Part shown: positions 1-64,000 of the stretch, piece by piece | How the letters are laid out: every line of letters starts with the position of its first letter | Numbering within the stretch: the first letter of the stretch is position 1 | Assembly (NCBI GenBank): GCA_965220395.1 | Contig: CBDCPT010000003.1 | Span: 136,747 to 200,746 of the forward strand | Length of the DNA stretch: 64,000 bases | From: Arenicellales bacterium | GTDB lineage: Bacteria; Pseudomonadota; Gammaproteobacteria; Arenicellales; JAJDZL01 | Direction of reading: 5' to 3' | Made by a program: the position numbers and the translations under genes | Notes under the pieces: model-generated | What the model saw: the letters and a program-made list of their open reading frames with translations, nothing else | Databases searched by the model: none | Told to the model about the DNA's origin: nothing

Positions 1-275
1 TTATTTTCCTTGTTTCTATTTTTTTGATTTGACGTTGAAAATCCCTGGCATGGCGGACCACCAAAGACGACTGTTGGGGTGTTTCTAAATTCTACTTTGA
101 ATCCTTTAAAATTTCGTATATCATCCTGATACAAACCATATTTTGGCGTGAAATTGTGCAGGTATGTAGTAGCTGCATTTCGATCCGCTTCCACGACAAT
201 TTGTACGTCAAGCCCAGCAAGTTTGGCACCTAGTGACATCCCTCCGGCGCCTGAAAATAAATCAATACCTATCAT
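1..275 (-). CDS. dcm: DNA (cytosine-5) methyltransferase, N-terminal part (runs off left edge)
   Basis: Manual translation from ATG at 275: MIGIDLFSGAGGMSLG (motif I) ... VFGGPPCQGFS (motif IV, catalytic PC). Not in the ORF track because it is truncated by the window. Confidence 0.9.
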   Translation of the reverse strand, partial: MIGIDLFSGAGGMSLGAKLAGLDVQIVVEADRNAATTYLHNFTPKYGLYQDDIRNFKGFKVEFRNTPTVVFGGPPCQGFSTSNQKNRNKEN

Positions 276-282
276 TTAGTAT

Positions 283-360
283 GGTCGAGATGGTAATCGG
301 TGGCTCTTTCCTGATCTAGTTGGTATAGAAGACATTAGTGCCGAATGGCACCAAGAAGGT
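283..360 (+). pseudogene. Short fragment of HrgA/COG2958-like protein
   Basis: Translates GRDGNRWLFPDLVGIEDISAEWHQEG, resembling the recalled family motif GNxWLxPDLVGxED; no start or continuation. Confidence 0.55.
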
Positions 361-368
361 GCCTGCCT

Positions 369-743
369 TCAAATCAAAGAATCTACGTCTACGTTCAAGG
401 CTTCGGCAAAGGTGGTCAATGTCTTAGCCGAGCCGGTACGTCTAGCCCTTTCGATTTGCGAAAGATAAACTGCGTTGATACCGGCATTCTGGGCTAGTTG
501 TTTCTGGGTCATTCCACGATGGTCACAATTTACCCTGACGGCACTTTCCCCTGCTAGCAGGTGGGGGTCCGAGAAATTGATTGGAAAAGACTCTTCGTCG
601 GCGAATTTGGCGCGATCATAAAGTTCTTCATCACTTAGGTTGGCGGTAGCATCGACTGTGGTCAAGCGTTTATATATCAGTCATAGGGTAACGGCGAATG
701 TTGGGTTTCCTTGATCGTCGAGGATAATATGCGGTTTGATCAT
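369..743 (-). pseudogene. XRE-family HTH antitoxin/regulator with an in-frame TGA
   Basis: ATG at 743 gives MIKPHIILDDQGNPTFAVTL*LIYKRL, in frame with ORF 369..665, whose C-terminus is an HTH_3 (MTQKQLAQNAGINAVYLSQIE). Confidence 0.65.
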
Positions 744-811
744 GTCTTTCTTCTACTGTTTGTAGTTGTTACCTCTTGGCTCACTGTGTAGAAAACTTCA
801 AAGCCGAAAAT

Positions 812-1003
812 CTAAGACTGCAGCTTTTTTAGCAGCCTTGAGAGCGAGATTACCGTTACGTAATCGTCAGTTGGAAATTCATCACTTCCCCATACACAAC
901 GTATTTTCTGGTGGCTCCAATTAATTTACATATCTGATTGCAATGCTTGCTAATTTTTGGAGCTATGCTGTATTTTACTTCGATTGCTAGGATTTCGGTG
1001 GAC
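812..1003 (-). pseudogene. 3' remnant of AAA_14/DUF4143 ATPase, paralogous to 61934..63136
   Basis: Nucleotide similarity of ~800-1003 to ~61922-62126 (e.g. aatctaagactgcagct vs aatctaagactgtagct; gatttcggtggac vs gatttcagtggac). Confidence 0.85.
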
Positions 1004-1047
1004 TCATAATCCATTGGTCGAAGGTTCGAGTCCTTCCGGGCTCACCA
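998..1047 (+). pseudogene. 3' half of tRNA(CAT), Ile2/Met type; att-site remnant
   Basis: gtgga-ctCATaa-tccat (anticodon arm), gaagg-ttcgagt-ccttc (T arm), cgggctc-a-CCA. No D arm or 5' acceptor strand upstream. Confidence 0.9.
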
Positions 1048-1171
1048 AATTTTTCAATCACTTATGTGATTTCACAAAAAATAGTCATTCATTAGTCGTA
1101 CAAATTTATCGAAAACACTGAGAAGCTAGTGTAGTAAGTATGCAATAATTGGACGCATCAAGGTTGAAAGC

Positions 1172-3481
1172 TCAGGCTTTCGAAATGTAGATCTGTTCGG
1201 GTTTCGCAATGCCATACCCGGCCATTTCCGCTTCGGTGAATTTGTGTTCGGTGGCGGGAGCAAAGGGAGTTTCATCAAGAAAGCGCTTAAGAACATTGGT
1301 TGTAATGCAAGCTACGTCGTTTTTGTAGTCTTCGTGAGAAAGGCTGCCAGACCATGCGATGGAGCCGGTGGAGAAGACCGCACCACCGCTAGGTGTTTCG
1401 AAAAACACCATCTCAGCCCGGATAATTTCTGCCTCTGTTCCCCCAAGACCCGGCGCCGGGTCATTCATGTCTTCAGGCGTCATCAGGTAAAGATCTGAAT
1501 GACGTTCGGAGGAAGCAAGTACAAGCGTATGCGGCGGTGTGCCCAGCGCATGGTTAGTGGCGTCCAGTTCAAGGCCAGCGGCCCCACCACCTGCCAAGCC
1601 GTACTCGCCGACGACCGGTCCTTCGACTCCCCCAAAAACAAAGGCCGCACGCGGGTCGCGACTAGCTTCTCGGATAACGTAAGGTGACGAGTAGTCGAAT
1701 CCCTGCGAAACCATACCGATTCCAACCAATTCATTGGGCGGTCGGCCATTGCGCCGCCAAAGCCCCGTATACTCGCCTGTGAAACTGGAGTAGAACTCCC
1801 CCGGTAGAGGAGCAAAGGCGCGAATGCCATCTTCAGATTTTCGACATTCAATAACACCTGGCAGCGTCGGATGATAGGACACTCGCCAGTAGAACCCATT
1901 GCCCCCAAGGTACATAAGGCGCCCGCCTCCATCCAGATATGCCTGGAGGCTATCCAGCATCCTGGCAGAATAATACTCCGGATGTGTTCCAGTGATCACT
2001 GCTCTGTAGCCCTCAAGCACTTCGGAGCCTTCGGCTTCAAGATCTTCGTCTGCAATAACATCAAACGGTTGGTCCAGTTGCTCAAGCCAGTCAAGAATGT
2101 GTGTATCAGCGTTAAACTGCCACAGATTTGAACCCGCACCTCCAAGGTGGCCGATTTGTTTTGGTTGCATATTGACAATCGGTCTCAGGCGCGATGAGTA
2201 AAACACACCACTCCCGTCATTGTGCAAATCATAAAAACAGAGGCCGATTTCGGGATGCGTTTGCATAAAAAGGTCGATTGAATTCATCTGAATTAGGCGC
2301 CCGGTAACTATTTCCGTCTCCGGTACATCAATCCCCATTCGATTATTCGCATAAGCCATGTAACTGGCAGTTGGCAGGATAAATGCTACCGGTGCGGTCT
2401 TTGTGCCACGGGGAGGGCGAACCGAAAAGGGTATGTAGTATTCCTCGCTTCCGCTATGAAGGTGAATAGCATATACCCCACTGGAAATGTTGTCTGGCAG
2501 TCTGATTTCAAAATCTGATACCCAGGCGCAGTCATAGAGATCGTCATCGTGGAAATGGATTGCGGCATAATGTTCCGGTTTTTTATGCCAGCAATGTTCG
2601 CTTCCGTTCCACGCATGACCACATACCCCTCGCGTTGGAAGATTGACCAAATAGCCATGTAGTTGGTTGCCTGATTTGTCGGTGATTTGCTCAGTTGATA
2701 TTCCGACGGAGAAGTCCCAGGCGGCAACAAGATCTTCGCATTCTGTGCCCACAGGATTTTCCATTTCTTCCGTTCTTAAGGAACGTGAAAAAATTTTCGA
2801 GGCTTCAATGCGGCCATTAAAGTGTTCTATCGCGGGTTGGCTAGTCGCCGACCGCGCAGCGATCATTATCGGAGCCTCAATATCGGCACAGATCATGTTG
2901 GCGGAAACATTGCGGGACATTTTGCACGCGACATTCACCTTTGGGTAGGGTTTCAGTAGTTTCTGAACAACGGTGAGAGTGCCATTTTCTACATCGTAAC
3001 TACCACTAATTAAGTACCATCTTTCTGAAATTAACGGTATTCCTGTGGAAATCCCCTCGCTCTGTCCTTTCTTTTTAGTGATTTCAAATGCAGCAGCGCC
3101 TTCAGAATCCAGATAAAGTCTAAATCCCGCTCCCGATTCCGGGTCCTCTCGACTCAATATGATTTGTGAACCACGACCTGGCAAGGTTGGCCAAATGAGC
3201 GCTTGCAAACCCAATGAAGTCTGCGTATTGAACGCTGGTGCGTCGTCAATCACCGCATAGGAACCTGAATTTATGGGCTGATATCGACCATCAAAAGGAC
3301 CGCCAAGATTCAGCGAAACGGATTCCTCACGATATCCCGGACCTGATGGATTAATATCGCCCTGAATGACTCTGATGAGGTTCGCATCGAATTGTTCCAA
3401 TCCTTCGCAACTGACCATAACCTGAATGCATTCCCCCGGAGCGGCGCTGATGCGGTCGGCGTATCCAAGGATCCGAGTCAT
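1172..3481 (-). CDS. N,N-dimethylformamidase beta (large) subunit family protein
   Basis: Start MTRILGY at 3481; motifs HYAAIHFHDDDL, TASYMAYAN, YDLHNDG, GTHPEYYS, YLGGNGFYW and a LamG-like central domain. Confidence 0.9.
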   Translation of the reverse strand: MTRILGYADRISAAPGECIQVMVSCEGLEQFDANLIRVIQGDINPSGPGYREESVSLNLGGPFDGRYQPINSGSYAVIDDAPAFNTQTSLGLQALIWPTLPGRGSQIILSREDPESGAGFRLYLDSEGAAAFEITKKKGQSEGISTGIPLISERWYLISGSYDVENGTLTVVQKLLKPYPKVNVACKMSRNVSANMICADIEAPIMIAARSATSQPAIEHFNGRIEASKIFSRSLRTEEMENPVGTECEDLVAAWDFSVGISTEQITDKSGNQLHGYLVNLPTRGVCGHAWNGSEHCWHKKPEHYAAIHFHDDDLYDCAWVSDFEIRLPDNISSGVYAIHLHSGSEEYYIPFSVRPPRGTKTAPVAFILPTASYMAYANNRMGIDVPETEIVTGRLIQMNSIDLFMQTHPEIGLCFYDLHNDGSGVFYSSRLRPIVNMQPKQIGHLGGAGSNLWQFNADTHILDWLEQLDQPFDVIADEDLEAEGSEVLEGYRAVITGTHPEYYSARMLDSLQAYLDGGGRLMYLGGNGFYWRVSYHPTLPGVIECRKSEDGIRAFAPLPGEFYSSFTGEYTGLWRRNGRPPNELVGIGMVSQGFDYSSPYVIREASRDPRAAFVFGGVEGPVVGEYGLAGGGAAGLELDATNHALGTPPHTLVLASSERHSDLYLMTPEDMNDPAPGLGGTEAEIIRAEMVFFETPSGGAVFSTGSIAWSGSLSHEDYKNDVACITTNVLKRFLDETPFAPATEHKFTEAEMAGYGIAKPEQIYISKA

Positions 3482-3482
3482 G

Positions 3483-3797
3483 TTACAGTTCCTGTTCGAG
3501 ATCCTGCCCGGTGTGTGCCTTCCACCGGAGTTTAAATACCTCCCACTCCGCTTCGATAAGACTCGTGAACTCCAGGTTATTTGTGATTTCAACTGGTTGA
3601 CCCCGATCAGCGGGTAGACGCCCGAGAACCCAGCGTCTAAAAGGCTCTTTCACAACCAGGACATATTTCCCGGACTTGGGACCGCCTCGCAGGAGGTTTA
3701 ATACTCTTTGTAACCCAGGTCTTGGTATGCCGAGCGGGTCAGCACGGAATTCTGCAGCGTGCTTGAGATCGTCATTGGTGATTCGATATCTGGACAT
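3483..3797 (-). CDS. Putative dimethylformamidase-like small (alpha) subunit
   Basis: 104 aa directly upstream of the beta subunit; EFRADPLG..LQRVLN..GKYVL..AEWEVFKLRW pattern. Confidence 0.7.
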   Translation of the reverse strand: MSRYRITNDDLKHAAEFRADPLGIPRPGLQRVLNLLRGGPKSGKYVLVVKEPFRRWVLGRLPADRGQPVEITNNLEFTSLIEAEWEVFKLRWKAHTGQDLEQEL

Positions 3798-3809
3798 GGG
3801 TTAATCCCG

Positions 3810-5180
3810 CTAGCTACCGATAACTTTTTCGATGGTAATTTGAAGCTTGTCGAAAAGTTCGTCGATCTGACACCGGGTAATGATGAAAGGTGGGGCGACG
3901 ACAATTGCCTGTCCAATCGGTCGGCATATCAGTCCAGTTTCCAATGCCACGTTTGCAATCTGTTCTGCTACTGGCTGCTCGGGTGGGAATGGTGTCTTGC
4001 ACCCTTTGTCACCTACCAATTCCAACGCCCCCATCAATCCGATGCCGCGGGCTTCGCCGATGTGTGGATGTGATAGGAAACTTAATAGTCGCTCCTGGAA
4101 ATAAGGGGAAACGGCGACGATATTGTCGAGTACACCTTTATTCAGAATGATATCAATCGCTTTTAGTGCGATCGAACAACCTACCGGGTGGCCGGCCGTC
4201 GTATAGCCGTGTGGGAACTCCTCGTATTGTTTGGCTGCTTCATTGAGTTTCTCGGCAATAGACTGAGAAACCATGATTGCACCCATCGGAAAGTATCCCG
4301 CTGTTATACATTTTGAAGCGACCAGGATGTCTGGTTCTATATCGTAAGTCTGGCAGCCCCAGACTCGTCCGGTACGCCCGAACCCGCATATGACTTCGTC
4401 GGCAATCAGAGGTATGTCGTATTTTTTAAGGACCGGTTGGATGGCCTCAAAGTAACCTTCTGACGGAGGGATCACACCGCCGGCGCCCATAACAGGTTCG
4501 GCGAAAAAACCGGCAATGGTGTCGGGTCCTTCCGCCTCGATCTGCGCCTCCAGGTTACGGGCGCATCGAACAGAAAATTCCGGCTCGCTCTCTCTTTCGT
4601 TGGCGTATCGCCAGTAGTGCGGGCAATCTGCAAAAAGGAAGCCGTCAAGTGGTAAACCGAAAGCGTCGACGTAATCCTTGCCGGTCATGCTCGCTGTAAT
4701 TCCCGTAACGCCGTGATAAGCGTTCTTGCGGGACAATATTTTGCGACGGTGAGGTTTGCCCAAACCACGGTTAATCATCCATAGCATCTTCACTACGGTA
4801 TCGTTGGCTTCGGATCCCGAATTGGTAAAAAACACCTTGTCCATTGGCACTGGTGCGATTTCGAGCAGCTTTTCGGACAGAGCTACAGCGGGCTCACTTA
4901 TGCGCCCGAAGAATGCGTGATAGGTCGGGAACTTATGATATTGCTCGCATGCAGCTTGTACCAGATCCGGGTGGCCAAATCCGACCACCATGTTCCAGAG
5001 CCCAGAGTTTCCTTCAAGGTAACGCTTGCCATGTGAATCTTCGACATACACTCCTTCACCTCGCGACATCACGACGGGGCCACTTTCTTGGAGGGTGCCA
5101 AGATGAGTAAAACCATGTAGTACGGACTGGAGATCGCGTGTTTCCCAGGATTCGGGGCAATGTGAGCCATCAGATGTCAT
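3810..5180 (-). CDS. Class III (omega) aminotransferase
   Basis: FTNSGSEAND, AYHG, AEPVMGAGG, DEVICGFGRTG and PLP-lysine ASK motifs; start MTSDG at 5180. Confidence 0.92.
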   Translation of the reverse strand: MTSDGSHCPESWETRDLQSVLHGFTHLGTLQESGPVVMSRGEGVYVEDSHGKRYLEGNSGLWNMVVGFGHPDLVQAACEQYHKFPTYHAFFGRISEPAVALSEKLLEIAPVPMDKVFFTNSGSEANDTVVKMLWMINRGLGKPHRRKILSRKNAYHGVTGITASMTGKDYVDAFGLPLDGFLFADCPHYWRYANERESEPEFSVRCARNLEAQIEAEGPDTIAGFFAEPVMGAGGVIPPSEGYFEAIQPVLKKYDIPLIADEVICGFGRTGRVWGCQTYDIEPDILVASKCITAGYFPMGAIMVSQSIAEKLNEAAKQYEEFPHGYTTAGHPVGCSIALKAIDIILNKGVLDNIVAVSPYFQERLLSFLSHPHIGEARGIGLMGALELVGDKGCKTPFPPEQPVAEQIANVALETGLICRPIGQAIVVAPPFIITRCQIDELFDKLQITIEKVIGS

Positions 5181-5190
5181 ACACGTCTCA

Positions 5191-6276
5191 CTATGTGAAA
5201 TATTTGAGTAGTCTATTCGGATCAATTGCGCGACATACCAAGCCGGGTGGGCGTAGTGTCGTCATATCTTCGGCCGCCAACATCGCGTTGATGACAGCCT
5301 CTTCGATCGCTTCGGTTGCTGCCATGTAAATTGGGTCGAACAATTCATCATTGATAAAATCCATTCTCAACCTTGAACCCGCCATTTGAGGGAGGGGGAC
5401 GCGATTTGCAGTACTGAAGGCGAGACAAATATCGCCCGAATTGTTGCCCCCAGGTGTTCCTCCTCGCCCAATTCCGATAGCGGCGCGTTTGGCCAGGCGT
5501 TGCAATTGATGTGGCGCCATCGGCAAGTCAGTGCCGAGAATGACTATAACCGAACCGTGTTCACGGCTCATCAATCGGTCCTCCGGCATCGTACTGCCGA
5601 CCGGTCGACCCAATACGGTTAACCAGGGTCGCAAACCGTGGTTCGCCTGAACCAGCGATCCGAGAACAAACTCGTCACCATCGATTTCCAGGCATCTTGA
5701 GGAGGTTCCTGTCCCTCCTTTGAACTCGTAGCAAATCATTCCGGTTCCACCGCCAACGTTTCCTTCAGCAATTGGTCCGGATGTTGTTGAGTTCAAAGCC
5801 AAGAGTGCGTCTTCTTCAGTTATGTGTTGTCCGTTGATGTCGTTCAGAACGCCATCATAGGTTTCAGCCACGACGGGCATAGCCCACAGATGCTCGGACT
5901 GCCAGGCATCTGCATAGTTCTGAATAGTCCATTTGACGGCCGCATGGTGGACCATGCCGATGCTATGGGAATTGGTAATACAAATCGGTCCTACAAAGTA
6001 ACCACCGTCCCGAATCCAGTGAGTGCCGGTCATCTCTCCGTTTCCGTTAAGCGCATACATCCCAGCCCAGACCGGTTGCGGGTCCGGTCCGCGCCCGAGC
6101 GGCAGGATCGCGGTAACACCGCTTCGTACCGGGCCCTTTCCTTGCACGAGCGGTCCTTCCCCTTCAATTCTTGTGCAATAACCAACCTCTACTCCCGGGA
6201 TATCGGTTATTGCATTGTGTTCACCTGTTCTGCCCGGGAAAGGCAGCCCAAGTTCGCGTCCACGTAGCTTATTCAT
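5191..6276 (-). CDS. P1/DmpA (peptidase S58) aminopeptidase
   Basis: NAITDIPGVEVG, NGNGEMTG, EGNVGGGTGM, GS autoproteolysis site (HGSVIV), NNSGD. Confidence 0.9.
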   Translation of the reverse strand: MNKLRGRELGLPFPGRTGEHNAITDIPGVEVGYCTRIEGEGPLVQGKGPVRSGVTAILPLGRGPDPQPVWAGMYALNGNGEMTGTHWIRDGGYFVGPICITNSHSIGMVHHAAVKWTIQNYADAWQSEHLWAMPVVAETYDGVLNDINGQHITEEDALLALNSTTSGPIAEGNVGGGTGMICYEFKGGTGTSSRCLEIDGDEFVLGSLVQANHGLRPWLTVLGRPVGSTMPEDRLMSREHGSVIVILGTDLPMAPHQLQRLAKRAAIGIGRGGTPGGNNSGDICLAFSTANRVPLPQMAGSRLRMDFINDELFDPIYMAATEAIEEAVINAMLAAEDMTTLRPPGLVCRAIDPNRLLKYFT

Positions 6277-6280
6277 TTCA

Positions 6281-7102
6281 TTAGGACCGCTTGCGAAAGT
6301 AAAGGCCTAGCGAGGCGATTAAGAAGGAGAAAACCAGCATTAGCGAGGCAATTGCGTTGATTTCGGGTTTGACGCCACGCCTCAACATGCCGTAGATAAA
6401 AACGGGCAACGTTGTTGAGTCCACGCCTGCAATGAAATATGTGATCACAAGGTCGTCCATTGAGATGATGAATGCAAGCAACGCTCCGCCAACAATGCCG
6501 GGCAGAATCTGCGGTAGCGTGACTCGCCTGAATGTGGTCCAGGGATTGGCGCCCAAGTCTGCAGAGGCTTGTTCCAAAGTGTCATCCATTCCTGCCAAGC
6601 GGGCACTTACTACGACAAAAACATAGGATATGAGAAACGTGCAGTGCCCAATCATAATCGACATAAGCCCGAGTTTTATGCTGAAGTTTACGAAAAACAC
6701 TAACAATGCAATTCCAAGCACGATGTCTGGCATTACCATCGGCATGTAGAGCAGGCCTTGGTAAAAAGGTTTGAACCGGAATTGATGTCGGTAAACAGCC
6801 AGGGCAGTGGTAGTTCCGACAATTGTTGCGAATGTCGTGGTACTTGCGGCAACCAGCAGACTATTCTTTAAAGCTGACACCAGTTGATCAGTCGACTCGA
6901 CATACAAGGTTTGCTCGGTAAGTTTTGTCGGATAGCCAAAAATTGAAAAGTACCAGTCCAAGGTAAAATCTTTCCACACCATCATATTGACCGGGTGGCT
7001 GTTGAAAGAATAGACAACGACGATAATTATCGGTGCGTAAACAAAGAAAAGAAAAAGCAACCCATGCACACTCAACAGGCATTTCAACCATGGATGCTTC
7101 AT
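6281..7102 (-). CDS. Polyamine-type ABC permease (PotC-like)
   Basis: Start MKHPWL at 7102; EAA loop EQASADLGA; SMDDLVIT and PEINA motifs. Confidence 0.9.
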   Translation of the reverse strand: MKHPWLKCLLSVHGLLFLFFVYAPIIIVVVYSFNSHPVNMMVWKDFTLDWYFSIFGYPTKLTEQTLYVESTDQLVSALKNSLLVAASTTTFATIVGTTTALAVYRHQFRFKPFYQGLLYMPMVMPDIVLGIALLVFFVNFSIKLGLMSIMIGHCTFLISYVFVVVSARLAGMDDTLEQASADLGANPWTTFRRVTLPQILPGIVGGALLAFIISMDDLVITYFIAGVDSTTLPVFIYGMLRRGVKPEINAIASLMLVFSFLIASLGLYFRKRS

Positions 7103-7370
7103 TTGACGATCTCCGAACGACCGATTCGCCTTAGATAGAAGACGATCAACAGAAGCATTACCAGCATGATCATTACGGAAAGAGCCGATCCGAACGGCCA
7201 ATTCCTTGCCGACAAAAACTGTTGTTCGACCAGATTTCCGATCATCAGAACTTTTGCCCCTCCTAGCAGGTCCGGGACAATGAAGTTTCCAAGGCTCGGA
7301 ATAAAGACAAGCACTGCCCCGGCTGCTATTCCGGGAAGCGTCATCGGTAGAATTACCCTTAAGAAGGTTT
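7099..7370 (-). pseudogene. 3' fragment of PotB-like ABC permease, 5' truncated
   Basis: LVFIPSLGNFIVPDLLGG..NWPFGSALS; similarity ends abruptly near 7370, before the divergent ATPase. Confidence 0.8.
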
Positions 7371-7514
7371 AACATTGACTCAATGGAAGCAGCTATTTTA
7401 CCAAGATAATATTTGATATCCTCCCAATTATCATGTCTAATAATCCTATTCATCATGGCTTATAATTCCATATATCATGACATACATATCCAATTTCCAA
7501 AGGTAGAGGGCGAT

Positions 7515-8738
7515 ATGTTTGAGCGCTTTGTGGAGCGGCAAACAAAAGAGGCTTTGTCGGATACACCCGTGGTCCTGGTTACAGGACCACGCAGGGTTGG
7601 CAAGACAACGCTAGTACGTAAGTTTGAAGGGACGCACCGAAGAACCTACGTCACGCTGGACGATCCGGTTGTGTTGGACGCCGCTCGGTCCGACCCCGTT
7701 GGTTTCATCCGCGCTTTGGATGTAGCCATCATTGACGAAATTCAACGAGCACCCGAATTGTTGCTGGCAATCAAAAGGGTAGTTGATGAAGATTATCGCC
7801 CAGGTCGCTTTCTGCTGACCGGGTCCGCGAACGTAATGACCTTGCCCAAAGTGGCTGACAGTTTGGCAGGCAGGATCGAAGTCATCCAGATGTTGCCGTT
7901 GGCTCGCGCGGAAATAGCAAATGTTGCCCCAACTTTTCTGGAGCGTCTGTTCAATGGCAAACTGGAGTCGGATTGTGCGGCTGTCGTTGGCGATGATTTC
8001 GTCCGACTAGTGTTGCTCGGAGGGTATCCGGAAGCTATCGTACGGGAAAGCGAACGCAGACGTCAGGCCTGGGCGCGATCTTACGTGTCTTCGATATTGT
8101 CCCGGGACTTGAGCGATGTCGGTACCGTCGAGAAACTGGCCGAACTTCCAAAACTTGTCCGGGTACTGGCACGGCACTCAGGGCAGTTGGTCAACTACTC
8201 CAGATTGGGCTCCAGCATTGGTGTCAACCATAAGACGGGACAGCGCTATATAACGTTACTGGAGCAGATTTTCCTTATCTCGACATTACAACCCTGGTAC
8301 ACGAATGCGCTGAAACGGATTGTCAAGACGCCCAAACTACATTTTCTAGACTCCGGCGTGCTTGCAGTTCTGCGTGGGGTGAATTTTGACTTTGTCAGAA
8401 CCAATCGCAGCGAGTTCGGTGCGCTCCTTGAAAGTTTCGTGTACTCGGAAGTGCTGAAACTCATCACGGCGACCGATCTGCAGTTGTCGGCTTATCATTT
8501 CCGGGATCAGCAAATGCACGAAGTGGATATTGTTCTGGAACGGGACGATGGCATGATTGCGGGTATCGAAGTCAAGGCATCAGCAACAGTCAGTTCGCGA
8601 GACTTTGCTGGCCTTCGGACCTTGGCTACGGCGTGCAAGGGGCGTTTCGCTTGCGGTGTCGTGCTTTACGACAGCGCTGATTTCGTGCCGTTTGCGGACA
8701 ATTTGGCAGCAGTGCCGATGTCATCCCTTTGGGCGTAA
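7515..8738 (+). CDS. AAA_14 ATPase with DUF4143 domain
   Basis: GPRRVGKT Walker A, IIDEIQ Walker B, LTGS, KTPKLHFLDSG, C-terminal EVD..IEVK. Confidence 0.9.
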   Translation: MFERFVERQTKEALSDTPVVLVTGPRRVGKTTLVRKFEGTHRRTYVTLDDPVVLDAARSDPVGFIRALDVAIIDEIQRAPELLLAIKRVVDEDYRPGRFLLTGSANVMTLPKVADSLAGRIEVIQMLPLARAEIANVAPTFLERLFNGKLESDCAAVVGDDFVRLVLLGGYPEAIVRESERRRQAWARSYVSSILSRDLSDVGTVEKLAELPKLVRVLARHSGQLVNYSRLGSSIGVNHKTGQRYITLLEQIFLISTLQPWYTNALKRIVKTPKLHFLDSGVLAVLRGVNFDFVRTNRSEFGALLESFVYSEVLKLITATDLQLSAYHFRDQQMHEVDIVLERDDGMIAGIEVKASATVSSRDFAGLRTLATACKGRFACGVVLYDSADFVPFADNLAAVPMSSLWA

Positions 8739-8909
8739 GAAATATCAAGTCGCGCGCATGAATATACCAACACATTCTGTCGAAAGCCGTATGTACAAAG
8801 CAGTAATCAATTGTCTATACGTTGTAGAACGACATATCAAGATTATTCCGATTATCTTGCACGAAACATAGTCGGAATAAAATCGACTATCTTTTCCGAT
8901 GTGCTAGTT

Positions 8910-9601
8910 TCAATTTTCAAATTGTCGAATCTTAATCAGATTGGCAATTTCGAACCAATAAACTGGGTTCCAGAATCGATTGGCAGAAATTGAACTAGAC
9001 GGAAGTGCAAATAAATTAGTATCACCAATTTGAACATCTAGGAGTCTGCGCCACAGAAAAGCTCACGAACAAGTAATGAGATTAGACCATCATTTATTGG
9101 CTAATTTTTGCAATTAACCCCACTTGAATTACATTTTTCGACTGAAAATAACCTTGGAATACTACTTTGTTGGCTGAAAATTGTCTAATAAATTTCTGTG
9201 GCGCAGACTCCTAGGCGCCCATATGCAACTTTATTTTTGTATAGAAATATTTCTGCCGCTTTCTTTCCGTTGAAACCAACAACATATGGTTGCTACTCTA
9301 CAATTTTCTTGCGAAAAGCAAAGAGGTCGTGATCTTCTCGTTGTAGATCTTTATCAAGTCCACTAATTTTTTTTGCAAGATCAGTCAATCCAATTCCAAA
9401 ATCCGTCAGACTCCAGTAATTTTGAGATTTCAACTCAATTTGCGTAAGCCCAGTTTCTTTTAGAATTGACCAAAACTTATTCCCACGACCAGCGTAATAG
9501 GATTTGATTTTGGAAGAATTTCTACCGACTGCTGTCCCACAAACAACTAAATCTAGTTCAAAGCGCATAAGATCAGGAAGAATTTCATTCTTGTCACTCA
9601 T
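8910..9601 (-). pseudogene. Mismatch-specific (MUG/TDG-like) DNA glycosylase with stops and a MITE insertion
   Basis: CGTAVG..YYAGRGNKFW..GLTDL. Continues past a TAG at 9293 (VGFNGKKAA). After removing the MITE it reads YGRLDVQIGDTNLFALPSSS..FW. Confidence 0.8.
9042..9210. mobile_element. MITE, 169 bp, with 18-bp TIR GAGTCTGCGCCACAGAAA and CTAG target duplication
   Basis: TIRs at 9042-9059 and 9193-9210; CTAG at 9038-9041 and 9211-9214. Excision restores the local MUG reading frame. Confidence 0.9.
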
Positions 9602-9671
9602 GTCTCGCTCCATACTTTATGAATCTAATTCCAATCGTATAATTATTCCAATAATTCAAAGGCATTACTAA

Positions 9672-10319
9672 ATGACTCAAATATTTACTGATCGCCCCAA
9701 GTCACTTGCTGATGATATGTGCAGACAAAATCGTATTGAATTGTTATCGGAACCACATATAAAACCTCTCATCAAATTTGTTCAAGAAATACGAACGAAC
9801 AAAGGTCCAAACTACTCTATTCCATTTTTTGACCCGTTGGACGGAGGAGTACGAAGCAAAATCTTGTTCGTTCTTTTAGCACCGGGGCCACAAGCAGTAA
9901 AAAGTGGCTTCATTTCTCGCAACAATCCTGATTTGTCCGCAAAGAATATGTTTGAACTTCTTGCAGAATCTGGGTTTAGCAGGTATGAGACTGTCCTTTG
10001 GAACATAGTCCCTTGGTATATTGGGAACGAAAAGAAAATTCGCCCTCCAGTTCAATCCGAAATTGTAGAAGGTTCATTTTACCTAGAGCGCTTGATGGAT
10101 CTTTTGCCTAATCTTGAAGCTATTGTTCTAGTAGGGGAAAAAGCATGGAAAGCTGAGAAGCTGTTAAAAATTAACTCGAGAATCAGAGTCTTTAATAGTA
10201 ACCATCCCAGCCCTCTGTTTGTTAATCGTAAACCGGGAAATAAATTTCGTATTTTGACTGTGTTTCAAATGGTTAGAACATATGTTAGTAACTCAACAAC
10301 CAATTTTTCTAATCAATAA
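9672..10319 (+). CDS. Uracil-DNA glycosylase superfamily protein
   Basis: PFFDPLDGG, APGP..SGFISRNNPD, WNIVPW, HPSP motifs. Confidence 0.8.
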   Translation: MTQIFTDRPKSLADDMCRQNRIELLSEPHIKPLIKFVQEIRTNKGPNYSIPFFDPLDGGVRSKILFVLLAPGPQAVKSGFISRNNPDLSAKNMFELLAESGFSRYETVLWNIVPWYIGNEKKIRPPVQSEIVEGSFYLERLMDLLPNLEAIVLVGEKAWKAEKLLKINSRIRVFNSNHPSPLFVNRKPGNKFRILTVFQMVRTYVSNSTTNFSNQ

Positions 10320-10539
10320 CCCCTTGCACCAATTCCATTTGAAGTTTTCGAATGATTTACAGACATATTTCGAAAGTGCAAACTTGCTATAAACGAAAAC
10401 CTATCAAATAGTCCAATTATTCACGACGAGGTTCTCGGCACCGCATTAATTGGGTTTCTTCCGAGACTTCCGTCGCTAATAACATATATGGACTCCTATA
10501 CCATTTATAGGAGTAAATTTGAAAGTCTTCGCTTTGACC

Positions 10540-10689
10540 CAGCACTCTGCCCGAAGCGTAGCGTAGGTCTTTGGCTACCACCACCCAGCCGATTCGCGCC
10601 ATCTTGTTGGCAATCGCGGCGTTTCGCAACTTCCAGCGCCCAACGGCTGAAAGGATCTTTTTTATCCTTCGCAATCTGGGCCACACCAT
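10540..10689 (-). pseudogene. IS110-family transposase C-terminal remnant
   Basis: AIANKMARIGWVVV matches the ALANKxARIAWA motif. Confidence 0.6.
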
Positions 10690-10800
10690 CTATGCCAGCT
10701 GCCTTACGAAAGTATCGAAGGTTGACACGAGAGTATTGCGTGTGAAGCTGTTTAATTCAACTGCTGTTCGGTACTTATTTTTACCTCAATTTTCAATATC

Positions 10801-12195
10801 TTAAGTCGGCAGACTACTTACAAATTTAATTTTTTTGGGAATCTTGTACGACGCGAGCTTACTACGAAGTTCAGTGCTCAATTCGCTAGAGGTTCGGTTC
10901 AGGTCATCAGCTATCACATAGGCAGTCACCGCTTGACCCCATTTCGGGTCGTCTTCCCCACGAACTTTTGCTTCAGTTATCCCGGGCAATGAGGTAATCG
11001 CTGCCTCAATTTCAGCGGGATAAACGTGGTACGAGCCAGTATTGATCATTCCGTCCAGGCGACCTTGAAGGAATAAATATCCGTTATCATTGGTGGTAAC
11101 GAGGTCGCCCAGTCCGCACCAACCATCTGGGTCTGCGTACTCCTTAACAACGGGCCGGCCTCGGACACGAAACTCTCCATTCGGTGAACCGGCGACCTCG
11201 CGGATGTTAGTCTCGATTTCCGGAATCGGTTTTCCGCAACTTCGTGCGAGTTCCACATCACCTTCGGCGATTGCGGTGTGGTCATCAGCGCCCAGCACAG
11301 TTATAGGCCATCCCCCTTCCAATCTTCCGTAGAGCTGAATCAGAACGGGGCCAAGTCGCTTGATGGATGTGACCATTTCCTCTAGCATGAAGGGAGCTCC
11401 GCCATACAAAATGCGGCGGACTGGTAGCGTGATATCATCTTCAAGAGCCTCAACTAGACGCGTAATCATCCCTGGGACGAAGAACGAAGTGCTTCCGTTG
11501 AATCGCTGTGCCGCTTTGATGAAGTCCGTCGCCGTGAACTTTGGCAGAATCACTTGGCTTAGACCAGCTACTAGAAAGGGAAAACTCATGACCATACCTG
11601 TTGCGTGCATGAGCTGTTGGGCGGTGATTGCGACGTCATCTTTGGCAAGAGGAGGGCCATACCATCCCTTTCGGTATAGCCCGAGGTTTATGTCGATCTG
11701 TGCGTGCCAATTAGAATAGGAGATAGGCACGGCGAGCAATTGCCCGTCAACAACCATGCGTGGATACAACAGGTGGGGTTTGTCAGGATCCACGCGAAAC
11801 TCATCAACGAGCGAGGATCCGGAAAGAGGTTCCTCTTCATCGTGAACCATGGACTCCACTAGTCCTGCGTGAGCAAGATCGGTGATCAGCACATGCGCCT
11901 TGACAGCTGCCATGACAATTCTTACTTCTTCCGGCGGTGCAGATGGATCCACTGCGACCCGAGTACCACCGATGCGTTCAACTGCTAAATGCGCTTCGAA
12001 GGTGGAGGGTGAATTCCACATCCACAACCCGACTCGCTGCTCAGCAGCGCCAACCGCAACAAGGGCGCTAGCTACTTTCTCAATTCGAGCTAATAGCTCC
12101 AAACCCGTTCGGGTTATACCGTCGAGAGTCTGAAGTAGGGTACGGTCACCAGCATCAATTAGAGATTTCCTGGTTGTTTTTCCAGCAACTATCAT
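10801..12195 (-). CDS. AMP-binding (ANL) family protein with degenerate motifs
   Basis: YGGAP, QLYG, GD..GYLFLQGRLDGMINTG are present. The P-loop is replaced by YPRMVVDGQLL and the C-terminus ends before the A10 lysine. Confidence 0.8.
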   Translation of the reverse strand: MIVAGKTTRKSLIDAGDRTLLQTLDGITRTGLELLARIEKVASALVAVGAAEQRVGLWMWNSPSTFEAHLAVERIGGTRVAVDPSAPPEEVRIVMAAVKAHVLITDLAHAGLVESMVHDEEEPLSGSSLVDEFRVDPDKPHLLYPRMVVDGQLLAVPISYSNWHAQIDINLGLYRKGWYGPPLAKDDVAITAQQLMHATGMVMSFPFLVAGLSQVILPKFTATDFIKAAQRFNGSTSFFVPGMITRLVEALEDDITLPVRRILYGGAPFMLEEMVTSIKRLGPVLIQLYGRLEGGWPITVLGADDHTAIAEGDVELARSCGKPIPEIETNIREVAGSPNGEFRVRGRPVVKEYADPDGWCGLGDLVTTNDNGYLFLQGRLDGMINTGSYHVYPAEIEAAITSLPGITEAKVRGEDDPKWGQAVTAYVIADDLNRTSSELSTELRSKLASYKIPKKIKFVSSLPT

Positions 12196-12211
12196 TCGCC
12201 ACCTGTAATTA

Positions 12212-13783
12212 TCATTCGGCGGACAGTTGGTCACGCAAGGCTGCTCTTTGGACCTTCGCGCCACCAAGTACTGTGGGCAGCTCTTCTACGAACACGATCC
12301 TCGAAAGTTGTTCGTGGTTCGCAAGATCACTGTTCGCTTCAGTGGTAATCTCTGCATTTAGATCGTCGGACGGTTCGACTCCTTGTTTCAGAAGCACGGC
12401 TCCTACGACTTCTTGCGCTCCCTCCTCGCCCAGTCCTACGACGCCGCAATTTGCTACCGAGCGGTGCCGCATAATGCCAGTTTCTACGAGATGAGGATAG
12501 ACGACACCACCTTCGGCTATGATTCGGTCTCCGGCTCGGTCTGCATAATAGAGAAAACCATCCGAGTCGATATAGCCAACATCGTACGGGCGGAACCAGT
12601 CATTCGGGAAAAACGCGTCCCTTGATTTTTCTGGAAGACCCCAGTACTCCCCCATCGACATGGCGCTGCGTTTTGCAATTTCTCCCACCTCCCCGGGTGG
12701 CAGGCGATTTCCGGAATCGTCCATTATGGCGACTTCAAGAAAGGGCGACCCTGGTCGACCAACACTATCTAGGCGCTTTGGATGCCCCTCAACCTCCGTT
12801 GCCAGTAGGCGCGTTGTAACAGCCCCTTGTTCAGTCGAACCAAAGCCATGAGTCCAGATAGGACCAAGAAGCTTGGTCGTTCTTTCCAATAGTTCCTTGG
12901 CACCGAAGAACACGACCATTCGGAGCAGCGAATGGTCGTATTGGCTTCGAGCCTCCACAGCATCTAAGACTGGAGTAAGCATAGGTCCGGGCATGAAGGT
13001 ACCAGTTGCGCCTTCATTTGTGAAAGTGTCGATTAAAACTTCCGGATCGAACTCTACGTCGTCGACCAGCACGGACCGGGCTCCGCGTACGAAATACGGA
13101 TAAAGCGTTTGAAAACCAGATGCCCATTGAAGAGCATGAAAATGAACGTTAACGTCTTCTGGTCCAATCGGAGGTATAGTTGGTCCAAACGTGTCGAAAT
13201 GGTGGAGATTGTGATTAATAACCGCCTGCCATGACCGATAAGTCTTGATCCAGGCCTTCGGCTGCCCTGTAGTTCCTGATGTGAGTTGAAGAAAGCACGG
13301 GGCATCCTCTGAGACGTCGAGTAGCGGTTCTTCAGCTGAACCATTTTCAGCTACCTCATCGAAAGGAACAGCCCATGGCGGAGGGTTGGGGCCAATTGCG
13401 ACGAAGTGCTTAGTTGTATGTAGGTCCTTACGCGCAGCATCGACCTTGTCGGCAAACCGGGTATCGAAAACTATAGCCTTCGCTTCAACTTGATTCAGGG
13501 AAAACGAATGAGCGTCCATGTCAAAATGGCTGTGCAGCACCATCCGCACAAGATTGTGCTTTTCGAAACCGAACCACAACTGCACCACTTCGGGGGTGTT
13601 GTAGGCTAGCACACCGACACGGTCGCCTTTTTCGAGCCCCATCGCGCGGAACCCGGATCCGACTCGATTGGCGCTCTCATTTACTTGCGCGAAGGAATAT
13701 TCGCCGCCGCTCCATGAAACAGCGGTACGTTCAGTGAACCGCTCTGCGGCATATCTCACCAGATATCCAGCTTCGACCTTCAT
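12212..13783 (-). CDS. AMP-dependent synthetase / acyl-CoA ligase
   Basis: RBS AAGGAG + ATG at 13783; LTSGTTGQPK, GFGSTE, YDVGYID, C-terminal GAKV. Confidence 0.88.
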   Translation of the reverse strand: MKVEAGYLVRYAAERFTERTAVSWSGGEYSFAQVNESANRVGSGFRAMGLEKGDRVGVLAYNTPEVVQLWFGFEKHNLVRMVLHSHFDMDAHSFSLNQVEAKAIVFDTRFADKVDAARKDLHTTKHFVAIGPNPPPWAVPFDEVAENGSAEEPLLDVSEDAPCFLQLTSGTTGQPKAWIKTYRSWQAVINHNLHHFDTFGPTIPPIGPEDVNVHFHALQWASGFQTLYPYFVRGARSVLVDDVEFDPEVLIDTFTNEGATGTFMPGPMLTPVLDAVEARSQYDHSLLRMVVFFGAKELLERTTKLLGPIWTHGFGSTEQGAVTTRLLATEVEGHPKRLDSVGRPGSPFLEVAIMDDSGNRLPPGEVGEIAKRSAMSMGEYWGLPEKSRDAFFPNDWFRPYDVGYIDSDGFLYYADRAGDRIIAEGGVVYPHLVETGIMRHRSVANCGVVGLGEEGAQEVVGAVLLKQGVEPSDDLNAEITTEANSDLANHEQLSRIVFVEELPTVLGGAKVQRAALRDQLSAE

Positions 13784-14122
13784 AGCACACTCCTTACTTA
13801 TAAAAAGTAATAACAAAAATATTTTTAACCGTTAGGCATACTCTATAGATGTGTACCGCATAAATCAAGGTCAAAATATTGGCTCATTACTAATCAGAGT
13901 GAGTAATCATCAAGAATTTGTCCTTAATCTATCAAATTAATGCCCCCGTTCGAATTCTACAATCAATACTACAATCTACTTGCACTCGCTGCTTGATTTT
14001 GTCTCATATCTATTGAACCCGTTCACCCGCTTGTCAGCCAACCGGTTTTGAGCCATATCAAATTCGGTCATGAATATCACTTGGCGCGTCCCAGAAAAAG
14101 GTTCCTCACTCCGAACACTTCC

Positions 14123-14649
14123 ATGATTGTCATCGTTAGTGGCCCAATCAACGCAGGGAAGAGCACCGTTGCACGACACTGTCACGGTTGGTGCCGGATA
14201 GCCTATACATCGATGGAGACAATCTTGCGCCCATTGATCTGCCGAACGTGCAAAAGTGGGCAACAGCCATCGAATTGATCAGCCAGGCAACGCTGAGTAT
14301 TGCGCAAGCGGGCTTGCATTTATTCGTGTCCTATCCCATCGACGCCGCAAGCTGGGAACAAATCAAATCACCACTTCGAACTGCCGGATACGATGTCCGC
14401 TGCGTAGTTTTGGCGCCGCCCCTTGAAGTTGCCCTGTCCGAACGCAGTGGAAGGCAGCTAAGCGATTGGGAGCGCGCAAGGATTTCAGTGATGTACGACG
14501 AGGGTTACGACAATCCGTCGTTTTCGCCAACCTCGTCATCGACAACAGCGGTGAAAGCGCCAACGAGACAGCGCAGCGCATTTGCGATCACCTGCAATTG
14601 GACGGGTGCGGACCCAACTAATGTTCGAACCAGAATTCGTAGCATGTAG
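14123..14649 (+). pseudogene. Frameshifted P-loop kinase (AAA_18/33-like)
   Basis: MIVIVSGPINAGKSTVA in one frame, continuing as SLYIDGD...LAPPLEVAL in another frame. Confidence 0.7.
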
Positions 14650-14840
14650 CCCGATACGGTGAGAAAAACTGCGGGCAGGAAATTGAGGAGCGGCACTGTC
14701 ATTGCTGTAAGAGTAGTTTTGTACTCTATGCGCAAAGGTGGCTAGAATTCGTAGAGGCGCTTGAATCTTGCTGCTGTCACTTTTGTGCTCTCCCAAAATT
14801 TTCAATATGATGAGGATTTTTCCGACAAAGAGAAAGTCAA

Positions 14841-14892
14841 TTTGAAAAGGCAGTTCAGACAAGGTTCGAATTCTTTCCTTCCGTGCCCACCA
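14841..14892 (+). repeat. tRNA-3'-derived att-like repeat R1
   Basis: tttgaaaaggcagttcagac-aaggttcga-attct-ttccttccgtgcccacca. Confidence 0.85.
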
Positions 14893-15102
14893 TGTTCGGG
14901 TTTCAATTACAGTGAATCAATGCTCAGCATGTGTCCATTAGCCACTGAGTACATATTTCTAGAGATTTGTAATCAGTCTCTAAAATTGAGATTTGGCCAA
15001 GGTATTTTCGGCGTTCTAGAACGTAGAACTTGTCTAATTCGTAACCTATTGGTATAAAATTACAACATTACATCTTTCCAACAATATTCGTGCAGAACCA
15101 TC

Positions 15103-15396
15103 ATGAATCTAGTCACAGTCAAACCGAAGTTTCAGGTCACCATTCCGGCCAAGTTGCGCAAGGGCATCAATCTTCAGGAGGGTGACATCATGGAAGCAAT
15201 CCGCGTCGACGACGGGATTCTGTTCAGGGTCAAACAGGTGGTAGACCGGAACGTAATTGCTGACAGAATTGCTTCGACGCTTGCAGATGTGCATGTGCCG
15301 CCCGAGGATATAGGGCGCTCCGAGGACGAAGTCATAGAAGACACGATCGCGGAAATATCCGCATCACGCCGTGAGCGACGCGACAATGAATTATGA
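15103..15396 (+). CDS. AbrB/MazE/SpoVT-family antitoxin
   Basis: KFQVTIPAKLR..LQEGD; overlaps the downstream PIN gene (ATGA). Confidence 0.85.
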   Translation: MNLVTVKPKFQVTIPAKLRKGINLQEGDIMEAIRVDDGILFRVKQVVDRNVIADRIASTLADVHVPPEDIGRSEDEVIEDTIAEISASRRERRDNEL

Positions 15397-15785
15397 ATGT
15401 AGTATTGGACTGCAATGTCTTAATTTCAGCGGGACAAACGGACGGCACCTGCCGCGAAGTAATCGACAGAGTTGTACGACACCATCAAATCATACTGTCT
15501 GCCCCGATTCTGTCTGAATATATAGCCGTGGCTGGACGGCCCAGACTGACACCTTACTTCAGCACCTTGAAATCGTTAATTCGGGAGATCGAGCAATTGG
15601 CTGTCATTGTCGAGCCAGCGAATTTCGAGTTCGGTCTACGGGACTCTGACGATGAGGTTTATTTGGCGACGGCAACGGCTGGCGGTGCCATTCTGATTAC
15701 TGGTAATATGCGGGACTTTACGGAACCGCGATACGGGTCGGTTGATGTCTGGTCGCCGCGAAATTTTCTCAATCAGACAGCGTGA
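15393..15785 (+). CDS. PIN-domain toxin (TIGR00305-like)
   Basis: VVLDCNVLIS, RDSDD..LATA, LITGNMRDF. Confidence 0.85.
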   Translation: MNVVLDCNVLISAGQTDGTCREVIDRVVRHHQIILSAPILSEYIAVAGRPRLTPYFSTLKSLIREIEQLAVIVEPANFEFGLRDSDDEVYLATATAGGAILITGNMRDFTEPRYGSVDVWSPRNFLNQTA

Positions 15786-16212
15786 TTGTCTGATGTCGGT
15801 CACGATTGTGCCGCTTTCTTTCCGTGTTTCACAGCGACAGCATCAATCAAAGTAAAACGACTTTCAGAAAGCAGGCGTCGTCCAATAAAAGATTCTCGAT
15901 GTTTTTTCGCGGTAACCCACTCTAACTGGGGAAGAACCAATTTATCTTCCGTCCTTGAAAAGTCTGCGGAGTAAGTGCGCCGTACTGGGTTACAGATTTG
16001 AATGTGGATCGTTAGTCGACAAGAAAGAAATTGTTAAATGGATAGAGGACTGCATTCGAATTCGTTGGCGTGAAACTGAGCAAAGTTCAATAGACGATTG
16101 TGAGATAGTATCTGATTCAATATCTTTATCCGTTGCTAAATTTGGGTCACAATCCTCGGAAATTCGAGCCGCCACACTTCCGTATTGGAAGTATTCAAAC
16201 CACTCTTTGTTG

Positions 16213-16635
16213 ATGTTTTTGCTTGACACCAACGTTGTCTCCGAGTTGCGCAAGGTTGGAGGTGGTAGAACTGATGCCAGCGTAGTTGCATGGAATTCCA
16301 ACCAGGTCAGTGGGAGATTCTACATATCCGTATCGACCCTTATGGAATTGGAGATAGGCATACTGCGTTTAGAACGACGCGACGTGGAGTAGGGGGCGAG
16401 ATTACGACAAGGGATGGACCGGCACATAATGCCCGAGTTCATGGAACGCACATTGCCGATCGATACCGCTGTCGCACTCAGATGCGCTCGGTTACATGTA
16501 CTGGACCCGCGGGTTGAACGTGATGCGCTGATTGCAGCAACAGCTATCGTGCACGGTATGACAGTTGTCACCGGAAACGAAACCGATTTAAATACAACAG
16601 GCACAGCGGTGTTCAATCCTTGGGCCGCAACGTGA
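16213..16635 (+). pseudogene. VapC PIN toxin with an in-frame TAG (16390-16392)
   Basis: MFLLDTNVVSELRK...RRDVE*GARLR...DALIAATAIVHGMTVVTGN. Confidence 0.85.
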
Positions 16636-16642
16636 GTGATGT

Positions 16643-16674
16643 TTCGTATCGAACTATTCGTATCGAACTATTCG
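16643..16674 (+). repeat. 14-bp tandem repeat ttcgtatcgaacta x2 plus partial copy, just upstream of R2
   Basis: Direct reading of the sequence. Confidence 0.8.
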
Positions 16675-16685
16675 GATCAATGTGA

Positions 16686-16737
16686 TTCGAAAATGTAGTT
16701 CCGCCATGGTTCGACTACAGTCCTTCCGTGCCCACCA
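16686..16737 (+). repeat. tRNA-3'-derived att-like repeat R2
   Basis: ttcgaaaatgtagttccgcc-atggttcga-ctaca-gtccttccgtgcccacca. Confidence 0.85.
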
Positions 16738-16758
16738 CTAAAAGCAATTGTGTTCAAT

Positions 16759-16905
16759 TGCCTGAGTCAGCCACAGTACGTTTCGATTGACTATTGAATC
16801 GCTTGCGAAAGATTGTCTACCTTGATCTGGTTTGCTGTCTTCATCGCCTGCGCCAAATCGTAAGTGGTTTGAAGCCGCTACCAAGTATCAGCGCCACCTC
16901 CGAAC
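16759..16905 (-). pseudogene. 3' fragment of HigA antitoxin, a diverged duplicate of 20668-20815
   Basis: About 145 bp with high similarity, from tgcctgagtcagccaca to gtatcagcgccacc. Confidence 0.85.
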
Positions 16906-17030
16906 GTCGATACTTCAAGGCATTGCGATCCTTCTCAAAGCCCTGAAAATACATCTGTCGATGTTCGCTGAACTTCGGACACTGGCAGTACATCGTGCCG
17001 GATTCACTATACAGAAAATTGTCCACGCAC
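16906..17030 (-). pseudogene. Transposase fragment (IS1182/IS5-like)
   Basis: YSESGTMYCQCP..MYFQGFEKDRNALKYR resembles a recalled DDE transposase segment. Confidence 0.5.
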
Positions 17031-17260
17031 TTGCCGCCAATGAGCTTGCTTTTTCCTATTTAAATGAGTGTTCATTATGTTGAAATCGGTGTCGACTCAC
17101 TACTGTTTATGAGAGCTTTCAGACATCGTAGATTCATCAGGGCATATGGCCACACCAAACGATGTTCACTTTTGGTGTTTCCGAAAAATCCGAATTATCG
17201 TCAGAAACCAACAATGGTGAAGTTGTCTTTTTATTCAGATCAACTTCGGAACGAATAGTT

Positions 17261-18487
17261 TTAATCGTCAACCATTGCAAAAGCATCGATTTCAATGACC
17301 ATGGATTCGTACGCCAGAGCAGGCAATGGAACGCCGGTTGTCGCTGGCCCGGGTTCTTTGAAATAAGATGATCGAATTGGCAAGTTCTTGTGTATGTCAG
17401 TTGCACCACAGCTTCCCTGATAAACAGTCGTAATCTTGCAGACATCGTCATAGGTCGCTCCTAATTCATTCAAAATGACACCAATATGGCGCATCGCCTG
17501 GTGAGTCTGCGCGGATAGGTCGTCGGGATGTACTGCTCGTCCCTTTTTGTCCAGTGACACCTGCCCACCCAAAAAGATCATATCCTCACATTTCAAACCA
17601 TGTTTGTACGGCAGGTGTACGTGCCAGTCCCATAGGCTGTCCGGCCAGGCATGAATTCGTGGTAGTCGATCGCCATTTTCTGCCAACATTGCCACTGCGG
17701 ATATTTTAATGAGCACTTCGTCATTCGCATGTCGTGGAATAGGAATACCTGTCGCCGCTGGCCCCGGTTCGCTGAAATTTCGTGCAAATGCAAGTGCCGA
17801 TGCCTCGAACGCGTCGACTCCGGAATCGCCGGTATACCAACGATTGATTTTAACGACGTCGTCGAAGGATGCTCCAAACTGCTCCAACACACGAGCTATC
17901 CTTGAAGCAACCGCATTGGTTTGGCCCACAATATCACCTTCGCAAAGAACGAGATTATTGTGGTCAAGCGGATATTGTCCGGAAACAAATATTAATTTGT
18001 CCGAACGCAGCCCCTGAACAAAAGGGGTTGGCAATATATCTCCACGGGAATACGGGACACAAGTTCGCGTAGTGCGCTCACCGTTTTTGCGACGCATCGC
18101 ATAACCTTCAATTTCTACCATGAGTCCGCTATAGGCCAAATACGGAACGGGTACTGCATTTACTGTAGTTTGACAATCACTGGGCAGGCAGTTTGCGACC
18201 TGCTGCAGAAATTCCCTTTCGTCGATGGCCTCATTGTTCACATAGAAACAGAGCAATGTAACAAGGTCGTTAAAGTCGCAATCGAGGTCGTTCAAAACAC
18301 GATCAAAATTTAACATGACATTTCGGGTTTGAATGGAAAGATTCCCAGGATTGAGTACTTCTCCTTGTGAATTCAAATCAACCTGACCGCCAATCCAAAT
18401 CATCGATCCTGTGCGTATACCGTGTTTATGGGTTAACTTGATCGGCCAGTTCCAATGGTTTTGCGGCCAACTGTATTGTTTTTTCAT
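17261..18487 (-). CDS. Rid (YjgF/YER057c/UK114) family protein with three tandem domains
   Basis: Three repeats of (I/V)xGQ...Q(T)...L..G..DDV.K...P..T...EI; start MKKQYSWP. Confidence 0.85.
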   Translation of the reverse strand: MKKQYSWPQNHWNWPIKLTHKHGIRTGSMIWIGGQVDLNSQGEVLNPGNLSIQTRNVMLNFDRVLNDLDCDFNDLVTLLCFYVNNEAIDEREFLQQVANCLPSDCQTTVNAVPVPYLAYSGLMVEIEGYAMRRKNGERTTRTCVPYSRGDILPTPFVQGLRSDKLIFVSGQYPLDHNNLVLCEGDIVGQTNAVASRIARVLEQFGASFDDVVKINRWYTGDSGVDAFEASALAFARNFSEPGPAATGIPIPRHANDEVLIKISAVAMLAENGDRLPRIHAWPDSLWDWHVHLPYKHGLKCEDMIFLGGQVSLDKKGRAVHPDDLSAQTHQAMRHIGVILNELGATYDDVCKITTVYQGSCGATDIHKNLPIRSSYFKEPGPATTGVPLPALAYESMVIEIDAFAMVDD

Positions 18488-18714
18488 GGCAAGATGGCTT
18501 TGGTGAGAGCTTGAAATATCGTTCTGTTGCAATACATTTTAGACTTAAACTCAGAGCAAGCGACGCATTACTGTTCAGTCAGGTAATTCAATGCCGACCA
18601 CGCAGCGTCAGGCGCGTTACAAGACAGTTTGAAAGTTCGTATGACGCGTCAACACGTCGAAATCTCCGTCGCGATGCAACACCGGCACGTCGGTACGGAT
18701 CGCGATGACGGAAA

Positions 18715-18777
18715 TTCGACGTTAGGTTCGGGCCGCAATGGTTCCCAAACAATGTCGGTATCGAGTAGAAATCTCAT
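18715..18777 (-). pseudogene. VapC N-terminal stub
   Basis: MRFLLDTDIVWEPLRPEPN immediately after the Phd stop; similarity is then lost. Confidence 0.7.
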
Positions 18778-18780
18778 TGG

Positions 18781-19062
18781 CTACAATTGAATATCGCGTC
18801 CCCCAGTCTCTTCGCGCACATCTCCAAACAGTTCGTCGGGGTTGAGTTCGAGGTTAGAAACGTCAGTGTTGATCGTGAAATCCCGATACGCTGCAACAAA
18901 GCCACGCCGAATTGAGGTGAGGTGCTTGAATGCCCGGTAGCTGATCAGCATCGCCACCGGTTCACCTCGGCGGGTCAGTTCCACCTCTTTGCCGTTTTCC
19001 GCTTCACGAATAAGTGCTGGTAGGTTGCGCTGCGCCTCGGCGATAGAATGTCGGTCTGTCAT
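18781..19062 (-). CDS. Phd/YefM-family antitoxin
   Basis: SIAEAQRNLPALIREAENGKEVELTRRGEPVAML. Confidence 0.88.
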   Translation of the reverse strand: MTDRHSIAEAQRNLPALIREAENGKEVELTRRGEPVAMLISYRAFKHLTSIRRGFVAAYRDFTINTDVSNLELNPDELFGDVREETGGRDIQL

Positions 19063-19150
19063 TGGTTCATCTGCGATGTTCATCCAGATTTACATACTAC
19101 AGGAAATCGCAATGGCGTGCCACTCGGAAGTCGGGCAACAGGGTAAATGA

Positions 19151-19453
19151 TCAAATGGTAATGGGTTTTGCTTTCTCTGTGCGAACCTTTCGTTTTTCTG
19201 TATTCCGGGCATTCCACAGATCGTTGCGTTGTTGCAAATTCAGCCAGAAACTGGCCGTATTGCCAAACACTTTGGCGAGCATCAGTGCGGTGTCAACCGT
19301 AATGGCGCGGCGATTGGTGCACAGTTCGTTGACAGTATTTTGACTTACACCCATCGCATTTGCTAACTGTCCTTGAGTCAAATCCAAAGGTACGAGAAAC
19401 TCCTCGGTAATCATTTCGCCGACACTGACGGGTTGTCGTTTTGTGATATTCAT
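19151..19453 (-). CDS. higA: HigA-family antitoxin
   Basis: GEMITEEFL.PL.LTQ..LA.AMGVS...FWLNLQ. Confidence 0.88.
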   Translation of the reverse strand: MNITKRQPVSVGEMITEEFLVPLDLTQGQLANAMGVSQNTVNELCTNRRAITVDTALMLAKVFGNTASFWLNLQQRNDLWNARNTEKRKVRTEKAKPITI

Positions 19454-19461
19454 AGTTTGTC

Positions 19462-19690
19462 TCACCGGTAAACGTAGTTATTCAGATAGTTGTCTTGAGC
19501 CTCACCATGCTCATCAGACCACGTAAACACCAGCTGCCATTGCTTGTTCACGCGGATAAAGTGTTTACCCTCCAACTTGCCTTTCAATTTTTCAAATTGG
19601 TTACTCGGCGGCGAACGCAGGTCTTGGTCACAGGTCGCATCATCGATTAACCGTAGCTTTCGGAAGAGTCGCTTCTTTTTATTTGCTGAA
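19462..19690 (-). pseudogene. HigB toxin, 5' truncated next to repeat R3
   Basis: RLFRKLRLIDDATCDQDLRSPPSNQFEKLKG..IRVNKQWQLVFTW; no N-terminus. Confidence 0.8.
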
Positions 19691-19697
19691 ATTCAGA

Positions 19698-19748
19698 TTC
19701 GAAGTGTATGTTCGTTATGGTTCGAATTGATTCCTTCCGGGCCCACCA
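19698..19748 (+). repeat. tRNA-3'-derived att-like repeat R3
   Basis: ttcgaagtgtatgttcgtt-atggttcga-attga-ttccttccgggcccacca. Confidence 0.85.
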
Positions 19749-19892
19749 ATACTACTACAAATTAGATCTAAACCGGAAACCCGTTGCGAAGGATTTACTT
19801 TCGTAATACACTGTTCATGGAAGTGAGAGATTTAGACTGTTCGAAATACAGTGCGCCTATATCCATAAGTTTCGTAAAGATGGAGAAAGACG

Positions 19893-20117
19893 ATGGCAGA
19901 ATCAGTGATCAAACGTGACCCGAAAATTTTGGGTGGGACTCCTGTATTTTCCGGCACCAGGGTTCCTGTTCGCATTTTATGGGATCATTTGGAGGCGGGT
20001 ATCCGGCTAGACGATTTTTTGGATGATTACCCTACAGTATCTCGAGAACAAGCTGTCGCCGTACTGGAAAGTGCTGCGGGAATGCTCTTAGACAATACGC
20101 GTGAAAGTATTGCTTGA
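19893..20117 (+). CDS. DUF433 antitoxin-like protein
   Basis: DPKILGGTPVFSGTRVPV..FLDDYPTV. Confidence 0.9.
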   Translation: MAESVIKRDPKILGGTPVFSGTRVPVRILWDHLEAGIRLDDFLDDYPTVSREQAVAVLESAAGMLLDNTRESIA

Positions 20118-20427
20118 TGAATCTGTTCCAAGACAGCTTGGACGGTTTTTTCCCGACGAATTTGAGGTTCATACTGTTCAGGATATGGGTTGGTCAGGTA
20201 AAGCAAACGGTGATTTGCTACAACTAGCCAGAAGTCATTGTTTCAAAGCGCTAATTACCGTAGACCAAGGCTTTGAATATCAGCAAAACCTCAATTACTT
20301 GCTGGTGCCTGTTATCATCATGCTCGCACCGAGCATTCATTTGCAGGAATTGCACCCACTCGTCCCCAAAGTAGTTTCAGGATTGTCCAGCAATCCGAGA
20401 CGCGAAATTTACCGTGTGAGTGCCTGA
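20101..20427 (+). CDS. DUF5615 PIN-like toxin
   Basis: MKVLLDESVP..GWSG..NGDLL..ITVD..YQQN; overlaps the DUF433 gene. Confidence 0.85.
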   Translation: MKVLLDESVPRQLGRFFPDEFEVHTVQDMGWSGKANGDLLQLARSHCFKALITVDQGFEYQQNLNYLLVPVIIMLAPSIHLQELHPLVPKVVSGLSSNPRREIYRVSA

Positions 20428-20699
20428 GATGAAGTCCAATATCTGCAGTTGGAGATTTTGCTGCGTTCATTGGGTGTATTTGCCACGTAGACAGTTGAGT
20501 GTAAACAACAGGAACGTAAACAATAGTCAAGCTTGACAGGATTATCCGCTGTCACTTGGAGAGTGTAGCCCAATGAGATATGGATCTACGAGGTGGTGCA
20601 GTTTCCAATGGAATAAGTCTGAAACGGACGGGGGTTTTACCTTACCGTAGGACGGTAAATTTATTCATGCCTGAGTCAGCCACACATCTTTTCGATTGA

Positions 20700-20993
20700 T
20701 TATTGAATTGCCTGCGAAAGAGTTTCTACCTTGATCTGGTTTGCTGTCTTCATCGCCTGCGCCAAATCGTAAGTGGCTTGAAGCCGGTACCAAGTATCAG
20801 CGCCACCACCGAACGCCTTGTCGAGACGAATAGCCATCTCGGGCGAGATTCCAGATCGACAATTCACGATGTCCGAAAGTTGCTTGCGGCTGATACCAAG
20901 TTTGCGCGCAGCTTCCGTCACGCTTAGATTCAATGGATTCAAACAATCGTGTCGTACGGATAGACCCGGATGGGGTGGGTTCATCATCGGCAT
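20700..20993 (-). CDS. higA: HigA-family antitoxin
   Basis: [33 protein letters not shown]. Confidence 0.9.
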
Positions 20994-21005
20994 TTCTCAG
21001 TTCTC

Positions 21006-21223
21006 CTAAGGGTAGTCAATCAAGTTCATATCCCAATAACCCGCTAGGTCGCCTTTCTACGGGTGTAGCCCAAAACCCGGCAAGATCATAGCTTCGGGTC
21101 CGGACGTTTCGTCAAGACGAGCAAGAACATGCTCGATTTTGGCGATCAACTCGGGAGATATCCGCCTGCAATCATCTTTTTCGAACAAGCGTTCAAGGCC
21201 TCTGTGGCAAAAGGCGAGAATTA
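21006..21223 (-). pseudogene. HigB toxin with an internal stop and deletion
   Basis: FCHRGLERLFE..LARLD..MILPGFGLHP*KGDLAGYW followed directly by DMNLIDYP*. Confidence 0.8.
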
Positions 21224-21428
21224 TGCAACGAGTTGTAACGCATCACTATACAGTTTACAAAATTCATGACCCTCAATATATGCAATTGGATAGACTTGAT
21301 ATTGACAGACATGGACCACAAGATATAGCATCGTTTTGTTTAGATACAGAATTGTGAATGTTTAGGTTGCGAGATAATTACTATCTTTAAGAAAAAAGTT
21401 TGATTGTAGAGTCGACGATATCCGCGCT

Positions 21429-21476
21429 AAATTGTAATTCGGTCAAGGTTCGGACACGTTGCGACCGTGCCCACCA
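21429..21476 (+). repeat. tRNA-3'-derived att-like repeat R4 (most degenerate)
   Basis: aaattgtaattcggtc-aaggttcgg-acacg-ttgcgaccgtgcccacca. Confidence 0.7.
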
Positions 21477-21718
21477 GTTCGATCAACTAAAATGCAAATT
21501 GACAGCGTAATAGTTGGTATTGAGTTTGAGTGGTGATTGATTTTCAGTTGAATTAGATTTACATACAAGTCTTCACAAGACTGCAGCCTATCTTACACAG
21601 AAAGAATATGCAATTACTTTTCTTCAAAACGGGTGGGTTATAACTACGGATCAACAATTTTCAAATGACGTAAGACCAAGAGATATCACTGCGCCTCCAT
21701 CAGCATTGAAAATATGAA

Positions 21719-21770
21719 AAATAACAAGGCACTCCAAAGGACGGGCTACATCCGTCGCTGAGCTTTACTG
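21719..21770 (+). other. Degenerate attC-like site, R' box lost
   Basis: TAACaaggcactccaaaggacggg-ctac-atccgtcgctgagcttt shows an attC-like imperfect hairpin; no GTT end. Confidence 0.45.
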
Positions 21771-21786
21771 AAATGGCAGACTTAAT

Positions 21787-22290
21787 ATGAGTAAGCGATC
21801 AGAGAAGCTTGCAATACCCTTCGAGAGAGAAGCAGTCGCTGAGACATTCAATGCCTACCCACCGAAGATACGCAAACGACTGATAGCTTTGCGGTCTCTG
21901 ATATTCGAAACAGCTGATAAGACAGAAGGCGTCGGAGCACTCGAAGAAACGTTGAAATGGGGTGAACCAGCATACCTGACGTCGAAGAGTAAGAGTGGAA
22001 GCACCGTGCGAATTGGCTGGAAGAAGTCTATACCTTCTCAGTACGCCATGTACTTTCACTGTCAAACGGACTTAGTGGAGACCTTTCGGACATTGTTCCC
22101 AAGCGACTTTCGATTCGAAGGTAATCGGGCCATAGTATTCGAGGAAGGAGACGCCGTGCCATTTGACTCACTAGCTATTTGTATTTCATACGCACTAACC
22201 TATCATCGAATCAAGGGACGCCAACGACGAGCGTCCCAACCATCAAATGCAGCCGAGGCAGTTAACTATTCAGTTGATTCGCGACGTTAG
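21787..22290 (+). CDS. DUF1801 domain protein
   Basis: LEETLKWGEPAY..SGSTVRI.WK..YFHCQT..FEGNRAI. Confidence 0.88.
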   Translation: MSKRSEKLAIPFEREAVAETFNAYPPKIRKRLIALRSLIFETADKTEGVGALEETLKWGEPAYLTSKSKSGSTVRIGWKKSIPSQYAMYFHCQTDLVETFRTLFPSDFRFEGNRAIVFEEGDAVPFDSLAICISYALTYHRIKGRQRRASQPSNAAEAVNYSVDSRR

Positions 22291-22292
22291 AC
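22233..22292 (+). other. Integron attC-like site
   Basis: R'' gtcccAAC ... R' GTTagac, about 59 bp; inner aat(g)cagccga / tcagttgatt pair with an extra G. Confidence 0.6.
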
Positions 22293-22295
22293 TAC

Positions 22296-22442
22296 ATGTG
22301 GTTTGATGTAGTATGGGAATTGATGAGCAAAACCAGCTTTTTTAGAGCTTTCACGGCTGGCTTGCCGTTGTTGTTCGTTGGCTGGTTAATCCGGAAGCCT
22401 GTTCGGCGTTATAGAGCAAAGCAAATATTCAGGAATTTGTAA
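22296..22442 (+). CDS. 48-aa hydrophobic ORF starting just after the attC-like site (possible cassette remnant)
   Basis: MWFDVVWELMSKTSFFRAFTAGLPLLFVGWLIRKPVRRYRAKQIFRNL*. Confidence 0.35.
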   Translation: MWFDVVWELMSKTSFFRAFTAGLPLLFVGWLIRKPVRRYRAKQIFRNL

Positions 22443-22683
22443 GCGGGTCTTAAAGAAAATAAGAAGGAATTCTTGCCTACTGTATATTTGTATACCTAAT
22501 CTGGGCGTGCACAGTCTCAAGTAGAGTCACTATGCAGCGATCATGAGAATTTCGTAGAAACGAATATGAACTGGAATTATGGCGCATTTCTTAACCTTGT
22601 GCTACCTAGCGCAGGTACTTAAGCGAACACGACTTGCGGCATACTACTTAGAATTGGCATTAGGCAGGTAGAGGCGGATTGAT

Positions 22684-23127
22684 GTGGAATTAGACCTCGG
22701 AACATTTTCAACAGAGTCGGCCAAGGTTTGTCGGGAGTTCGTAATTCGAACATATGTACCTGAAGAGGATGTACCGAAAACACTTCAGGCGGTAATCGAA
22801 ATTGTGCCGCTACGATACGGCAGTTATGAAAACGTCGCGTTCCAATCATCCCCAGGGGTCCAAAAATTCCGCCCTCTGTCAGGCTCTCATATCGGTGATT
22901 CGTCGGAGGTTCTTGACTTTCCCGTTGTCGAGCTGATTTTCTCACTCCCCTATGATTTGAATATTTTGAAAAGCGTTGTCGACCGAATATTTGAAGTACA
23001 CGTAGCAGAGGAACCCGTAATTTACATTGATGAGAGTTGGTCAACTCGCGCGAGGAGTTACTCGGATAAAATTAACCCAAATCGTTTCTGGAATAGGCCG
23101 AACTACGAAGACGAAAGCAAGTGGTAG
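22684..23127 (+). CDS. Hypothetical protein, YqfO/NIF3-insert-like
   Basis: YGSYENVAF..G.Q.FRP..G and HVAEEPVIY pattern. Confidence 0.6.
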   Translation: MELDLGTFSTESAKVCREFVIRTYVPEEDVPKTLQAVIEIVPLRYGSYENVAFQSSPGVQKFRPLSGSHIGDSSEVLDFPVVELIFSLPYDLNILKSVVDRIFEVHVAEEPVIYIDESWSTRARSYSDKINPNRFWNRPNYEDESKW

Positions 23128-23739
23128 TTGAACTTTCTTTTGTCAAGCGCTACACGTCTACATCTTCATTCGGGACCACTACCCAAAGCCGTTTATCTAG
23201 TCTGATTTGGTCTGCTCTTGGGACTGGGGTTACTTCCCACAAATCTGTTCGTATCCCAAGTCCTGCAAAACCTTCACTCAGCTTGTGCAGATGCTCGCTA
23301 TTGGGTTTGGCTCCTAGTAAGACCACTAACTCTCTTCCAGTTCGTGAAATTGGCGTCGTATTCCAAGTAACAACATGATTCAAATCCCGGAACCATGTTA
23401 CCAATCCGTAACTGCCTACTTGCCACGCATGATACAGTTCGCTTTCCGAGTGTGGTTATAGCGTGGTCGCGATAAAGCCATTGTTGCTGCGAGCATCGCT
23501 CGTCGAATACGTGTTCAGTGCCGAACTTCTGAATTCGTTTTAAACGAGTGGATTTGAAGCGATCATTCAAAAAAATCCAGCACGAAAACCGATAGTGATG
23601 TCGCAAGTGAAACAAGTCTCGTCGAAAAATCTACAAACATCATTTTTAACGTGATGGTCTCAATTAATGATTAATGATCAAAAAATGTTCACTTTTACAG
23701 TAATTATGTTAAAAAATACGAATAAATCGAAAATATTGC

Positions 23740-23769
23740 TTGCATTCCGAAAAAAATTACTGATAGAAT
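23740..23769 (+). promoter_or_regulatory. Putative sigma70 promoter of the glp cluster
   Basis: TTGCAT-18 bp-TAGAAT with TG extension, 38 bp upstream of glpV. Confidence 0.45.
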
Positions 23770-23807
23770 GCTCTGTCACGATGTTTCGTAAATATTGAGG
23801 AAATTAA

Positions 23808-25556
23808 ATGATGAAAATGAAAATTAATGTGCCATCAATGCTTGCTTTGATGGTCGTTTTTGCGGGAGCTTCCCACATGGCTGTTGCAGATTCGCAAAAA
23901 GCTAAGGAGTGGATTGATTCTGAGTTTCAGCCATCGACCTTGACCATGGATGAACAAGTAGCGGAGATGGATTGGTTCATCAACGCTGCAGAACCGTTTA
24001 AGGGAATGGAGATAAACGTTCTGTCTGAAACCATACCAACTCACGAGTATGAGTCAAAGGTGCTGACAAAGGCGTTCGAGGAAATCACTGGTATCAAAGT
24101 CAACCACCAACTTCTCGGTGAGGGCGAAGTGGTTCAGGCAGTTCAAACACAGATGCAAACCAATCGAAACCTGTATGATGCCTATATTAACGACTCTGAC
24201 TTGATTGGCACGCATTCACGGTTGCAATTGGCCGTAAATTTGACTGACTGGATGGCTGGAGATGGTGCAGATGTTACCTTGCCAACCCTTGATGTAGATG
24301 ATTTCATGGGTAAAGACTTTACAACCGGTCCAGATGGCAAACTCTATCAGCTTCCTGACCAGCAATTCGCAAATTTGTACTGGTTTCGAAATGATTGGTT
24401 CAACCGCCCGGAGCTTCAAAGTCAGTTCAAGGAAATGTATGGATACGATCTAGGTGTTCCAGTAAATTGGTCTGCTTATGAAGATATTGCTGAATTTTTC
24501 TCGGTTCATGTGAAAGAAATCGACGGTGTACGAGTTTACGGGCATATGGACTATGGAAAACGTGCTCCCGACCTTGGTTGGCGTATGACTGACGCATGGC
24601 TTTCCATGGCTGGTGCAGGAAGCAAAGGATTGCCAAACGGCGTTCCAGTGGACGAATGGGGCATCCGCATGGAGGAAGGAACCTGCAATCCAGTTGGAGC
24701 ATCGGTCTCAAGAGGTGGTGCGGCAAACGCGCCCGCAGCAGTATATGCAATCCGTAAATGGGACGAATGGCTGCGCAAATATGCACCTCCAGGTGCTGCC
24801 AGCTACGACTTCTACCAATCACTTCCGGCGCTTTCCCAAGGCAACGTAGCACAACAGATTTTCTGGTATACCGCGTTTACCGCTTCCATGGTTGCACCCA
24901 AGAGTGACGGTAACAACACAGTGGATGATGAAGGTTTTCCACTATGGAAAATGGCGCCGTCACCACACGGGCCGTACTGGGTTGATGGACAAAAACTTGG
25001 ATACCAGGATGCTGGTTCCTGGACACTGTTCAAGTCCACGCCGGTTGACCGCAGAAAAGCAGCGTGGCTGTATGCGCAGTTTACGGTATCAAAAACCGTA
25101 TCACTGAAAAAGACCCATGTAGGTCTGACGCCGATACGTGATAGCGATATCCGCCACGAGTCGTTCACAGAACGAGCGCCTAAACTTGGTGGCTTGGTCG
25201 AATTCTACCGATCTCCTGATCGGGTCAGATGGTCTCCGACAGGTATCAATGTACCTGACTATCCGAAGCTTGCTCAAATCTGGTGGCAGCAGATTGGTGA
25301 CGTGAACTCGGGGGCTTTCACGCCACAGGAAGCGATGGACCGACTCGCCAGCGAAATGGATCAGGTTATGGCTCGCATGCAGTCTGCGGATGAACGTGCT
25401 GGAACCTATGGAGGTTGCGGACCGCGCCTGAACGAGGAACAGGACCCCTCGTACTGGTTGGATCAGCCTGGCTCGCCAAAAGCCAAGGTAGATGAGAAGC
25501 CACAAGGTGAAACCGTTAACTACGATGAACTTGTAAAGCGCTGGAGCGCAAGTTAG
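23808..25556 (+). CDS. glpV: Glycerol ABC transporter substrate-binding protein
   Basis: Signal peptide; WIDSEFQPSTL, YQLPDQQFANLYWFR, PTGINVPDYPKLAQ; glp context. Confidence 0.88.
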   Translation: MMKMKINVPSMLALMVVFAGASHMAVADSQKAKEWIDSEFQPSTLTMDEQVAEMDWFINAAEPFKGMEINVLSETIPTHEYESKVLTKAFEEITGIKVNHQLLGEGEVVQAVQTQMQTNRNLYDAYINDSDLIGTHSRLQLAVNLTDWMAGDGADVTLPTLDVDDFMGKDFTTGPDGKLYQLPDQQFANLYWFRNDWFNRPELQSQFKEMYGYDLGVPVNWSAYEDIAEFFSVHVKEIDGVRVYGHMDYGKRAPDLGWRMTDAWLSMAGAGSKGLPNGVPVDEWGIRMEEGTCNPVGASVSRGGAANAPAAVYAIRKWDEWLRKYAPPGAASYDFYQSLPALSQGNVAQQIFWYTAFTASMVAPKSDGNNTVDDEGFPLWKMAPSPHGPYWVDGQKLGYQDAGSWTLFKSTPVDRRKAAWLYAQFTVSKTVSLKKTHVGLTPIRDSDIRHESFTERAPKLGGLVEFYRSPDRVRWSPTGINVPDYPKLAQIWWQQIGDVNSGAFTPQEAMDRLASEMDQVMARMQSADERAGTYGGCGPRLNEEQDPSYWLDQPGSPKAKVDEKPQGETVNYDELVKRWSAS

Positions 25557-25616
25557 TGCAATCAGGTTTTAGGCCAATTGTGCCTATTGCCTGAATTCGC
25601 ACTTTGCTCTTAGTTT

Positions 25617-25653
25617 GAGGCACTGGTCGGGTCAGTCACTCGACCAGTGTCTC
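25617..25653 (+). terminator. Intergenic stem-loop after glpV (terminator or mRNA stabiliser)
   Basis: gaggcactggtcgggt-cagtc-actcgaccagtgtctc; no U-tract. Confidence 0.5.
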
Positions 25654-25738
25654 GTACAAGACGGCTGTAATCAGGTCTAGGCGTCCAACCCAGTTCGTAT
25701 AATTTCAGACTCATATTCAACAACTGTGTTCACTCTAA

Positions 25739-26527
25739 ATGCAGAATGAGCCCCGGGATATAACTGAATTAAATCTGCGCCAGAAAGAGGTGTGGAAACT
25801 CGCGAAAGCGGAAGGGGTTGTGCAAGTTGATCGTCTTGCCGAACGATTCAACGTAACCGCCCAAACCATTCGACGAGATCTGAAGGAGCTGTGTGGCGCC
25901 CGGCTACTGCAGCGAATTCACGGCGGTGCGATAATTTACGACAGTGTCGAAAATCTTGGTTACGGAGCTCGAAAAATTCTCGCCGCTGAAGGCAAAGCAC
26001 GTATTGCCAAAAGAGTCGCCGAACTGATTCCAAACGACTGCTCGATGTTTATCAACATTGGTACTACGACCGAGCAAGTCGCGGCCCAGCTCGTCAGAAA
26101 ACATGAAGGACTTCTGGCGATTACCAACAATCTCAACGTACTGAATATCCTGGTACAATCCAACCAGATCGAAGTCGTGATCGCAGGGGGATTAATTCGA
26201 CACCAGGACGGAGGAATTGTGGGAGATGCAACCGCGGATTTTGTCAGTCAGTTCAAAGTTGACTATGCCGTAATCGGAGCGTCTTCCATTGAAAGTCAAG
26301 GTTTGGTTCTAGATTTTGACTGGCGCGAAGTTCGGGTTGCGCAGACCATGATCAAGCATGCAAGGACGGTTATACTTGTTGCGGATAGCAACAAGTTCGA
26401 ACGAAATGCTCCAATACGCCTGTGTGAACTGGACAAGATTGATCATTTCGTGACGGATCGTGAAGTGCCGACTGCCTTCAAACAGGCTGTTCTTGAATAT
26501 GATGTCACATTGCACATTTGTGAATAA
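25739..26527 (+). CDS. glpR: DeoR/GlpR transcriptional regulator
   Basis: VTAQTIRRDL HTH, INIGTT, ADSNKF. Confidence 0.9.
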   Translation: MQNEPRDITELNLRQKEVWKLAKAEGVVQVDRLAERFNVTAQTIRRDLKELCGARLLQRIHGGAIIYDSVENLGYGARKILAAEGKARIAKRVAELIPNDCSMFINIGTTTEQVAAQLVRKHEGLLAITNNLNVLNILVQSNQIEVVIAGGLIRHQDGGIVGDATADFVSQFKVDYAVIGASSIESQGLVLDFDWREVRVAQTMIKHARTVILVADSNKFERNAPIRLCELDKIDHFVTDREVPTAFKQAVLEYDVTLHICE

Positions 26528-26588
26528 CTTCATATATACGCAAGTTCCACTTTGCCTAGAATTATGAGCGCTTTTCGAATCGGAAACT

Positions 26589-27662
26589 ATGTCAATAGAA
26601 CTTAGAAACGTCGAAAAGACTGTTGATGGAATGACACACGTCCATTCGACCAATCTTGCCTTGCAATCATCTGAGTTCAATGTGCTTCTTGGACCGACAT
26701 TGAGCGGCAAAACAACGCTGATGAGGTTGATGGCAGGTTTGGATAAACCAACAGCGGGAGAAGTCTGGTTCGATGGTCGGAATGTGACTTCGATGTCAGT
26801 GCAAAAACGCAATATTGCGATGGTTTATCAGGCATTCATCAATTACCCGAATTTTACGGTTTTTGAAAACATTGCGTCGCCGCTTCGGGTTTCTGGAGTC
26901 AGTAACACCGAGATCAGAAAACGTGTTGGAGAAATAGCGGAGCTGTTGGATCTGTCCGATTTGCTCGATCGTGATGTCTCCCAGCTTTCAGGAGGTCAGC
27001 AGCAGCGAACCGCATTGGCGCGAGCACTGGTAAAAAAAGCTTTGCTGGTCTTGCTTGATGAACCGCTAGCGAATCTAGACTATAAATTGCGTGAACAGTT
27101 ACGAGACGAACTTCCAAGACTGTTTGCTGACTCGGGTACTACTGTGGTGTATGCGACAGGTGAACCGGAAGAAGCCTTGATGCTTGGCGGGTATACCGCC
27201 ACACTCCATGAAGGTGCTGTACTGCAGTATGGCAAAACCATAGACATCTATCGGCAGCCGCATTCATTGGAATGTGCCAAGATTTTCTCACACCCTCCTG
27301 TGAATATTGCACCAGTCTTAAAAAGACAAGAAAAGTTGTCCTTTTTTGATACCGCAGAATGGGACTGTCCCGATGTGCTCAAAAGTCATCCGGATGGACC
27401 TTACACTATCGGCGTTCGTCCTCACCATTTGACTCTTTCACGGACCTCGGAAAACGAGAAGTCCGTTGGAGTTCGAGGAACAGTACAGATCGCTGAAATT
27501 AATGGCTCGACAAGTCTCATTCACCTGGAGGTTCAGAAAAACAACTGGATTTCCGAATCAAGCGGTGTACATCAGTTCACCGTTGGCGACGAAATCGAGG
27601 TACACATAAATTTACAGAGTTGTTTGTACTTCGACGCTCAGGGTTGTGCCATCTTTAACTGA
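26589..27662 (+). CDS. glpS: Glycerol ABC transporter ATP-binding protein
   Basis: GPTLSGKT, LSGGQQQR, DEPLANLDYKLRE. Confidence 0.88.
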   Translation: MSIELRNVEKTVDGMTHVHSTNLALQSSEFNVLLGPTLSGKTTLMRLMAGLDKPTAGEVWFDGRNVTSMSVQKRNIAMVYQAFINYPNFTVFENIASPLRVSGVSNTEIRKRVGEIAELLDLSDLLDRDVSQLSGGQQQRTALARALVKKALLVLLDEPLANLDYKLREQLRDELPRLFADSGTTVVYATGEPEEALMLGGYTATLHEGAVLQYGKTIDIYRQPHSLECAKIFSHPPVNIAPVLKRQEKLSFFDTAEWDCPDVLKSHPDGPYTIGVRPHHLTLSRTSENEKSVGVRGTVQIAEINGSTSLIHLEVQKNNWISESSGVHQFTVGDEIEVHINLQSCLYFDAQGCAIFN

Positions 27663-27673
27663 ATGACCGTAAC

Positions 27674-28765
27674 ATGGCAAAAATAACCGTACAGAATCTC
27701 AAGCACAGTTACATGCGGACACCAGCTTCCGATGACGACTATGCGCTTAAGAATATTGACACCGTATTTGAGGAAGGGGGTGCATATGCACTGCTAGGAC
27801 CGTCGGGATGTGGGAAGACAACTTTGCTCAACATCATTTCAGGACTCATTACGCCTTCCTCAGGTAAAGTTTGGTTTGACGATAAGGACATGACGACGAT
27901 AGATACGATACATCGCCATATTGCCCAGGTATTTCAGTTTCCTGTAATCTACGATACGATGACCGTCTTCGATAATTTAGCTTTCCCGCTACGCAATCGG
28001 GGAGTTGCGGAAGATATAGTAAAGTCCCGTGTCAAAGAAGTTGCCACCATGCTCGATATTGAGGATGGCATTCACCGGCGAGCTTCTGGTTTGACCGCAG
28101 ATGGCAAGCAAAAAATTTCTCTTGGACGAGGTTTGGTGCGAGAGGACGTCAATGTCATGATGTTCGATGAACCCCTGACAGTCATAGACCAAAACATGAA
28201 ATGGGTTTTGCGCGCAAAACTCAAGGAGCTGCACCAACAGCTGCGCACAACCATGATTTATGTAACACATGACCAGACTGAAGCGCTTACGTTTGCCAAT
28301 CAGGTTCTGGTAATGTATCAAGGCAGAGTTGTGCAGATTGGCACACCCGTCGAGTTGTTTGAAAATCCGATGCATACTTTTGTAGGTTACTTCATAGGCT
28401 CTCCGGGTATGAATATTCTGCCTGGCCAGATTGACGGCGAACAGGTGATTTTTGAAGGTCTGCCCGTAAGATGCGATAACCAGCCGACCGCAAACTCTGG
28501 TGAATCAACCGCCTCTTCAAGCATTGAGATTGGTGTTCGACCGGAATTTGTTCGTTTTAGCGAGAACGGAATTCCTGTAGAAATACTTCGTGTGGATGAT
28601 TTAGGCCGTCACAAAATCGTTCATGCACGGCATAGTCAGCACGAAATAAAACTGGTCTGCTCTGAAGATCAATCCGTTCCCAATATTAGCCCAAAAATTG
28701 ACTTTGACGTCGCGCATACGTTTCTGTATGTGGACGGTTGGATGGCGAACGGGGTATCCGCATAA
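27674..28765 (+). CDS. glpT: Glycerol ABC transporter ATP-binding protein
   Basis: GPSGCGKT, LTADGKQK, DEPLTVID. Confidence 0.88.
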   Translation: MAKITVQNLKHSYMRTPASDDDYALKNIDTVFEEGGAYALLGPSGCGKTTLLNIISGLITPSSGKVWFDDKDMTTIDTIHRHIAQVFQFPVIYDTMTVFDNLAFPLRNRGVAEDIVKSRVKEVATMLDIEDGIHRRASGLTADGKQKISLGRGLVREDVNVMMFDEPLTVIDQNMKWVLRAKLKELHQQLRTTMIYVTHDQTEALTFANQVLVMYQGRVVQIGTPVELFENPMHTFVGYFIGSPGMNILPGQIDGEQVIFEGLPVRCDNQPTANSGESTASSSIEIGVRPEFVRFSENGIPVEILRVDDLGRHKIVHARHSQHEIKLVCSEDQSVPNISPKIDFDVAHTFLYVDGWMANGVSA

Positions 28766-29628
28766 TGAACAAGACCGTCAAGCAGCGAGCTTGGCTCTTA
28801 GTCATTCCGGTTGTCGTGCTGGTCGCTTTCAACGCACTCATACCATTGATGACGGTTGTGAATTACTCGGTACAGGAAACCTTTGGTGACAATGTATTTT
28901 TTTGGGAAGGCCTTACGTGGTTCGAACAGGTGCTGAATTCGGAAAGGTTTCATCACTCGTTGCTTCGGCAATTGGCTTTTACTGGAATGATACTGGTCAT
29001 TGAGGTGCCGCTCGGAATTGGCATTGCGCTTTGCATGCCTAGGAAAGGTCCGTGGGTTTCGGTATGTCTGGTTCTGATGGCGTTGCCGCTATTAATACCT
29101 TGGAATGTTGTAGGCGCAATGTGGAACATTTTTGCTTTACCGGAAATTGGCTTACTGGGACACACAATCAACGCTTTGGGCATCAACTACAATTTTACGC
29201 AGCAACCGATTTCCGCATGGTTGACTACTGTATTGATGGATGTATGGCATTGGACATCGCTGGTTGTACTTCTGGCTTATGCGGGATTGAGTTCTATCTC
29301 CGACGCCTATTATCAAGCCGCCAAGATTGATGGCGCATCTAAATGGGCCGTATTTTGGTGGATTCAGCTACCAAAAATGAAGCGAGTGCTAACCATAGCG
29401 ATATTGCTTCGGTTTATGGACAGTTTCATGATTTACACCGAACCGTTTGTGCTCACGGGTGGCGGTCCTGGAAACACCACAACGTTTCTATCCATCGACT
29501 TGGTGAAAATTGCATTGGGTCAGTTTGATCTTGGCCCTGCGGCCGCCATGTCACTGATTTACTTTTTTATTGTTCTGTTGATCTGTTGGGTGTTTTATAC
29601 ATTGATGATGAAAAATGAGCAGCAGTAG
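28765..29628 (+). CDS. glpP: Glycerol ABC permease
   Basis: Start MNKTVKQ; MTVVNYSVQ, AAKIDGAS, GQFDLGPAAA. Confidence 0.88.
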   Translation: MNKTVKQRAWLLVIPVVVLVAFNALIPLMTVVNYSVQETFGDNVFFWEGLTWFEQVLNSERFHHSLLRQLAFTGMILVIEVPLGIGIALCMPRKGPWVSVCLVLMALPLLIPWNVVGAMWNIFALPEIGLLGHTINALGINYNFTQQPISAWLTTVLMDVWHWTSLVVLLAYAGLSSISDAYYQAAKIDGASKWAVFWWIQLPKMKRVLTIAILLRFMDSFMIYTEPFVLTGGGPGNTTTFLSIDLVKIALGQFDLGPAAAMSLIYFFIVLLICWVFYTLMMKNEQQ

Positions 29629-30442
29629 ATCGTCAACTTTCACACCAATTCATCGGTGGCTTGTGCCAACGCTGTACATTGTTTTTCTTATGTTGCCTAT
29701 TTACTGGCTGCTGAACATGTCTTTTAAGACAACCAATGAAATTCTGGGAACATTTGCCTTGTATCCACTGGATTTCACGCTTGAAAACTATATCAAGATA
29801 TTCACGGATCCAACCTGGTACAACGGCTACCTGAACTCCATCACATATGTCGTCATCAATACGGTCATATCCGTCACCGTTGCATTGCCGGCTGCCTACG
29901 CATTTTCACGCTATCGATTTCTTGGCGACAAGCACTTGTTCTTTTGGCTGTTAACCAATCGAATGGCACCACCCGCAGTATTTGCATTACCGTTTTTTCA
30001 GTTGTATTCGGCTTTTGAACTGTTCGACACGCACATTGCCGTGGCGCTTGCACATTGCCTTTTCAATATTCCACTTGCTGTCTGGATACTTGAGGGATTC
30101 ATGTCTGGTGTACCTAAAGAGCTGGATGAAATGGCCTATGTTGACGGATACTCCTTCCCACGTTTCTTTACACGAATATTTTTACCAACTATAGCTTCAG
30201 GCATTGGTGTGGCGGCGTTTTTCTGTTTTATGTACTCTTGGGTAGAACTGCTGCTCTCGAAAACCCTTACATCAGTTGCAGCCAAATCAATTGCCGCAAC
30301 AATGACACGAACCGCAAGTACATCTGGATATGAGTTGGGGTTGCTCGCCGCCGCTGGAGCATTGACGATCATTCCAGGGGCTATCGTAATTTATTTTGTA
30401 CGTAACTACATCGCTAGGGGATTTTCCCTAGGCAGAGTCTAA
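29615..30442 (+). CDS. glpQ: Glycerol ABC permease
   Basis: LLTNRMAP, DEMAYVDG, RNYIARGF. Confidence 0.88.
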   Translation: MSSSRSSTFTPIHRWLVPTLYIVFLMLPIYWLLNMSFKTTNEILGTFALYPLDFTLENYIKIFTDPTWYNGYLNSITYVVINTVISVTVALPAAYAFSRYRFLGDKHLFFWLLTNRMAPPAVFALPFFQLYSAFELFDTHIAVALAHCLFNIPLAVWILEGFMSGVPKELDEMAYVDGYSFPRFFTRIFLPTIASGIGVAAFFCFMYSWVELLLSKTLTSVAAKSIAATMTRTASTSGYELGLLAAAGALTIIPGAIVIYFVRNYIARGFSLGRV

Positions 30443-30445
30443 AAG

Positions 30446-30730
30446 ATGCTAGATTTTTCCTGGATGGCATGGACGTGGCCTACTGTCCTATTTTTCCTGT
30501 TCATTCTGTTTTGTATTTCTGGCATGGCCGTATGGGAAAAGTTCAGTCCCGGTGGAAGTCCACGAAAAGGAGTTTTCGGCCTGGAAACGACCCGCGGTGA
30601 TCGACTCTTTATCAGTCTGTTAGGCAGCATCTTCATTTTTCTTGGCTGGCTCTGGTTTTTTTCAACTCCGCTATGGGGAGCACTGATTCTCTCCATCATA
30701 TGGTTTTTGTTTGTATTTCTGCGCGTTTGA
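30446..30730 (+). CDS. glpU: DUF2160 small membrane protein of the glycerol ABC system
   Basis: WMAWT..TTRGDRLFISLLG. Confidence 0.88.
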   Translation: MLDFSWMAWTWPTVLFFLFILFCISGMAVWEKFSPGGSPRKGVFGLETTRGDRLFISLLGSIFIFLGWLWFFSTPLWGALILSIIWFLFVFLRV

Positions 30731-30767
30731 CATTTTCAAGGGCGAGTCTTGACCAAGTTGAACAGCA

Positions 30768-32336
30768 ATGAGCATTGATATGAGCGGGCAAGCGACTTTC
30801 GATTTAGTTGTGATTGGTGGTGGTGTGAACGGTGCGGGTGTCGCCCGAGATGCGGCTGGCAGAGGCTTGAAAGTGCTGTTATGTGAGAAAGATGATTTTG
30901 CCCAACATACGTCTTCTGCAAGTACCAAACTCATTCATGGTGGACTTCGCTATCTTGAGAATTTGGATTTCAAACTAGTCAGACACAGCCTGCGGGAACG
31001 CGAGGTATTACTGCAAAACTCTCCTCACATAATTTGGCCTTTGCGCTTCGTTTTGCCACACGACAAAACTCTTAGACCTCGATGGTTCATCCGCTCAGGA
31101 CTTTTTTGCTACGATCATATGACGCCACTGAACTTGCTCGAGAAATCCAAAGGAGTTGATTTGAGGCGTCATGTGTCTGGCGAGTTTCTAAAAGAAAAAT
31201 ATTTGTACGGGTTTGAATATTCCGATTGTTGGGTGCAGGATTCGAGACTTGTGATACTCAACGTTATGGATGCCGCCGCACTAGGCGCGCAGGTGCTGAG
31301 TCGCACTCGTTGTACAGACTTGAAGCGAGATGCCGATCATTGGCTGGTTACATTAGTCGCAGAAAACGAGCGTAGCACGTTGTCTGATACATGGCATGTT
31401 AAATCCAGAGCGATAGTCGATGCATCAGGTGCTTGGGTTGACAGGATTGGAAATCGATATCAACACGCTGAGCATGATAAGTCTCTTGTGCTGATTCGCG
31501 GTAGTCACATAGTGGTTCCGAAATTATTTGAACATCCCTACGCGTACATTTTTCAAAATTCGGACAGGAGAATCATGTTTTGCATCCCATATGAACAGGA
31601 TTTTACTCTGATCGGTACTACAGAGGTCGAGGTACAAGATCCGGAACATAGTCCAAAGATCAGCGATTCGGAAATCAATTATCTTTGCCGGTCCGTCAAC
31701 AGGTATTTACGTGTACCAGTCAGTCAGAAAGATGTAGTATGGTCGTACAGCGGTATTCGAGCCCTGTTCGACGACGGGTCGAGCGATGTGAGTAGGATGA
31801 CGCGAAACTATGTACTAAAACTTGATGACAGCCTTGCACCGATTGTCTCCGTGTACGGAGGCAAAATTACCACCTATCGAATCCTGGCGGAGAATGTCTT
31901 GGATCTCCTGCGCAAGGTTCCGAACTTTGACAAGCCTCGGTGGACTAGCGGCAGCAAACTACCTGGGGGTGAGTTGGGAGACTCAAGTGTTGAAGAGTTT
32001 GCCAATCAACTGAGCTTTAAGTATGAATGGCTTCCTGTTGGCCTCGCTGACAGATACGCTCGACACTATGGAGCATGTTCGCACGACATACTCAACTATT
32101 GTTCAAGTCTTTCAGATTTGGGCCAAGACTTTTCAGTCGGATTGTATCAGGCTGAAGTGGATTACTTGATTTCCAGAGAATTTGCCAAAAGTGCAGAAGA
32201 TATCATTTGGCGACGAACCCGATTGGGGATGCGCATGAATAGGGATCAAATCACTGAGTTGAGCAAGTATGTCGATGGACGTGTGATGTCTACAAAGACG
32301 GTAACGGGATTTCGCAATGCAAACGTATATTCTTAG
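30768..32336 (+). CDS. glpD: Glycerol-3-phosphate dehydrogenase
   Basis: GGGVNG, TSSASTKLIHGGLRYLE, GGKITTYR, WRRTRLG. Confidence 0.95.
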   Translation: MSIDMSGQATFDLVVIGGGVNGAGVARDAAGRGLKVLLCEKDDFAQHTSSASTKLIHGGLRYLENLDFKLVRHSLREREVLLQNSPHIIWPLRFVLPHDKTLRPRWFIRSGLFCYDHMTPLNLLEKSKGVDLRRHVSGEFLKEKYLYGFEYSDCWVQDSRLVILNVMDAAALGAQVLSRTRCTDLKRDADHWLVTLVAENERSTLSDTWHVKSRAIVDASGAWVDRIGNRYQHAEHDKSLVLIRGSHIVVPKLFEHPYAYIFQNSDRRIMFCIPYEQDFTLIGTTEVEVQDPEHSPKISDSEINYLCRSVNRYLRVPVSQKDVVWSYSGIRALFDDGSSDVSRMTRNYVLKLDDSLAPIVSVYGGKITTYRILAENVLDLLRKVPNFDKPRWTSGSKLPGGELGDSSVEEFANQLSFKYEWLPVGLADRYARHYGACSHDILNYCSSLSDLGQDFSVGLYQAEVDYLISREFAKSAEDIIWRRTRLGMRMNRDQITELSKYVDGRVMSTKTVTGFRNANVYS

Positions 32337-33813
32337 CATAGATCAGGGAACGACCAGTTCTCGCGCCCTGTTGATCGATCAACAGGGTGTGGTGCTGCAC
32401 TCGCAGCAGAAAGAATTCAGCCAGCATTTTCCAAAGGATGGCTGGGTAGAGCACGACGCGAACGAAATTTGGCAGACTACCTTGTCAGTCACTCGCGGTG
32501 TTTTGGAATATGCAGGTGCTTTAACTGGTGAAGTAAAGGCAATTGGTATAACCAATCAGCGCGAAACGACAGTTGTTTGGGACCGAAAATCCGGCGAACC
32601 GATTTACAACGCGATCGTATGGCAGGACCGACGCACTGCTCGATTATGTGAATCGTTAAAAGAGAATGGTTTGTCACCGCATATCGCCGAGAAAACCGGT
32701 TTACTTCTAGATCCGTACTTTTCGGCGACTAAACTCGCATGGATCCTCGACAATGTTTCCGGCGCACGGGAAAAAGCCGCGCGAGGTGAATTGGCGTTTG
32801 GCACAATCGACAGTTTTCTGATCTGGCGTTTGACGTGTGGCCGTTCGCATGTGACTGACGCGACCAATGCTTCGCGAACTATGCTTTTCGACATTCGGCT
32901 TCAACGTTGGGACTCGGAGTTGCTTGAAATTTTTTCCATACCGGATAATTGTCTGCCAGAAGTTAAGAACAGTGCCGATGATTTTGGCATAGCTGACGAA
33001 TCAATACTGGGACAATCAATTCCGATTTGTGGTGTAGCGGGAGATCAACAGGCGGCGCTGATAGGGCAAGCGTGCTTCGAACCTGGCATGGTTAAGAGTA
33101 CCTACGGCACAGGATGTTTCATGATAATCAATACTGGACCAGATATCGTTCGATCAAAACACAAAATGCTGTCTACGATTGGCTATCGAATCAATGGCGA
33201 AGTCTGTTATGCAATGGAGGGATCGATTTTTGTCGCGGGTGCCGCCATGCAATGGCTACGGGACGGGTTGAACCTGATCGATAGTGTAGAGCAATCCGCG
33301 AGTCTGGCGGATTCGCTGGAAGGCAATTGCGGAGTTTACATGGTTCCAGCATTGACGGGTCTTGGCGCCCCTCATTGGCTGCCCGATGCACGAGGTGCCA
33401 TTTTAGGAATGACGCGGGATACGGGTCGGTCACAATTTGTTCGTGCAGCACTTGAATCTGTGGCTTATCAAACAGTCGATGTATTGCAGGCCATGCGTGC
33501 GGACGGCAGTCAAATCGGCCGATTGCGAGTTGACGGGGGTATGGCAAGAAATGACTGGTTCTGTCAGTTTCTCAGCAACATACTCAACCTTTCGGTAGAC
33601 CGCCCCTCTAATACGGAAACTACTGCATTGGGCGCAGCATATTTGGCGGGCCTTTACACGGGTCTGTACTCTACTTTGGATGAAATTTCAAAAAACTGGC
33701 AGTCTGACAAGATATTCGAAGTCACTATGGATGACAGCGTGCGTCATGAACTTTTGCGGCGTTGGGGAAAAGCCGTTGATTTAGTTGCGCAGTTTGCTTG
33801 TGATAATCCCTAG
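32317..33813 (+). CDS. glpK: Glycerol kinase
   Basis: DQGTTSSR, NQRET, PYFS, KSTYGTGCF, VDGG. Confidence 0.96.
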   Translation: MQTYILSIDQGTTSSRALLIDQQGVVLHSQQKEFSQHFPKDGWVEHDANEIWQTTLSVTRGVLEYAGALTGEVKAIGITNQRETTVVWDRKSGEPIYNAIVWQDRRTARLCESLKENGLSPHIAEKTGLLLDPYFSATKLAWILDNVSGAREKAARGELAFGTIDSFLIWRLTCGRSHVTDATNASRTMLFDIRLQRWDSELLEIFSIPDNCLPEVKNSADDFGIADESILGQSIPICGVAGDQQAALIGQACFEPGMVKSTYGTGCFMIINTGPDIVRSKHKMLSTIGYRINGEVCYAMEGSIFVAGAAMQWLRDGLNLIDSVEQSASLADSLEGNCGVYMVPALTGLGAPHWLPDARGAILGMTRDTGRSQFVRAALESVAYQTVDVLQAMRADGSQIGRLRVDGGMARNDWFCQFLSNILNLSVDRPSNTETTALGAAYLAGLYTGLYSTLDEISKNWQSDKIFEVTMDDSVRHELLRRWGKAVDLVAQFACDNP

Positions 33814-33830
33814 GGTCTATCTAATTTCGT

Positions 33831-34532
33831 TCACACTGAGAATGTCAAACCACCATCTACACGCAGATTCTGACCAGTCATGTAACTGGATTTTTCTGAG
33901 ATAAGGAAAGCCACAACTTCCGATACTTCTCTGACTTTTGCATAACGCTCTGCCGGAATGCGTGCCCGTCGACCATCTGTTTCAGGCAAGCTGTCAACAA
34001 AGCCCGGTAGAACGTTGTTCATTCGTATGCCTATAGCTGCATAGTTTGAACTGAATAGTTTGGTGTAGGATGCCAGGCCAGCACGAAATACACCTGAAGT
34101 CGGGAACAACGGGTCAGGTTCGAATGCCGAAAACGTGGAGATATTGACAATCGAGCCAATGCCTTGTCGCTCCATGATTGGTGTCACGAAGCGAGCCATG
34201 CGGACGACGTTCATCAGGTAATAATCCATTCCTAAATGCCATTCCTCATCGCTAATTTCCAAAATATTTCCCTTGGGGCCATGACCGGCGCAGTTCACCA
34301 CACCGTCAATTCGTCCAAAGCGTTTCATCGCAACTTCTACGAAATTTGCTAGATCCTCAGGCACCAAATTTGACCCGGTAAAACCTAAGCCGCCCAAATC
34401 CTTACCCAGAACTTCACCTTTTCCAGAAGATGACATCACTCCGATATTAAACCCTTCTTCAGCTAACTTTTTGGCAGCATCAGCACCAATTCCGCTACCA
34501 CCACCCACTATCAGTGCTACTGGTTTGACCAT
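33831..34532 (-). CDS. SDR family oxidoreductase
   Basis: GGGSGIG, NVLPG, TGQNLRVDGG. Confidence 0.9.
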   Translation of the reverse strand: MVKPVALIVGGGSGIGADAAKKLAEEGFNIGVMSSSGKGEVLGKDLGGLGFTGSNLVPEDLANFVEVAMKRFGRIDGVVNCAGHGPKGNILEISDEEWHLGMDYYLMNVVRMARFVTPIMERQGIGSIVNISTFSAFEPDPLFPTSGVFRAGLASYTKLFSSNYAAIGIRMNNVLPGFVDSLPETDGRRARIPAERYAKVREVSEVVAFLISEKSSYMTGQNLRVDGGLTFSV

Positions 34533-35062
34533 ATTTTCTCCACAAGATTATTGTCGAAAAACAAGAGGTAATATTTTACAACGCACCACGCAGAACGGGC
34601 GCGGAACGACAGAGCTCTAATTTGCAATTGGAAATCTGAAACAAACAAAATGGTCTTGAACAATAAGGTTTGTCAAACCCATCGGACTTCGCCCGATGAA
34701 TGATCCCAATTCGCAAATATATAGAACTAATTCCTTCCGCTTTCAGCATTCCAGGTTCACAGACACCACTGGCATTCGTTACATTTGAAAACGTTGTTCA
34801 AACCAAATTTGAATTGGATTGAACGCTTGGTGCTATGCTAGGTTTACAATTGTAGTGCTCACACTTCGTACGACCTCGCCTACCACCTAGTTGCTCGTAG
34901 CGATGAGCAATTAAATCTGGTACGGATCGTTTATCGTGAGAAACTCCAACTATCAATGTATGATGAGTTTCCTGGCAAACACTAATAAAGCTTCGGAATG
35001 TTCGGTCCACATGTTTGCATTTTCGATTACGAACATGAAAACAGTGTTGTAGATGACGTAAT

Positions 35063-36225
35063 CTAGCTGAAATCGCTTGCAATCACATCGAAAAATCTCA
35101 TTGCCTCCGTGTCGACTATCATGTCCAACGGTGTCGGCCTTGAAGAAAGACAGGAAATTACCAAATTTCGAAAAGGATTGATATAGAGGTATTGTCTATG
35201 AATTCCCAAAGCATAGATGACTTGATCGGAATTTCCCGATCGCAACCACTTGTTGTGATAGCTTGCTTTCGGCATTAGCGTCGCACATTCTCCGAGCTTC
35301 CAAGCTTCACGGTTCCCGGTGCTATCCATGATTTCATTGATCCAAGCCTTGGGAAGAACCTGATTGCCCTGGCTGCTTTTGCCTCCGTCACAAATGACTT
35401 GTCCCATCGTTGTCAAATCATCAATAGTTGTGGAAATCCCATCTGCAGTGCGTACATCCTGATAATGATCCAGAGTGATTGAAGCTTCAGTCTTCGCACC
35501 AATGGGTTTCCATAGGAGTTCACTCATCAGTTCGGGGAACGAAGAGCCACTGGAAGCGGCGAGAATCATGCCGAGAAGATCGGAATTCGGGGAGTGATAG
35601 CGAAAGACTCTGCCATGCTGATCGTCAAGCTTTCTCAAACTAAAAATAAATTTCCGCAATCCTTCCAGATTGTTTCCGTCATCGACAGGATCCCAACCGG
35701 CTGCGTTCCTATAGCGACAGTAGTCATTTGCTTGTGCTGCATAGGTTTCTTCGAAATCCAGAGCTACGGTCATGTCCAGCACATGCTGGACAGTACAGTC
35801 GGAATAGGCCGATTCAGCCGGAATGGGAAGATAGTCCGATACAGGTGATTCGGGATCAAGCAATCCTTGATGTTGCAGAATTCCTGCGACAGTACGGTAA
35901 TGGATTTGCTGACAGAAAACACAATATGAGTGTTGGTCGGATCGAAATGCGGGGCATACCAGCTGGCGACGACGGACCCTTTGTGACCAACCATAAATCC
36001 ATCGGCATAAGTTCGACTCAGGAAAGATTGAAGGGTTTCGCTCGACGATGGAAGAGTGGTTTCAATGAACAATTTTGTTTCTGATGCCTGACGGTGATTC
36101 TGTTCCATCTCAGTGCATGCAGGAATTGTCGCAGACGGCACTACTTCCGACACGTGCTGAAAGGACCATTGGCTGAACGGATGTTCTCGCCAGTTTGAAA
36201 AGTTCAATCCCTCTGGAGCGTTCAT
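35063..36225 (-). pseudogene. Serine hydrolase (NylB / beta-lactamase fold), frameshifted
   Basis: FSVSKS (SxxK) in ORF 35770..36225; HVLDM and FRYHSPNSDLLG in the overlapping ORF 35063..35863. Confidence 0.8.
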
Positions 36226-36716
36226 TCCTCATTTTCTAGTAAACGGCGGTTCTCTGGGTGTACATACCATGGCTCGAAAGTGGCTTCGTAGGCGAACGCT
36301 GCTTGGATTACACGTGCATCTTCATAGCTCGGCCCGACCAATTGAATTCCTGTCGGGACATTATCTCGCCTTATTCCGGAAGGTATGCTGATGACAGGGC
36401 ATCGGCTCAGCATGTTGAAGAGCAGGGTCATAACCTAGCCAAGTTCTGGATTGAGCTGTTTACCGTTAACAATGACGGTAAATTTAGATTGGTCATGATC
36501 CGCTGGCACTGAGGCAAGGTTGTTTGCAGGGCAGACCAATGGATGATACTTGCATAGCAATAGACCGATAGTCCGATACATTTCCCCAGCAATGTTGTAG
36601 CTGTTCCAAAATTCTTCACTGTTCGAATTCTTGCCGTGCAACGGGAAATCCATTGCATAGCTGGTTAGAAGATCTCCGTATTCAAAGTATGATTGACACA
36701 TGGCATACACGAACAA
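36222..36716 (-). pseudogene. Amidase C-terminal remnant, frameshifted
   Basis: LVCPANN...MTLLFNMLSRCPVISIPSG..VPTGIQLVG. Confidence 0.75.
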
Positions 36717-36832
36717 GTGGTCGGATTTGATTCCGCGGCTGGCTTGAATTGCGCCGAGAACTCCAACGATACCGGAATGGCTCTTGAAACTCGGCTTAAC
36801 ACAATTTTGTAATTGGGTAAGACTATAGTTCT

Positions 36833-38371
36833 CTATCTTACTTGTTCATTAACGCTTTCAATGCTCTGATCCCATTCTTCTACATCGACGCTGAGTGATT
36901 TCCAAAACTCTTGAGGTCGGCGGGCTTCAAAATCATCCAGTGTGACGCCTTGTTGTTCTACCCAAGTGTAATACCCCAAGTTGAATATGCGCTTTTGATC
37001 GTTGTAAGTTAGGTCATGAAGCTCGCTGCCATCAATCGCCATTAGATGCCGACCAAAAATCTCAGCACCCGAAAGTGCATCGAAAGCACCTTGATATTTG
37101 TCTTCAACCATTGAATCGATTTGGCTTCGATAAAGTTTTGAACTATCGGTTGCTACTGTGATTACGACATGCTCTTGATTCAAATCAAAATGGCGCGCAT
37201 AACGACACGCAGCCAATACATTGGCAACACCGGATAGTCCGAGTTTTGACAGGTCTTGAATTTCCTTGTCTGAAAGGTTGCACCTCGATTTCAAATACGA
37301 CCGCCCTTCCTCAGTATTGAGTAATAAATACACTCCATCGCTGGATTGATCCGAAATACCTACAACGGTATCTGTATTCATTACATTGTGAATGAAGGGC
37401 AGATGTTTATCGCCGATTCCTTGAATGTTATGTTCACCAAACCCATTGTGCAACATGGTGGGACACTCGACCGCTTCGACAGCAACAATCTTTGATCCGT
37501 ATTGCTCTTTCAGATAGTCACCCGCTGCTAGTGTTCCAGCGGAGCCGGTCGCAGAGACAAAAGCAGATAATTTCAATTTTTTATCGGTCTCGCGCAACGA
37601 TCTAAAAATGTGTGCGGCGGCTTGTCCGGTGCAATAGTAGTGACCAACATAGTTTCCAAATTCTGCAAACTGATTGATAACAATATTCTGATCGTCGCGA
37701 CCCAGTCGAGCGCATTCATCATAGATTTCCTTAACATTGCTTTCAGTCCCATAAGTTCGAATGATGTCGGATGGATTGGTAACCCAACTTTCCAACCAAT
37801 CGAAACGCTCTTTGCTCATCCCTTCAGGAAGTACCGCAATGCTTCGGCAACCTAAAATTTTCGATATAGCAACGCCTCCACGGCAATAATTTCCTGTTGA
37901 CGGCCAAACCGCCCGATGATACATAGGATCAAAGGATCCTTCCAAGAGACGGGGAACCAAACAAGAATATGCAGCCAAAACTTTGTGAGCTGACACCATG
38001 GGGAATCGCTCGCCAAGCATCACGACTATGCTTGCATTCGTACCACTGATTGCTTTTGGGATTTCAATAAATCCGGGTATTTCATCAAACCCTAACCCCT
38101 CCTCATCGTTATACCAATGAACACGATAGAGATTAATCGGATCCGCTGCATTTTTTTCGATAGCTTTGAGTCTCTCGACTATCGACTGGGGTATGGTTAA
38201 GGGATTTGCCAATTCAGAGAATTTTGGCAATTTAATGTTGTTGGTTCTCAAATAATTGATTAACTCAGTAGAACCATGTTGTGCATTTTTACTAGATTTT
38301 GACACTTTATTGTTTTCCCGATTTTTAATATTTCCAGAATGGATCAGAACAAATCTATTTGATTTTCCCAC
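36833..38371 (-). CDS. PLP-dependent fold-type II enzyme (cysteine synthase-like)
   Basis: AHKV (PLP Lys), WPSTGNY, NQF, ATGSAGT, HNIQGIGD. Confidence 0.85.
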   Translation of the reverse strand: MGKSNRFVLIHSGNIKNRENNKVSKSSKNAQHGSTELINYLRTNNIKLPKFSELANPLTIPQSIVERLKAIEKNAADPINLYRVHWYNDEEGLGFDEIPGFIEIPKAISGTNASIVVMLGERFPMVSAHKVLAAYSCLVPRLLEGSFDPMYHRAVWPSTGNYCRGGVAISKILGCRSIAVLPEGMSKERFDWLESWVTNPSDIIRTYGTESNVKEIYDECARLGRDDQNIVINQFAEFGNYVGHYYCTGQAAAHIFRSLRETDKKLKLSAFVSATGSAGTLAAGDYLKEQYGSKIVAVEAVECPTMLHNGFGEHNIQGIGDKHLPFIHNVMNTDTVVGISDQSSDGVYLLLNTEEGRSYLKSRCNLSDKEIQDLSKLGLSGVANVLAACRYARHFDLNQEHVVITVATDSSKLYRSQIDSMVEDKYQGAFDALSGAEIFGRHLMAIDGSELHDLTYNDQKRIFNLGYYTWVEQQGVTLDDFEARRPQEFWKSLSVDVEEWDQSIESVNEQVR

Positions 38372-38607
38372 AATTTCAATCTAATTTTCTGATCCCACTG
38401 ATACGGTATTAACTTTAGTGAGTTCAAAATCTGCAAACGTAGGCGTTTGTGATATCTCAGTATATGCTTCCACTTCCCAATGTGGTCCTAACTCTCACAA
38501 CACAACAGAGCCAGATTATGAAGTAGTTTAATTTTGAATTGAGTATTGTCCAAAAACCATTGACTTGAAGCGATTTAAACGTGCGTTTGAGTCAAGTCCG
38601 CGCTGGA

Positions 38608-40065
38608 TTATCGGGGCAGGTCAATCTTCAATTCATGCCAAATCCAAGTCGTGTCATATGGTTCTTGGCCTTGTTGCGCAGCGCGTCGATATTCCGTATT
38701 TTCCAACAGCTTAAGCCAATCAATCACCTGATGGCGGCCTTTTTTTGTCGCCGCCACCTGTCTTGGCGTTTTGTTTCCCAGCGCGGGAATAGGTTGATCA
38801 AGGGTGCGACGGTAGTGATCATCGAGATAAGAATGTAATGCCTCCAACATATCCTCAGTCGTAATCAGACTTTCTTCCTCTACCGGTTCTCTCGTTTCTT
38901 CCAGTGCTTTCTCCACGTTCTGGTACGAAATCAGAGATTGTCCCACTAGATTCCCTAGGCGGGATGCTAGAAGCACTTGCCCTCTCTCAGCGCGTTCTGC
39001 TGAATTGGCACTCAGCACCAACGCTTTCGGATGAAGCTCTACGTAACCAATAATTGTGTTACCGAATCCGGTTTCATCGGACTCAGAATACACTTCCGAT
39101 ACCGGAGTTCCCTTCCGGTGACGTGCGAACCGATATCCCGGATCCCCCGCCTCAAGCCAATCCCATTTATATTTTTCGCCTTCCCTTTCAAATACCGCTG
39201 TTTCGTCGAGCACTGCAATTACATCGGCTTGATCACCCTGAATCGGGAACCGCACTTCGCAGAATATGAACAACTCGTCGTCGCTGTTACGGATTTCCGG
39301 CAAAGGGGCCTGAGACTTGACAACGGTATCTATCATCCAAGCATGCGTGAGCATCTGTGCACAGGGTAGGGTTTCAAGCACCATTTCCCGGGAGACAGGC
39401 GGAATCGCTGCTGATTTCCCGTACTGCTTTCGCAGATCTTTGAGCATATCTTTTTTAAAGTCTTTTATCATCGTGTCTACAATTGACACGAGCTCCTGTG
39501 CTATATGGCGGCTGAGATGCATCACTGGAATCGTAAAATAATTCTTCCCGTTCAAGGAAACGACTCGCGCCGCTATACAATCCCAAATTGCCGAATTTTC
39601 CGAACCCAGCCTCTCCTGTATAGTCAATGGCCTACTGTCCCTAAGCAGGTCTCGCACCATCATGTTCCGTTCAGGATTGAGTTCAATGATCTCGTACAAA
39701 GATACCGTGGAATCCCGGAGCAACTTCAAGTAATGTCGGACGGCAACCGACTCACGTTTACCACGTCGCTTGAGGTAGTCGTTGACCACATTCAATTCGC
39801 CGTTCTCACCGAACCAACTGGCAAAGAAGTCCTCAAAGATCGCGAAGTTCAGCATTTCAGCGTTCAACTTGCCGAGATGATCAAAAATCTCATCTTCCTC
39901 AAGACCGAGAGTTTCGATAGGGATATCGAGGTGATCCCCGTATGTCAGGTGCAGAAAATTTACCCATTGGGGCTCTTCTGACCACTTCATGAGTCTCTCT
40001 ATTGCCTTGTTGATCCTTCTACTATTTGCTATCATTTTTCCGCTACCAATCAATTTGCCAAGCAC
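38608..40065 (-). CDS. Hypothetical protein with C-terminal MbcA/ParS-like motif
   Basis: Long ORF ending HYRRTLDQPIPALGNKTPRQ; start uncertain. Confidence 0.7.
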   Translation of the reverse strand: MLGKLIGSGKMIANSRRINKAIERLMKWSEEPQWVNFLHLTYGDHLDIPIETLGLEEDEIFDHLGKLNAEMLNFAIFEDFFASWFGENGELNVVNDYLKRRGKRESVAVRHYLKLLRDSTVSLYEIIELNPERNMMVRDLLRDSRPLTIQERLGSENSAIWDCIAARVVSLNGKNYFTIPVMHLSRHIAQELVSIVDTMIKDFKKDMLKDLRKQYGKSAAIPPVSREMVLETLPCAQMLTHAWMIDTVVKSQAPLPEIRNSDDELFIFCEVRFPIQGDQADVIAVLDETAVFEREGEKYKWDWLEAGDPGYRFARHRKGTPVSEVYSESDETGFGNTIIGYVELHPKALVLSANSAERAERGQVLLASRLGNLVGQSLISYQNVEKALEETREPVEEESLITTEDMLEALHSYLDDHYRRTLDQPIPALGNKTPRQVAATKKGRHQVIDWLKLLENTEYRRAAQQGQEPYDTTWIWHELKIDLPR

Positions 40066-40195
40066 TGTACTCGAAATGATAGGATATTTGTTGCGGTTAA
40101 AAAAGTGTTCGGACTGGTGTCATGTCAATCATGTAATGTCGTATATATTATAATTGATTCTTGTTTGTGTCATGATGATTTACAAGGAACTACAA

Positions 40196-40340
40196 ATGAA
40201 ACGTTATGTGGTAACACTCCAGAAATCAGAGCGAGATGAGTTGGAACAGATTACGTACAAAGGTTCTCATTTGTCGCAGAAAGTGATCAATTCGTTGATC
40301 CTGTTGAACTGTGACGAAGGTCCATTCAATGATCGGCGGG
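40196..40340 (+). pseudogene. IS630-family transposase N-terminal remnant
   Basis: MKRYVVTL..SERDELEQ..KG......NSLILL.CDE. Confidence 0.65.
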
Positions 40341-40609
40341 AGTCGGGGAGGGCAAATTTACGCTTGTACGATTTTTCATTTCAGTAGTTAGATCGAGGTT
40401 GTGTTGCTGAAATTTTTGTCGTAATTCACTCCCCTGTGTTGTGATTTTGTGCGTTGTGCGAGCGATTTGGCATGGAAATCCTGAATAACATGGCAATGCG
40501 GCGGATTCGGGCCGCATCAAATCCTGCCGCTGTTGCGGCATGGAAGCGAATTGCGTGCCTGTGCATACCGCAGGCGTTAAAAGCTGGACGGAGACATTGC
40601 GGTTTGTGA

Positions 40610-40880
40610 CGCGATCCGAATGGAGGTGCTCGTCGGCGCACACGACGAGCGTCAGTTAGAGATGCTTCGCGGCTGCTTGCGATGGCAGTCGTTCTTCCCA
40701 CCGAGCCTGTGCACTACGATGATGCGGCCGCGCTGTTCCGTCGATACCGCAGTGAAGGGGAAACCGTGTACAGGCTGATTGATTGCCTCATAGCCGCGGT
40801 CACGACCTGCATCGACGTGCCAGTGTTGCATCGCGACAGAGTATTTGACGTGTTGACCTGCTACATCGAAATTCAAACGT
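40610..40880 (+). pseudogene. VapC PIN toxin C-terminal remnant
   Basis: EVLVGA..YDDAAALFR..GETV..LIDCLIAAV..VLHRDRVFD. Confidence 0.7.
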
Positions 40881-40889
40881 TGAGTAACG

Positions 40890-41225
40890 CCACTAATAGT
40901 TGTGCTGTCAGCGCAATACCAACCTTTAGGCATCCTTCAGCGCAAGTCGAAAAGGCGCTGGTATCGATAATCACTCAGCATCCGCACTGAAAACTTCAAA
41001 ATCCTTCTCAACAAGGCGAAGTATGCGTCGGCTATACTCGGTGTAATCTTATAATTTCCGAAATTGGCCTTTCACCATTTTTCATATTCGCCAATTTCTC
41101 GTTTACGAATCAACTCCTCTAACAACTCAGCGAACAACTGAGTGGGAGTTACGTCTCGGTTAGCAACTGGTATCTGCGCTTGTATGAATTTGATATTGCG
41201 AAGTTCGACGGTAATTTTCATCATC
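40890..41225 (-). pseudogene. Decayed antitoxin plus VapC stub
   Basis: MMKITVEL...W*...DFE..DAE* overlapping a GTG start MIIDTSAFS. Confidence 0.5.
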
Positions 41226-41367
41226 CGAGCAATTTTATTGAAACATTTGTCAATCCATGTTGTACCCTAGCGCAAAAATCCATAACATGACCAGAACACG
41301 GCTTGTTTCCAACTTTCCTTGCGCATTGAAAAACTATATCTCCCTCCCTAGTACAAAAGAAAATCTA

Positions 41368-41419
41368 TTTGGAAAGACATTTCTGCCAAGGTTCGAATTG
41401 ATTCCTTTCAGGCCCACCA
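41368..41419 (+). repeat. tRNA-3'-derived att-like repeat R5
   Basis: tttggaaagacatttctgcc-aaggttcga-attga-ttcctttcaggcccacca. Confidence 0.85.
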
Positions 41420-41945
41420 GATCACAACTAGCAGAATTGTTGCTCACACATTGAACAACTTTCATATTACGGTTTAGAGACTATTCCCTGTTGCGGCCGT
41501 GCGTTACCTATCGGCTCCTCACAAAATTTCAGCAGTTCTAGGCAAGATTTATTTGAGTGCAGCTCGATATTGTCTCCTGCTTACACGCCTGTAGTCTCGC
41601 TTGAATTATGTAGTGTGCTTAATCCTGCGTTTTCAAGTCTTCCATTAGTTCTTCGATACCGTCCAAAGAATCTGGTTTTCCATCCGTGGCAACTTGCGTT
41701 GCAGCAGTTGTTGTCAAATTGGGCACCATCGTATCAAAGGGTGATGTGTTTTCAAATGGGAATTATACGGAATAGTTGACAGACGTAAAATCAGTTCGGT
41801 TTCTTCGATTTTTTAGAAGATTTTTGCTTTTCGAATTTCGGCTTGAGTTTCGGTTTCACACCCATCAGAATTGAAACAACCTCGTCGATATTGAAGTCAG
41901 TCATCTTTGGGGGTGAGGTTTTAGACATGGGACGCTTACCGAATT

Positions 41946-42409
41946 TTAAACTTGGGGATTTTGTCCAAGCTTGACAGATAATACAACTGAGCCTGTTATT
42001 CCTTGATATTCCATTGTCATATTCTTTAGAAAATCTCTGCCCAGTAAAGCACTATGTGGTTGTCCTCCAGAATGTAAATGAACTCCGCAGAAGAAACCAT
42101 ATAACGTAAAATTCAAACTTGAAATAAATATCTGTGCCAAATGGACATTCAATTCACCTTTTCCGTGCACCCAGATATTAATTGTCTGTCGATGATGGGC
42201 AATTTAAACAAATCAGCTATTGATGAATCTATGCAACTCACTGCCGCACCAGTATCTATTAACGCGTTGAATTCCGCGTTTGCCAAGTTGGGGCGCCCCG
42301 CGTCCTTCGGTATGTATTGGGTGTCAAACCCAATCTGCACTTTTAGTGTCGGCCCATAAAGAATCAGTGCCTCAGGTGAACCACTGATTCCACAGTCAAC
42401 ACTATGCAT
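41946..42409 (-). pseudogene. Retropepsin-like aspartyl protease, frameshift near 42170
   Basis: ALIDTGA in the first frame, ALLGRDFL in the second. Confidence 0.8.
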
Positions 42410-42689
42410 GCTGGGGCACTGGGCGGAAGATAACAGATGCTGGCAAAGTAACTGGGGCAGCGCCTACCTTTCTAATTAGATAAGGTCCGGCGCCGAATTT
42501 TTCGACAGCATTTTCGGCCGCAGCTTCAGAGGAATCATAAAATCCTTCTAACTTTTGATCACGAATTATTACCCATTTCCCGAAGTGGTCCGTTTCAAGC
42601 ATGCTTTGCATGCTTTCGTAGGCAGCGATTTCTTTAGATAGAACAATCTTTTTCAAATTATCGGATCTGGCTTCTGATTTAGTTGTCAT
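42402..42689 (-). CDS. Small hypothetical protein (DUF5678-like), protease partner
   Basis: GKWVII...G.YDS...A...FG.GPYLIRKVG; overlaps the protease start. Confidence 0.7.
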   Translation of the reverse strand: MTTKSEARSDNLKKIVLSKEIAAYESMQSMLETDHFGKWVIIRDQKLEGFYDSSEAAAENAVEKFGAGPYLIRKVGAAPVTLPASVIFRPVPQHA

Positions 42690-42898
42690 TTGAAATCTCC
42701 GTAGTAGTGTTGTTGATGATGTTGTCTAGATTGTAATATTTTCGGCACATACTTTACAAATGTTATACAAATGCAGCAGCAGTTCTGATATGGATTGACT
42801 TGTCAAATTTGTGGAGCAAGAAGCCCAGCGTTCGGAAAAACCCTATGGCGATCCTTGAATGTGATTTTAATAGGATGGGCGGTGGTGATTGTTTCATG

Positions 42899-45773
42899 TC
42901 AACCTCCATATATGTCGTGAGCCGTATCAAACACAGTTTGCAACGTATTTGATGTTCTTTGTTGTAACTCGTGCAAGTTTCTCACTTGGTCAAGCAACCG
43001 CTCACGAGCTTCATAATCGCAAGGTGTAGGAATAATCATTTCGTTATTGAAAATCTCTTCACGAACCTCTGGTTGAACGGCTGTTATCGCTAGGTAGTGT
43101 TCGTCAGAAAACTCTACATCACATTGATAATAAAGAACAATCATCCGATATTTTCAAACGAAGAAATTTCGGTTTTGGCGGATTAACGGGTTCAAAGGCG
43201 AATTTCGTTGCCAAATACCACAAACCAGCAAAATCTTCACTTTATAGAATGACATGATTAATCATTATTATCAATGTGTTAAACGTTTTCTGGCAGACAC
43301 TAGGTAGTAGATCTGCTTGCGAAAAATTTCTGATGTGAACGCAGCCCATAGGAGTAGAGCTTCCTCATGATTCTGGGGGCGCACAGCTAAAAACCCAGTC
43401 GTAACCAACTGTCCGTCAAACTCAGGGGGAATAATGACCGCTGTTCCGCGTGAGCTGTTATTACGGGCAAAGATTACATCGTTTTCTCGAACCAGAAGCC
43501 TTGCACGAGTTGGGAGGTTCTCAAACAGATTTTCCTGATACTTGACAATAGCCCCTTCCGGAGTTACATCGCCAATTTCAAAATACCGGAATACTTGACC
43601 CCTGAGAACATCCTCTTCACCTTTCTTCACAGGGGGCACTACCTCAAAATCTGATCCAGGACTCAGGCGCAGCACTCCGTTCTCCTCCGCTAACGACATA
43701 GCCTTCCGCGTGCGGTTTAGATCAAGCGAATAGTAAAATTGCGTCCAAGCGTCGATTGTCCAAGTCTTCAGGTGCCACGATGAACGCTTGAAACGGGCAT
43801 CCGAGATTCTCTCGGGTGTTGCTATTCGGTTTAAACAAATTGGGAGCAATACTGCAATCACGCCACTCGGCATACGCTTGTTGGAGCAGCGGGATGTTAT
43901 CCCGCTCAGGCGTATAGTGTTGATGGTCATCGTGGCCAATGTTGTTCAAGACCGCCATGAAGACATGTCCTTGTGTCTCTCCGGCTTCCCGTTTCTTGAG
44001 ATGCAGGATGGAGGTATGGACATTTGCTTGCGCACGGAAGAATGTGTTAAACGGAAGGGAAATCACCTGCCGTAGAATGAATCGTTCCAGAATGAAATCA
44101 CGGTACCGCTGGCTATCGACTCCATTGAGCACTGTGTTGTCGATGACTGTAAGTAGCTCGGCGTCGGGAGCCATAAGATCGTGGTAGCGCTCCAAGAACA
44201 ATACATTTGATTTCTCGGTCGCCGAGGGCTTGCCCGCAGTTGTAACAGCGATCTCGTATTGATTCAGGATACGTCGCTCGTCCTCGTTTGACTTCGTGTA
44301 ACCCATCGAAAATGGAGGGTTGGTAAGAACTACGTCGAACCGTAATCCATCGTCTATCAACGACTCGCTCAGCTCTTCTACCTCCCCCACAAGATCCCTG
44401 GAGAGCCCCATCGGGGACCGAATCTCCTTATCAAGTGTGTCGGCCGTGTAGATCGTGCTCCCACCATCCCCGTGAAGATACATGTTCAGGCGGGCTACCC
44501 GAGCGATCTTCTCCGCCGCGTCAATGCCATACAAATGCCGTTCATACAGGCGTTTCTTGAGTTTTTTGCGCTCTCGCTCTGTAATATCCAAACGTACGTC
44601 GATGGCGTGCACCAAAGCCGCCATCGCTTCGATCAAGAACCCACCACTGCCGCAACACCCGTCCAAAACAACAGGGAGATCCTTCCCTCTTACCCGAAAC
44701 CTGGCGGAGCGCACCATGTACTTCACCACGCTTCGAGGTGTGAAGAACTGGCCCAGTTCCTTCCCGCGCACGGTAGCGTTCAAGAATGTCTCGAACATCC
44801 GACCATTCAAATCCTCGTCGATCCCGTGCAAGTCGAAGTGTTGCAACCGCTTTACCACATCCAAAACTGTTTCCGACCGGAGATTGAGAACTTCATTAGG
44901 GAGGAAAATTCGTTTCTTCTCTTTCAGGGTAATCTGGTTCTCCAAGTCTTCTCGAATGCGACGGAATAGCAGGTCGCCGATCGGGTTGTCGCTCACGTTC
45001 TTCTCGACTTGCTCCTGAATCCATTCAACCGAAAAGTTAAAATCCGCGAGATTCGGCACCTCACCAGCCTCAATTTTGTCAGCGATTCTGCGGTCTTCGC
45101 GGAGCTTCACAAACATCAATTTCGAGAACTCGTAGAACGCATCAGTGGGTCCATACTTCTCCTTCTTCCAGATCAGATTATGGCAGTCATTAAAGGTGCG
45201 GATCAGATCGTTCAGGTCGGGACGTGCGAATTTGAAGACGCCTTCCGTTGCCCGTGCTACATCAATCGAGCCGAAAGAAATAAACGAACGAAGTTGAACG
45301 AACTTCGAATTGTCTTCCTCAAAGTCGTCGAATTCAAGTTTAAGCAAGGGGGTTGCGCTATCCCAAGCCCATAGAACGAGTTGAATCCCGTTCGTCACGC
45401 AGATATACCGCACTGGGTTCTCATTCTCGTATCGTTGGTTTAGTCCCAAAGCATAGCCCGCGACCTGATAGTGGTATTTCTCAGGCTGTTCTCCTGGAGA
45501 TTTTGCGTCTAGGACTACGACGGGGCGCGAACTGCGATCCAATAACACATAATCTGGTCTGAACATCTCCTTCTTGCTACCACGCGCTACGGCGACTTTG
45601 TGCAACGCAGTCTTGCGCTTAACTGCATCGTCTGGGTAACGCAACTTCGCGATCAGGCGGTCTACCACGTAAGGCTCAACATCAGCCTCAGATGTTAAGG
45701 TCGACCGTTCTACGAAAAGATTTTTCACTCTTTTGGGCAGTGCCTCAATGCAACCGCCCGTCTCGTCCACCAA
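42899..45773 (-). pseudogene. Fused nuclease / N6-adenine methyltransferase / TRD protein (type IIG-like RM) with a frameshift and a MITE
   Basis: RPDYV..LDAK, GQFFTPR, DGCCGSGGFL, NPPF. A +1 shift near 43740 (RRLDA/FYYS) and a 210-bp insertion in IYYL|AITAVQPE join three ORFs. Confidence 0.85.
43097..43300. mobile_element. MITE (~204 bp) in the RM gene
   Basis: Imperfect TIR gtgttcgtcagaaaac / gtgtctgccagaaaac; flanking duplication taggta (end placement ambiguous by 1-2 bp). Excision restores the frame. Confidence 0.85.
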
Positions 45774-46740
45774 CTAAATCGGCATATTTCAGTCGCTTGC
45801 CAAACAGCCCTCGAATAGTGCAGTCGATTTGCACCATCGTATCCAGTTGGCGAACATTCTGCCTGGCACTGAATTCGTCTACATATTTCTGTAGGTGCTT
45901 TGGACTCATCTTGTGGTAGACACCGTAGTATCCGCGCTTCAAGCAAGACCAGAACGATTCCGCTCCGTTTATGTGCGCTTGTCCCTTTACATACTCGCCA
46001 ATCGAGTGCTTAACGGTTTCATGTGTGTATCCATAGTTTTCAATCCCATCGTAAGCAGTGGTATCATCAGTGTAAACTGTAGAACCAGTTGAAACGCTAT
46101 CACAGACAATCTGATGAAGTGTTATGGCTTTGGTGTTTGCGACCTTGAATGACTTGATATTCTTGCTTTTGCGTTCCTTGATTCCGACAACAGCGGTCTT
46201 GCCGACAGCGCCTCTACCGGCATTCAGTTTTTTGTCCTTATGCTTATTCTTCTTTGATACGTTATTTGCCCAGCCAGTTCTGATTCGATGTGCCATAAAC
46301 CAAGCGGCAGACTGATCGACTTCAACTTCACAGCCAAATAACTTTGATACGTTATTTGCCCAGCCAGTTCTGATTCGATGTGCCATAAACCAAGCGGCAG
46401 ACTGATTTACTCCAACGTCATTTCCAAGTTTGGTGCTTGAAACACCTTTGAGGGAAGTTGAAAGTTGGTAGATCGCCATCAACCATTGCCTGTATTTGAT
46501 ATTGCTACCTTCCATCAGAGTTCCAGTTTTAACGCTGAAGTAACTTCGGCAAGGTCTGCACCAGTAAGGCATCGTTTTATGCTTGGCACTGCTTGTTTTT
46601 TCCGAATTGCACTTGGGACACACTCGACCATCTGGCCAGCGTTTTGATTCGATATAAGCCATTACATCTTGTTCTGTTTGAAACCGAGACATGAATTCGT
46701 AAAGGCTGACTCGCTTTCTTTCGTTTTTGTTCTTACGCAT
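45745..46740 (-). CDS. IS1595-family transposase with an internal duplication
   Basis: RWPDG..CPKC..C..C zinc ribbon, SAAWFMAHRIR, VEVD, YTD, HINGAESFW, HLQKYVDEF. Confidence 0.9.
   Translation of the reverse strand: MRKNKNERKRVSLYEFMSRFQTEQDVMAYIESKRWPDGRVCPKCNSEKTSSAKHKTMPYWCRPCRSYFSVKTGTLMEGSNIKYRQWLMAIYQLSTSLKGVSSTKLGNDVGVNQSAAWFMAHRIRTGWANNVSKLFGCEVEVDQSAAWFMAHRIRTGWANNVSKKNKHKDKKLNAGRGAVGKTAVVGIKERKSKNIKSFKVANTKAITLHQIVCDSVSTGSTVYTDDTTAYDGIENYGYTHETVKHSIGEYVKGQAHINGAESFWSCLKRGYYGVYHKMSPKHLQKYVDEFSARQNVRQLDTMVQIDCTIRGLFGKRLKYADLVGGRDGRLH
46252..46406 (-). repeat. 65-bp exact direct repeat inside the transposase
   Basis: 46252-46316 = 46342-46406. Confidence 0.92.
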
Positions 46741-46974
46741 AATATACTTCCAACATCAAATGAATTTTCTGTATTAGTAAGTATATTCTAAAATTTCAGG
46801 TTTGTCAACTATTCCGTATAATTCCCTTTCAAATACCACCTGATGAGTTAACATAATTCGAATGACATCGGACATGCTTAGTTCCATACTGACTGGCGCC
46901 GCAATGCCTTCATTATTAATTTTATTATTGATGCCAGCGCGAACAACCGTATTTTCGCTCATGTTTTCGCGACT

Positions 46975-47160
46975 CATTTGGTTGCCTCGCAGCACAGCAG
47001 GAACTGTTTATCTATGGTCATTTCTTGAATGGAATCCTAGTGCGGCTTGGTAACACCTCATTTGGGCCATTGACAATGCCGCTGATTATGGTGGCGACAT
47101 GAAAGATATTTCTGGTGAAACTTCGGATGATTAATCCGCTTCCTTCGAATTCCAGACAAT
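46975..47160 (+). pseudogene. 3' remnant of DUF2791 ATPase upstream of the helicase
   Basis: PRSTAG..FLEWNPSAAW*HLI..GGDMKDISGE aligns with PRNTVT..ILKQNPTAVWSDLI..GDDMSDISDGE of 52103..53407. Confidence 0.7.
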
Positions 47161-49328
47161 CCAAAGGATTTGATCGGCTGGCGAAACCAGTCCAGAGATG
47201 GATTTGGCAGAAAGGCTGGAACAGTCTTAGAGATATACAGGAATATGCGATACCAGCACTGTTAGACGAGCAGAACGACCTGATCATTGCCACCACAACA
47301 GCCAGCGGCAAAACCGAAGCAGCTTTCCTGCCCTTGATATCCGCTGTACTGGAAATGCCCGGCAGCGGCGGTTTCGATCTCGCCTACATCGGTCCGACTA
47401 AGGCGCTCATCAATGACCAGTTCGAGCGTCTCAACGACCTTTGTGCCAATCTGCAATTGCCAGTCTACCCTTGGCACGGAGACATTTCCCAAGGAATAAA
47501 AGTACGTGCGCGCAAACAATCGAGTGGAATTCTATTGATCACACCTGAGTCTCTAGAAGCATTGTTCGTGCTTCGCGGTTTGGAAATTTCCGCACTATTT
47601 TCAAGTACTCGCGCGATCGTGATTGATGAATTGCATGCACTTCTAGAGAATGAGCGCGGTATCCACTTGCGCTCGCTGCTGACCAGACTTGAAATCGCAG
47701 TAAATCGGCAGATCCGACGTATTGGACTGTCGGCAACTCTAGGCGAGATGGAATTGGTCAGAGAATATCTGCGTCCCGAAGCGCCGGATTCTGTTCGGTT
47801 GCTCAAGAGCTCATCGGATCCTCGCGAGCTCCGAGTTCAAATTCGGGGATATGTCGAAAGGAATATCGACAGCGAGTCTGAATCAGCAGCAAAAAAATCT
47901 GTTGCAGAGCATTTGTTCGCAAAACTACGTGGCTCAAACAATCTGATTTTCGCGGAGTCGCGTCGCAATGTTGAATTCTATGCGGACCACTTGCGGCAGA
48001 TTTCCGAGGACGCGCGGGTGCCCAATGAATTCCATCCTCACCACGCAAGCTTGTCCCGCAGTTTACGACTGGATGTCGAGCAGCGCTTGAAGACCACAAA
48101 ATCGGCTACCGCTATTTGCACTTCAACACTAGAGCTTGGCATAGATATTGGCGAAATTGTCTGTGTGGCACAAATTGGAATGCCATTTTCAGTTGCATCG
48201 CTGTGCCAGCGGCTTGGACGTTCCGGACGCCGACTCGGACAATCTGCGGTGCTTCGCATGTATGCCGTTGAAGCTTCGACGCATTCATCGTCGCACCCAC
48301 TGGACCGGCTGCACCTTGGACTGGTGCGCGCAATAGCGATGGTGGAGTTGCTGATTGAAGGATGGTGCGAGTCTCCCGCACCACTATCACTGCATCTTTC
48401 AACGCTGACGCATCAGATTCTTTCTGTCATTGCAGAAAAAAGTGGAGCAAGTGCCAAACAATTATTCTCAATACTGTGCAAACGTGGGCCGTTTCGTCAA
48501 GTTGATGCGAAACTTTTTTCGCAGGTGCTGAAGCACATAGGAAGCAAGGATGTGAATCTGATTGAACAGGCACCGGATGGTTCGCTGCTGCTGGGCAGGA
48601 AAGGAGAGAATCTCGTAGGCCACTACAATTTCTACGCTGTTTTTCAAACTCCTCAAGAATATCGCATCGTAACGAATGGCCAACAGTTGGGTACGCTTCC
48701 TGTTTTCATGATGATATCGGAGGGAATGACAATCGTTTTTTCCGGACGTCGGTGGCGTGTAGTATCCATTAATAACGAATCCAAGGTGATTGATGTGACT
48801 GCCGATCACGTGGGAGAGCCTCCGAAATTCGGAGGGAACGCCGGTCTCGTCCACGACACCGTAGTCAATCGCATGAGAATGGTATTGTCCGGTACACATC
48901 TGCCAAACTACCTTGACAATTGTGCCCGTACCTTACTGCAAGAATCTCGGTCTGAGTTTCACGGGCTTGGATTGGCCTCCAATAGCCAGATTCAGCTTAG
49001 TGAGAGCAATGTAGTTCTGGCAACCTGGGCGGGTACAGTGAAAACCTCAACACTAGCGATTGCACTGCGATCATATGGATATCGGGCAACAGTATATGAC
49101 GGCTTTCTTGATGTAACGAATATAGCTCGCATGCCTGACTTTATTGAGGACTTGGAGACGATCGGTGTATCACACGGGCTTGATGAAAATGCGCTGCTGG
49201 ATACGCAGTTGAGTCTGGTGACGGAGAAATATCATCCGTACTTGAATCGCGATCTGCTTCTACAGGACGCATTGAGCAGTAGATTCGATTCGAATGCTTT
49301 GCCCGGAGTGATCGGACAATTGTGGTAA
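47127..49328 (+). CDS. Lhr-like DEAD/DEAH helicase
   Basis: TASGKTEAA, ITPESLE, DELH, LSAT, TSTLELGIDIG, QRLGRSGRR. Confidence 0.92.
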   Translation: MINPLPSNSRQSKGFDRLAKPVQRWIWQKGWNSLRDIQEYAIPALLDEQNDLIIATTTASGKTEAAFLPLISAVLEMPGSGGFDLAYIGPTKALINDQFERLNDLCANLQLPVYPWHGDISQGIKVRARKQSSGILLITPESLEALFVLRGLEISALFSSTRAIVIDELHALLENERGIHLRSLLTRLEIAVNRQIRRIGLSATLGEMELVREYLRPEAPDSVRLLKSSSDPRELRVQIRGYVERNIDSESESAAKKSVAEHLFAKLRGSNNLIFAESRRNVEFYADHLRQISEDARVPNEFHPHHASLSRSLRLDVEQRLKTTKSATAICTSTLELGIDIGEIVCVAQIGMPFSVASLCQRLGRSGRRLGQSAVLRMYAVEASTHSSSHPLDRLHLGLVRAIAMVELLIEGWCESPAPLSLHLSTLTHQILSVIAEKSGASAKQLFSILCKRGPFRQVDAKLFSQVLKHIGSKDVNLIEQAPDGSLLLGRKGENLVGHYNFYAVFQTPQEYRIVTNGQQLGTLPVFMMISEGMTIVFSGRRWRVVSINNESKVIDVTADHVGEPPKFGGNAGLVHDTVVNRMRMVLSGTHLPNYLDNCARTLLQESRSEFHGLGLASNSQIQLSESNVVLATWAGTVKTSTLAIALRSYGYRATVYDGFLDVTNIARMPDFIEDLETIGVSHGLDENALLDTQLSLVTEKYHPYLNRDLLLQDALSSRFDSNALPGVIGQLW

Positions 49329-49953
49329 TCAGCATGACGGTACAAGCGAATTCTAACAGTAATCCGCCTGTGGCAGATTGCGAATCTGTTTCCTGTTGAT
49401 CGCGTCAGCAAACTAGTTGAAACGAAAAATCAAGTTGATGCTGCTGGTCTGTGAGATGTCGTCAAGTACCGAAATTGAATAATGTGCTCAGAGCAATCAA
49501 TCTGTAACCTCACCAATTAATTCGTTTCGGCCACTGTTCGTACAAGCATATTGAAATGAAATTCCGTTTCGATGTAGAGAGTAAAATACAGTACTCGAAT
49601 AACCCAGCCGATTTGTATGGCTGAAGAATCGGATGGAGCGTTGATTGTTACTATCGATTTAACGCAGTCAGTCCATCAAGCTGAACTGCCGATTGAAAAA
49701 GAGTGCTAGTGATATTCGCAGTATCAAGGAATTGACGGCCAATGCTTCCGATTCGAATTATCAGTAGAATGATTGTTTTGTTATGAATCGTCTATATGAC
49801 AGATATGCAGTCGCCGTATTAATTGACGCTCAAAACAACCATATCTGACATACATGGCTGGCTGTTGCAAACAATGCAGCTGAATACCTTTGAAATGCCA
49901 GTTGATGCGTAAACTCGATAAACTTTGCCAGGGCTAAGGGATCAATTAGGAAA

Positions 49954-52113
49954 TTGAAAAAGAAAAAGAAAGGAAAATCAAGAACCATAAAAGCCAGTAG
50001 ATCTTCACGGTCTCGAAGGTCGAATAGAAAGTACAAAAGTCGGTCCGTCAGAGCGAAGGGTCCCTGGGTTCCGTTCGGACAAACGGCAACGGTTGCAGGG
50101 CACAACATCTGGGATATGGTCTATGTCGGAAGACCTCCGATATTTGAAGACGGTATAAGGGCAGACAGTGGATTTATAGACCCCCATCTGCCTGTTGCAA
50201 GAACAGGTATTGACTATCATGGCGACGGGATATATTACTGGCCGCCTAACTACACTGATATGTCCAAGCAATCTCGTGCAGCCTATTTGTATTGGCTGGC
50301 CAGCGGTCGCTCCAGCACCAATTACAGTACAAGCTATGTGCTGTTGTACTTTATCGGACTAGAGAGGCGATTTTTCTTCGACACCGCACCCTTGGAGGAA
50401 AAAATATTAATAATCACTGAAGTAGAACGTCTTTTGGAAATATATGGCGATGACTCGGCTTTGGAAAATTGTTTAGGGAATTTCGTCAGTGCAGCCAAGC
50501 TAATAATGGGATTGGATCAGAAAATCGCACCATCTGTCAAGTATCAGCAATCAGGTTCCTATACCTCCGTACTCGCTACCATAGGTATTATGGCGGATAT
50601 GAAAAAACCACTGAACGGTGAGCAACTGCTGAACTGGTATTTGGTAACGTATAGCTTACGTTCTGCTACCCTCCGCATTTTTCCTGAATTCAAGGCGCTT
50701 TTCATTTCGCTTTTCGATGAGAAATATCCGCAAGGATTGAAGATCCATGTCTCAGATTGCCACGTCAGCATCACTTATCTCGCGATTTCGTTCAACTATC
50801 GAATTGACCTAAGTGATTTCATTGGCCCCATTCCTGATGTTTCAGATCAAGCCAGACCTCTATTTGACGCCGACTCGCTTGCTGACGAAGCTGAAAAAAC
50901 TCTTGAGGGGTTCGGTCGATATTTGGGAAACAGTCCCGAACGTCGAGAAACGATTAAAGCATATGCGCTGTTGCCCGCACGAATTCGGGATCAATTTCCC
51001 TGCAGAGAAGCGGAGGAAATCTCGTCTTGGGCGAAAAAGCTAGTCAATAGCAATGCATACATTCAGGCGGAAAAGATTATTGAAAAACTTGAAGGCAGGC
51101 CGTTCGAAAGAATTAGTAGAGCACAGTTGACTAAAGCTGTGGACAAATTGGCATATCTGTCAATCGGTTTGGCGCCTGATCCGAGGTTCACGTTGTACAG
51201 CCTGAAGCCCGAGGATTCGGTAGTTCTATATCAACTGCCTGAGGCCACGATATCACTTGACGAAGCCAGCGAGAACTACTGGAGCACTTATCAAAAACTG
51301 ACTATTGCCTGTTTTGTCGCTCATTCAGATGGGCATGTTTCTGCGCGGGAACGAAGCCAACTGAATACACTAATTTCAACCAAGAAATTAACACCAGCTG
51401 AAAATATCCGATTGGGAGCTAACTTTCGCTGGATGCTCTTAGTACCGCCCAAGCTGCCAATGATACGGCAGAATCTGAAAAAACTGCCTGAACTGTCTAG
51501 GCAGGATCTTGGACAAATCGCTTTGTCAATGGCAGTAGTTGATGGCACAATTCCTCCGGAAAAAGTGGAAGCAATAACAACGATTTATAAACTGCTGGAA
51601 TTGGATGTTGCCAACGTATACAACGACTTGCACTCGCAATCCATCGGAAGCGAACCAGTAATCGTCAGATCCGCAAGCAACGGACAACAGGCATTTGCAA
51701 TTCCATCAACTCGCGAACGAAATACCAAGTTTGAGCTTGATTCCATACGGATTGATTCTGTCATGGACGACACTGCCCGAGTGTCAGCAGTACTGGGAGA
51801 TATTTTCGTAGACGACAAGCAGGATATCGAGTTCGACGAACGCAACGATGAAACCGAACTCTTACCTGGATTGGACTATCAACATGCAGCGTTTGTTGTC
51901 GAACTAATCGATCGCAGCCACTGGGAGGATGAAGAATTTGAACGGCTTGCAGCCCAGTTCAATCTGATGCCGGGAGGCGCGTTGGAAACACTGAACGAAT
52001 GGGCGTTTGAACAGTTTGAGGAAGCATTGATTGAGGAATATGAAGGTTATAATCTCAACTCGGATGTGGTGGTAGCAGTTAAACACAATTTGAGAACAGA
52101 ACATGGTCCATAA
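49954..52113 (+). CDS. TerB-N / TerB / TerB-C domain protein
   Basis: YWP.Y......RAAYL.WLA.GR, YFIGLERR, AHSDG, LMPGGALETLNEWAFE; start uncertain. Confidence 0.85.
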   Translation: MKKKKKGKSRTIKASRSSRSRRSNRKYKSRSVRAKGPWVPFGQTATVAGHNIWDMVYVGRPPIFEDGIRADSGFIDPHLPVARTGIDYHGDGIYYWPPNYTDMSKQSRAAYLYWLASGRSSTNYSTSYVLLYFIGLERRFFFDTAPLEEKILIITEVERLLEIYGDDSALENCLGNFVSAAKLIMGLDQKIAPSVKYQQSGSYTSVLATIGIMADMKKPLNGEQLLNWYLVTYSLRSATLRIFPEFKALFISLFDEKYPQGLKIHVSDCHVSITYLAISFNYRIDLSDFIGPIPDVSDQARPLFDADSLADEAEKTLEGFGRYLGNSPERRETIKAYALLPARIRDQFPCREAEEISSWAKKLVNSNAYIQAEKIIEKLEGRPFERISRAQLTKAVDKLAYLSIGLAPDPRFTLYSLKPEDSVVLYQLPEATISLDEASENYWSTYQKLTIACFVAHSDGHVSARERSQLNTLISTKKLTPAENIRLGANFRWMLLVPPKLPMIRQNLKKLPELSRQDLGQIALSMAVVDGTIPPEKVEAITTIYKLLELDVANVYNDLHSQSIGSEPVIVRSASNGQQAFAIPSTRERNTKFELDSIRIDSVMDDTARVSAVLGDIFVDDKQDIEFDERNDETELLPGLDYQHAAFVVELIDRSHWEDEEFERLAAQFNLMPGGALETLNEWAFEQFEEALIEEYEGYNLNSDVVVAVKHNLRTEHGP

Positions 52114-53407
52114 GCAAATCAAACCGCGGGAACGCGATGCGATTATTCAATCACTGTACGCTGGCGTAGTGCCCAAGTTGGGATTGCAGCATATTCAAGT
52201 GGGTCGAGCACGCGAGATTGAGGAACTGGTAAAAGATATTGACCGAATCCGCGACGGCGGTGCGGCGATTCGATTCGTGATTGGCGAGTATGGATCAGGA
52301 AAGACATTCTTCCTGAACTTGATCCAACTCGTCGCATTGGAAAAAGGAATGGTGGTCATGTCTGCCGACTTGGCGCCCGCTCGACGAATTCATGCATCGG
52401 GAGGACAGGCTCGATCTCTGTACGCAGAAATGGCGCGTAATGTGTCGACTCGAACAAAACCTGATGGTGGCGCCATGGCTTCAATCGTGGAACGCTTCAT
52501 CAGCCAGGCAGTACGCGAAGCACAGAAGAGCAACCGCGAACCGGCTGAGGTGATCCATGACAAACTGGCCCGTCTGGAGGAGTTGACAGGCGGATTCAGC
52601 TTTGCTACTGTGGTAACGCAGTACCTGGATGGCTTCAATTCTGGGAATGATCAACTCAAATCATCTGCATTGCGCTGGCTGAGAGCGGAATTCTCTACTA
52701 AAACCGAGGCTCGTTACGCACTTGGCGTGCGTACGATTGTTGACGACGCAAGCGTGTACGACCATCTCAAGATATTTGCGGAATTTGTGTGTGAGGCCGG
52801 ATATCAGGGACTCGTCGTGTCACTGGATGAACTAGTAAACATTTACAAGTTGATGTCATCGCGCGCTCGCGATGCAAACTTCGAGCAGATCTTACGCATA
52901 TTGAATGATGTGTTGCAAGGCAGTGCGAGTCACATGGGATTCATTTTCGGTGGGACGCCGGAGTTCCTGATGGACACCCGCCGCGGTATGTACAGCTATG
53001 AGGCTCTGCAGTCCCGATTGGTTGAAAATTCTTTCGTACGAGACAAGTTTGTCGATTTTGCGGGTCCTGTGATTCGGCTTTCCAACCTTGCACCCGAGGA
53101 TGTGTACGTTCTTTTAATGAATATCCGTCGAGTGATGCAGTTTGAAACTGATGAGTTTCCAGACGAAGCACTCAAAGGCTTCATGCAACACTGCGCAGAT
53201 CGAATTGGTGAGGCATATTTTCGGACGCCTCGCAATACCGTAACTCAGTTCGTACACCTACTATCCATTCTGAAACAGAATCCGACGGCCGTCTGGAGTG
53301 ACTTGATTCGTAGAGTTGATATTAGCAAGGACGAAGGGGATGATATGAGCGATATTTCCGACGGCGAAGACGATGAACTTCAGTCCTTCAAACTCAAAGC
53401 TGTTTGA
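52103..53407 (+). CDS. DUF2791 / BrxD-like ATP-binding protein
   Basis: AGVVP..GL..IQVGR..E, GEYGSGKTF, LDELVN, YSYEALQSRL. Confidence 0.88.
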   Translation: MVHKQIKPRERDAIIQSLYAGVVPKLGLQHIQVGRAREIEELVKDIDRIRDGGAAIRFVIGEYGSGKTFFLNLIQLVALEKGMVVMSADLAPARRIHASGGQARSLYAEMARNVSTRTKPDGGAMASIVERFISQAVREAQKSNREPAEVIHDKLARLEELTGGFSFATVVTQYLDGFNSGNDQLKSSALRWLRAEFSTKTEARYALGVRTIVDDASVYDHLKIFAEFVCEAGYQGLVVSLDELVNIYKLMSSRARDANFEQILRILNDVLQGSASHMGFIFGGTPEFLMDTRRGMYSYEALQSRLVENSFVRDKFVDFAGPVIRLSNLAPEDVYVLLMNIRRVMQFETDEFPDEALKGFMQHCADRIGEAYFRTPRNTVTQFVHLLSILKQNPTAVWSDLIRRVDISKDEGDDMSDISDGEDDELQSFKLKAV

Positions 53408-53465
53408 AGGACCTGAAATTACATCCAAGCTAGTTCATCGGTGATCATGGCCCAAATGGGAATTG
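53373..53465 (+). pseudogene. N-terminal stub of a second Lhr-like helicase
   Basis: MNFSPSNSK..SKLVHR*SWPKW resembles MINPLPSNSR..AKPVQRWIWQKGW. Confidence 0.5.
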
Positions 53466-54077
53466 CCGTTGAAGAATTCATTAGCAAACAGGAACACTGC
53501 AATGAATTTCAGAACGTCAGAACGATTTGGATACGACGATATTGTTGCATCCTGATGCCCTTTTTTGACAACATAATCGTGATCGTTCAAAGTCGTTGGA
53601 TGGACAATTTGCATTGCTCCGCTCCGGTGAACTTGCAGGTTGTTACCCGTTTTGTTCAGTTGTGTAAGGGGAATCGCACCGTGTTTACACAGGGTGCGAT
53701 TCTTTTTATGAAAGTCTGTCTTGGGCCATGTTCGAGGTCGCGAAAATGAGCATGCTGCTGTTTCGATTTATTTCGACAAATTCTCGTTTCGACGCGAATT
53801 ATTGCAGGAAATTCACGGGGTTCTTCACTGGTTTAATTTGGGATACTACAATCCCGCTGAACACTCAGCAGTCACAAACTGGCTGCGTTTGAATGCATGG
53901 TTCGCAGAGGCTCTGCAGAACCTATAATCAAATTTATAATGAGTAAAATCTTGTCTGAATGTCCGGGTGTTCCGTGCAGATTCGCCTTGTTGCCACAAGC
54001 GGGAATCGAGATATGTCGTAGAGGGATGCGACCAGAAGACAAATTTGATTTATTGTTGACTTCTTTATTGGCACCCC

Positions 54078-54656
54078 ATGAGTGAACGAGTAATAGGCGT
54101 ACGCATCGAACTTCGGGATATTGAGCCGAAGATCTGGCGGCGAATTGAAATTCCTGTCAACGTTTCGCTGACCACGCTGCACGATATCATCCAGACCGCA
54201 TTTGATTGGGATGGTATCCACTTATCGGGATTCCAGATCAAAAGCGAGTTCCATACCGTACCTCACTTCTATGATTATCCAGAGGATGATGATCATTGTA
54301 CTGACGATATCTGTTTGGAAGATGTTGTTGGCTCCGGAATAAAGCGGTTTAGCTACATCTATGATTTTGGTGACAATTGGGAGCACATAATCATTCTTGG
54401 AAAAGTACGCGTTACCGATTATGCCGTTGACTATCCCAAGCTTCTCGGTGGCGCCCGTTGTGCCCCAATTGAAGATACCGGAGGCATTTTCACGTACTGC
54501 GAGTTTCTTAAAGCACAGAGTGATTCAGATTGTGAACTAAATGACGACTATGATGAAGATGATCCGGTGTCGTGGTTGAAGGCAATGGAGTTCGACCCGG
54601 AAAAATTCGACGAAGCCGGTCTAATCAATAAACTTAAGAAAATTGGTATGCCGTAA
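54078..54656 (+). CDS. Plasmid pRiA4b ORF-3 family protein
   Basis: PKIWRRI..LHDIIQ.AF.W...HL, YIYDFGDNWEH, PIEDTGG. Confidence 0.88.
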   Translation: MSERVIGVRIELRDIEPKIWRRIEIPVNVSLTTLHDIIQTAFDWDGIHLSGFQIKSEFHTVPHFYDYPEDDDHCTDDICLEDVVGSGIKRFSYIYDFGDNWEHIIILGKVRVTDYAVDYPKLLGGARCAPIEDTGGIFTYCEFLKAQSDSDCELNDDYDEDDPVSWLKAMEFDPEKFDEAGLINKLKKIGMP

Positions 54657-55399
54657 GCATACTTTGACCTGTAGTTAAAGCTAGAGAGTTCCAGCAATAC
54701 TGCCGACTAATTACTTTCGTGTCAGCATGGTTTTGTGGGGTATCCATGCGAGTGGAGTAAATTGAATTGCTGCTACAAAGGAGTTGTTTCGCTGAAATTA
54801 CATGCTGTATTCATTGGTACTAATCCAACCTCAATTCTGTCGAGATCGGTCTTATTGTCAAAGCAGATTTGGCAAGCGGTTCCGGTGCGGACTTCAGGCC
54901 AACTTGAAACCCGACCAGATCAAAACGGCGTTCCTCGTACCTTTCGTAAAGCCAAGGCAAACTCAATACAATCGACATTAAAATATTCGTTTTTAGATGT
55001 GATTAGAAGTGTTTTACACTCGATTTCACCAACCGATTCAACGCATAGCCAGATGCACCGATTCTGATCTGCTCATACCTGCGAGTTGAAGGAAAAAAAC
55101 AGGTGCAAAGAATACCCCAAAGCCGCTAAAAATTCAGAATATCTGACATTGCAACAATTCAGATTGATATCTCAAACACCAGACACAGATCCGTTCCAGG
55201 GTCGTTCAGACCCTCTCTGGTGGCGACCTCGCAAAGCACATGAAAAATTCGGTTGCAGCGCGGCTTCACCATGGACTGGAAGCGTGCGGCGAGCTGTTTG
55301 CGCGATGGGCAGGGGATCAGATCGGTCGGCATCTGGACACCGCTTTGAGAAATATGCGCCCGTGTCTGGTGCAGTCAAAGACAACTGCTCCAGCAGTTC

Positions 55400-55720
55400 T
55401 TTTTCAACCCGCGATGCGCATCACTCGCAATTTGAACGTCACGCCATCCATTGACGAGCAGCCCAGTCCGACGGAGAGATAGCGTTGGGCGGGGCAAGGA
55501 TTTGTCACACAAATCAGGATGTTCAATAGCTTCAAGGAGTAGTTTCACAACATCTACGACTTGCTCGTCGACTGCTATGCCATGTTCGAAGAACACTCCC
55601 AACAGCCGGTTCACAAGGGCGATCCGAGTGTTGCTTTGGGTGTCATTCTCCCCTGGAATTTCTTGCAAAGCACGTCGAAGGAGTACATAAACGTAACGAG
55701 CCAGGATTTCAGAGCGGTCG
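55400..55720 (-). pseudogene. Probable N-terminal remnant of a PLD/helicase (DUF3427-type) protein
   Basis: IALVNRLL..LPRPTLSL..TGLLVNG..D.QI pattern, matched from memory. Confidence 0.4.
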
Positions 55721-56250
55721 GCTACGGCACGCTCATTCGTAAATATTTAGATTTTCGAACAATTCCTCAGCGGTATCGAATTTCTCCAATTCGCCAGTTT
55801 CTGCTTCTTGCATTGCTCCAAGAGGTTCCGCATTGAGAGTTAACGGAACGAGTGGTAGCTGCTTTTCTTTCGCAGTTCAGACGAGCAGAATTCGAACTGC
55901 GTCAGACATTGTGACGCCCATGCCGCAAGTACGGTCGTTGCTTGTTGTTTTATGACTTCGTCAATGGTGGCGCGAACTACAGAGTTCTTGGCCATCATCA
56001 ATTCCTCAATCGTGGATTTGAACCTAACTATTCCCGTACTATATTTATGTTTGGCACTGGTTTGTCATATGTGTGTATTCCAATATCGAACGATTGTTCA
56101 TTACATTTCGTTGTAGTTGGGTACGATGGGCGAGGTGGTCAAATTCCGTTTATCCATAAAAGGTAAATTACTACATTGGAAAGCATCTCCCAATCTGATT
56201 AATAGTTTTGTCTTGATGGGGAGGAGTTTTCTCGGCTAAGTTGAAGTGAA

Positions 56251-56302
56251 TTTGAATGGGCAGTTCAGTAAGGGTTTGAATTCTGTCCGTCCGTGCCCGC
56301 CA
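56251..56302 (+). repeat. tRNA-3'-derived att-like repeat R6
   Basis: tttgaatgggcagttcagta-agggtttga-attct-gtccgtccgtgcccgcca; similarity to R1 extends about 30 bp further upstream. Confidence 0.8.
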
Positions 56303-56409
56303 AGTCTGTAGTCGAAATACAGGCGCGGTAGCGAGCAGTATTCAAAGTCAGATCTACAACAGACTATTTCCAATTCCAGCCTATCAGCGACGGTGCAGAA
56401 GAATCGAGT

Positions 56410-58517
56410 CAGGTGTTTCCCATGCTTTTTTTGATGTCAGAATATCCTGACAGGCGGTAACTGAAGTAATTCGCTCGACCACGGCTGTTGCGCTCATTAT
56501 GGTACAGTTTCGGTAATTGATGCACAATATTGCGTTTGTACGGAGCGAATTGTGCAGTCTCGACAATGGCAACCAAACGCAAGCGGACTGCGGCGCTTGT
56601 ATATTTCGGCTCAATCCGGGATTTGAAGCACCGCTTCAGGTCGGTGAGAATAGTGCGGCGAAGGCCTCTTTACGATTCAGGTTGAAATGGCGCAGTGCCT
56701 GCGGCACTGACTCGAAGCGGCTTTGGTTGAAAATCAGCGCCAGCGCAATGTTGTTGCACATCGCACGATTGCTCGGGCCATGGCCAGTACGGGTCAGACA
56801 GGCGTCTTCCTGGAATGTACGGTCCCGAATATGATGGTTGCTGTTTTCCACGGTCCAATGTCCGCGGTCCCACCTCAGCAGTTGCTCGGCATCGGCCCGT
56901 TCAGCGGCAACCGAAGTGATGCCATATATCGTCTCTGTGCTTGCACTGTTCGCTTCTTTGACTACCTCGCGGTCGCGCTCGATGCGAAACGCTTGGCGCA
57001 CCTGCTTGAAATCGAACTTGTGCGGGTCGTCCACTTGCAGTACTTCAATACGACGTTGCTCAATGCGACCGTGCGCCAGGGTCACCTTCTCCGAGTAACG
57101 CCGCACTTTGTGACTGTACCACTTCAGCGACTTCGCCTTCGCTAACTGCAAAGAGGTATTGTCCTTGAGCGTCAGCATATAGTCAGCCTTCCCGTCCAAG
57201 ATCAAATCGACGGTTTCAAAAGTGGTGTGCAACGCATCCAGTGTGATCACTCGACCCGCAACGTCAACCTCGCTCAGCAACTGCCGAGTCACATCCAACT
57301 CCTCGCCCTTGTTGTGGAAACTGCGGCTTGCTTTCGGTATCCCACTGCCATGCTCCACAAGTGTCACTGTCTCGTAGTGACTGTCGCCATTGCGATTGGC
57401 ACCGCGAATCCGCTTGCCGTCACTCGCAAGTGCCGGTAACTGTCTGATTCGATTGTGCGTGTATCGCGCCAAGACCTGCTCCAGCTGATCCGGATCGGTG
57501 TGCTGTATCACCCGGTGCAGCGTCGATTTGGAAACCGGCTCATACCGGCCTGTTTTCGGATTGCACCAGCCACCGATCGCGTGCAGCTCATTCTCAGAAA
57601 GAGACGCTGCAAACTGTGCCGCCGCCAACGATCCGTGAAATCCAGACAATTGCGCCAAAATCAAAGTCGAAAACGCACACGCCAGTGTGTGCTTGCGACC
57701 CTGGCCACGACGAAAATCCCGCATCTGTGACAAATCATCATGCAAACTGCGCAACTCCGGCAGCGAATGACCGCTGGCCTTGCCCTTTTTCTGCCAGCGC
57801 GACTCCAACTCGCCTTCCTGACACAGGACCCGCCTAGCATCACGACGCAAGGGCCTGACCAATAACCGCTTGATTGCATCATGCGCTTCGGTATACTTCC
57901 CACCCTTGCGGGAATAGCCCGCACTGTTTCCCACCGTCTCCCATCCGGCTGCATCGTACATGTTTCCGCGATGACGAGCCGGGTCTACAAACGTCTCCGC
58001 CAACAACAAACCGTGACCATAGTATGCCTCCCAGTCATCACTTAAGCGCCGGCAAATCAACTTCAGCACGTGCGAACCAAGATTCGGATAACAACCGGCA
58101 TCGTCAAGCATCGCGAAACGGGTGTTGTTCGCGATCAAATGCAATCGGTGCCACTGCTGCTCAGGCTGCCAGCCAATCCAATGCTCGCGCGCAGCCGATT
58201 TAAAGGAACCGGTCTGCCACCCGCAAAGACACACCCACTGCCCCTTATACTCAACGATGTAACGCAGACTGCGACCTGCAAATCGCTTGAATCCAAGATC
58301 ATGATGCGTACGCATCAGCCGATCCCACTTCGCAAATTCGCTCGTGCGCGCAAGACGTACCGTCACCTCGCCAGTGCGAATCGACTTGCTGGTTCTGCGG
58401 TCATGACTGTTCATAACCGCATATATACTATATCGGTATGGAAAAAGCCAGTCCTGCCTGCAAATTTATACAACCGTTGTGGTTTTACTGTGATTTAGTT
58501 AGCGTGGGAACACCCTG
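56410..58517 (-). mobile_element. ISAs1-family insertion sequence, 2108 bp
   Basis: TIR caggtgtttcccatgc / cagggtgttcccacgc; 9-bp target duplication GAATCGAGT (56401-56409 / 58518-58526). Confidence 0.9.
56636..58414 (-). CDS. ISAs1 transposase with N-terminal DUF4338 (DruA-like) domain
   Basis: N-terminus RE.WIGW..IANNTRF..ETFVD; C-terminus DFRR.QG, DGK..RG, TLDALHT, HGRIE.R, RGHW.VEN..H..RD..F.ED. Confidence 0.88.
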   Translation of the reverse strand: MNSHDRRTSKSIRTGEVTVRLARTSEFAKWDRLMRTHHDLGFKRFAGRSLRYIVEYKGQWVCLCGWQTGSFKSAAREHWIGWQPEQQWHRLHLIANNTRFAMLDDAGCYPNLGSHVLKLICRRLSDDWEAYYGHGLLLAETFVDPARHRGNMYDAAGWETVGNSAGYSRKGGKYTEAHDAIKRLLVRPLRRDARRVLCQEGELESRWQKKGKASGHSLPELRSLHDDLSQMRDFRRGQGRKHTLACAFSTLILAQLSGFHGSLAAAQFAASLSENELHAIGGWCNPKTGRYEPVSKSTLHRVIQHTDPDQLEQVLARYTHNRIRQLPALASDGKRIRGANRNGDSHYETVTLVEHGSGIPKASRSFHNKGEELDVTRQLLSEVDVAGRVITLDALHTTFETVDLILDGKADYMLTLKDNTSLQLAKAKSLKWYSHKVRRYSEKVTLAHGRIEQRRIEVLQVDDPHKFDFKQVRQAFRIERDREVVKEANSASTETIYGITSVAAERADAEQLLRWDRGHWTVENSNHHIRDRTFQEDACLTRTGHGPSNRAMCNNIALALIFNQSRFESVPQALRHFNLNRKEAFAALFSPT

Positions 58518-58559
58518 GAATCGAGTGATTACTGGATTCTTGTGGTGTATGGTATGTGT

Positions 58560-58760
58560 ATGTCACGCACCAGTATTGACATTGATGATGAATCTTGTGC
58601 CGCAATCATGCGTCGCTACGGGTTGACCTCCAAGCGTGAGGTGGTTAACCTTGTGTTTCATATGCTCGCGAGCGAGCCCCTGAGCCCAGAACAGGCTCGA
58701 CGTCTTCGCGGGTCAGGCTGGACTGGCAATCTGGAAGAAATGCGTAGTAGCCGCACTTGA
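58560..58760 (+). CDS. VapB-family antitoxin (orphan)
   Basis: MSRTSIDIDD....MRRYGLTSKREVVN..LRGSGW.G.L. Confidence 0.75.
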   Translation: MSRTSIDIDDESCAAIMRRYGLTSKREVVNLVFHMLASEPLSPEQARRLRGSGWTGNLEEMRSSRT

Positions 58761-58769
58761 CCCGTTCAT

Positions 58770-59091
58770 CGGGTTCGGTGTTGGTACCGCCCGTATCCAC
58801 ATTGGCGAGACCCGCATGACATTTCCAAAAACGACGACCGTTGTGCCCGGTGCGAGCGGGGCCGAATTTGCCTGGATGCTGACGATGGGGGTTGCAATGC
58901 CGCTGAAAGAGGGTAAGACACTTGATTTCGCTTGGCGCTACAGCGATCTCGGAGAAGTTCACACCGGTCAGGGCGAGGGTCGGGTAATCTGGCGTGATGG
59001 AAGCCGAGAACCGCTACAGCTCAACCTCGCTCAGACGCGGGCGAGGCTGAGAACTCATGGCATCAGGCTCTCTGTGCGCTACGCGTTCTAA
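58770..59091 (+). pseudogene. Outer-membrane beta-barrel (opacity-type) C-terminal remnant
   Basis: LDFAWRYSDLG...HGIRLSVRYAF with terminal Phe. Confidence 0.7.
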
Positions 59092-59784
59092 AGAGAAGGG
59101 AAAAGGTATTTTGCGGACCGGAAAATCCGTCCCAAGAACTGCTGTGCGAATCGTTGGTGTTCTGCTACAGAAACATTGGTGGTCCTGATTCCGTGCAGCG
59201 ATCCGGCCAAATATCCGGGTGCAGATTGCATGAGTAAGCAACGGTAGGAAATCAAACGTTCCCCTATCTGGCACCGCAAAGTTGATGTTTTCTTACAGGT
59301 TTCAAAGGAAACAAAATTCACTACGTAATTTTAGTACCGAATTCCAGTTCACGCTGTCACTGTACAAAATTCATGGATTAAATGAACATCATATCTAGGT
59401 TTGAAGGGACAGTGATTGTTTAGCCTTGAGTCTTGCCGAGATGTATTCGGATTGTGGACTAGTGTCATGTCAACTATGTAATGTTGTATCAATTCCAATC
59501 GCTTCTGGTTGTTGCCAGATTGAACAACGAGGATGTACAAATGAACAAACGTTACGTGGCAGCACGACAGAAATCGGAACGCAATCAGCATGGAGAGATT
59601 ATGGGGAACGGTTCGCATTCATCACAGAAAGCGCTCGATGCGTCGATTTAGCTGAACAGCGACGCAGGTGAAATCAATGAACGGGCAAGGATTGGTGAAA
59701 CCATAGCCGGTGTGCTACAGATTCGCCGCGCAAGGTGGGTCGGGTGAAATAGCGCTCGGCGGTCAGCAGGGCTAGCAGTGTTTT

Positions 59785-59965
59785 TACGAGCGCAAGGCGG
59801 ACGGTGAAATTGAAGCCCTCATGGTTGCGCTCAGCGGCAGTGCGCATTCACAATGGGCGTTGTGACTATTGGTGCAGCGTGCGGTTGAGTTCGACTATAT
59901 CAACAAGATTTCTTGCGAGACGGTGCGGGCGGGACTGAAAATAACGAAAGCCAGCCTTGGCAGTG
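59785..59965 (+). pseudogene. IS630-family transposase internal remnant
   Basis: RKADGEIEALMVAL..W.L.LL...VE....ISCETVR..LK. Confidence 0.6.
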
Positions 59966-60435
59966 CATTGAGAGGGTGATGCCTGCACCCGGCAGTTAAA
60001 TCCTCACAACACCCTCAAAAGGCGAAGCCCTCCGAATCAATCACTGCGATCAGTTTCCAAATTCATATCGGGAATTATTTTGTCTCTAGCTAATCGACTT
60101 CAGGAACTGTTTGAAGTCTATTGGACATTGTTGGACCCGGGCAGCGGTATGAAAGTACGGGCACAAAAAAACTCATCACGAGCAATTTCCATTATTCGCT
60201 TGACTTTTCATACAGGTTACTATTTTTGGAAAGCATGGAGTGCTTATTCTGATGAATCGTATATCATTGTACAAATTGGTATTTCACATACGATTCGCTT
60301 GAATTGCGACAGTGCTCACTATAGCAATATATGCGAATATCGCCCATACTTTCTCTTTTGGATGGTGGTTCAATGGCAGCCAGAGTATTGAATGAATCGT
60401 GAGCGACATAGTTAAACTGAGAATTCCCATAATTT

Positions 60436-61602
60436 CTAATCATCAATATCTTCATTCAGAATTGAGATGTACTGAGCATATGAATAAATGCGGTTTCGCT
60501 TTCTATTCGTAATTTCACGAGCAATTCCAGCCTGTTCAAGCGCAGACATGCCATTCGTAACTGCAGGAATCGAAAGATCGGTTTCAGTAGCGATATTTCT
60601 AAGAGTTGAAATTGGACGCAATTGAAGCGCTTGTTGAACAAGCAAAGCTGAGGCCTTGAAACGCGCGAAATTTCGAATTCGTAACGAGTCGTCACGAAAA
60701 AGCACATTAAGTCGACTAGCGACTGAAATTGCGTTCTTTGACGTTTCAGTGATGCCCTCAAGAAAGAATCTTAGCCAAGCCTCCCAGTCGCCGTGATGTC
60801 TTACGGCATCCAGTAACGAATAATAATCACTTCGATTTTTTTTAAAATGTAGACTGAGGTACAAGATTGGCTCACTCAGTAACCCTTCGTGGCACAATTG
60901 CAAAGCGATCAATAAGCGTCCCACTCGTCCATTTCCATCAAGAAAGGGATGAATCGTCTCAAATTGAACATGGGATAGTCCGGCCCGAATGAGAGCCGAA
61001 TGTCCACGATCATCGGAATGCATATAAAGCTCCAAATCAGACATACACTTTTCGACAAAATTTGTTGGTGGTGGTACGAAACGAGCGTTTCCCGGGCGAG
61101 TTCCTCCTAGCCAGTTCTGAGATCGCCGAAATTCTCCAGGTAATTTTTTACTCCCCCGGCCAGAAGATAAGAGTTTCTTGTGAATCTCGCAGATTAGACG
61201 ATTACAGAGCGGAAAATTATCTTCTCGTATACGTCGGAATCCGTATTCAAGGGCGGACACATAGTTTGAGACTTCAACTACATCGTCTACTGGAACCCCC
61301 GGAGCTTGGGTCAACTCGAATAGCATAAGATCCGACAAGGTGGACTGCGTTCCTTCAATCTGTGATGAGAGTACCGCTTCTCTTCGGATATATGCATAGA
61401 TAAATAGCCATGGCTCAGGCAGTATCGTCGCAATGCTGTCCAGTTGCCCTAGTGCAAATATCGCGCTGTCTAACGAATGCTGTAAATACTTCATATCCAG
61501 AACATCTTTTGGCGGCAGCGGATTTGGAATAAAGGCTCTTACTTGTTCATCTCCAATGGATGTAATTTCATAAAATCCTGTTTGTTGACGTTTCATGACC
61601 AC
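60436..61602 (-). CDS. Fic family protein
   Basis: EAVLSSQIEGTQ, HPFLDGNGRVGR. Confidence 0.92.
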   Translation of the reverse strand: MVMKRQQTGFYEITSIGDEQVRAFIPNPLPPKDVLDMKYLQHSLDSAIFALGQLDSIATILPEPWLFIYAYIRREAVLSSQIEGTQSTLSDLMLFELTQAPGVPVDDVVEVSNYVSALEYGFRRIREDNFPLCNRLICEIHKKLLSSGRGSKKLPGEFRRSQNWLGGTRPGNARFVPPPTNFVEKCMSDLELYMHSDDRGHSALIRAGLSHVQFETIHPFLDGNGRVGRLLIALQLCHEGLLSEPILYLSLHFKKNRSDYYSLLDAVRHHGDWEAWLRFFLEGITETSKNAISVASRLNVLFRDDSLRIRNFARFKASALLVQQALQLRPISTLRNIATETDLSIPAVTNGMSALEQAGIAREITNRKRNRIYSYAQYISILNEDIDD

Positions 61603-61610
61603 TCTGATTG

Positions 61611-61729
61611 TTCAGCAACGTTTAATAAGGGATGTTGTTATTAAGCATTATTGGATTATACTTAATAGTAACCAGAATTTCCTCTCATTATTCAGCGACA
61701 TTTAATAAGGGATGCTGCTATTAAGTATT
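61611..61729. repeat. Two imperfect ~39-bp direct repeats upstream of fic
   Basis: ttcagcaacgtttaataagggatgttgttattaagcatt / ttcagcgacatttaataagggatgctgctattaagtatt. Confidence 0.8.
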
Positions 61730-61933
61730 TGGAGAGAATTCTTAAAAACAAAATCGAGCACTAAACCGAATACAGCGTCAAAATTTGAAAGAGGAATAAT
61801 CTGGCAAAGATTACCCAAGAAGAATTGGGTGACGCAGCCTTGGAACTAGTACTGGAAAAAATAGTCTGTTCTCACGCTGGTCTGAAACAGGATGCAAATT
61901 CCGACTGTGTAATTTAACTCGAAAGCCGGAAAT

Positions 61934-63136
61934 CTAAGACTGTAGCTTGCTTATCAGCCTTGAAAGCGATATTACCGTCACGTCATTGCCAATTGGAAAT
62001 TCATCATTTCCCCCATAAACAACGTATTTTCTGGAAGCTCCGATTTGTTCGCAGGTCCGATTGAAATGCTTGCTTATTTTAGGAGCTACTCCATATTTCA
62101 CCTCGATTGCCAGGATTTCAGTGGACGATAACCTGACCACCAAATCAATTTCTGCACCTGCGGCTGTCTTATAAAAATAGGCTTCGGTACGAGGTGGTAG
62201 TACAGAACGAATGTTCTCAATAGCAAAACCCTCCCAGCTTTTTCCTAGTACAGGGTTAGACAGGAGTGCGTCATGGCTATTGATTCCCAACAGTCGGTGC
62301 TGAATGCCGCTGTCACGAATATAGTAGCGTGGTGATTTCACCAGTCTTTTCTTCACATTGGCGTACCACGGTTCGAGACGCCTGACAAGTAAGAGATCAA
62401 CAAGAATTTCGAGGTAATAGTTGACCGTCTTGCCATCAATTTCGAGATTGCCACCCAATTTCGAATGATTGACAGGCTCACCCTGCAAATGTGCCAGCAT
62501 TGTCCATAGACGCCGTAGCCTGTTTGCAGGAATGCGAAAGCCCATTTGTGGAACGTCACGTTCAAGGTAGGTACGGATTAAGTCTTCCAGCCAATCCATG
62601 CTTAGATCGTCATCTGCAGCTAGATAGCTGTCTGGAAACCCACCTCTTAGCCACAACTTTTGCAGGTTGTTCTTGTCCTCTCCGACTTCCAGAGCGTTGA
62701 AACCGCTCAACTCAAGATAACTGATCCGACCTGCCAAGCTTTCAGATGATTGGCGTAGTAAATCAATTGAGGCAGAACCGAGCAATAGAAATTGCGCTGA
62801 CTTTCGACCTTGTTCCCTGTTCTTGTCGATAATCCCGCGCAACACTGTAAACAATTCGGGGGCGCGCTGAATTTCGTCTAATATGATAAGTTTGTCGTTG
62901 TGACTTTCTAGATAAGTGGTTGGGTCACTCAATTTAAGCAAATCTTCTGGGGCTTCCAGGTCCAGATAGACTGAATTCTGACTCTGAGCGATAGTTTTGG
63001 CAAGGGTTGTTTTACCAACCTGACGAGCGCCAAGAAGCGCCACAACGGGTCTCTGCGCTATAGTTTTGTGAAGTTTTTCTGAAATCCATCTCGGTAACAT
63101 ACCGAGTATATTAGGACATAAGCTCCGAATATACAA
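61934..63136 (-). CDS. AAA_14 ATPase with DUF4143 domain
   Basis: GARQVGKT, ILDEIQ, LLGSAS, RGGFP, KSPRYYIRDSG, EIDLV..IEVK; likely start MLPRW. Confidence 0.9.
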   Translation of the reverse strand: MYIRSLCPNILGMLPRWISEKLHKTIAQRPVVALLGARQVGKTTLAKTIAQSQNSVYLDLEAPEDLLKLSDPTTYLESHNDKLIILDEIQRAPELFTVLRGIIDKNREQGRKSAQFLLLGSASIDLLRQSSESLAGRISYLELSGFNALEVGEDKNNLQKLWLRGGFPDSYLAADDDLSMDWLEDLIRTYLERDVPQMGFRIPANRLRRLWTMLAHLQGEPVNHSKLGGNLEIDGKTVNYYLEILVDLLLVRRLEPWYANVKKRLVKSPRYYIRDSGIQHRLLGINSHDALLSNPVLGKSWEGFAIENIRSVLPPRTEAYFYKTAAGAEIDLVVRLSSTEILAIEVKYGVAPKISKHFNRTCEQIGASRKYVVYGGNDEFPIGNDVTVISLSRLISKLQS

Positions 63137-63241
63137 GGTTTAATTTTGTCCAAGATAATTTGAAAAACTATGAAGAAAGAATGGAATTACGCTATGAATA
63201 GTCTATGGAACTCAACAGTTTCCATATCGCGTTCAATTCAA

Positions 63242-64000
63242 TTATCGAATTTGTGCAACTGCATCACGCAATCTTGCAAGTTCTTCGTCGCTTCCATTTG
63301 GCGCCATTTCAATCAATGACTTCATTTTATTTACATCTTTTGCGTATTCCTTCAGTCTACGTTCATAACTCGCTCTGTTTTTGGTGCAGACAAGAATATA
63401 AGGGCTGCCTTTTCGTTCCGTTACGTGAAAAAGGTCTAGTTGTTGATCATCAATTATTCTATGCAGGTGCGCGCGCAAATCTTTTCTAAGCGGAAACCTT
63501 GCAACCTGTTGTTCGGGGTTCTCACAGAATTTGCGAAGATTTTTACAATGTTGGCAATTGCAAGAGGTATTAGCGGAAATTTGCCAATCTCTTGGCTGCT
63601 CGGGAGGAGTATCGCTACGCTGAAGCAAGTAGTTTGTGGATACATACCACAGTGATGCATATGCTTCCGAATGAAATACATCGTCGATTTCACTCAATTC
63701 AACAAGTGCTTTTGGCACAGACCGATCAAGCAATACCACCTTTGGGTACTTTTCCAACACTTCAGGTAGATACTGTGCAGTATCCATCGCGTCCGCTCGC
63801 CAAAATAGCACAAATAAATTCTTTAGTGTTTCTTTGCCTAGTGTGGGTCGTTTTCTTTCATAGAAATAATCCGTTTTTTCCATCTTGGAAGACAGGGCAT
63901 TTGGAAGCATCTGAAAAATTTCTGCAGAACACTTTTTAAAGAGATGCTTTCTCCCATTGTCCGATAAGCTGATCTTACGGTCTAAAAGCATAAGCATTTG
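63242..64000 (-). CDS. C-terminal part of a large protein, similar to 2OG-Fe(II) oxygenase-associated proteins; runs off right edge
   Basis: P.DW.....C.C..C..L..F..P...HL....TERKGSPY.LVCTK. Confidence 0.6.
   Translation of the reverse strand, partial: QMLMLLDRKISLSDNGRKHLFKKCSAEIFQMLPNALSSKMEKTDYFYERKRPTLGKETLKNLFVLFWRADAMDTAQYLPEVLEKYPKVVLLDRSVPKALVELSEIDDVFHSEAYASLWYVSTNYLLQRSDTPPEQPRDWQISANTSCNCQHCKNLRKFCENPEQQVARFPLRKDLRAHLHRIIDDQQLDLFHVTERKGSPYILVCTKNRASYERRLKEYAKDVNKMKSLIEMAPNGSDEELARLRDAVAQIR

Follow-up and report, generated by a model that had tools for sequence, protein, structure and literature searches.

Tandem cassettes behind a chromosomal tRNA-Met gene of an Arenicellales bacterium: a stack probably built by elements using a large serine integrase

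By analogy, the closest known systems to the cassette stack described here are the Dehalococcoides ssrA islands and the SCC elements. The ssrA islands follow a tDNA in tandem and have as boundaries the gene itself and direct repeats of its 3' end, which stand all on one side within about 100 kb and differ from the gene by a consistent base, and a serine recombinase of about 540-570 aa is encoded on the reverse strand beside attL. The present locus is alike in these traits, which are those given in the available part of the 2011 account (PMC3146451), where 15 of 31 islands are without an integration module. It differs in having no DsiA-like small serine recombinase beside its large serine integrase (LSR; 0 of 12 PF00239 matches adjacent) and in targets that include the tRNA genes for Met, Val, Glu and Ala besides tmRNA; no Dehalococcoidia record occurs among the 74 LSR loci compared. 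The inverted arms and the 5-bp attP/attB offset seen here are not described in the accessible portion of PMC3146451. SCC/SCCmec elements, which use CcrAB or CcrC at rlmH (orfX), resemble our locus in LSR insertion at the 3' end of a conserved gene and in tandem stacks that include recombinase-less cassettes and have short repeats as boundaries (PMC3146451, same portion). The target here, in contrast, is a tRNA instead of a protein-coding gene, one LSR gene is found and not a ccrA/ccrB pair, and the array, with about 19 junctions, is unlike SCC/SCCmec. Ccr recombinases are promiscuous toward several site pairs.

Phage serine integrases (A118/LI, Bxb1, phiC31) share with this system the domain set, a palindromic attP of about 48-50 bp with an attB about 10 bp shorter, a common motif that lies closer to the centre by 5 bp in attB, and a non-palindromic central dinucleotide (Rutherford et al. 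2013, PMC3783163, in its available text). The known ones mostly target protein-coding genes, whereas the attB half-site here is the universal tRNA/tmRNA T-loop, and no more than about 6 nt of the gene are restored on integration. In Prochlorococcus tycheposons, too, successive integrations beside a tRNA push older elements inward, and scattered partial sites, integrase remnants and metabolic plus defence cargo are found; however, their partial tRNAs are true fragments, and 910 of 937 elements carry tyrosine recombinases, only the rest an LSR (Hackl et al., 10.1101/2020.12.28.424599, in the part available). No replication module was identified at our locus, another difference from tycheposons. 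Integrons are arrays of co-oriented cassettes, poor in promoters and often with a single function, that each close with a recombination site; many are toxin-antitoxin cassettes, and cassette order varies between relatives. All these traits are found here as well, but IntI tyrosine recombinase, attI and folded attC are missing, blocks of up to 20 kb carry genes on both strands, and the sites are double-strand LSR half-sites. Neither a tyrosine integrase nor an integron is involved.

In the history that we consider likely, an island of about 166 kb grew behind the chromosomal tRNA-Met(CAT) gene, at its 3' end, and the window, the whole stretch of 64,000 nucleotides that was analysed (contig C3, 136747-200746), contains its distal 56 kb. 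The intact gene, predicted upstream on the + strand by an earlier note on this DNA, was found at C3:26842-26918 (+), 110 kb upstream of the window; it ends ...tccttccgggcccacca and is followed by about 19 sites across about 166 kb. The window holds six of these on the + strand, with 3' ends at 14892, 16737, 19748, 21476, 41419 and 56302, each made of a[atg]ggtt[ct]g[ag], 5 nt (in site order attct, ctaca, attga, acacg, attga and attct) and an 18-nt tRNA-like end. All six are present with the sequences first reported, in one orientation and in gap-free alignment. P arm and core together occupy 14838-14892, 16683-16737, 19694-19748, 21422-21476 (arm variant GGTTCGGACACGTTGCGA) and 41365-41419 at sites 1 to 5, and, in diverged form, 56248-56302 at site 6, the final site before conserved chromosomal synteny with the related genome G022 resumes. 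The site pattern is not chance: a degenerate pattern matches the window 4 times, where 100 shuffles give an expectation of 0.00, the remaining two sites, outside this pattern, being identified by direct reading. A 55-nt profile, trained on 15 C3 sites that match by construction, gave 62 matches at E<1e-3 in this genome and the arrays of two relatives, 61 of them gap-free, and the column positions of GTTCG and CCACCA are kept in 52 of 57 P-arm matches. The sites concentrate downstream of tRNA-Met in one orientation (19 of this genome's 32 P-arm matches are on the C3 + strand), and most of the other matches adjoin other tRNA/tmRNA genes.

The sites resemble a tRNA T arm and acceptor end with CCA, which would suit structured tRNA-like RNAs or terminators acting in cassette expression. 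This is scarcely credible given that the sites have no Rfam match at gathering thresholds, that aragorn calls no tRNA within the window, that the consensus fold reaches only -2.3 kcal/mol with 5 pairs and 0 covarying, and that the 5' acceptor strand is missing upstream of all six sites. No attC-like fold being present, the term 'integron-like', which the earlier note applied to the array, survives as functional analogy only, with trans-mobilisation of integrase-less cassettes as the hypothetical key step.

As judged from its sequence, each site is an attR-type junction in which the P arm of an LSR meets the final bases of the tRNA at a central CC. The P arm, of about 32-49 bp, reads ...AGACAAGGTTCGAAT-NNNN-TTCCTTCCGKGC, and its reverse complement, the P' arm, stands directly after CCA at tRNA-Met and at junctions C3:39809, 44374 and 46357. 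In P-P' junctions, GGTTCG through CGAACC takes up 48 bp, with the boundary between GC and CC as centre of symmetry; we infer from this symmetry that the crossover falls at the CC. The distance of GGTTCGA from the centre, 24 bp in the P and P' arms and 19 bp in the tRNA, accounts for the 'fixed 5-nt insert' of the earlier note. The span from tRNA to P' is 43 bp here and in 46 of the 48 measurable LSR loci of other genomes (2 of 50 loci gave no regex match), and its constancy places the 5-bp deficit on the tRNA side. Rutherford et al. describe ZD motifs 5 bp nearer the centre in attB, with attP bp 16-24 corresponding to attB bp 11-19 (PMC3783163, in the text available). The 9+5+18 layout is what serine integrases normally show when attP and attB half-sites are compared. 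The earlier note did not expect such constancy from random decay, but its idea of tRNA mimics with a T-loop insert fails: the tRNA contributes no more than a few bases at the end of each site, and all that stands to their left, the '5 extra nt' and most of the '18-nt tRNA end' included, is the element's own attP half-site. The T-loop GGTTCGA is presumably the motif read by the zinc-ribbon domain of the LSR.

The inverted arms flank a 12-nt direct repeat, CCGKGCCCACCA, an arrangement that terminal-inverted-repeat transposons (casposon-like or DDE) could leave by inserting behind the tRNA with duplication of a target of about 12 bp. However, the tRNA keeps G at the position 3 nt left of the centre, whereas of 57 P arms 32 have T there and 19 have G; a duplication would copy this G, and with a crossover to the right of that base one would expect the difference to remain with the P arms. 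Moreover, the gene conserved at element ends is the LSR, with no transposase or Cas1 conserved there, which makes such transposons very unlikely. An outer leader, TTYGAAAgG, lies about 38-46 bp from the centre, beyond the canonical 25-bp half-site, and a search for a B' half-site motif found none. Outside the training set the P' arm is in register at only 4 of 43 junctions and absent from 39; therefore most cassettes start with unrelated sequence right after CCACCA.

The gene that converges on tRNA-Met, overlapping its 3' end, is a 571-aa LSR ORF at C3:26853-28568 (-) with Resolvase (E 5e-28), Recombinase (1.8e-22) and Zn_ribbon_recom (2.4e-8) domains; R8 and S10 are invariant across 8 homologues. 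It is the only intact cognate LSR and, with matched P' and P arms, bounds the first element (C3:26919-39809), in which no phage genes were seen. Truncated LSR C-termini follow P'-arm junctions at C3:39798-40211, 44357-44575 and 46346-47029, and similar remnants on contig C1 adjoin tRNA-Val and tmRNA. Between the segment C3:46346-47016 and the LSR end beside the tRNA in G022, a different species-level genome, identity reaches 99.1%, which points to recent transfer. In the genus, 11 of 12 LSR loci abut tRNA-Met, tmRNA or tRNA-Glu, and many LSR copies contain stop codons; across many phyla, 50 of 74 loci abut a tRNA/tmRNA gene (34 tmRNA, 7 Ala, 4 Met, 4 Glu and 1 Val), several of the others being P-P' palindromes or tmRNA ends undetected by aragorn.

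A single recombinase family, as the earlier note proposed, would have stacked the units, but not a tyrosine integrase, since an LSR abuts the tRNA. Islands of tyrosine integrases, in which displaced tRNA 3' fragments would share a 5-nt insertion through decay or copying, could draw on the 50 PF00589 matches, tyrosine recombinases being abundant in this genome, and on one genuine offset-free fragment of tRNA-Met(CAT). The latter, 50 nt from anticodon stem to CCA at window 998-1047 (+), ends ...aaggttcgagtccttccgggctcacca, is of B type without the 5-nt offset, and differs from the resident tRNA by one base (GGGCTCACCA vs GGGCCCACCA) at the inferred crossover dinucleotide; it matches the profile weakly, at profile positions 24-55 only, and in G022 an ordinary P-arm site stands in its place before the same cassette. 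PF00589 is nonetheless absent beside tRNA-Met, its C3 matches being two three-gene clusters and one 305-aa multi-copy gene, and the tRNA-abutting gene is an LSR both here and at the 50 loci elsewhere. The reading is already contradicted by this LSR and by the 'insert' being part of an inverted-repeat arm that is mirrored after CCA, and we regard it as highly improbable. That no integrase lies in any block agrees with 0 of 50 PF00589, 0 of 2 PF07508 and 0 of 12 PF00239 genome matches within C3:136747-200746, and tblastn with eight LSR proteins found no LSR remnant in the window.

The site coordinates divide the window into blocks of 13.8, 1.8, 3.0, 1.7, 19.9 and 14.9 kb, as first described, all oriented to the + strand and characterised by Pfam content and site. 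Cassette 1 (1048-14892) encodes a dimethylformamidase-like protein, a class-III aminotransferase, a peptidase S58, an ABC permease, two AMP-binding enzymes and a UDG; it is syntenic with G022 72349-86905, where homology begins 19 nt ahead of the junction in both genomes and window 7371-10717 is uncovered by any listed HSP. Cassette 2 (14893-16737) carries a MazE-type antitoxin/PIN toxin pair with small ORFs, and a paralogous copy, C3:61884-68092, is without it, exactly junction to junction. Cassette 3 (16738-19748), with a triple RidA/L-PSP protein, a Phd/YefM antitoxin and an HTH protein, has a second copy at C3:65135-68092, and its homology with G022 ends 1 nt short of the site end in both genomes. 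Cassette 4 (19749-21476) encodes a DUF5615 protein and an HTH/YdaS-like protein. Cassette or block 5 (21477-41419), for which comparison was also used, contains a DeoR regulator, an ABC transporter, a GlpD-like oxidoreductase, a glycerol kinase, an SDR, a beta-lactamase-fold protein and a PLP enzyme, and has relative to G022 an extra 10.6-kb insertion starting 71 nt past the preceding site. Cassette or block 6 (41420-56302), for which synteny was also used, contains an N6 DNA methylase, an IS1595 transposase (45745-46740, inside the site range), a DEAD helicase, a TerB_N/TerB_C protein, a BrxC/D-like ATPase and PRiA4_ORF3; a DDE transposase (56636-58414) lies just past the site range. The Pfam assignments bear out that the cargo is unrelated: amine/amide catabolism, MazE/PIN and Phd/HTH pairs, a glycerol kinase/GlpD/ABC cluster and a methylase/helicase/TerB/BrxC-D-like cluster.

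Arrays also follow tRNA-Met in G022 (18 junctions over 108 kb) and G015 (7 over 20 kb), with cassettes in common but in changed order: A, B, C, D, E in the present genome, G000 (site ends 74020, 75759, 77632, 80182, 84960), and B, x, A, D, C, E in G022. Gene-content breakpoints fall at the sites, as had been anticipated, within a few bases of the junctions: 9 of 34 HSP ends between G000 and G022 are at G000 sites, against 0.34 expected and a maximum of 5 in 2000 random placements; 8 are at sites in both genomes, and 22 coincide with a site in neither. In 4 runs, metagenome contigs leave the window sequence at 14893, 16737 and 21478 toward alternative neighbours that include P' arms; these joints, with flanks of only 23-60 nt (mostly 26-31) in mixed populations, may reflect repeats or other strains.

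Two readings bear on how the order changed. We tentatively entertain that integrase-less cassettes with a single P-X junction circularise between neighbouring junctions and that one resident LSR re-inserts the circles at the tRNA in trans, shuffling the array actively. The order differences, cassettes duplicated within one genome, the cassette missing exactly between junctions, the 39 junctions without P' arm, one intact LSR for about 19 sites, and one P arm with alternative right-hand neighbours in metagenome contigs favour it, and integrase-less ssrA islands have been proposed as cis-mobilisable elements (PMC3146451, in part). However, canonical LSRs do not recombine attR-type sites together (PMC3783163, in part), no circle junction was seen and no directionality factor identified, and the same patterns could come from excision between the tRNA and any downstream junction followed by transfer, or from homologous recombination between arms of about 55 nt sharing 17-20 identical bases. 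This reading overlaps partly with the preferred one. Rather more doubtful is that the array is a fossil of past serial integration, its present order and content due to RecA-dependent arm recombination, IS activity and deletions, with no current site-specific activity within the window. The absence of LSR and LSR remnants from the window, the stop codons in LSR copies, IS elements within blocks, the 22 HSP ends off sites and the divergence of site 6 would fit, but the first element with its intact LSR and matched arms, the recent transfer indicated by the LSR end, and the breakpoints so close to junctions argue otherwise.

Several observations weigh against LSR-built stacking, our preferred explanation. 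Simple integration followed by decay does not predict the rarity of P' arms. To our knowledge, published serine integrases recombine attP with attB only, and repeated integration at a tRNA backed by a P' arm or arbitrary sequence would need a relaxed B' requirement or prior precise excision. HSP ends off sites, an intact LSR 110 kb from the window, the unaccounted-for outer leader and offset-free fragment, the short-flanked metagenome joints in mixed populations, and a crossover placed by symmetry alone count on the same side.

The evidence is comparative throughout, and we deduce from it how the events followed one another and whether the system still works. In the model that we propose as likely, the cassette stack beside tRNA-Met was built by elements using a large serine integrase. 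The tRNA would act as attB-type half-site (B arm) and the element would bring the attP-type half-site, each junction then consisting of P arm, crossover, and CACCA with whatever stood behind the tRNA at integration. New elements would enter at the tRNA, displacing older ones outward, and their integrase modules would later excise or decay, giving integrase-less cassettes that each end in a P arm. Judging from the loci compared, the LSR family to which this enzyme belongs targets tRNA/tmRNA genes.

The sole tRNA gene of contig C3, a tRNA-Met(CAT) located at C3:26842-26918 on the + strand and ending in ...GGTTCGAGTCCTTCCGGGCCCACCA, is the starting point of an array of which the window holds the distal third, since the array begins at this gene, 110 kb upstream. 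An intact tRNA-Met(CAT) to the left of the window on the + strand had been predicted by the earlier note, and it was located there with the expected end. In the window, which corresponds to C3:136747-200746, a 50-nt fragment of the 3′ end of tRNA-Met(CAT) occupies positions 998-1047, and six + strand sites, read directly in the sequence, end at 14892, 16737, 19748, 21476, 41419 and 56302 and can be aligned without gaps. A degenerate pattern matched four of the six, with 0.00 matches expected from 100 shuffles of the window; the remaining two, more diverged, were found by direct reading and not by the pattern. The sites are thus present with the sequences claimed, co-oriented and far beyond chance. 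Aragorn called 0 genes in the window and Rfam gave 0 matches there at gathering thresholds.

Genome-wide, the terminal 11 nt of the tRNA, written as a regular expression, were found at 22 places, 15 of them on the + strand of C3, the tRNA itself included. A 55-nt profile trained on 15 sites, which match it by construction, added others on the same strand of C3 (for example 62449, 75707 and 282967). Applied to this genome (G000) and to the arrays of two relatives (G022 and G015), the profile gave 57 matches to the attP-type arm described below as P; its matches in G000 comprise 19 on C3 +, 2 on C3 −, 7 on contig C1 and 4 on contig C4. Almost all matches (61/62) were free of gaps, and GTTCG and CCACCA occupy unchanged columns in 52 of the 57 P arms. 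All the co-oriented tRNA-3′-end repeats lie on one side of the intact tRNA-Met, and the blocks that they delimit break synteny.

Minus-strand matches of the profile are placed directly behind the tRNA CCA (C3:26954-26920) and behind the site at 39809. When the 55 nt that follow each junction were read as their reverse complement, a mirror-image arm (P′) appeared after the tRNA and after junctions 39809, 44374 and 46357, for instance TCGCAACGTATCCGAAC. The mirror arms imply that each site combines the terminal bases of the tRNA with one inverted-repeat arm (P) in front of them. In P-P′ junctions the span from GGTTCG to CGAACC is 48 bp, symmetric about CCGKGC|CCACCA, at C3:39809 and 46357 as well as in three loci fetched from other genomes (L040, L091 and L100), whereas it is 43 bp when measured from the GGTTCG of the tRNA to the CGAACC of P′. 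Counted from the centre, GGTTCGA(A) covers positions 24-17 in either arm, P or P′, and 19-13 on the tRNA side, while positions 1-11 are alike. The joined arms form an imperfect palindrome of about 50 bp around the central dinucleotide, as is characteristic of attP, and the outer motif is 5 bp nearer the centre on the attB side (43 vs 48 bp). In the account of serine integrases by Rutherford et al. (2013; PMC3783163), the motif of the zinc-ribbon domain is 5 bp closer to the central dinucleotide in attB, so that attP bp 16-24 correspond to attB bp 11-19; the recombinase domain contacts identical inner positions in both, and the minimal attB is about 10 bp shorter than attP. The earlier note had read each site as a nine-base T-loop motif, a 5-nt insert and an 18-nt tRNA end. 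No such insert exists in the tRNA ends: the five bases belong to the inverted-repeat arm and, judged from the sequences, the 9+5+18 geometry is the attP/attB shift rule, with the tRNA as a B-type half-site and the window sites as P-type half-sites.

At the base 3 nt to the left of the centre, 32 of the 57 P arms carry T and 19 carry G, and the tRNA carries G; this marker supports a crossover at or to the right of the centre. Symmetry and the G/T marker together point to GC|CC as the probable place of crossover, the exact cut being putative, as is the assignment of integrase domains to the motifs. An outer motif, TTYGAAAgG (window 14838-14850, and aligned positions in all P arms), is found about 38-46 bp from the centre, outside the canonical serine-integrase half-site. 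It resembles the inner-motif TTCGAA and is absent from the P′ arms.

The gene that abuts the tRNA codes for a large serine recombinase (LSR) of 571 aa (C3:26853-28568, −), convergent with tRNA-Met and overlapping its 3′ end. The protein contains the three domains of serine integrases: PF00239 Resolvase (E 5e-28), PF07508 Recombinase (1.8e-22) and PF13408 Zn_ribbon_recom (2.4e-8). In place of the tyrosine integrase that the earlier note proposed to look for near the tRNA, an enzyme of another class is encoded there. In a PDB sequence search the catalytic domain alone was matched, by resolvases and by the catalytic domain of TP901-1 integrase. R8 and S10, invariant among 8 LSR homologues, are presumably the catalytic residues. 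The basis for this assignment is general background on the family, together with the catalytic residues described for Bxb1 and phiC31 (PMC12884075). The LSR, which is intact, belongs to the first element of the array (C3:26919-39809). This element is bounded by a matched pair of P′ and P arms, and its cargo includes an SMC/AAA ATPase, a DNA methylase, an endonuclease VII-like protein and an IS1595 transposase; the ORFs of 187 aa and 502 aa neighbouring the LSR had no Pfam match. Among the 12 PF00239 matches of the genome, no second serine recombinase of the DsiA/CcrA type lies beside the LSR. The sole other LSR of the genome (570 aa; C3:309747-311459, −) is 24% identical to the tRNA-linked one.

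Searches with eight LSR proteins (tblastn) detected C-terminal LSR remnants directly behind junctions that bear a P′ arm. On C3 they are placed at 39798-40211, 44357-44575 and 46346-47029; on C1 remnants occur beside tRNA-Val (794826-795125), at the tmRNA (136057-136110) and at other sites, and on C4 at one site. The same search revealed no LSR or remnant in the window, all six blocks included. P′ arms are also found directly behind the tmRNA and tRNA-Val genes of G000. Further arrays of the same arm family are present at other tRNA or tmRNA genes (tDNAs) of G000, with cores that match those genes (e.g. ..CCACGTCCACCA): the tmRNA at C1:135728-136089 has sites at C1:187214-212706, sites at C1:790-795 kb adjoin tRNA-Val (c[795069-795143]), and additional array sites are located at C4:1392-1401 kb.

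The 200 kb adjoining tRNA-Met were fetched from the two relatives; 18 junctions are spread over 108 kb in G022, and seven over 20 kb in G015. G000 and G022 share cassettes, the blocks between successive sites, in different order: arms A, B, C, D and E of G000 (74020, 75759, 77632, 80182 and 84960) correspond to the series B, x, A, D, C, E of G022 (32681, 34907, 36695, 39243, 43547 and 45294). Window 998-19748 is largely syntenic with G022 72.3-91.7 kb, window 7371-10717 being outside any of the listed stretches of alignment; in both genomes this homology begins 19 nt before the first junction and ends 1 nt before site 3. Breakpoints were counted as the 34 ends of aligned stretches of at least 400 bp and at least 85% identity inside the two arrays. 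Nine of the 34 fall at G000 sites, against 0.34 expected and a maximum of 5 in 2000 random placements; eight coincide with a site in each of the two genomes, and 22 with none in either genome. The proposal that synteny would break at the sites is therefore borne out as an enrichment. At C3:61884-62502 an arm resembling the one at site 1 runs straight into what stands behind site 2 in the window; this stretch thus lacks the 1.8-kb MazE/PIN cassette precisely between its two junctions. In four public runs, contigs leave the window sequence at 14893, 16737 and 21478 towards other neighbours, P′ arms included; some of the runs holding the stretch are labelled sponge metagenome. Joints between sites also appear in these contigs (window 13500-22500; e.g. 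14890 to 19720 and 19736 to 21465), and they are not counted as excision products because their flanks are 23-60 nt (most 26-31) and the populations are mixed.

A 14-nt unit, tcgtatcgaactat, is tandemly duplicated at window 16634-16671, just upstream of site 2, and one copy (place 16643) is missing in the contigs of three of the four runs. Several cassettes have the same left end, CTAAAAGCAATTGTGTTCAATTGC, holding the inverted repeat GCAATTG..CAATTGC (window 16738-16765; C3:62503-62515; G022 array 88737 and 96159), possibly an operator common to them or a signal marking the left end. A candidate defence system occupies window 43722-53407, where genes for an N6 DNA methylase, a DEAD/ResIII helicase, a TerB_N/TerB_C protein and a BrxC/D-family ATPase form a cluster that an IS1595 transposase interrupts. 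Of two paralogous AAA_14/DUF4143 ATPase genes, one lies in cassette 1 (window 7413-8738) and the other past the array (61934-63136). The amine/amide catabolism block (window 1293-7370) has a homologue, 73% identical, at G015 66142-72233 (reverse-complemented stretch), inverted and about 46 kb past the end of the array, where it is not array cargo. Trios of adjacent tyrosine recombinase genes, recurring in several near-identical copies, were found at C3:51110-53486 and 120956-123340, both inside the tRNA-Met array, at C1:147593-149984, 181625-184016 and 1713839-1716215, and at C4:121849-123353 and 187243-189634; they resemble recombinase-in-trio elements.

The fragment at window 998-1047 is the sole collinear, offset-free one, and it differs from the tRNA at the putative central dinucleotide; its counterpart in G022 is an ordinary P arm. 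To the left of it Pfam identified defence-type genes and no integrase. In this region an OLD-family AAA_15/TOPRIM ATPase adjoins a UvrD-like helicase (C3:126284-129871; 6284-9871 of the fetched locus L006), presumably a Gabija-like pair, followed just left of the fragment by an ORC/CDC6-like protein, an HD-CE protein and a C5 methylase.

Published serine integrases, as described in PMC3783163, act on no pair of sites but attP and attB. For insertions to recur at a tRNA already occupied, one of the following would accordingly be needed: (i) a tolerant B′ half-site; (ii) precise exit of the integrase module, or (iii) activity on attR-type sites, in which a P arm is joined to the tRNA end. An empty tRNA-Met site was sought in five relatives lacking an intact LSR; in three, P′ arms still stand behind the tRNA, and in the other two the tRNA-Met flanks, with 65-80% identity, are too diverged for the native right-hand flank to be placed in either G000 or G022. 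As the flanks are either occupied or diverged, the original B′ half-site is not definable from these relatives. Nor did the scan of 43 junctions define a B′-like motif behind them: outside the training set a P′ arm is in register (above 99% of the null) in only 4/43, and in most cassettes unrelated sequence follows CCACCA immediately.

The array very probably belongs to the tandem islands built by LSRs at a tDNA. Of the earlier reading, the tRNA-anchored accretion array stands, while the enzyme class and the nature of the "insert" do not. The closest published case, judged from the organisation of the islands, is that of the Dehalococcoides ssrA islands (PMC3146451). According to that paper, these islands follow one another in tandem downstream of the tmRNA gene, and repeats of the gene end, 20 bp long and differing from the gene by one base, delimit them; DsiB, a serine recombinase of 540 aa, is encoded on the reverse strand adjoining attL, and 15 of the 31 islands have no integration module. 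A small recombinase, DsiA, accompanies DsiB in the ssrA islands and has no counterpart beside the LSR here. SCC elements, described in the same paper, are the better-known analogue. As in the ssrA islands and SCC elements, a serine recombinase module adjoins attL and some units have no module, none being present in the six window blocks. The tycheposon islands follow the same accretion logic, but tyrosine recombinases are found in 910/937 of those elements (preprint 10.1101/2020.12.28.424599). An Islander-type tRNA island made by a tyrosine integrase was considered and rejected: the sites are offset by 5 nt, the matching part is an arm, and the window contains no PF00589. The integron-like reading, with cassettes mobilised in trans, is possible and rather doubtful. 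An integron head (IntI and attI) is not present, C3:26.9k-51k giving no PF00589 match and the gene at the head of the array being the LSR, and neither are attC hairpins, the consensus of the six sites folding at −2.3 kcal/mol with 5 pairs and no covariation.

The tRNA-linked LSR is one member of a large family. Matches at E<=1e-20 were obtained in 17 of 41 related genomes, G000 counted; within the genus they occur in 14/24 genomes, many with stop codons and several in more than one copy, and in 11 of 12 fetched loci tRNA-Met, tmRNA or tRNA-Glu abuts the LSR 3′ end. With each species represented by a single genome, a wider scan yielded 74 loci. Homologues 47-68% identical come from records of Acidobacteria, Gemmatimonadota, Solirubrobacterales/Actinomycetota, Myxococcota, Methylomirabilota and others. 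A tDNA abuts the LSR end in 50 of the 74 loci, that is, in 50 of the 67 with the C-terminus in the match; the targets are 34 tmRNA, 7 tRNA-Ala, 4 Met, 4 Glu and 1 Val. Fifteen loci without a called tDNA were read through, and several proved to be P-P′ palindromes (L040, L091 and L100) or tmRNA ends missed by aragorn. The tDNA-adjacent P′ arm recurs across phyla as ...GGCGGTTCGAATTCTTTGC..., and 46 of the 48 loci measured have one and the same distance between the T-loop and the P′ motif, with one locus a base longer and one a base shorter; the other two of the 50 had no match to the regular expression. Among 8000 scored candidates, a protein search gave at least 843 clusters at E<=1e-30, to which the source annotations give only the generic names 'site-specific DNA recombinase' or 'recombinase family protein'. 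According to the Islander paper (PMC4383910), no serine integrase is known to use tRNA genes as targets, and in open-access text we found no published description of this LSR family or of arms mimicking the T-loop.

A broader proposal would be a serine counterpart of the integron: an LSR family of many phyla specialised in tDNA T-loops, whose attP arms copy GGTTCGA 5 bp further out, with attR junctions as reusable boundaries in this genus and a single LSR that would collect, release and reorder cassettes devoid of integrase next to a tRNA gene as anchor. We advance it tentatively, as an idea with the balance of probability against it. A published structural rule, the 5-bp attP/attB shift, explains a puzzling pattern in dozens of natural sites and at five tDNA targets, and a widespread LSR family targeting tRNA and tmRNA genes is documented. 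Island finders that match tRNA fragments to tyrosine integrases would miss such arrays, because the duplication of the tRNA amounts to only about 6 nt. The arrays gather defence, toxin-antitoxin and catabolic genes, and natural attB sites for this family exist in every bacterium, a matter of practical interest where integrase tools are concerned.

Follow-up and report, generated by a model that had tools for sequence, protein, structure and literature searches.

A probable decayed IS1595-family transporter element with restriction-modification and protease-pair passengers in an antitoxin gene of an Arenicellales bacterium

A stretch of 64,000 nucleotides from the genome of an Arenicellales bacterium, in the following called the window, contains a transposase gene, a restriction-modification (RM) gene and a small protease module between two inverted repeats. 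The locus raises the question of whether these genes were carried to the site as one unit by a single insertion sequence (IS), and whether this copy can still move and act. The original prediction had described a single-IS vehicle for a type IIG-like defence gene. The single IS with passengers was retained after the present analysis, with the qualification that the copy in the window can be neither a working vehicle nor a working defence gene. The interpretation that we prefer, at a probability of about 0.9, is that positions 41758-46826 are a transporter IS (tIS) of the IS1595 family that took an RM gene and a protease gene pair as passengers into an antitoxin gene and is now a decayed relic. 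The passengers and the remnants beside them all lie between the transposase gene and the far end of the element.

The element is 5069 bp long and is bordered by perfect 24-bp terminal inverted repeats (TIRs) and an 8-bp target-site duplication (TSD), TTTCAAAT. The TIR at the cargo end, which is the end remote from the transposase gene, is located at 41758-41781 on the forward strand and reads GGGAATTATACGGAATAGTTGACA, and the TIR at the transposase end, at 46803-46826 on the reverse strand, is the reverse complement of GGGAATTATACGGAATAGTTGACA at 24 of 24 positions. The copies of the TSD at 41750-41757 (left) and 46827-46834 (right) agree in 8 of 8 positions, and the repeats and the duplication were thus recovered as predicted. 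When up to three mismatches were allowed, the 24-mer occurred twice in the window and not once in 100 shuffled sequences. A screen of relatives for TIRs together with a TSD delimited 17 of the 42 loci examined, and the ends read GGGAATTAT both here and in these 17 relatives. They fit ggnnatTAT, which we take to be the end consensus of the ISNwi1 group in the ISfinder tables. The TSDs of 24 related insertions, each 8 bp long, were composed of 85% A+T, in a genome with about 49% G+C.

The target of the insertion could be reconstructed. The C-terminal half of an interrupted RelB/DinJ-type antitoxin gene is found on the reverse strand at 41619-41757, with its stop codon at 41619-41621 and with the left TSD copy as its final 8 bp, and the N-terminal half is found on the same strand at 46835-46962, where the start (MSENT) is at 46962. 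In silico excision of the element restored, as had been predicted, a single frame of 88 aa. This frame begins with MSENT, and uninterrupted homologues with 48-49% identity can be aligned to it over its full length, through the junction. A homologue that is 48% identical to the restored frame over 88 aa is a full-length RelB/DinJ protein (PF04221, E=2.9e-22). The N-terminal fragment alone matched the RelB profile with E=0.032, a value that applies to the fragment and not to the joined frame. No toxin-size open reading frame (ORF) was found downstream of relB or after the homologue in the congener G024, and the element landed in an antitoxin gene that is apparently an orphan, 120 bp upstream of a Shango defence operon. 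An empty-site allele was not detected. When the right flank served as the query in a DNA search of 31 genomes of the genus, sngC homologues were obtained in three and relB-like paralogues in two, and the relB-sngC junction in none. No contig in four sequencing runs joined 41757 to 46835. A joint of 41779 and 46810 in run X1 was left out of account; with a depth of 7 and a shorter side of 25 letters, it is most likely a short two-end derivative from another organism.

Sequence reads supported the assembled structure. In the public runs X3/X4, contigs with a depth of about 45 span the two junctions as well as 41857-42806 and show 0 differences, and within the depth range of 38-49 the coverage with 0 differences includes both junctions, the whole protease segment and 45772-46060; these reads may stem from the sample of the assembly itself and are not independent support. 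The lack of read support for TIRs and TSD, which had been named as a possible objection to the original prediction, was therefore not observed. The same runs contain a relative with an intact element at a depth of 260-340, compared with about 45 for this organism, and the two share an identical 215-bp stretch beside a high-copy MITE. A chimeric assembly, in which reads of the two organisms were mixed, could thus be imagined. However, the contigs at the depth of this organism reproduce the junctions, the protease segment and 45772-46060 without a difference, and the transposase-RM region of the window differs from the abundant variant at 145 of 2501 letters (about 6%), showing that the sequence in the window is not that of the abundant variant. 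We regard a chimera as highly improbable.

The transposase gene (45745-46740, reverse strand, 331 aa) can be assigned to the IS1595 family, in agreement with the original prediction. Its product matched the ISXO2-like catalytic domain DDE_Tnp_IS1595 (PF12762) with E=1.1e-35, the N-terminal Zn_ribbon_IS1595 (PF12760) with E=2.7e-8 and 34.1 bits at a cut-off of 25.4, and the NCBIfam profile transpos_IS1595 with 159 bits at a cut-off of 75. The nearest annotated plasmid genes are labelled only 'IS1595 family transposase' and are at most 46% identical. A promoter-like site for the gene was found at 46780-46808 on the reverse strand; it matches the consensus at 11 of 12 positions, and the -35 hexamer of this candidate promoter, TTGACA, is the inner end of the TIR. 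The gene is rearranged. Right after the first catalytic Asp, 24 nt that encode ETYIGGKE have been replaced by 63 nt (21 aa), which are a duplicate of upstream sequence, and the repeat copies are located at 46252-46337 and 46342-46427. The sister elements have the segment D-E-T-Y-I-G-G around the first Asp, whereas the copy in the window has retained the Asp itself (EVEVD) and lacks a complete catalytic core. The Pfam profile accordingly spans positions 5-153 in the intact allele and only 17-153 here. Judged from the missing motif, the transposase has probably lost its function in this copy; the loss of ETYIGGKE concerns activity and leaves the membership in the IS1595 family untouched.

Whether the cargo travelled between the ends was addressed by comparison with related elements. 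A genome-wide search for the TIR and a comparison of the passengers of sister elements had been proposed with the original prediction. Six perfect TIR copies were found, which make up the ends of three elements (5069, 6761 and 2519 bp). The three differ in their cargo, and every one has an 8-bp TSD of its own. The same genome also contains a cargo-free copy of 1331 bp and two MITE derivatives of 150 bp with variant ends; the 1331-bp copy and one of the two 150-bp MITEs have no clean TSD. The 5069-bp arrangement is present once in the genome. In G024, two identical cargo-bearing copies of 4213 bp are found at two sites with the TSDs AAACGAAA and TAAAAAAT, and another genome has two copies of 3149 bp with different TSDs. 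The congener G022 has an element of 3847 bp at a different site (TSD AAATGAAA), with an intact transposase gene of 318 aa and an intact RM gene of 887 aa. The common transposase-RM stretch differs from that of the window at 204 of 2954 positions, and the RM genes are about 93% identical at the DNA level. A distant version on a metagenome contig (3764 bp, TIRs, TSD ATTGAAAA) also has a transposase gene followed by an RM gene, with identities to the window of 44% and 54%, respectively. With more than 90% identity, the RM gene occurs in only 2 of the 31 genomes of the genus, in both of them inside IS ends, and the cargo was not encountered at the locus without such ends.

These comparisons bear on the alternative that a plain IS landed in the antitoxin gene and that the cargo pieces were joined at the site later and never travelled between the ends. 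The cargo is indeed a mosaic. It contains a solo 34-bp end of another repeated element (42777-42810, forward strand), four other genome copies of which run into a common sequence that is missing here, and a remnant of a zinc-ribbon membrane-protein gene (42801-42885, forward strand; 76% DNA identity over 85 bp), which is intact (64 aa) in the 2519-bp sister, as well as a MITE. In addition, neither the G022 allele nor the abundant relative in the reads contains the 972-bp segment with the protease pair. Over its final 224 bp the RM gene shows 100% identity to G022, compared with about 93% for the remainder, which suggests a recent recombination. On the other side, the junctions of the transposase with the RM gene and of the RM gene with the left end are the same in G022, at another site and with another TSD, so that the RM gene has evidently travelled inside the ends. 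The identical cargo-bearing copies at two sites in G024 show that such units transpose whole, and late additions like the MITE, and perhaps the protease segment, are equally compatible with a tIS. An assembly of the cargo at the site is therefore considered unlikely. Transposition of RM-bearing units as a whole, as deduced from these sequence comparisons, applies to the family of elements and not to the 5069-bp arrangement itself.

The RM gene, which codes for the main passenger, begins at a TTG at 45773 and has an overlap of 29 nt with the end of the transposase gene. The intact protein is a single chain of 887 aa with a nuclease (PD74...D89-A-K91) and a methyltransferase (NPPF at 485-488). 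It matched N6_Mtase with E=2.6e-34 and Eco57I with E=1.3e-12, and RM.BsaXI with E=1.9e-25 at the sequence level. P73, D74, A90, K91 and N485-P-P-F488 are invariant in 31 homologues, and D89 is present in at least 90% of them. The nuclease profile HSDR_N_2 reached 17-18 bits for this protein (cut-off 25) versus 94 bits for related cargo in L054. In the intact allele, residues 722-869 matched type I S subunits (E=1.3e-10) and the S-like protein MAD5 (E=2.9e-6). An assignment to MAD2 of the MADS system was rejected, with 185.8 bits versus an NCBIfam equivalog cut-off of 720 and only the methyltransferase core as common part. The predicted structure (pLDDT 85) had its best fold matches to BsaXI (E=1.2e-21), BpuSI (E=1.2e-20) and DrdV. 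Like RM.BsaXI (type IIB, PDB 8w0p/8w2p) and RM.BpuSI (type IIG, PDB 3s1s), the protein has a PD-(D/E)XK nuclease at its N-terminus and then a gamma N6-adenine methyltransferase, and the fold alignment with BpuSI extends over the whole length, including the target-recognition domain (TRD), although the identity to both enzymes is only 15-20%. In contrast to BsaXI, which uses a separate S subunit with two TRDs, a single HsdS-like half with one TRD and a long C-terminal helix is fused to the chain. By sequence and predicted fold, the protein is a type IIG/IIB-like single-chain enzyme resembling BsaXI and BpuSI, with putative nuclease and methyltransferase activities. The RM family as such is mostly not located on IS1595 elements. 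Among the metagenome loci of the family with at least 1200 bp of upstream sequence, the transposase was found at only 1 of 51.

In the window, the RM gene is neither open nor full length, but is broken into three pieces (45773-43722, 43939-43271 and 43144-42899). The N-terminal part (43740-45773, reverse strand) comprises the PD-(D/E)XK nuclease (PD...DAK), a helical linker and the gamma-class N6-adenine methyltransferase with motif I DGCCGSGGF and motif IV NPPF. It is followed by an extra base at 43739, a T on the forward strand in comparison with the intact allele, which leads to a +1 frameshift. The specificity part with the TRD (43303-43738, reverse strand) is in the frame of a 222-aa ORF (43271-43939). 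A MITE of 208 bp (43095-43302, TAGTGT...ACACTA, without an assigned strand) with TAGGTA on both flanks then separates the last part, the C-terminal helix of the specificity domain (42899-43094, reverse strand), which is 100% identical to the congener allele. The MITE is present in the genome in 19 copies with at least 99% identity, including the one in the window. Insert and duplication add up to 210 bp, which is exactly the length missing at this site from a contig of a relative. Once the MITE and the extra base are removed, the gene is co-linear with the intact 887-aa gene of the congener and has a length of 2.66 kb, so that the predicted fusion gene of about 2.7 kb at the stop of the transposase gene was confirmed, as an overlapping and broken gene. 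The transposase rearrangement, the MITE and a frameshift in the retropepsin-like gene had not been included in the original prediction.

The nature of these lesions decides whether the element might still be functional, which would require an active transposase variant and, for both single-base frameshifts, either an error of the assembly or readthrough. The RM frameshift is a single base in a short run, a contig of a relative lacks this base, and none of the contigs listed at the depth of this genome covers position 43739, so that this frameshift could be an assembly error; the catalytic Asp of the transposase has also been kept. However, the 208-bp MITE splits the RM gene regardless of the frameshift, and the region of the protease frameshift is covered by contigs of depth 38-46 with 0 differences. 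Furthermore, the loss of 24 nt and gain of 63 nt in the transposase gene removes Pfam positions 5-16, which are found in the intact allele. The MITE and the transposase rearrangement are, unlike the single-base RM frameshift, not of a type produced by assembly errors. A functional element is thus very unlikely, and the decayed tIS remains the preferred interpretation.

The second passenger is a gene pair, which the original prediction had called a DUF5678-like/retropepsin pair. The gene for the retropepsin-like aspartic protease (41946-42409, reverse strand) is divided into two frames, 42149-42409 with the active-site motif DTGA and 41946-42170 with the C-terminal half, and one base is missing near 42170 in comparison with an intact orthologue. 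The N-terminal half had only a weak, below cut-off match to gag-asp_proteas (E=0.0029, 18.6 bits), whereas the intact 149-aa orthologue of a congener passed this profile (29.3 versus 28.2 bits), and DTGA is invariant in four protease sequences. The upstream gene for a small protein of 95 aa (42402-42689, reverse strand) overlaps with the start of the protease gene by 8 nt. The 95-aa protein had no match in Pfam, including DUF5678 (PF18929), at E values up to 5. It is similar to a 98-aa protein of the 6761-bp sister (BLASTP E=1e-6), which reached 20.5 bits against DUF5678, below the cut-off of 23.2, and the label 'DUF5678-like' is therefore plausible at a sub-threshold level. In the nearest Atlas cluster of the small protein, 10% of the members have DUF5678. 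The retropepsin assignment was thus upheld, for a frameshifted gene whose orthologue passes the Pfam profile, and the DUF5678 label is retained as a sub-threshold one.

The pair is a cassette that is mobile in its own right. Two elements of this genome carry distantly related versions of it as cargo, and it is found in three unrelated chromosomal contexts in congeners. Neither tblastn nor BLASTP matched the protease of the window or its orthologue to the protease of the 6761-bp sister; the small proteins alone matched. The 972-bp protease segment is not bounded by a TIR or TSD of its own; a microhomology of 2 bp was the only feature found. A search of a library of papers yielded none on the pair, and PADLOC gave no match for the pair, for the partners of Panacea modules or for other unassigned cargo. 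Close to the left end, a small terminal ORF (41791-41928, reverse strand, 45 aa) encodes the core MTDFNIDEVVSILMGVKPK and, after it, a tail rich in Lys. This ORF is kept at the cargo end of the sister elements and had no match in Pfam, and it is either a gene or merely conserved end DNA. A search of positions 40000-48000 with Rfam yielded nothing at the gathering score.

The following course of events would explain the locus. A zinc-ribbon DDE transposase would bind both 24-bp ends and insert the unit as a whole into 8-bp targets that are rich in A+T and become duplicated. Transcription would start at the promoter-like site with the -35 hexamer in the end repeat and would probably run through the transposase gene into the cargo. 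The main passenger is the single-chain RM enzyme composed of a PD-(D/E)XK nuclease, a gamma N6-adenine methyltransferase and one HsdS-like target-recognition domain, and its gene could defend the host and could, in addition, make loss of the element costly. As second passenger, the element carries the two-gene cassette for the DUF5678-like small protein and the retropepsin-like protease. After the landing, the transposase gene has decayed in the segment after the first Asp, the RM gene by the +1 frameshift and the MITE, and the protease gene by its frameshift. The resulting relic would be non-autonomous, and it would be movable only by the intact transposases of the two sisters with identical ends in the same genome.

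Transporter ISs of the IS1595 family have already been published (Siguier, Gagnevin and Chandler 2009, as cited in PMC3129680, PMC2853133 and 10.1101/2021.05.26.445724). As they are outlined in these citing papers, they share with the present element one IS1595-type transposase, TIRs, an 8-bp duplication and passengers inside the ends, and the present element is set apart by its Arenicellales host, its particular cargo and its decay. Furuta, Abe and Kobayashi 2010 (PMC2853133) have described RM units that have inverted repeats and 8-bp duplications. One of them, from Neisseria gonorrhoeae, has TIRs identical at 26 of 26 positions and contains homologues of a type IIG RM enzyme and of an S subunit together with a COG3677 transposase-like gene. 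In both cases, one TIR-bounded unit with an 8-bp TSD unites a transposase-like gene with a type IIG-like RM gene, and the insertion is evident from an empty site or a restored target. In the N. gonorrhoeae unit, as presented there, the RM homologue is truncated and the mobilising activity was left open, whereas in the present element the RM protein includes the specificity domain as a fused part, the transposase can be assigned to a family and movement is documented by sister elements. MITEs and other non-autonomous IS derivatives can be mobilised in trans, according to the part of PMC3129680 that deals with them. The present element resembles them in its intact ends, its damaged transposase and the intact related transposases in the genome, in which 150-bp two-end derivatives also occur; it differs from MITE-type derivatives in its length of 5 kb and in still holding the broken transposase and cargo genes.

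A more general hypothesis is that IS1595 elements with GGGAATTAT ends have a fixed cargo bay, from the stop of the transposase gene to the conserved small terminal ORF, that would preferentially take up self-stabilising or defence genes read from the transposase promoter, across distant phyla. Such elements would form a dedicated small shuttle, and the DUF5678-like/retropepsin pair would be a new mobile two-gene addiction or defence cassette. The contents of the proposed bay would include single-chain or two-gene RM systems, methylase-Mrr fusions and Panacea-type antitoxin modules. Of 11 distinct relatives in other phyla that bear cargo, 5 had RM or methylase cargo. We consider this hypothesis tentative and rather doubtful at present.

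Taken together, the knowledge of this kind of element is not changed. RM genes inside such units were already published. The locus adds a documented case, with intact and decayed alleles in close relatives, of how very small transposons spread RM and toxin-antitoxin-like genes. Leads for further work are the RM or methylase cargo among the relatives, the conserved small terminal ORF and the roaming DUF5678-like/retropepsin pair. The aftermath of the insertion is also visible: the transposase, RM and protease genes decay, whereas the ends remain perfect and could still be used by a sister element's transposase.

A repeat search found a single long inverted pair around the region. Together with a reading of the ends, it placed GGGAATTATACGGAATAGTTGACA at 41758-41781 and, in exact reverse complement, again at 46803-46826. 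These terminal inverted repeats (TIRs) delimit an element of 5069 bp and are flanked by the duplication TTTCAAAT at 41750-41757 and 46827-46834. When up to three mismatches were allowed, the 24-mer occurred at two sites in the window, both of them element ends, and at none in 100 shuffles. The perfect 24-bp TIRs and the 8-bp target-site duplication (TSD) of the original prediction were thus verified. Both junctions are also covered by public runs X3 and X4, which stem from one sample, possibly the source of the assembly. Contigs of depth 38-49 from both runs match 41300-41876 (left junction), 41857-42806, and 46802-47300 (right junction) with zero differences, and a contig of the same depth from X4 only matches 45772-46060, again with zero differences.

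All genes of the element lie on the minus strand. The IS1595 transposase gene (45745-46740; DDE_Tnp_IS1595, E=1.1e-35; zinc ribbon, E=2.7e-8) is followed by a nuclease-methyltransferase ORF (43722-45773; N6_Mtase, E=1.8e-32), which starts 29 nt ahead of the transposase stop codon. The remaining ORFs encode 222 aa (43271-43939, in a frame different from that of the nuclease-methyltransferase ORF), 81 aa (42899-43144), 95 aa (42402-42689), 86 and 74 aa (both with weak aspartic-protease matches), and, adjoining the far end, 45 aa (41791-41928).

The window copy is a decayed, non-autonomous element. Its transposase reads ...FGCEVEVDQSAAWFMAHRIRTGWANNVSKKNKH... where the sister transposases read ...FGCEVEVDETYIGGKEKNKH..., and at the DNA level a 63-nt copy of upstream sequence stands in place of 24 nt. 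The Pfam profile is covered from 5 to 153 by the intact transposase (149 bits) versus 17 to 153 by the window transposase (123 bits), and we infer from the sequence that the latter has lost its activity. A global alignment of the restriction-modification (RM) gene with that of the congener G022 contained, over 2954 positions, 204 mismatches and one gap, an extra T at window 43739 that shifts the frame between RRLDA and FYYSL. Furthermore, a 208-bp MITE (TAGTGT...ACACTA) lies in the RM gene at 43095-43302, and when 210 bp are removed, the 222-aa and 81-aa ORFs become a single frame, which agrees with G022 up to the end. The MITE family is recently active; its 19 copies in the genome, i.e., the window copy and 18 others (e.g., C1:306461-306668), are 99-100% identical, and each lies between direct TAnnTA repeats. 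The target resembles CTAnnTAG, and no parent element of the 208-bp MITE was identified. Over its last 224 bp (42875-43098), the RM gene is 100% identical to the G022 allele, compared with about 93% for the remainder, and the boundary coincides with the MITE site, which suggests that co-occurring relatives have recently recombined. The protease orthologue of the congener G013 is a single 149-aa frame; in the window, the frame changes after ...ISG, near 42170, where one base is missing. Also in the cargo, at 42777-42810, is the 34-bp end of a different repeated element, standing alone. The 34-bp sequence is found elsewhere in the genome at C1:571184, C1:1551445, C4:407263, and C4:1435354, and the window keeps only the solo end, adjoined by 85 bp left over from a zinc-ribbon gene, of which a 2519-bp sister element has an intact version.

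A second contig set, with a depth of 260-340, represents a variant of the element. The variant lacks the MITE (210 bp skipped), the extra base at 43739, and the protease segment (972 bp skipped), its transposase is unrearranged (61 bp skipped, 22 other letters instead), and it has about 6% other differences from the window element. Because these contigs have the intact arrangement, a more abundant relative's intact allele co-occurs with the organism. Position 43739 is in none of the listed contigs of the organism's own depth, so the extra base could be an assembly error.

A whole-genome search showed that the identical 24-bp repeat bounds two further elements, of 6761 bp (C1:506606-513366; TSD ATATTTTG) and of 2519 bp (C1:1600261-1602779; TSD AAAAATTA). 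Variant repeats bound three more structures: a cargo-free 1331-bp copy with a frameshifted transposase and without a clean TSD, and two 150-bp derivatives in MITE form, consisting only of two IS1595 ends (C1:607782-607931 and C3:238586-238735), one with a clean 8-bp TSD (AATTAAAA) and one without. Apart from the transposase gene, the three large elements have only about 150 bp in common, located at the far end, and their interiors differ throughout. The sister transposases are 88% and 83% identical to the window transposase at the protein level. The G+C content of the 6761-bp sister is 54%, versus 46% for the window element, because its cargo includes nested foreign ORFs that are transposase-like and high in GC (792, 356, and 277 aa). 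That a single IS carries passengers, as had been claimed, is borne out by these sisters with identical ends, their own TSDs, and other cargo.

In a set of 41 genomes (the organism's own and 40 relatives), part of the element was matched in 22 of 24 congeners and in none of 16 genomes of the order's other families. The congener G024 contains two 4213-bp copies (L033 and L034; C1:526569-530781 and 2405935-2410147) that are base-for-base identical, with perfect ends, different TSDs (AAACGAAA and TAAAAAAT), and a nested DDE_Tnp_1/DUF4372 IS. In these copies and in an element of G022 (L036; C1:2080195-2082903), a SocA/Panacea-domain gene (161 aa) overlaps a 119-aa membrane-protein gene, and this pair is likely a toxin-antitoxin module. 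In a 3847-bp element of G022 (TSD AAATGAAA), the transposase (318 aa) is intact and the RM gene (887 aa) uninterrupted; this element is co-linear with the window element, but lacks the protease segment and the MITE. RM protein matches (E<=1e-20) occurred in 8 of 31 genomes of the genus, with more than 90% identity only in G022 and the organism itself; the others were 28-36% identical over the methyltransferase part. The organism, G022, and G024 are close relatives (96% identical over the matched 1.6-1.7 kb of a 3-kb glpD-glpK query), but nevertheless the elements occupy different places.

The intact RM protein of G022 matched N6_Mtase (E=2.6e-34) and Eco57I (E=1.3e-12); HSDR_N_2 was under the cut-off, and the MAD2 score of 186 bits was far under the cut-off of 720. 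A comparison with solved structures matched residues 25-599 to RM.BsaXI (E=1.9e-25) and residues 722-869 to type I S subunits (E=1.3e-10). Relatives in 80 metagenome loci were 37-62% identical, many of them across almost the entire length. An alignment of 31 of these relatives showed no variation at P73, D74, A90, K91, the motif I glycines, or N485-P-P-F488, and D89 was kept in at least 90%. An AlphaFold model with this alignment as input had a mean pLDDT of 85 and a pTM of 0.80, and its best fold matches were BsaXI (E=1.2e-21), BpuSI (E=1.2e-20, whole chain aligned), and DrdV. From the sequence and fold matches, the protein is predicted to combine nuclease, methyltransferase, and TRD in a single chain, as an enzyme of the type IIG/IIB kind. 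Its one TRD is HsdS-like, its C-terminal helix comprises 36 residues, and it may work as a dimer that recognizes a symmetric bipartite site. The family is mostly found off IS1595 elements: a transposase lies upstream of the RM relative in one of the 51 metagenome loci with at least 1200 bp upstream (L117, a 3764-bp unit with GGGAATTAT... ends and the 8-bp TSD ATTGAAAA).

A scan of one genome per species, with the intact transposase as the query, yielded 55 loci, whose titles name MAGs of Arenicellales and many other phyla; 42 near-full matches were examined, and 13 partial ones were left out. A screen for a 16-mer end (up to two mismatches) and an 8-bp TSD (up to one mismatch) delimited 17 of the 42, four of them cargo-free (1276-1298 bp) and 13 with cargo (2193-5578 bp). 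The latter represent 11 distinct elements, and the catalogue of their passengers includes RM parts in five. L047 encodes a methylase fused to Mrr, and L049 an Eco57I/MmeI-type methylase protein of 749 aa; in L054, an HSDR_N_2-methylase protein is accompanied by a separate S subunit, and L057 and L061 carry a lone methylase and a type II endonuclease, respectively. The G024 element (L041) has the SocA/Panacea antitoxin-domain gene, and the remaining cargo is without annotation. The collected TSDs (n=24) are 85% A+T. In most elements, the far end contains a small ORF (41791-41928, minus strand, in the window; L041:11942-12091; L054:12912-13070; L055:8956-9111; and others), and the cargo always lies between this ORF and the transposase gene. 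In Arenicellales, the ORF has the core MTDFxxDEVVSILLGVKPK followed by a Lys-rich tail, versus ...TPEEVAKAL... in other phyla, where two relatives also have PRGRP; the similarity between the two groups is weak (18-26%). The product may be an accessory DNA-binding protein.

The small proteins of the DUF5678-like/retropepsin pairs in the window and in the 6761-bp sister are homologous (E=1e-6). The two proteases have only their family in common; each of them, or its orthologue, passes gag-asp_proteas, with an invariant DTGA. On C1 of the same genome, the pair is located at L013:1709-2523. Congeners have close relatives of the window pair (65-67% identity of the small protein) in three chromosomal settings that are unrelated to one another: in G013, the pair separates the nitrile hydratase alpha and beta genes (L037:2731-3421); in G005, it adjoins an Xre/MbcA-type antitoxin gene (L038:2742-3444); and in G016, it has branched-chain amino-acid permease genes on one side and a ClpP-like protease gene on the other (L039:2976-3597). 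The pair has no mobility gene of its own, and the 972-bp segment that holds it in the window has no ends of its own. It looks like a mobile two-gene cassette; no published account of the pair was found in the literature searched.

Excising the element in silico, along with one of the two duplication copies, yielded a single 88-aa frame starting with MSENT, as had been proposed for a DinJ-like gene. It aligns from the first to the last residue, across the junction, with uninterrupted genes of two congeners (48% and 49% identity), one of which is a full-length RelB/DinJ member (PF04221, E=2.9e-22). No toxin-size ORF was found downstream of the interrupted gene in the window or after the congener homologue. 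The antitoxin gene lies 120 bp (sngC start to antitoxin start) upstream of a complete Shango system, i.e., SngC (47115-49328, 848 bits), SngA (49954-52113, TerB-N/TerB-C), and SngB (52103-53407, BrxD-like ATPase). SoFic (60436-61602, 386 bits) and the candidate defence gene PDC-S01 (61934-63136, AAA_14 and DUF4143) are found further along, and therefore the insertion site is the edge of a defence island. In a 592-aa ORF at 56636-58414 (minus strand), the N-terminal part is DruA-like (PF14236, E=1.3e-14) and is joined to a transposase domain, DDE_Tnp_1.

The definition of transporter IS (tIS) goes back to Siguier et al. 2009, who based it on the IS1595 family (as cited in PMC3129680), and a TnCentral preprint (10.1101/2021.05.26.445724) describes them as so far restricted to IS1595 and IS66. 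In passages of Furuta et al. 2010 (PMC2853133), Siguier et al. are named among the reports of IS-flanked RM or lone methylase genes, and TIR-bounded RM units with 8-bp duplications are described, one of which contains both a type IIG and an S homologue together with a transposase-like gene (COG3677). Taken together, the observation of a cargo-carrying IS1595 element was confirmed, and its interpretation as a single-IS vehicle for a type IIG-like defence gene is supported. The element belongs to an already known kind, tIS with RM cargo, and it offers leads of value in that RM cargo recurs, a small ORF lies at the terminus, and the protease pair behaves as a roaming cassette.

What the first reader, a model, noticed from the sequence alone, without database searches (positions are those of the whole stretch)
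46975..53465. TerB / DUF2791 ATPase / Lhr helicase set rebuilt from two reciprocally decayed copies
Seen: order is helicase, gap, terB, ATPase. A degenerate ATPase 3' end overlaps the helicase start, and a helicase N-terminal stub overlaps the intact ATPase end. Known: the usual order is terB-ATPase-helicase, and BrxD/BrxHI of type 2 BREX belong to the same families. Inference: two divergent copies each lost complementary genes, leaving one full set, which implies selection for a three-component, probably anti-phage system that is poorly characterised.
Basis: partly seen in the sequence, partly recalled or inferred. Interest (0 to 1): 0.7.

Follow-up and report, generated by a model that had tools for sequence, protein, structure and literature searches.

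The report
Shango phage-defence operon in permuted order
This is a known three-gene anti-phage system (Shango) whose helicase gene sits in front of the other two instead of behind them, an old rearrangement shared with related species that left one clear gene scar and one faint one.

Summary
The three genes are real and intact: helicase 47115-49328, TerB protein 49954-52113 and ATPase 52103-53407. PADLOC names them SngC, SngA and SngB over nearly their full profiles, so this is Shango, a system validated against phages in 2022-23.

The ATPase 3' remnant before the helicase (46982-47155, two in-frame stops) is significant (profile E 4.5e-6). The helicase stub after the ATPase (53373-53444) is weak. 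Its first 11 codons lie inside the ATPase tail, as in every canonical locus. The rest passes only a fixed-register test (13 of 5000 shuffles).

Order A-B-C holds in 77 of 80 surveyed loci. Order C-A-B is not unique to this genome. Four of 31 species genomes of the genus carry it, and they form one clade (support 100) with one topology in all three gene trees. All three genes are under purifying selection (dN/dS 0.05-0.24).

The helicase and the TerB-ATPase pair share the same nearest canonical relatives, so "two divergent copies" is not supported. The best reading is a head-to-tail pair of closely related operons with reciprocal losses in an ancestor. The left ATPase seems to have died later, in this lineage only.

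This is a new variant of a known system, of modest interest.

The parts
45744..46827 (-). IS1595-family insertion sequence (transposase ORF 45745-46740). It abuts the DNA that holds the sngB remnant.
   Evidence: Pfam DDE_Tnp_IS1595 1.1e-35 and its zinc ribbon. The ends come from matches to three other copies in the genome at 78-88% identity. Contigs of related strains match the window only from 46827 onward and differ before it.
46982..47155 (+). Remnant of the 3' end of a second sngB (ATPase) gene. It has two in-frame TAA codons and overlaps the sngC start.
   Evidence: tblastn E 2.5e-7. Genome search 44% identity with 2 TAA. Canonical-only profile E 4.5e-6, SngB positions 376-426 of 439. 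It is the only Shango remnant found in a six-frame profile scan of the held loci.
47115..49328 (+). sngC, an SF2 DExH helicase (Lhr/BrxHI-like). It is intact. By comparison with relatives, the likely true start is the ATG at 47127.
   Evidence: PADLOC SngC 1.4e-255, profile positions 3-715 of 720. Pfam DEAD and Helicase_C. N-termini of relatives. GKT, DELH and QRLGRSGR motifs are seen in the translation (motif names recalled).
49329..49953 (.). Spacer between sngC and sngA: 625 nt here, 175-207 nt in the three other permuted loci.
   Evidence: Gap lengths, and no similarity between gaps beyond the sngA 5' end. No repeat of it elsewhere in the genome. No Rfam match. Single-base and 3-nt indels between near-identical strains at 49367, 49445, 49657 and 49864.
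49954..52113 (+). sngA, the TerB_N/TerB/TerB_C protein. It is intact except that its last residues are in a shifted frame relative to close strains.
   Evidence: Pfam TerB_N 3e-37, TerB_C 8.1e-23, TerB 8.3e-5. PADLOC SngA 3.2e-63. Three related runs lack one base at 52073. The other frame there ends like the tails of homologues.
52103..53407 (+). sngB, the BrxC_BrxD/DUF2791 P-loop ATPase. It is intact.
   Evidence: Pfam BrxC_BrxD 2.2e-146. PADLOC SngB 6.3e-171, profile positions 2-439 of 439. GSGKT and LDE motifs are seen in the translation (motif names recalled).
53373..53444 (+). Putative 5' stub of a lost second sngC: ATG inside the sngB tail, 23 codons, then TGA. Read-through similarity may run to about 53460.
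   Evidence: Frames. Not significant by profile. Local alignment of the whole stub: 0 of 300 shuffles as good; of the part after the sngB stop: 27 of 300. Fixed-register test: 13 of 5000.
53515..53850 (.). 336-bp repeated element inserted just after the stub.
   Evidence: Four full copies at 83-84% identity plus partial copies elsewhere in the genome. One related run has 4600 other letters between exactly these two boundaries.
54078..54656 (+). PRiA4_ORF3-family gene. It is single copy in this genome and linked to the permuted block in three of the four species.
   Evidence: Pfam PRiA4_ORF3 4.1e-44. Single copy. Homologues lie directly upstream of sngC in G005 (51% identity) and at the start of the G007 contig (42-45% identity).

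Best explanation
The locus is a complete Shango anti-phage system: SngA (TerB-domain protein), SngB (DUF2791/BrxD-like ATPase) and SngC (Lhr/BrxHI-like helicase). Its gene order is circularly permuted to sngC-sngA-sngB.

The permutation most likely began with two closely related Shango operons lying head to tail, probably a tandem duplication: A1-B1-C1-A2-B2-C2. The right-hand helicase (C2) was lost early, before the four permuted species split. That loss left a nearly erased 5' stub. The left-hand TerB/ATPase pair (A1-B1) was lost later and more than once. In this lineage the loss left the last ~50 recognisable codons of B1 in front of C1.

The surviving C1-A2-B2 block has since been inherited as one unit under purifying selection. 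In this arrangement sngC has lost its usual translational overlap with sngB and must be expressed from its own upstream signals.

How Shango stops phages is not known. By its domains it is an NTP-driven nucleic-acid surveillance complex without a recognisable nuclease. This last point is inference.
For: Identity as Shango: PADLOC gives near-full-length SngA, SngB and SngC hits, and Pfam domains agree.

Canonical order: A-B-C in 77 of 80 surveyed loci, C-A-B in 2, and one locus cut by its contig end.

Shared permuted block: it occurs in G000, G005, G007 (same contig as L019) and G041 (same contig as L020), which is 4 of 31 species genomes of the genus. The 3 other Shango carriers in the genus are canonical.

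Co-inheritance: the four form a clade with SH-aLRT 100 in the A, B and C trees. All three trees give the topology (G0,(G5,(L019,L020))) and the nearest outsider L022. The B and C trees place the clade in the same 20-row set.

Purifying selection within the clade: dN/dS is 0.10-0.16 for sngC, 0.18-0.24 for sngA and 0.05-0.07 for sngB, with dS between 1.0 and 2.3.

Duplicated junction: the sngB remnant is significant. The stub shows in-register similarity in G0 (13 of 5000 shuffles as good) and in L019 (34 of 5000).

Remnant is younger than the clade: it keeps 9 of 12 columns that are at least 90% conserved and 12 of 20 that are at least 80% conserved. That is roughly 0.13-0.25 neutral changes per site, against a dS of 1.26-2.3 between G0 and the other three. 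No remnant was found upstream of sngC in G5, L019 or L020.

Close copies: the remnant's highest identity among 82 SngB proteins is to this genome's own SngB (50% of 48 columns).

Not an assembly artefact: a contig from run X1, which may be the source sample, covers 46802-55500 with no differences. Contigs from three other studies at about 94-96% identity are collinear over remnant-sngC and over spacer-sngA-sngB.
Against: No genome with the proposed intermediate (A-B-C-A-B) was found among the 80 loci, the genus or the metagenome scan.

The stub is not significant by profile or by local alignment. The fixed-register test was chosen after looking at the data, and for L019 the register was also chosen after looking.

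The age estimate of the remnant rests on 12-28 columns and on near-saturated dS values.

The remnant's preference for its own SngB is slight (50% against 46% for several others), so its origin cannot be placed on the tree.

The PRiA4_ORF3 gene lies upstream of sngC in G005 and G007 but downstream of sngB here. The simple tandem model does not explain this without a further rearrangement.

No promoter for sngC could be shown: 15 promoter-like sites were found against 10.2 +/- 3.3 expected.
Confidence: 0.6

Rival explanations
1. Two independently acquired, already divergent Shango systems lay side by side, and each lost what the other kept. The present set is therefore a chimera of two lineages.
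For: The remnant is only 39-48% identical to any intact SngB in pairwise alignment. That is less than the 57% between this genome's SngB and the canonical same-genus G003 SngB over the same C-terminal stretch. Defence islands often stack related systems, and this one also holds a type I-like methylase and specificity-subunit fragment, a Fic gene and transposases.
Against: The gene trees show no incongruence. They give the same clade, the same internal topology, the same nearest outsider (L022) and the same 20-row neighbourhood for the helicase and for the ATPase. A sliding-window comparison shows no mosaic in the helicase. The remnant has changes at family-conserved positions and two stop codons, so decay alone can account for its distance. 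Its best match is this genome's own SngB.
Confidence: 0.15
2. Duplicative translocation. A mobile segment carrying sngC and the last part of sngB, perhaps together with the neighbouring PRiA4_ORF3 gene, was copied to a site upstream of sngA. The original sngC was then deleted down to a stub. There never were two whole operons.
For: A PRiA4_ORF3 gene lies directly upstream of sngC in G005 and at the start of the G007 contig, and it is single copy and linked to the block here. Members of this Pfam family have been annotated as putative transposon resolvases (recalled from the Pfam description). No trace of a left-hand sngA exists anywhere in the held loci. The block sits among IS elements and in different surroundings in each genome.
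Against: In this genome the PRiA4_ORF3 gene is on the other side of the block. It was not found within 5.4 kb upstream or 10 kb downstream of the block in L020. The remnant looks younger than the clade. That fits an sngB gene that stayed functional for a long time better than a fragment that was dead on arrival.
Confidence: 0.15
3. The scars are chance similarities. The C-A-B order is simply a stable alternative operon layout with no duplication behind it.
For: The stub fails the profile and local-alignment tests. Three of the four permuted loci show no ATPase remnant.
Against: The ATPase remnant is significant by three searches, one of them with a profile that excludes the permuted clade. It lies exactly where the canonical sngB 3' end lies relative to the sngC start codon, and its read-through tail still resembles the canonical sngB tail.
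Confidence: 0.04

Closest known systems
Shango defence system (SngA/SngB/SngC). Sources: Millman et al. 2022, bioRxiv 10.1101/2022.05.11.491447, and Johnson et al. 2023, NAR, PMC10250203; passages read.
   Same: It has the same three proteins, each matching the PADLOC Shango model over nearly its whole length. They are adjacent on one strand and lie in a region rich in mobile and defence genes.
   Different: The gene order is C-A-B instead of A-B-C. The sngB/sngC overlap, which probably couples their translation in canonical loci, is broken. A 625-nt spacer precedes sngA. Scars of a second copy flank the block. I found no mention of a permuted order in the passages read. I did not search the literature specifically for it.
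BrxD and BrxHI of type 2 BREX / Pgl-like systems
   Same: SngB and SngC belong to the same broad families. The second-best PADLOC hits are BrxD at 5.2e-42 and BrxHI at 4.4e-124.
   Different: The Sng models score far better. No PglX, PglZ or BrxA-C genes were seen among the neighbours scanned. The nearby methylase matches type I/II methyltransferase models. A TerB protein is not part of BREX (recalled).
TerB-N/TerB-C gene neighbourhoods with ATPases and helicases described by Anantharaman, Iyer and Aravind 2012 (seen only as a citation; content recalled)
   Same: The TerB_N-TerB-TerB_C architecture lies next to a P-loop ATPase and an SF2 helicase.
   Different: That work predicted a conflict role from gene context. 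This locus is a member of the later, experimentally tested Shango subset.

Membership tests
Shango | SngA: protein with TerB-type domains | tested here: met
   PADLOC SngA 3.2e-63. Pfam TerB_N 3e-37, TerB_C 8.1e-23, TerB 8.3e-5.
Shango | SngB: DUF2791/BrxC_BrxD-type P-loop ATPase, full length | tested here: met
   PADLOC SngB 6.3e-171, profile positions 2-439 of 439. Pfam BrxC_BrxD 2.2e-146. P-loop GSGKT seen in the translation.
Shango | SngC: DEAD/DEAH-box SF2 helicase, full length | tested here: met
   PADLOC SngC 1.4e-255, profile positions 3-715 of 720. Pfam DEAD 3.6e-29 and Helicase_C 4.3e-14.
Shango | The three genes are adjacent on one strand | tested here: met
   All three lie on the + strand within 47115-53407.
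Shango | Usual operon layout sngA-sngB-sngC, with the sngC start inside the sngB 3' end. This is typical of the family, not a formal criterion. | tested here: not met
   The order here is C-A-B. Of the surveyed loci, 77 of 80 are A-B-C. The overlap is seen in canonical loci.
Shango | Protects cells against phage infection | not testable with these tools
   Shown for Pseudomonas aeruginosa PA14 and E. coli systems in the papers read. Not tested for this locus.
BREX type 2 | BrxD and BrxHI accompanied by PglX methyltransferase, PglZ phosphatase and BrxA/B/C | tested here: inconclusive
   Only neighbours within about 10 kb were scanned. None matched a Brx or Pgl model, and the Sng models outscore the Brx models for both proteins. 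The whole genome was not searched for BREX genes.

The most novel reading that the evidence does not exclude
The ancestor of this clade ran a 'two sensors, one motor' Shango: two TerB-ATPase pairs (A1-B1 and A2-B2) sharing a single helicase gene that lay between them. That state persisted for a long time in this lineage before A1-B1 was lost. If so, SngC can serve SngA-SngB pairs in trans from a separate transcription unit, and Shango is modular. The A-B-A-C locus L050 would be an independent case of sensor duplication. The linked PRiA4_ORF3 gene may be a fourth, clade-specific partner or the agent that moves the block.
Probability: 0.25. Interest if true: 0.5.

Novelty: new variant of a known kind. 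Interest (0 to 1): 0.3.

Why it matters
Shango's mechanism is still unknown. As of a 2025 preprint it was unclear how TerB-domain defence proteins protect cells (passage read).

This natural, conserved variant removes the helicase gene from its overlap with the ATPase gene, and the variant has survived long divergence under purifying selection. That indicates the three proteins do not need co-translational assembly in the canonical order. It also gives a ready-made construct for testing which pairs must be made together.

The scars are a worked example of how a defence operon can be circularly permuted by duplication and reciprocal loss. Order-aware annotation rules should tolerate such layouts.

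Beyond that, the locus is an ordinary member of a known family.

Tried and rejected
- **Metagenome scan with SngC**: only two short contigs at 54-60% identity, with no context.
- **Rfam scan of 46700-54100**: no match at E up to 0.1.
- **Promoter and terminator scan**: counts were not above the shuffles, so nothing can be said about sngC expression.
- **Sequencing runs**: no RNA holder listed.
- **Earlier notes of this scan**: nothing to show.
- **Profile test of the stub** and **DNA local alignment of the stub against the sngC 5' end** (230 of 500 shuffles as good): both negative.
- **PRiA4_ORF3 remnant in the sngC-sngA gaps**: none found.
- **Recombination mosaic in sngC**: none seen.
- **IS ends**: no terminal inverted repeats or target duplication were found at the BLAST-defined ends. 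I therefore cannot tell a simple insertion from an IS-mediated deletion.
- **The 155 nt between the IS end and the recognisable remnant (46828-46981):** a weak out-of-register profile hit (E 0.57-2.2) is treated as noise.
- **Synteny of the flanks among the four permuted loci**: only scattered matches to mobile genes, so there is no shared chromosomal site.
- **Failed scripts:** searches failed because of clashing hmmsearch options (diagnosed). One search used an empty reference group. All were redone.
- **Not done:** structure and complex prediction were not run, because they would not bear on the question.
Full report
**What is there**

Three long + strand ORFs fill the finding:
- 47115-49328, 737 aa
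- 49954-52113, 719 aa
- 52103-53407, 434 aa

Pfam gives DEAD plus Helicase_C for the first. It gives TerB_N, TerB and TerB_C for the second, and BrxC_BrxD (formerly DUF2791) for the third. PADLOC identifies them as SngC (1.4e-255, profile positions 3-715 of 720), SngA (3.2e-63) and SngB (6.3e-171, positions 2-439 of 439). BrxHI and BrxD are distant second-best hits.

This is therefore the Shango defence system. Two groups described it in 2022-23 as a TerB / ATPase / helicase operon that reduces plaquing of several phages (passages read). Its mechanism is unknown. A 2025 preprint still calls the role of TerB defence proteins unclear (passage read). The nucleotide-binding motifs of both enzymes are present in the translations (motif names recalled).

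**The two scars**

*The ATPase remnant is real.*
- tblastn of the intact ATPase against the window finds 46985-47161, aligned to aa 376-434, at 41.7% identity and E 2.5e-7.
- The whole-genome search returns only the intact gene and this place, with two in-frame TAA codons.
- A C-terminal profile built only from 78 canonical-order SngB proteins scores it at E 4.5e-6.
- In a six-frame profile scan of all held DNA of the four permuted loci it is the only Shango remnant. No sngA remnant was found anywhere.
- It ends on the sngC start, exactly as a canonical sngB does.

*The helicase stub is much weaker.*
- In canonical loci the sngC ATG commonly lies 25-28 nt before the sngB stop. The ATG at 53373 and the next 11 codons are therefore simply part of the sngB tail.
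- Beyond the sngB stop, a profile test is negative (700 of 1000 shuffles score as well).
- A local alignment is also not significant (27 of 300 shuffles).
- Only a test in the register fixed by the ATG, chosen after inspection, stands out: 13 of 5000 shuffles for this genome and 34 of 5000 for L019. It is not significant for G5 or L020.
- I regard the stub as probable but unproven.

**How usual is the order**

I anchored a survey on SngB in one-genome-per-species contigs and examined the best 80 of the 324 relatives found. Of these 80:
- 77 have A before B before C on one strand. One of them (L050) has a second terB gene between B and C.
- 2 have C-A-B (L019, L020).
- 1 is cut by its contig end.

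Within the genus, 7 of 31 species genomes carry Shango. G000, G005, G007 and G041 are C-A-B. G003, G008 and G009 are canonical.

**Is the block one unit**

Quick IQ-TREE trees (LG+G4) of SngB (82 rows), SngC (79 rows) and SngA (73 rows) each place the four permuted loci in one clade with SH-aLRT 100. Rows shorter than 400, 680 and 600 aa respectively were dropped.

- Rooted on L022, all three trees give (G0,(G5,(L019,L020))), with support 99 for the inner trio.
- The nearest outsider is L022 in all three trees.
- The B and C trees put the clade inside an identical set of 20 rows (support 86 and 100).
- A sliding window along the helicase shows no segment that is closer to canonical loci than to the clade.

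So the helicase and the TerB-ATPase pair have travelled together since the clade's ancestor, and they come from the same Shango subgroup.

Within the clade, dN/dS is 0.10-0.16 (sngC), 0.18-0.24 (sngA) and 0.05-0.07 (sngB), at dS of about 1.0-2.3. All three genes have been kept by selection in the permuted layout.

**Dating the scars (inference)**

The remnant keeps 9 of 12 columns that are at least 90% conserved across 82 SngB proteins, and 12 of 20 that are at least 80% conserved. That suggests roughly 0.13-0.25 neutral changes per site since it was released from selection. The synonymous distance between this genome's genes and those of the other three species is 1.26-2.3.

No remnant is detectable in front of sngC in the other three. 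The stub is nearly erased, and its trace is shared with L019.

The simplest history has three steps:
1. Two closely related operons lay head to tail.
2. The right-hand helicase was lost before the clade split.
3. The left-hand TerB-ATPase pair was lost later, separately in this lineage and in the other.

The remnant's best match among all SngB proteins is this genome's own SngB (50% of 48 columns, against 46% for several others). That agrees with close copies but is not decisive.

**Support from other strains**

- A contig from run X1, which may be the source sample, covers 46802-55500 with no differences.
- Runs from other studies hold contigs at about 94-96% identity. They are collinear from 46827 through the remnant and sngC, and from 49116 through the spacer, sngA and sngB.
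- They differ upstream of 46827, where this genome has the IS1595 copy. The remnant therefore predates these strains. The IS junction is specific to this genome or its closest kin.
- Single-base and 3-nt indels between strains fall just upstream of the recognisable remnant (46962, 46966) and in the sngC-sngA spacer, as expected of non-coding DNA.

The gene identities, the permuted order, the ATPase remnant, the Brx kinship and the inference of selection all hold. The following points do not:
- The system is a known, tested one.
- The rearrangement belongs to an ancestor shared by at least four species.
- The copies do not look divergent.
- The stub is largely the obligatory sngB/sngC overlap.

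**Open points**

- A PRiA4_ORF3 gene is single copy here and lies downstream of the block. Its homologues lie directly upstream of sngC in G005 and G007. This would fit a circular or tandem intermediate, or a role of that gene in moving sngC. I could not decide between these.
- No intermediate genome (A-B-C-A-B) was found.
- Nothing could be learned about transcription.

Noticed in passing
window 54078-54656; L017 (G005, reverse strand; 4202-4885 in oriented coordinates); L016/L019 1-165: A PRiA4_ORF3-family gene is single copy in this genome. It is linked to the permuted Shango block in three of the four species, downstream of sngB here but directly upstream of sngC in G005 and G007. The two layouts are circular permutations of each other. 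A 35%-identical homologue also lies next to the canonical Shango in L051.
   Followed up: partly
L050 7915-16220: A canonical-clade locus with the order sngA-sngB-sngA'-sngC. The two TerB genes are both intact and 53% identical to each other. The second sits between sngB and sngC, and sngC lacks the usual ATG overlap. This is an independent rearranged Shango with a duplicated TerB gene.
   Followed up: partly
window 52073 (3' end of sngA): Contigs of three related runs lack one base here. In this genome the extra base shifts the last residues of SngA. The tail becomes 8 residues longer, no longer resembles the tails of homologues, and makes sngA overlap the sngB start by 11 nt. A contig from run X1, which may be the source sample, agrees with the window.
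   Followed up: partly
window 53515-53850: A 336-bp repeat has four full copies (83-84% identity) and several partial copies in the genome. In one related run, 4600 other letters lie between exactly the same two boundaries. The short element may therefore be a miniature derivative of a larger mobile element, or the site may be a hot spot.
   Followed up: partly
SngC residues ~600-737 (window ~48900-49325) and SngA residues 1-40 (window 49954-50075): The C-terminal part of the helicase is 56-70% identical within the permuted clade but only 29-54% identical to canonical relatives. This is a much steeper drop than in the rest of the protein. The lysine/arginine-rich N-terminus of SngA behaves likewise. 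These parts may have co-adapted after the rearrangement.
   Followed up: no
window 43271-45773: A type I/II-like N6-adenine methyltransferase (683 aa, - strand) has an ORF that runs 30 nt into the IS1595 copy. A 222-aa fragment next to it matches specificity subunits only weakly. No restriction subunit was seen among the ORFs scanned. It is probably a decayed restriction-modification system.
   Followed up: no
window 56636-58414 (- strand): One 592-aa ORF combines a DruA-like region (Pfam DruA 1.3e-14, residues 32-166) with DDE_Tnp_1 transposase domains. It has no PADLOC hit.
   Followed up: no
window 60436-63136 (- strand): A Fic/DOC protein with a Fic_N domain and an AAA_14/DUF4143 ATPase lie next to each other downstream. 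Together with a PIN fragment at 40682-40990, they mark the region from about 40 kb to 63 kb as a mobile/defence island.
   Followed up: no
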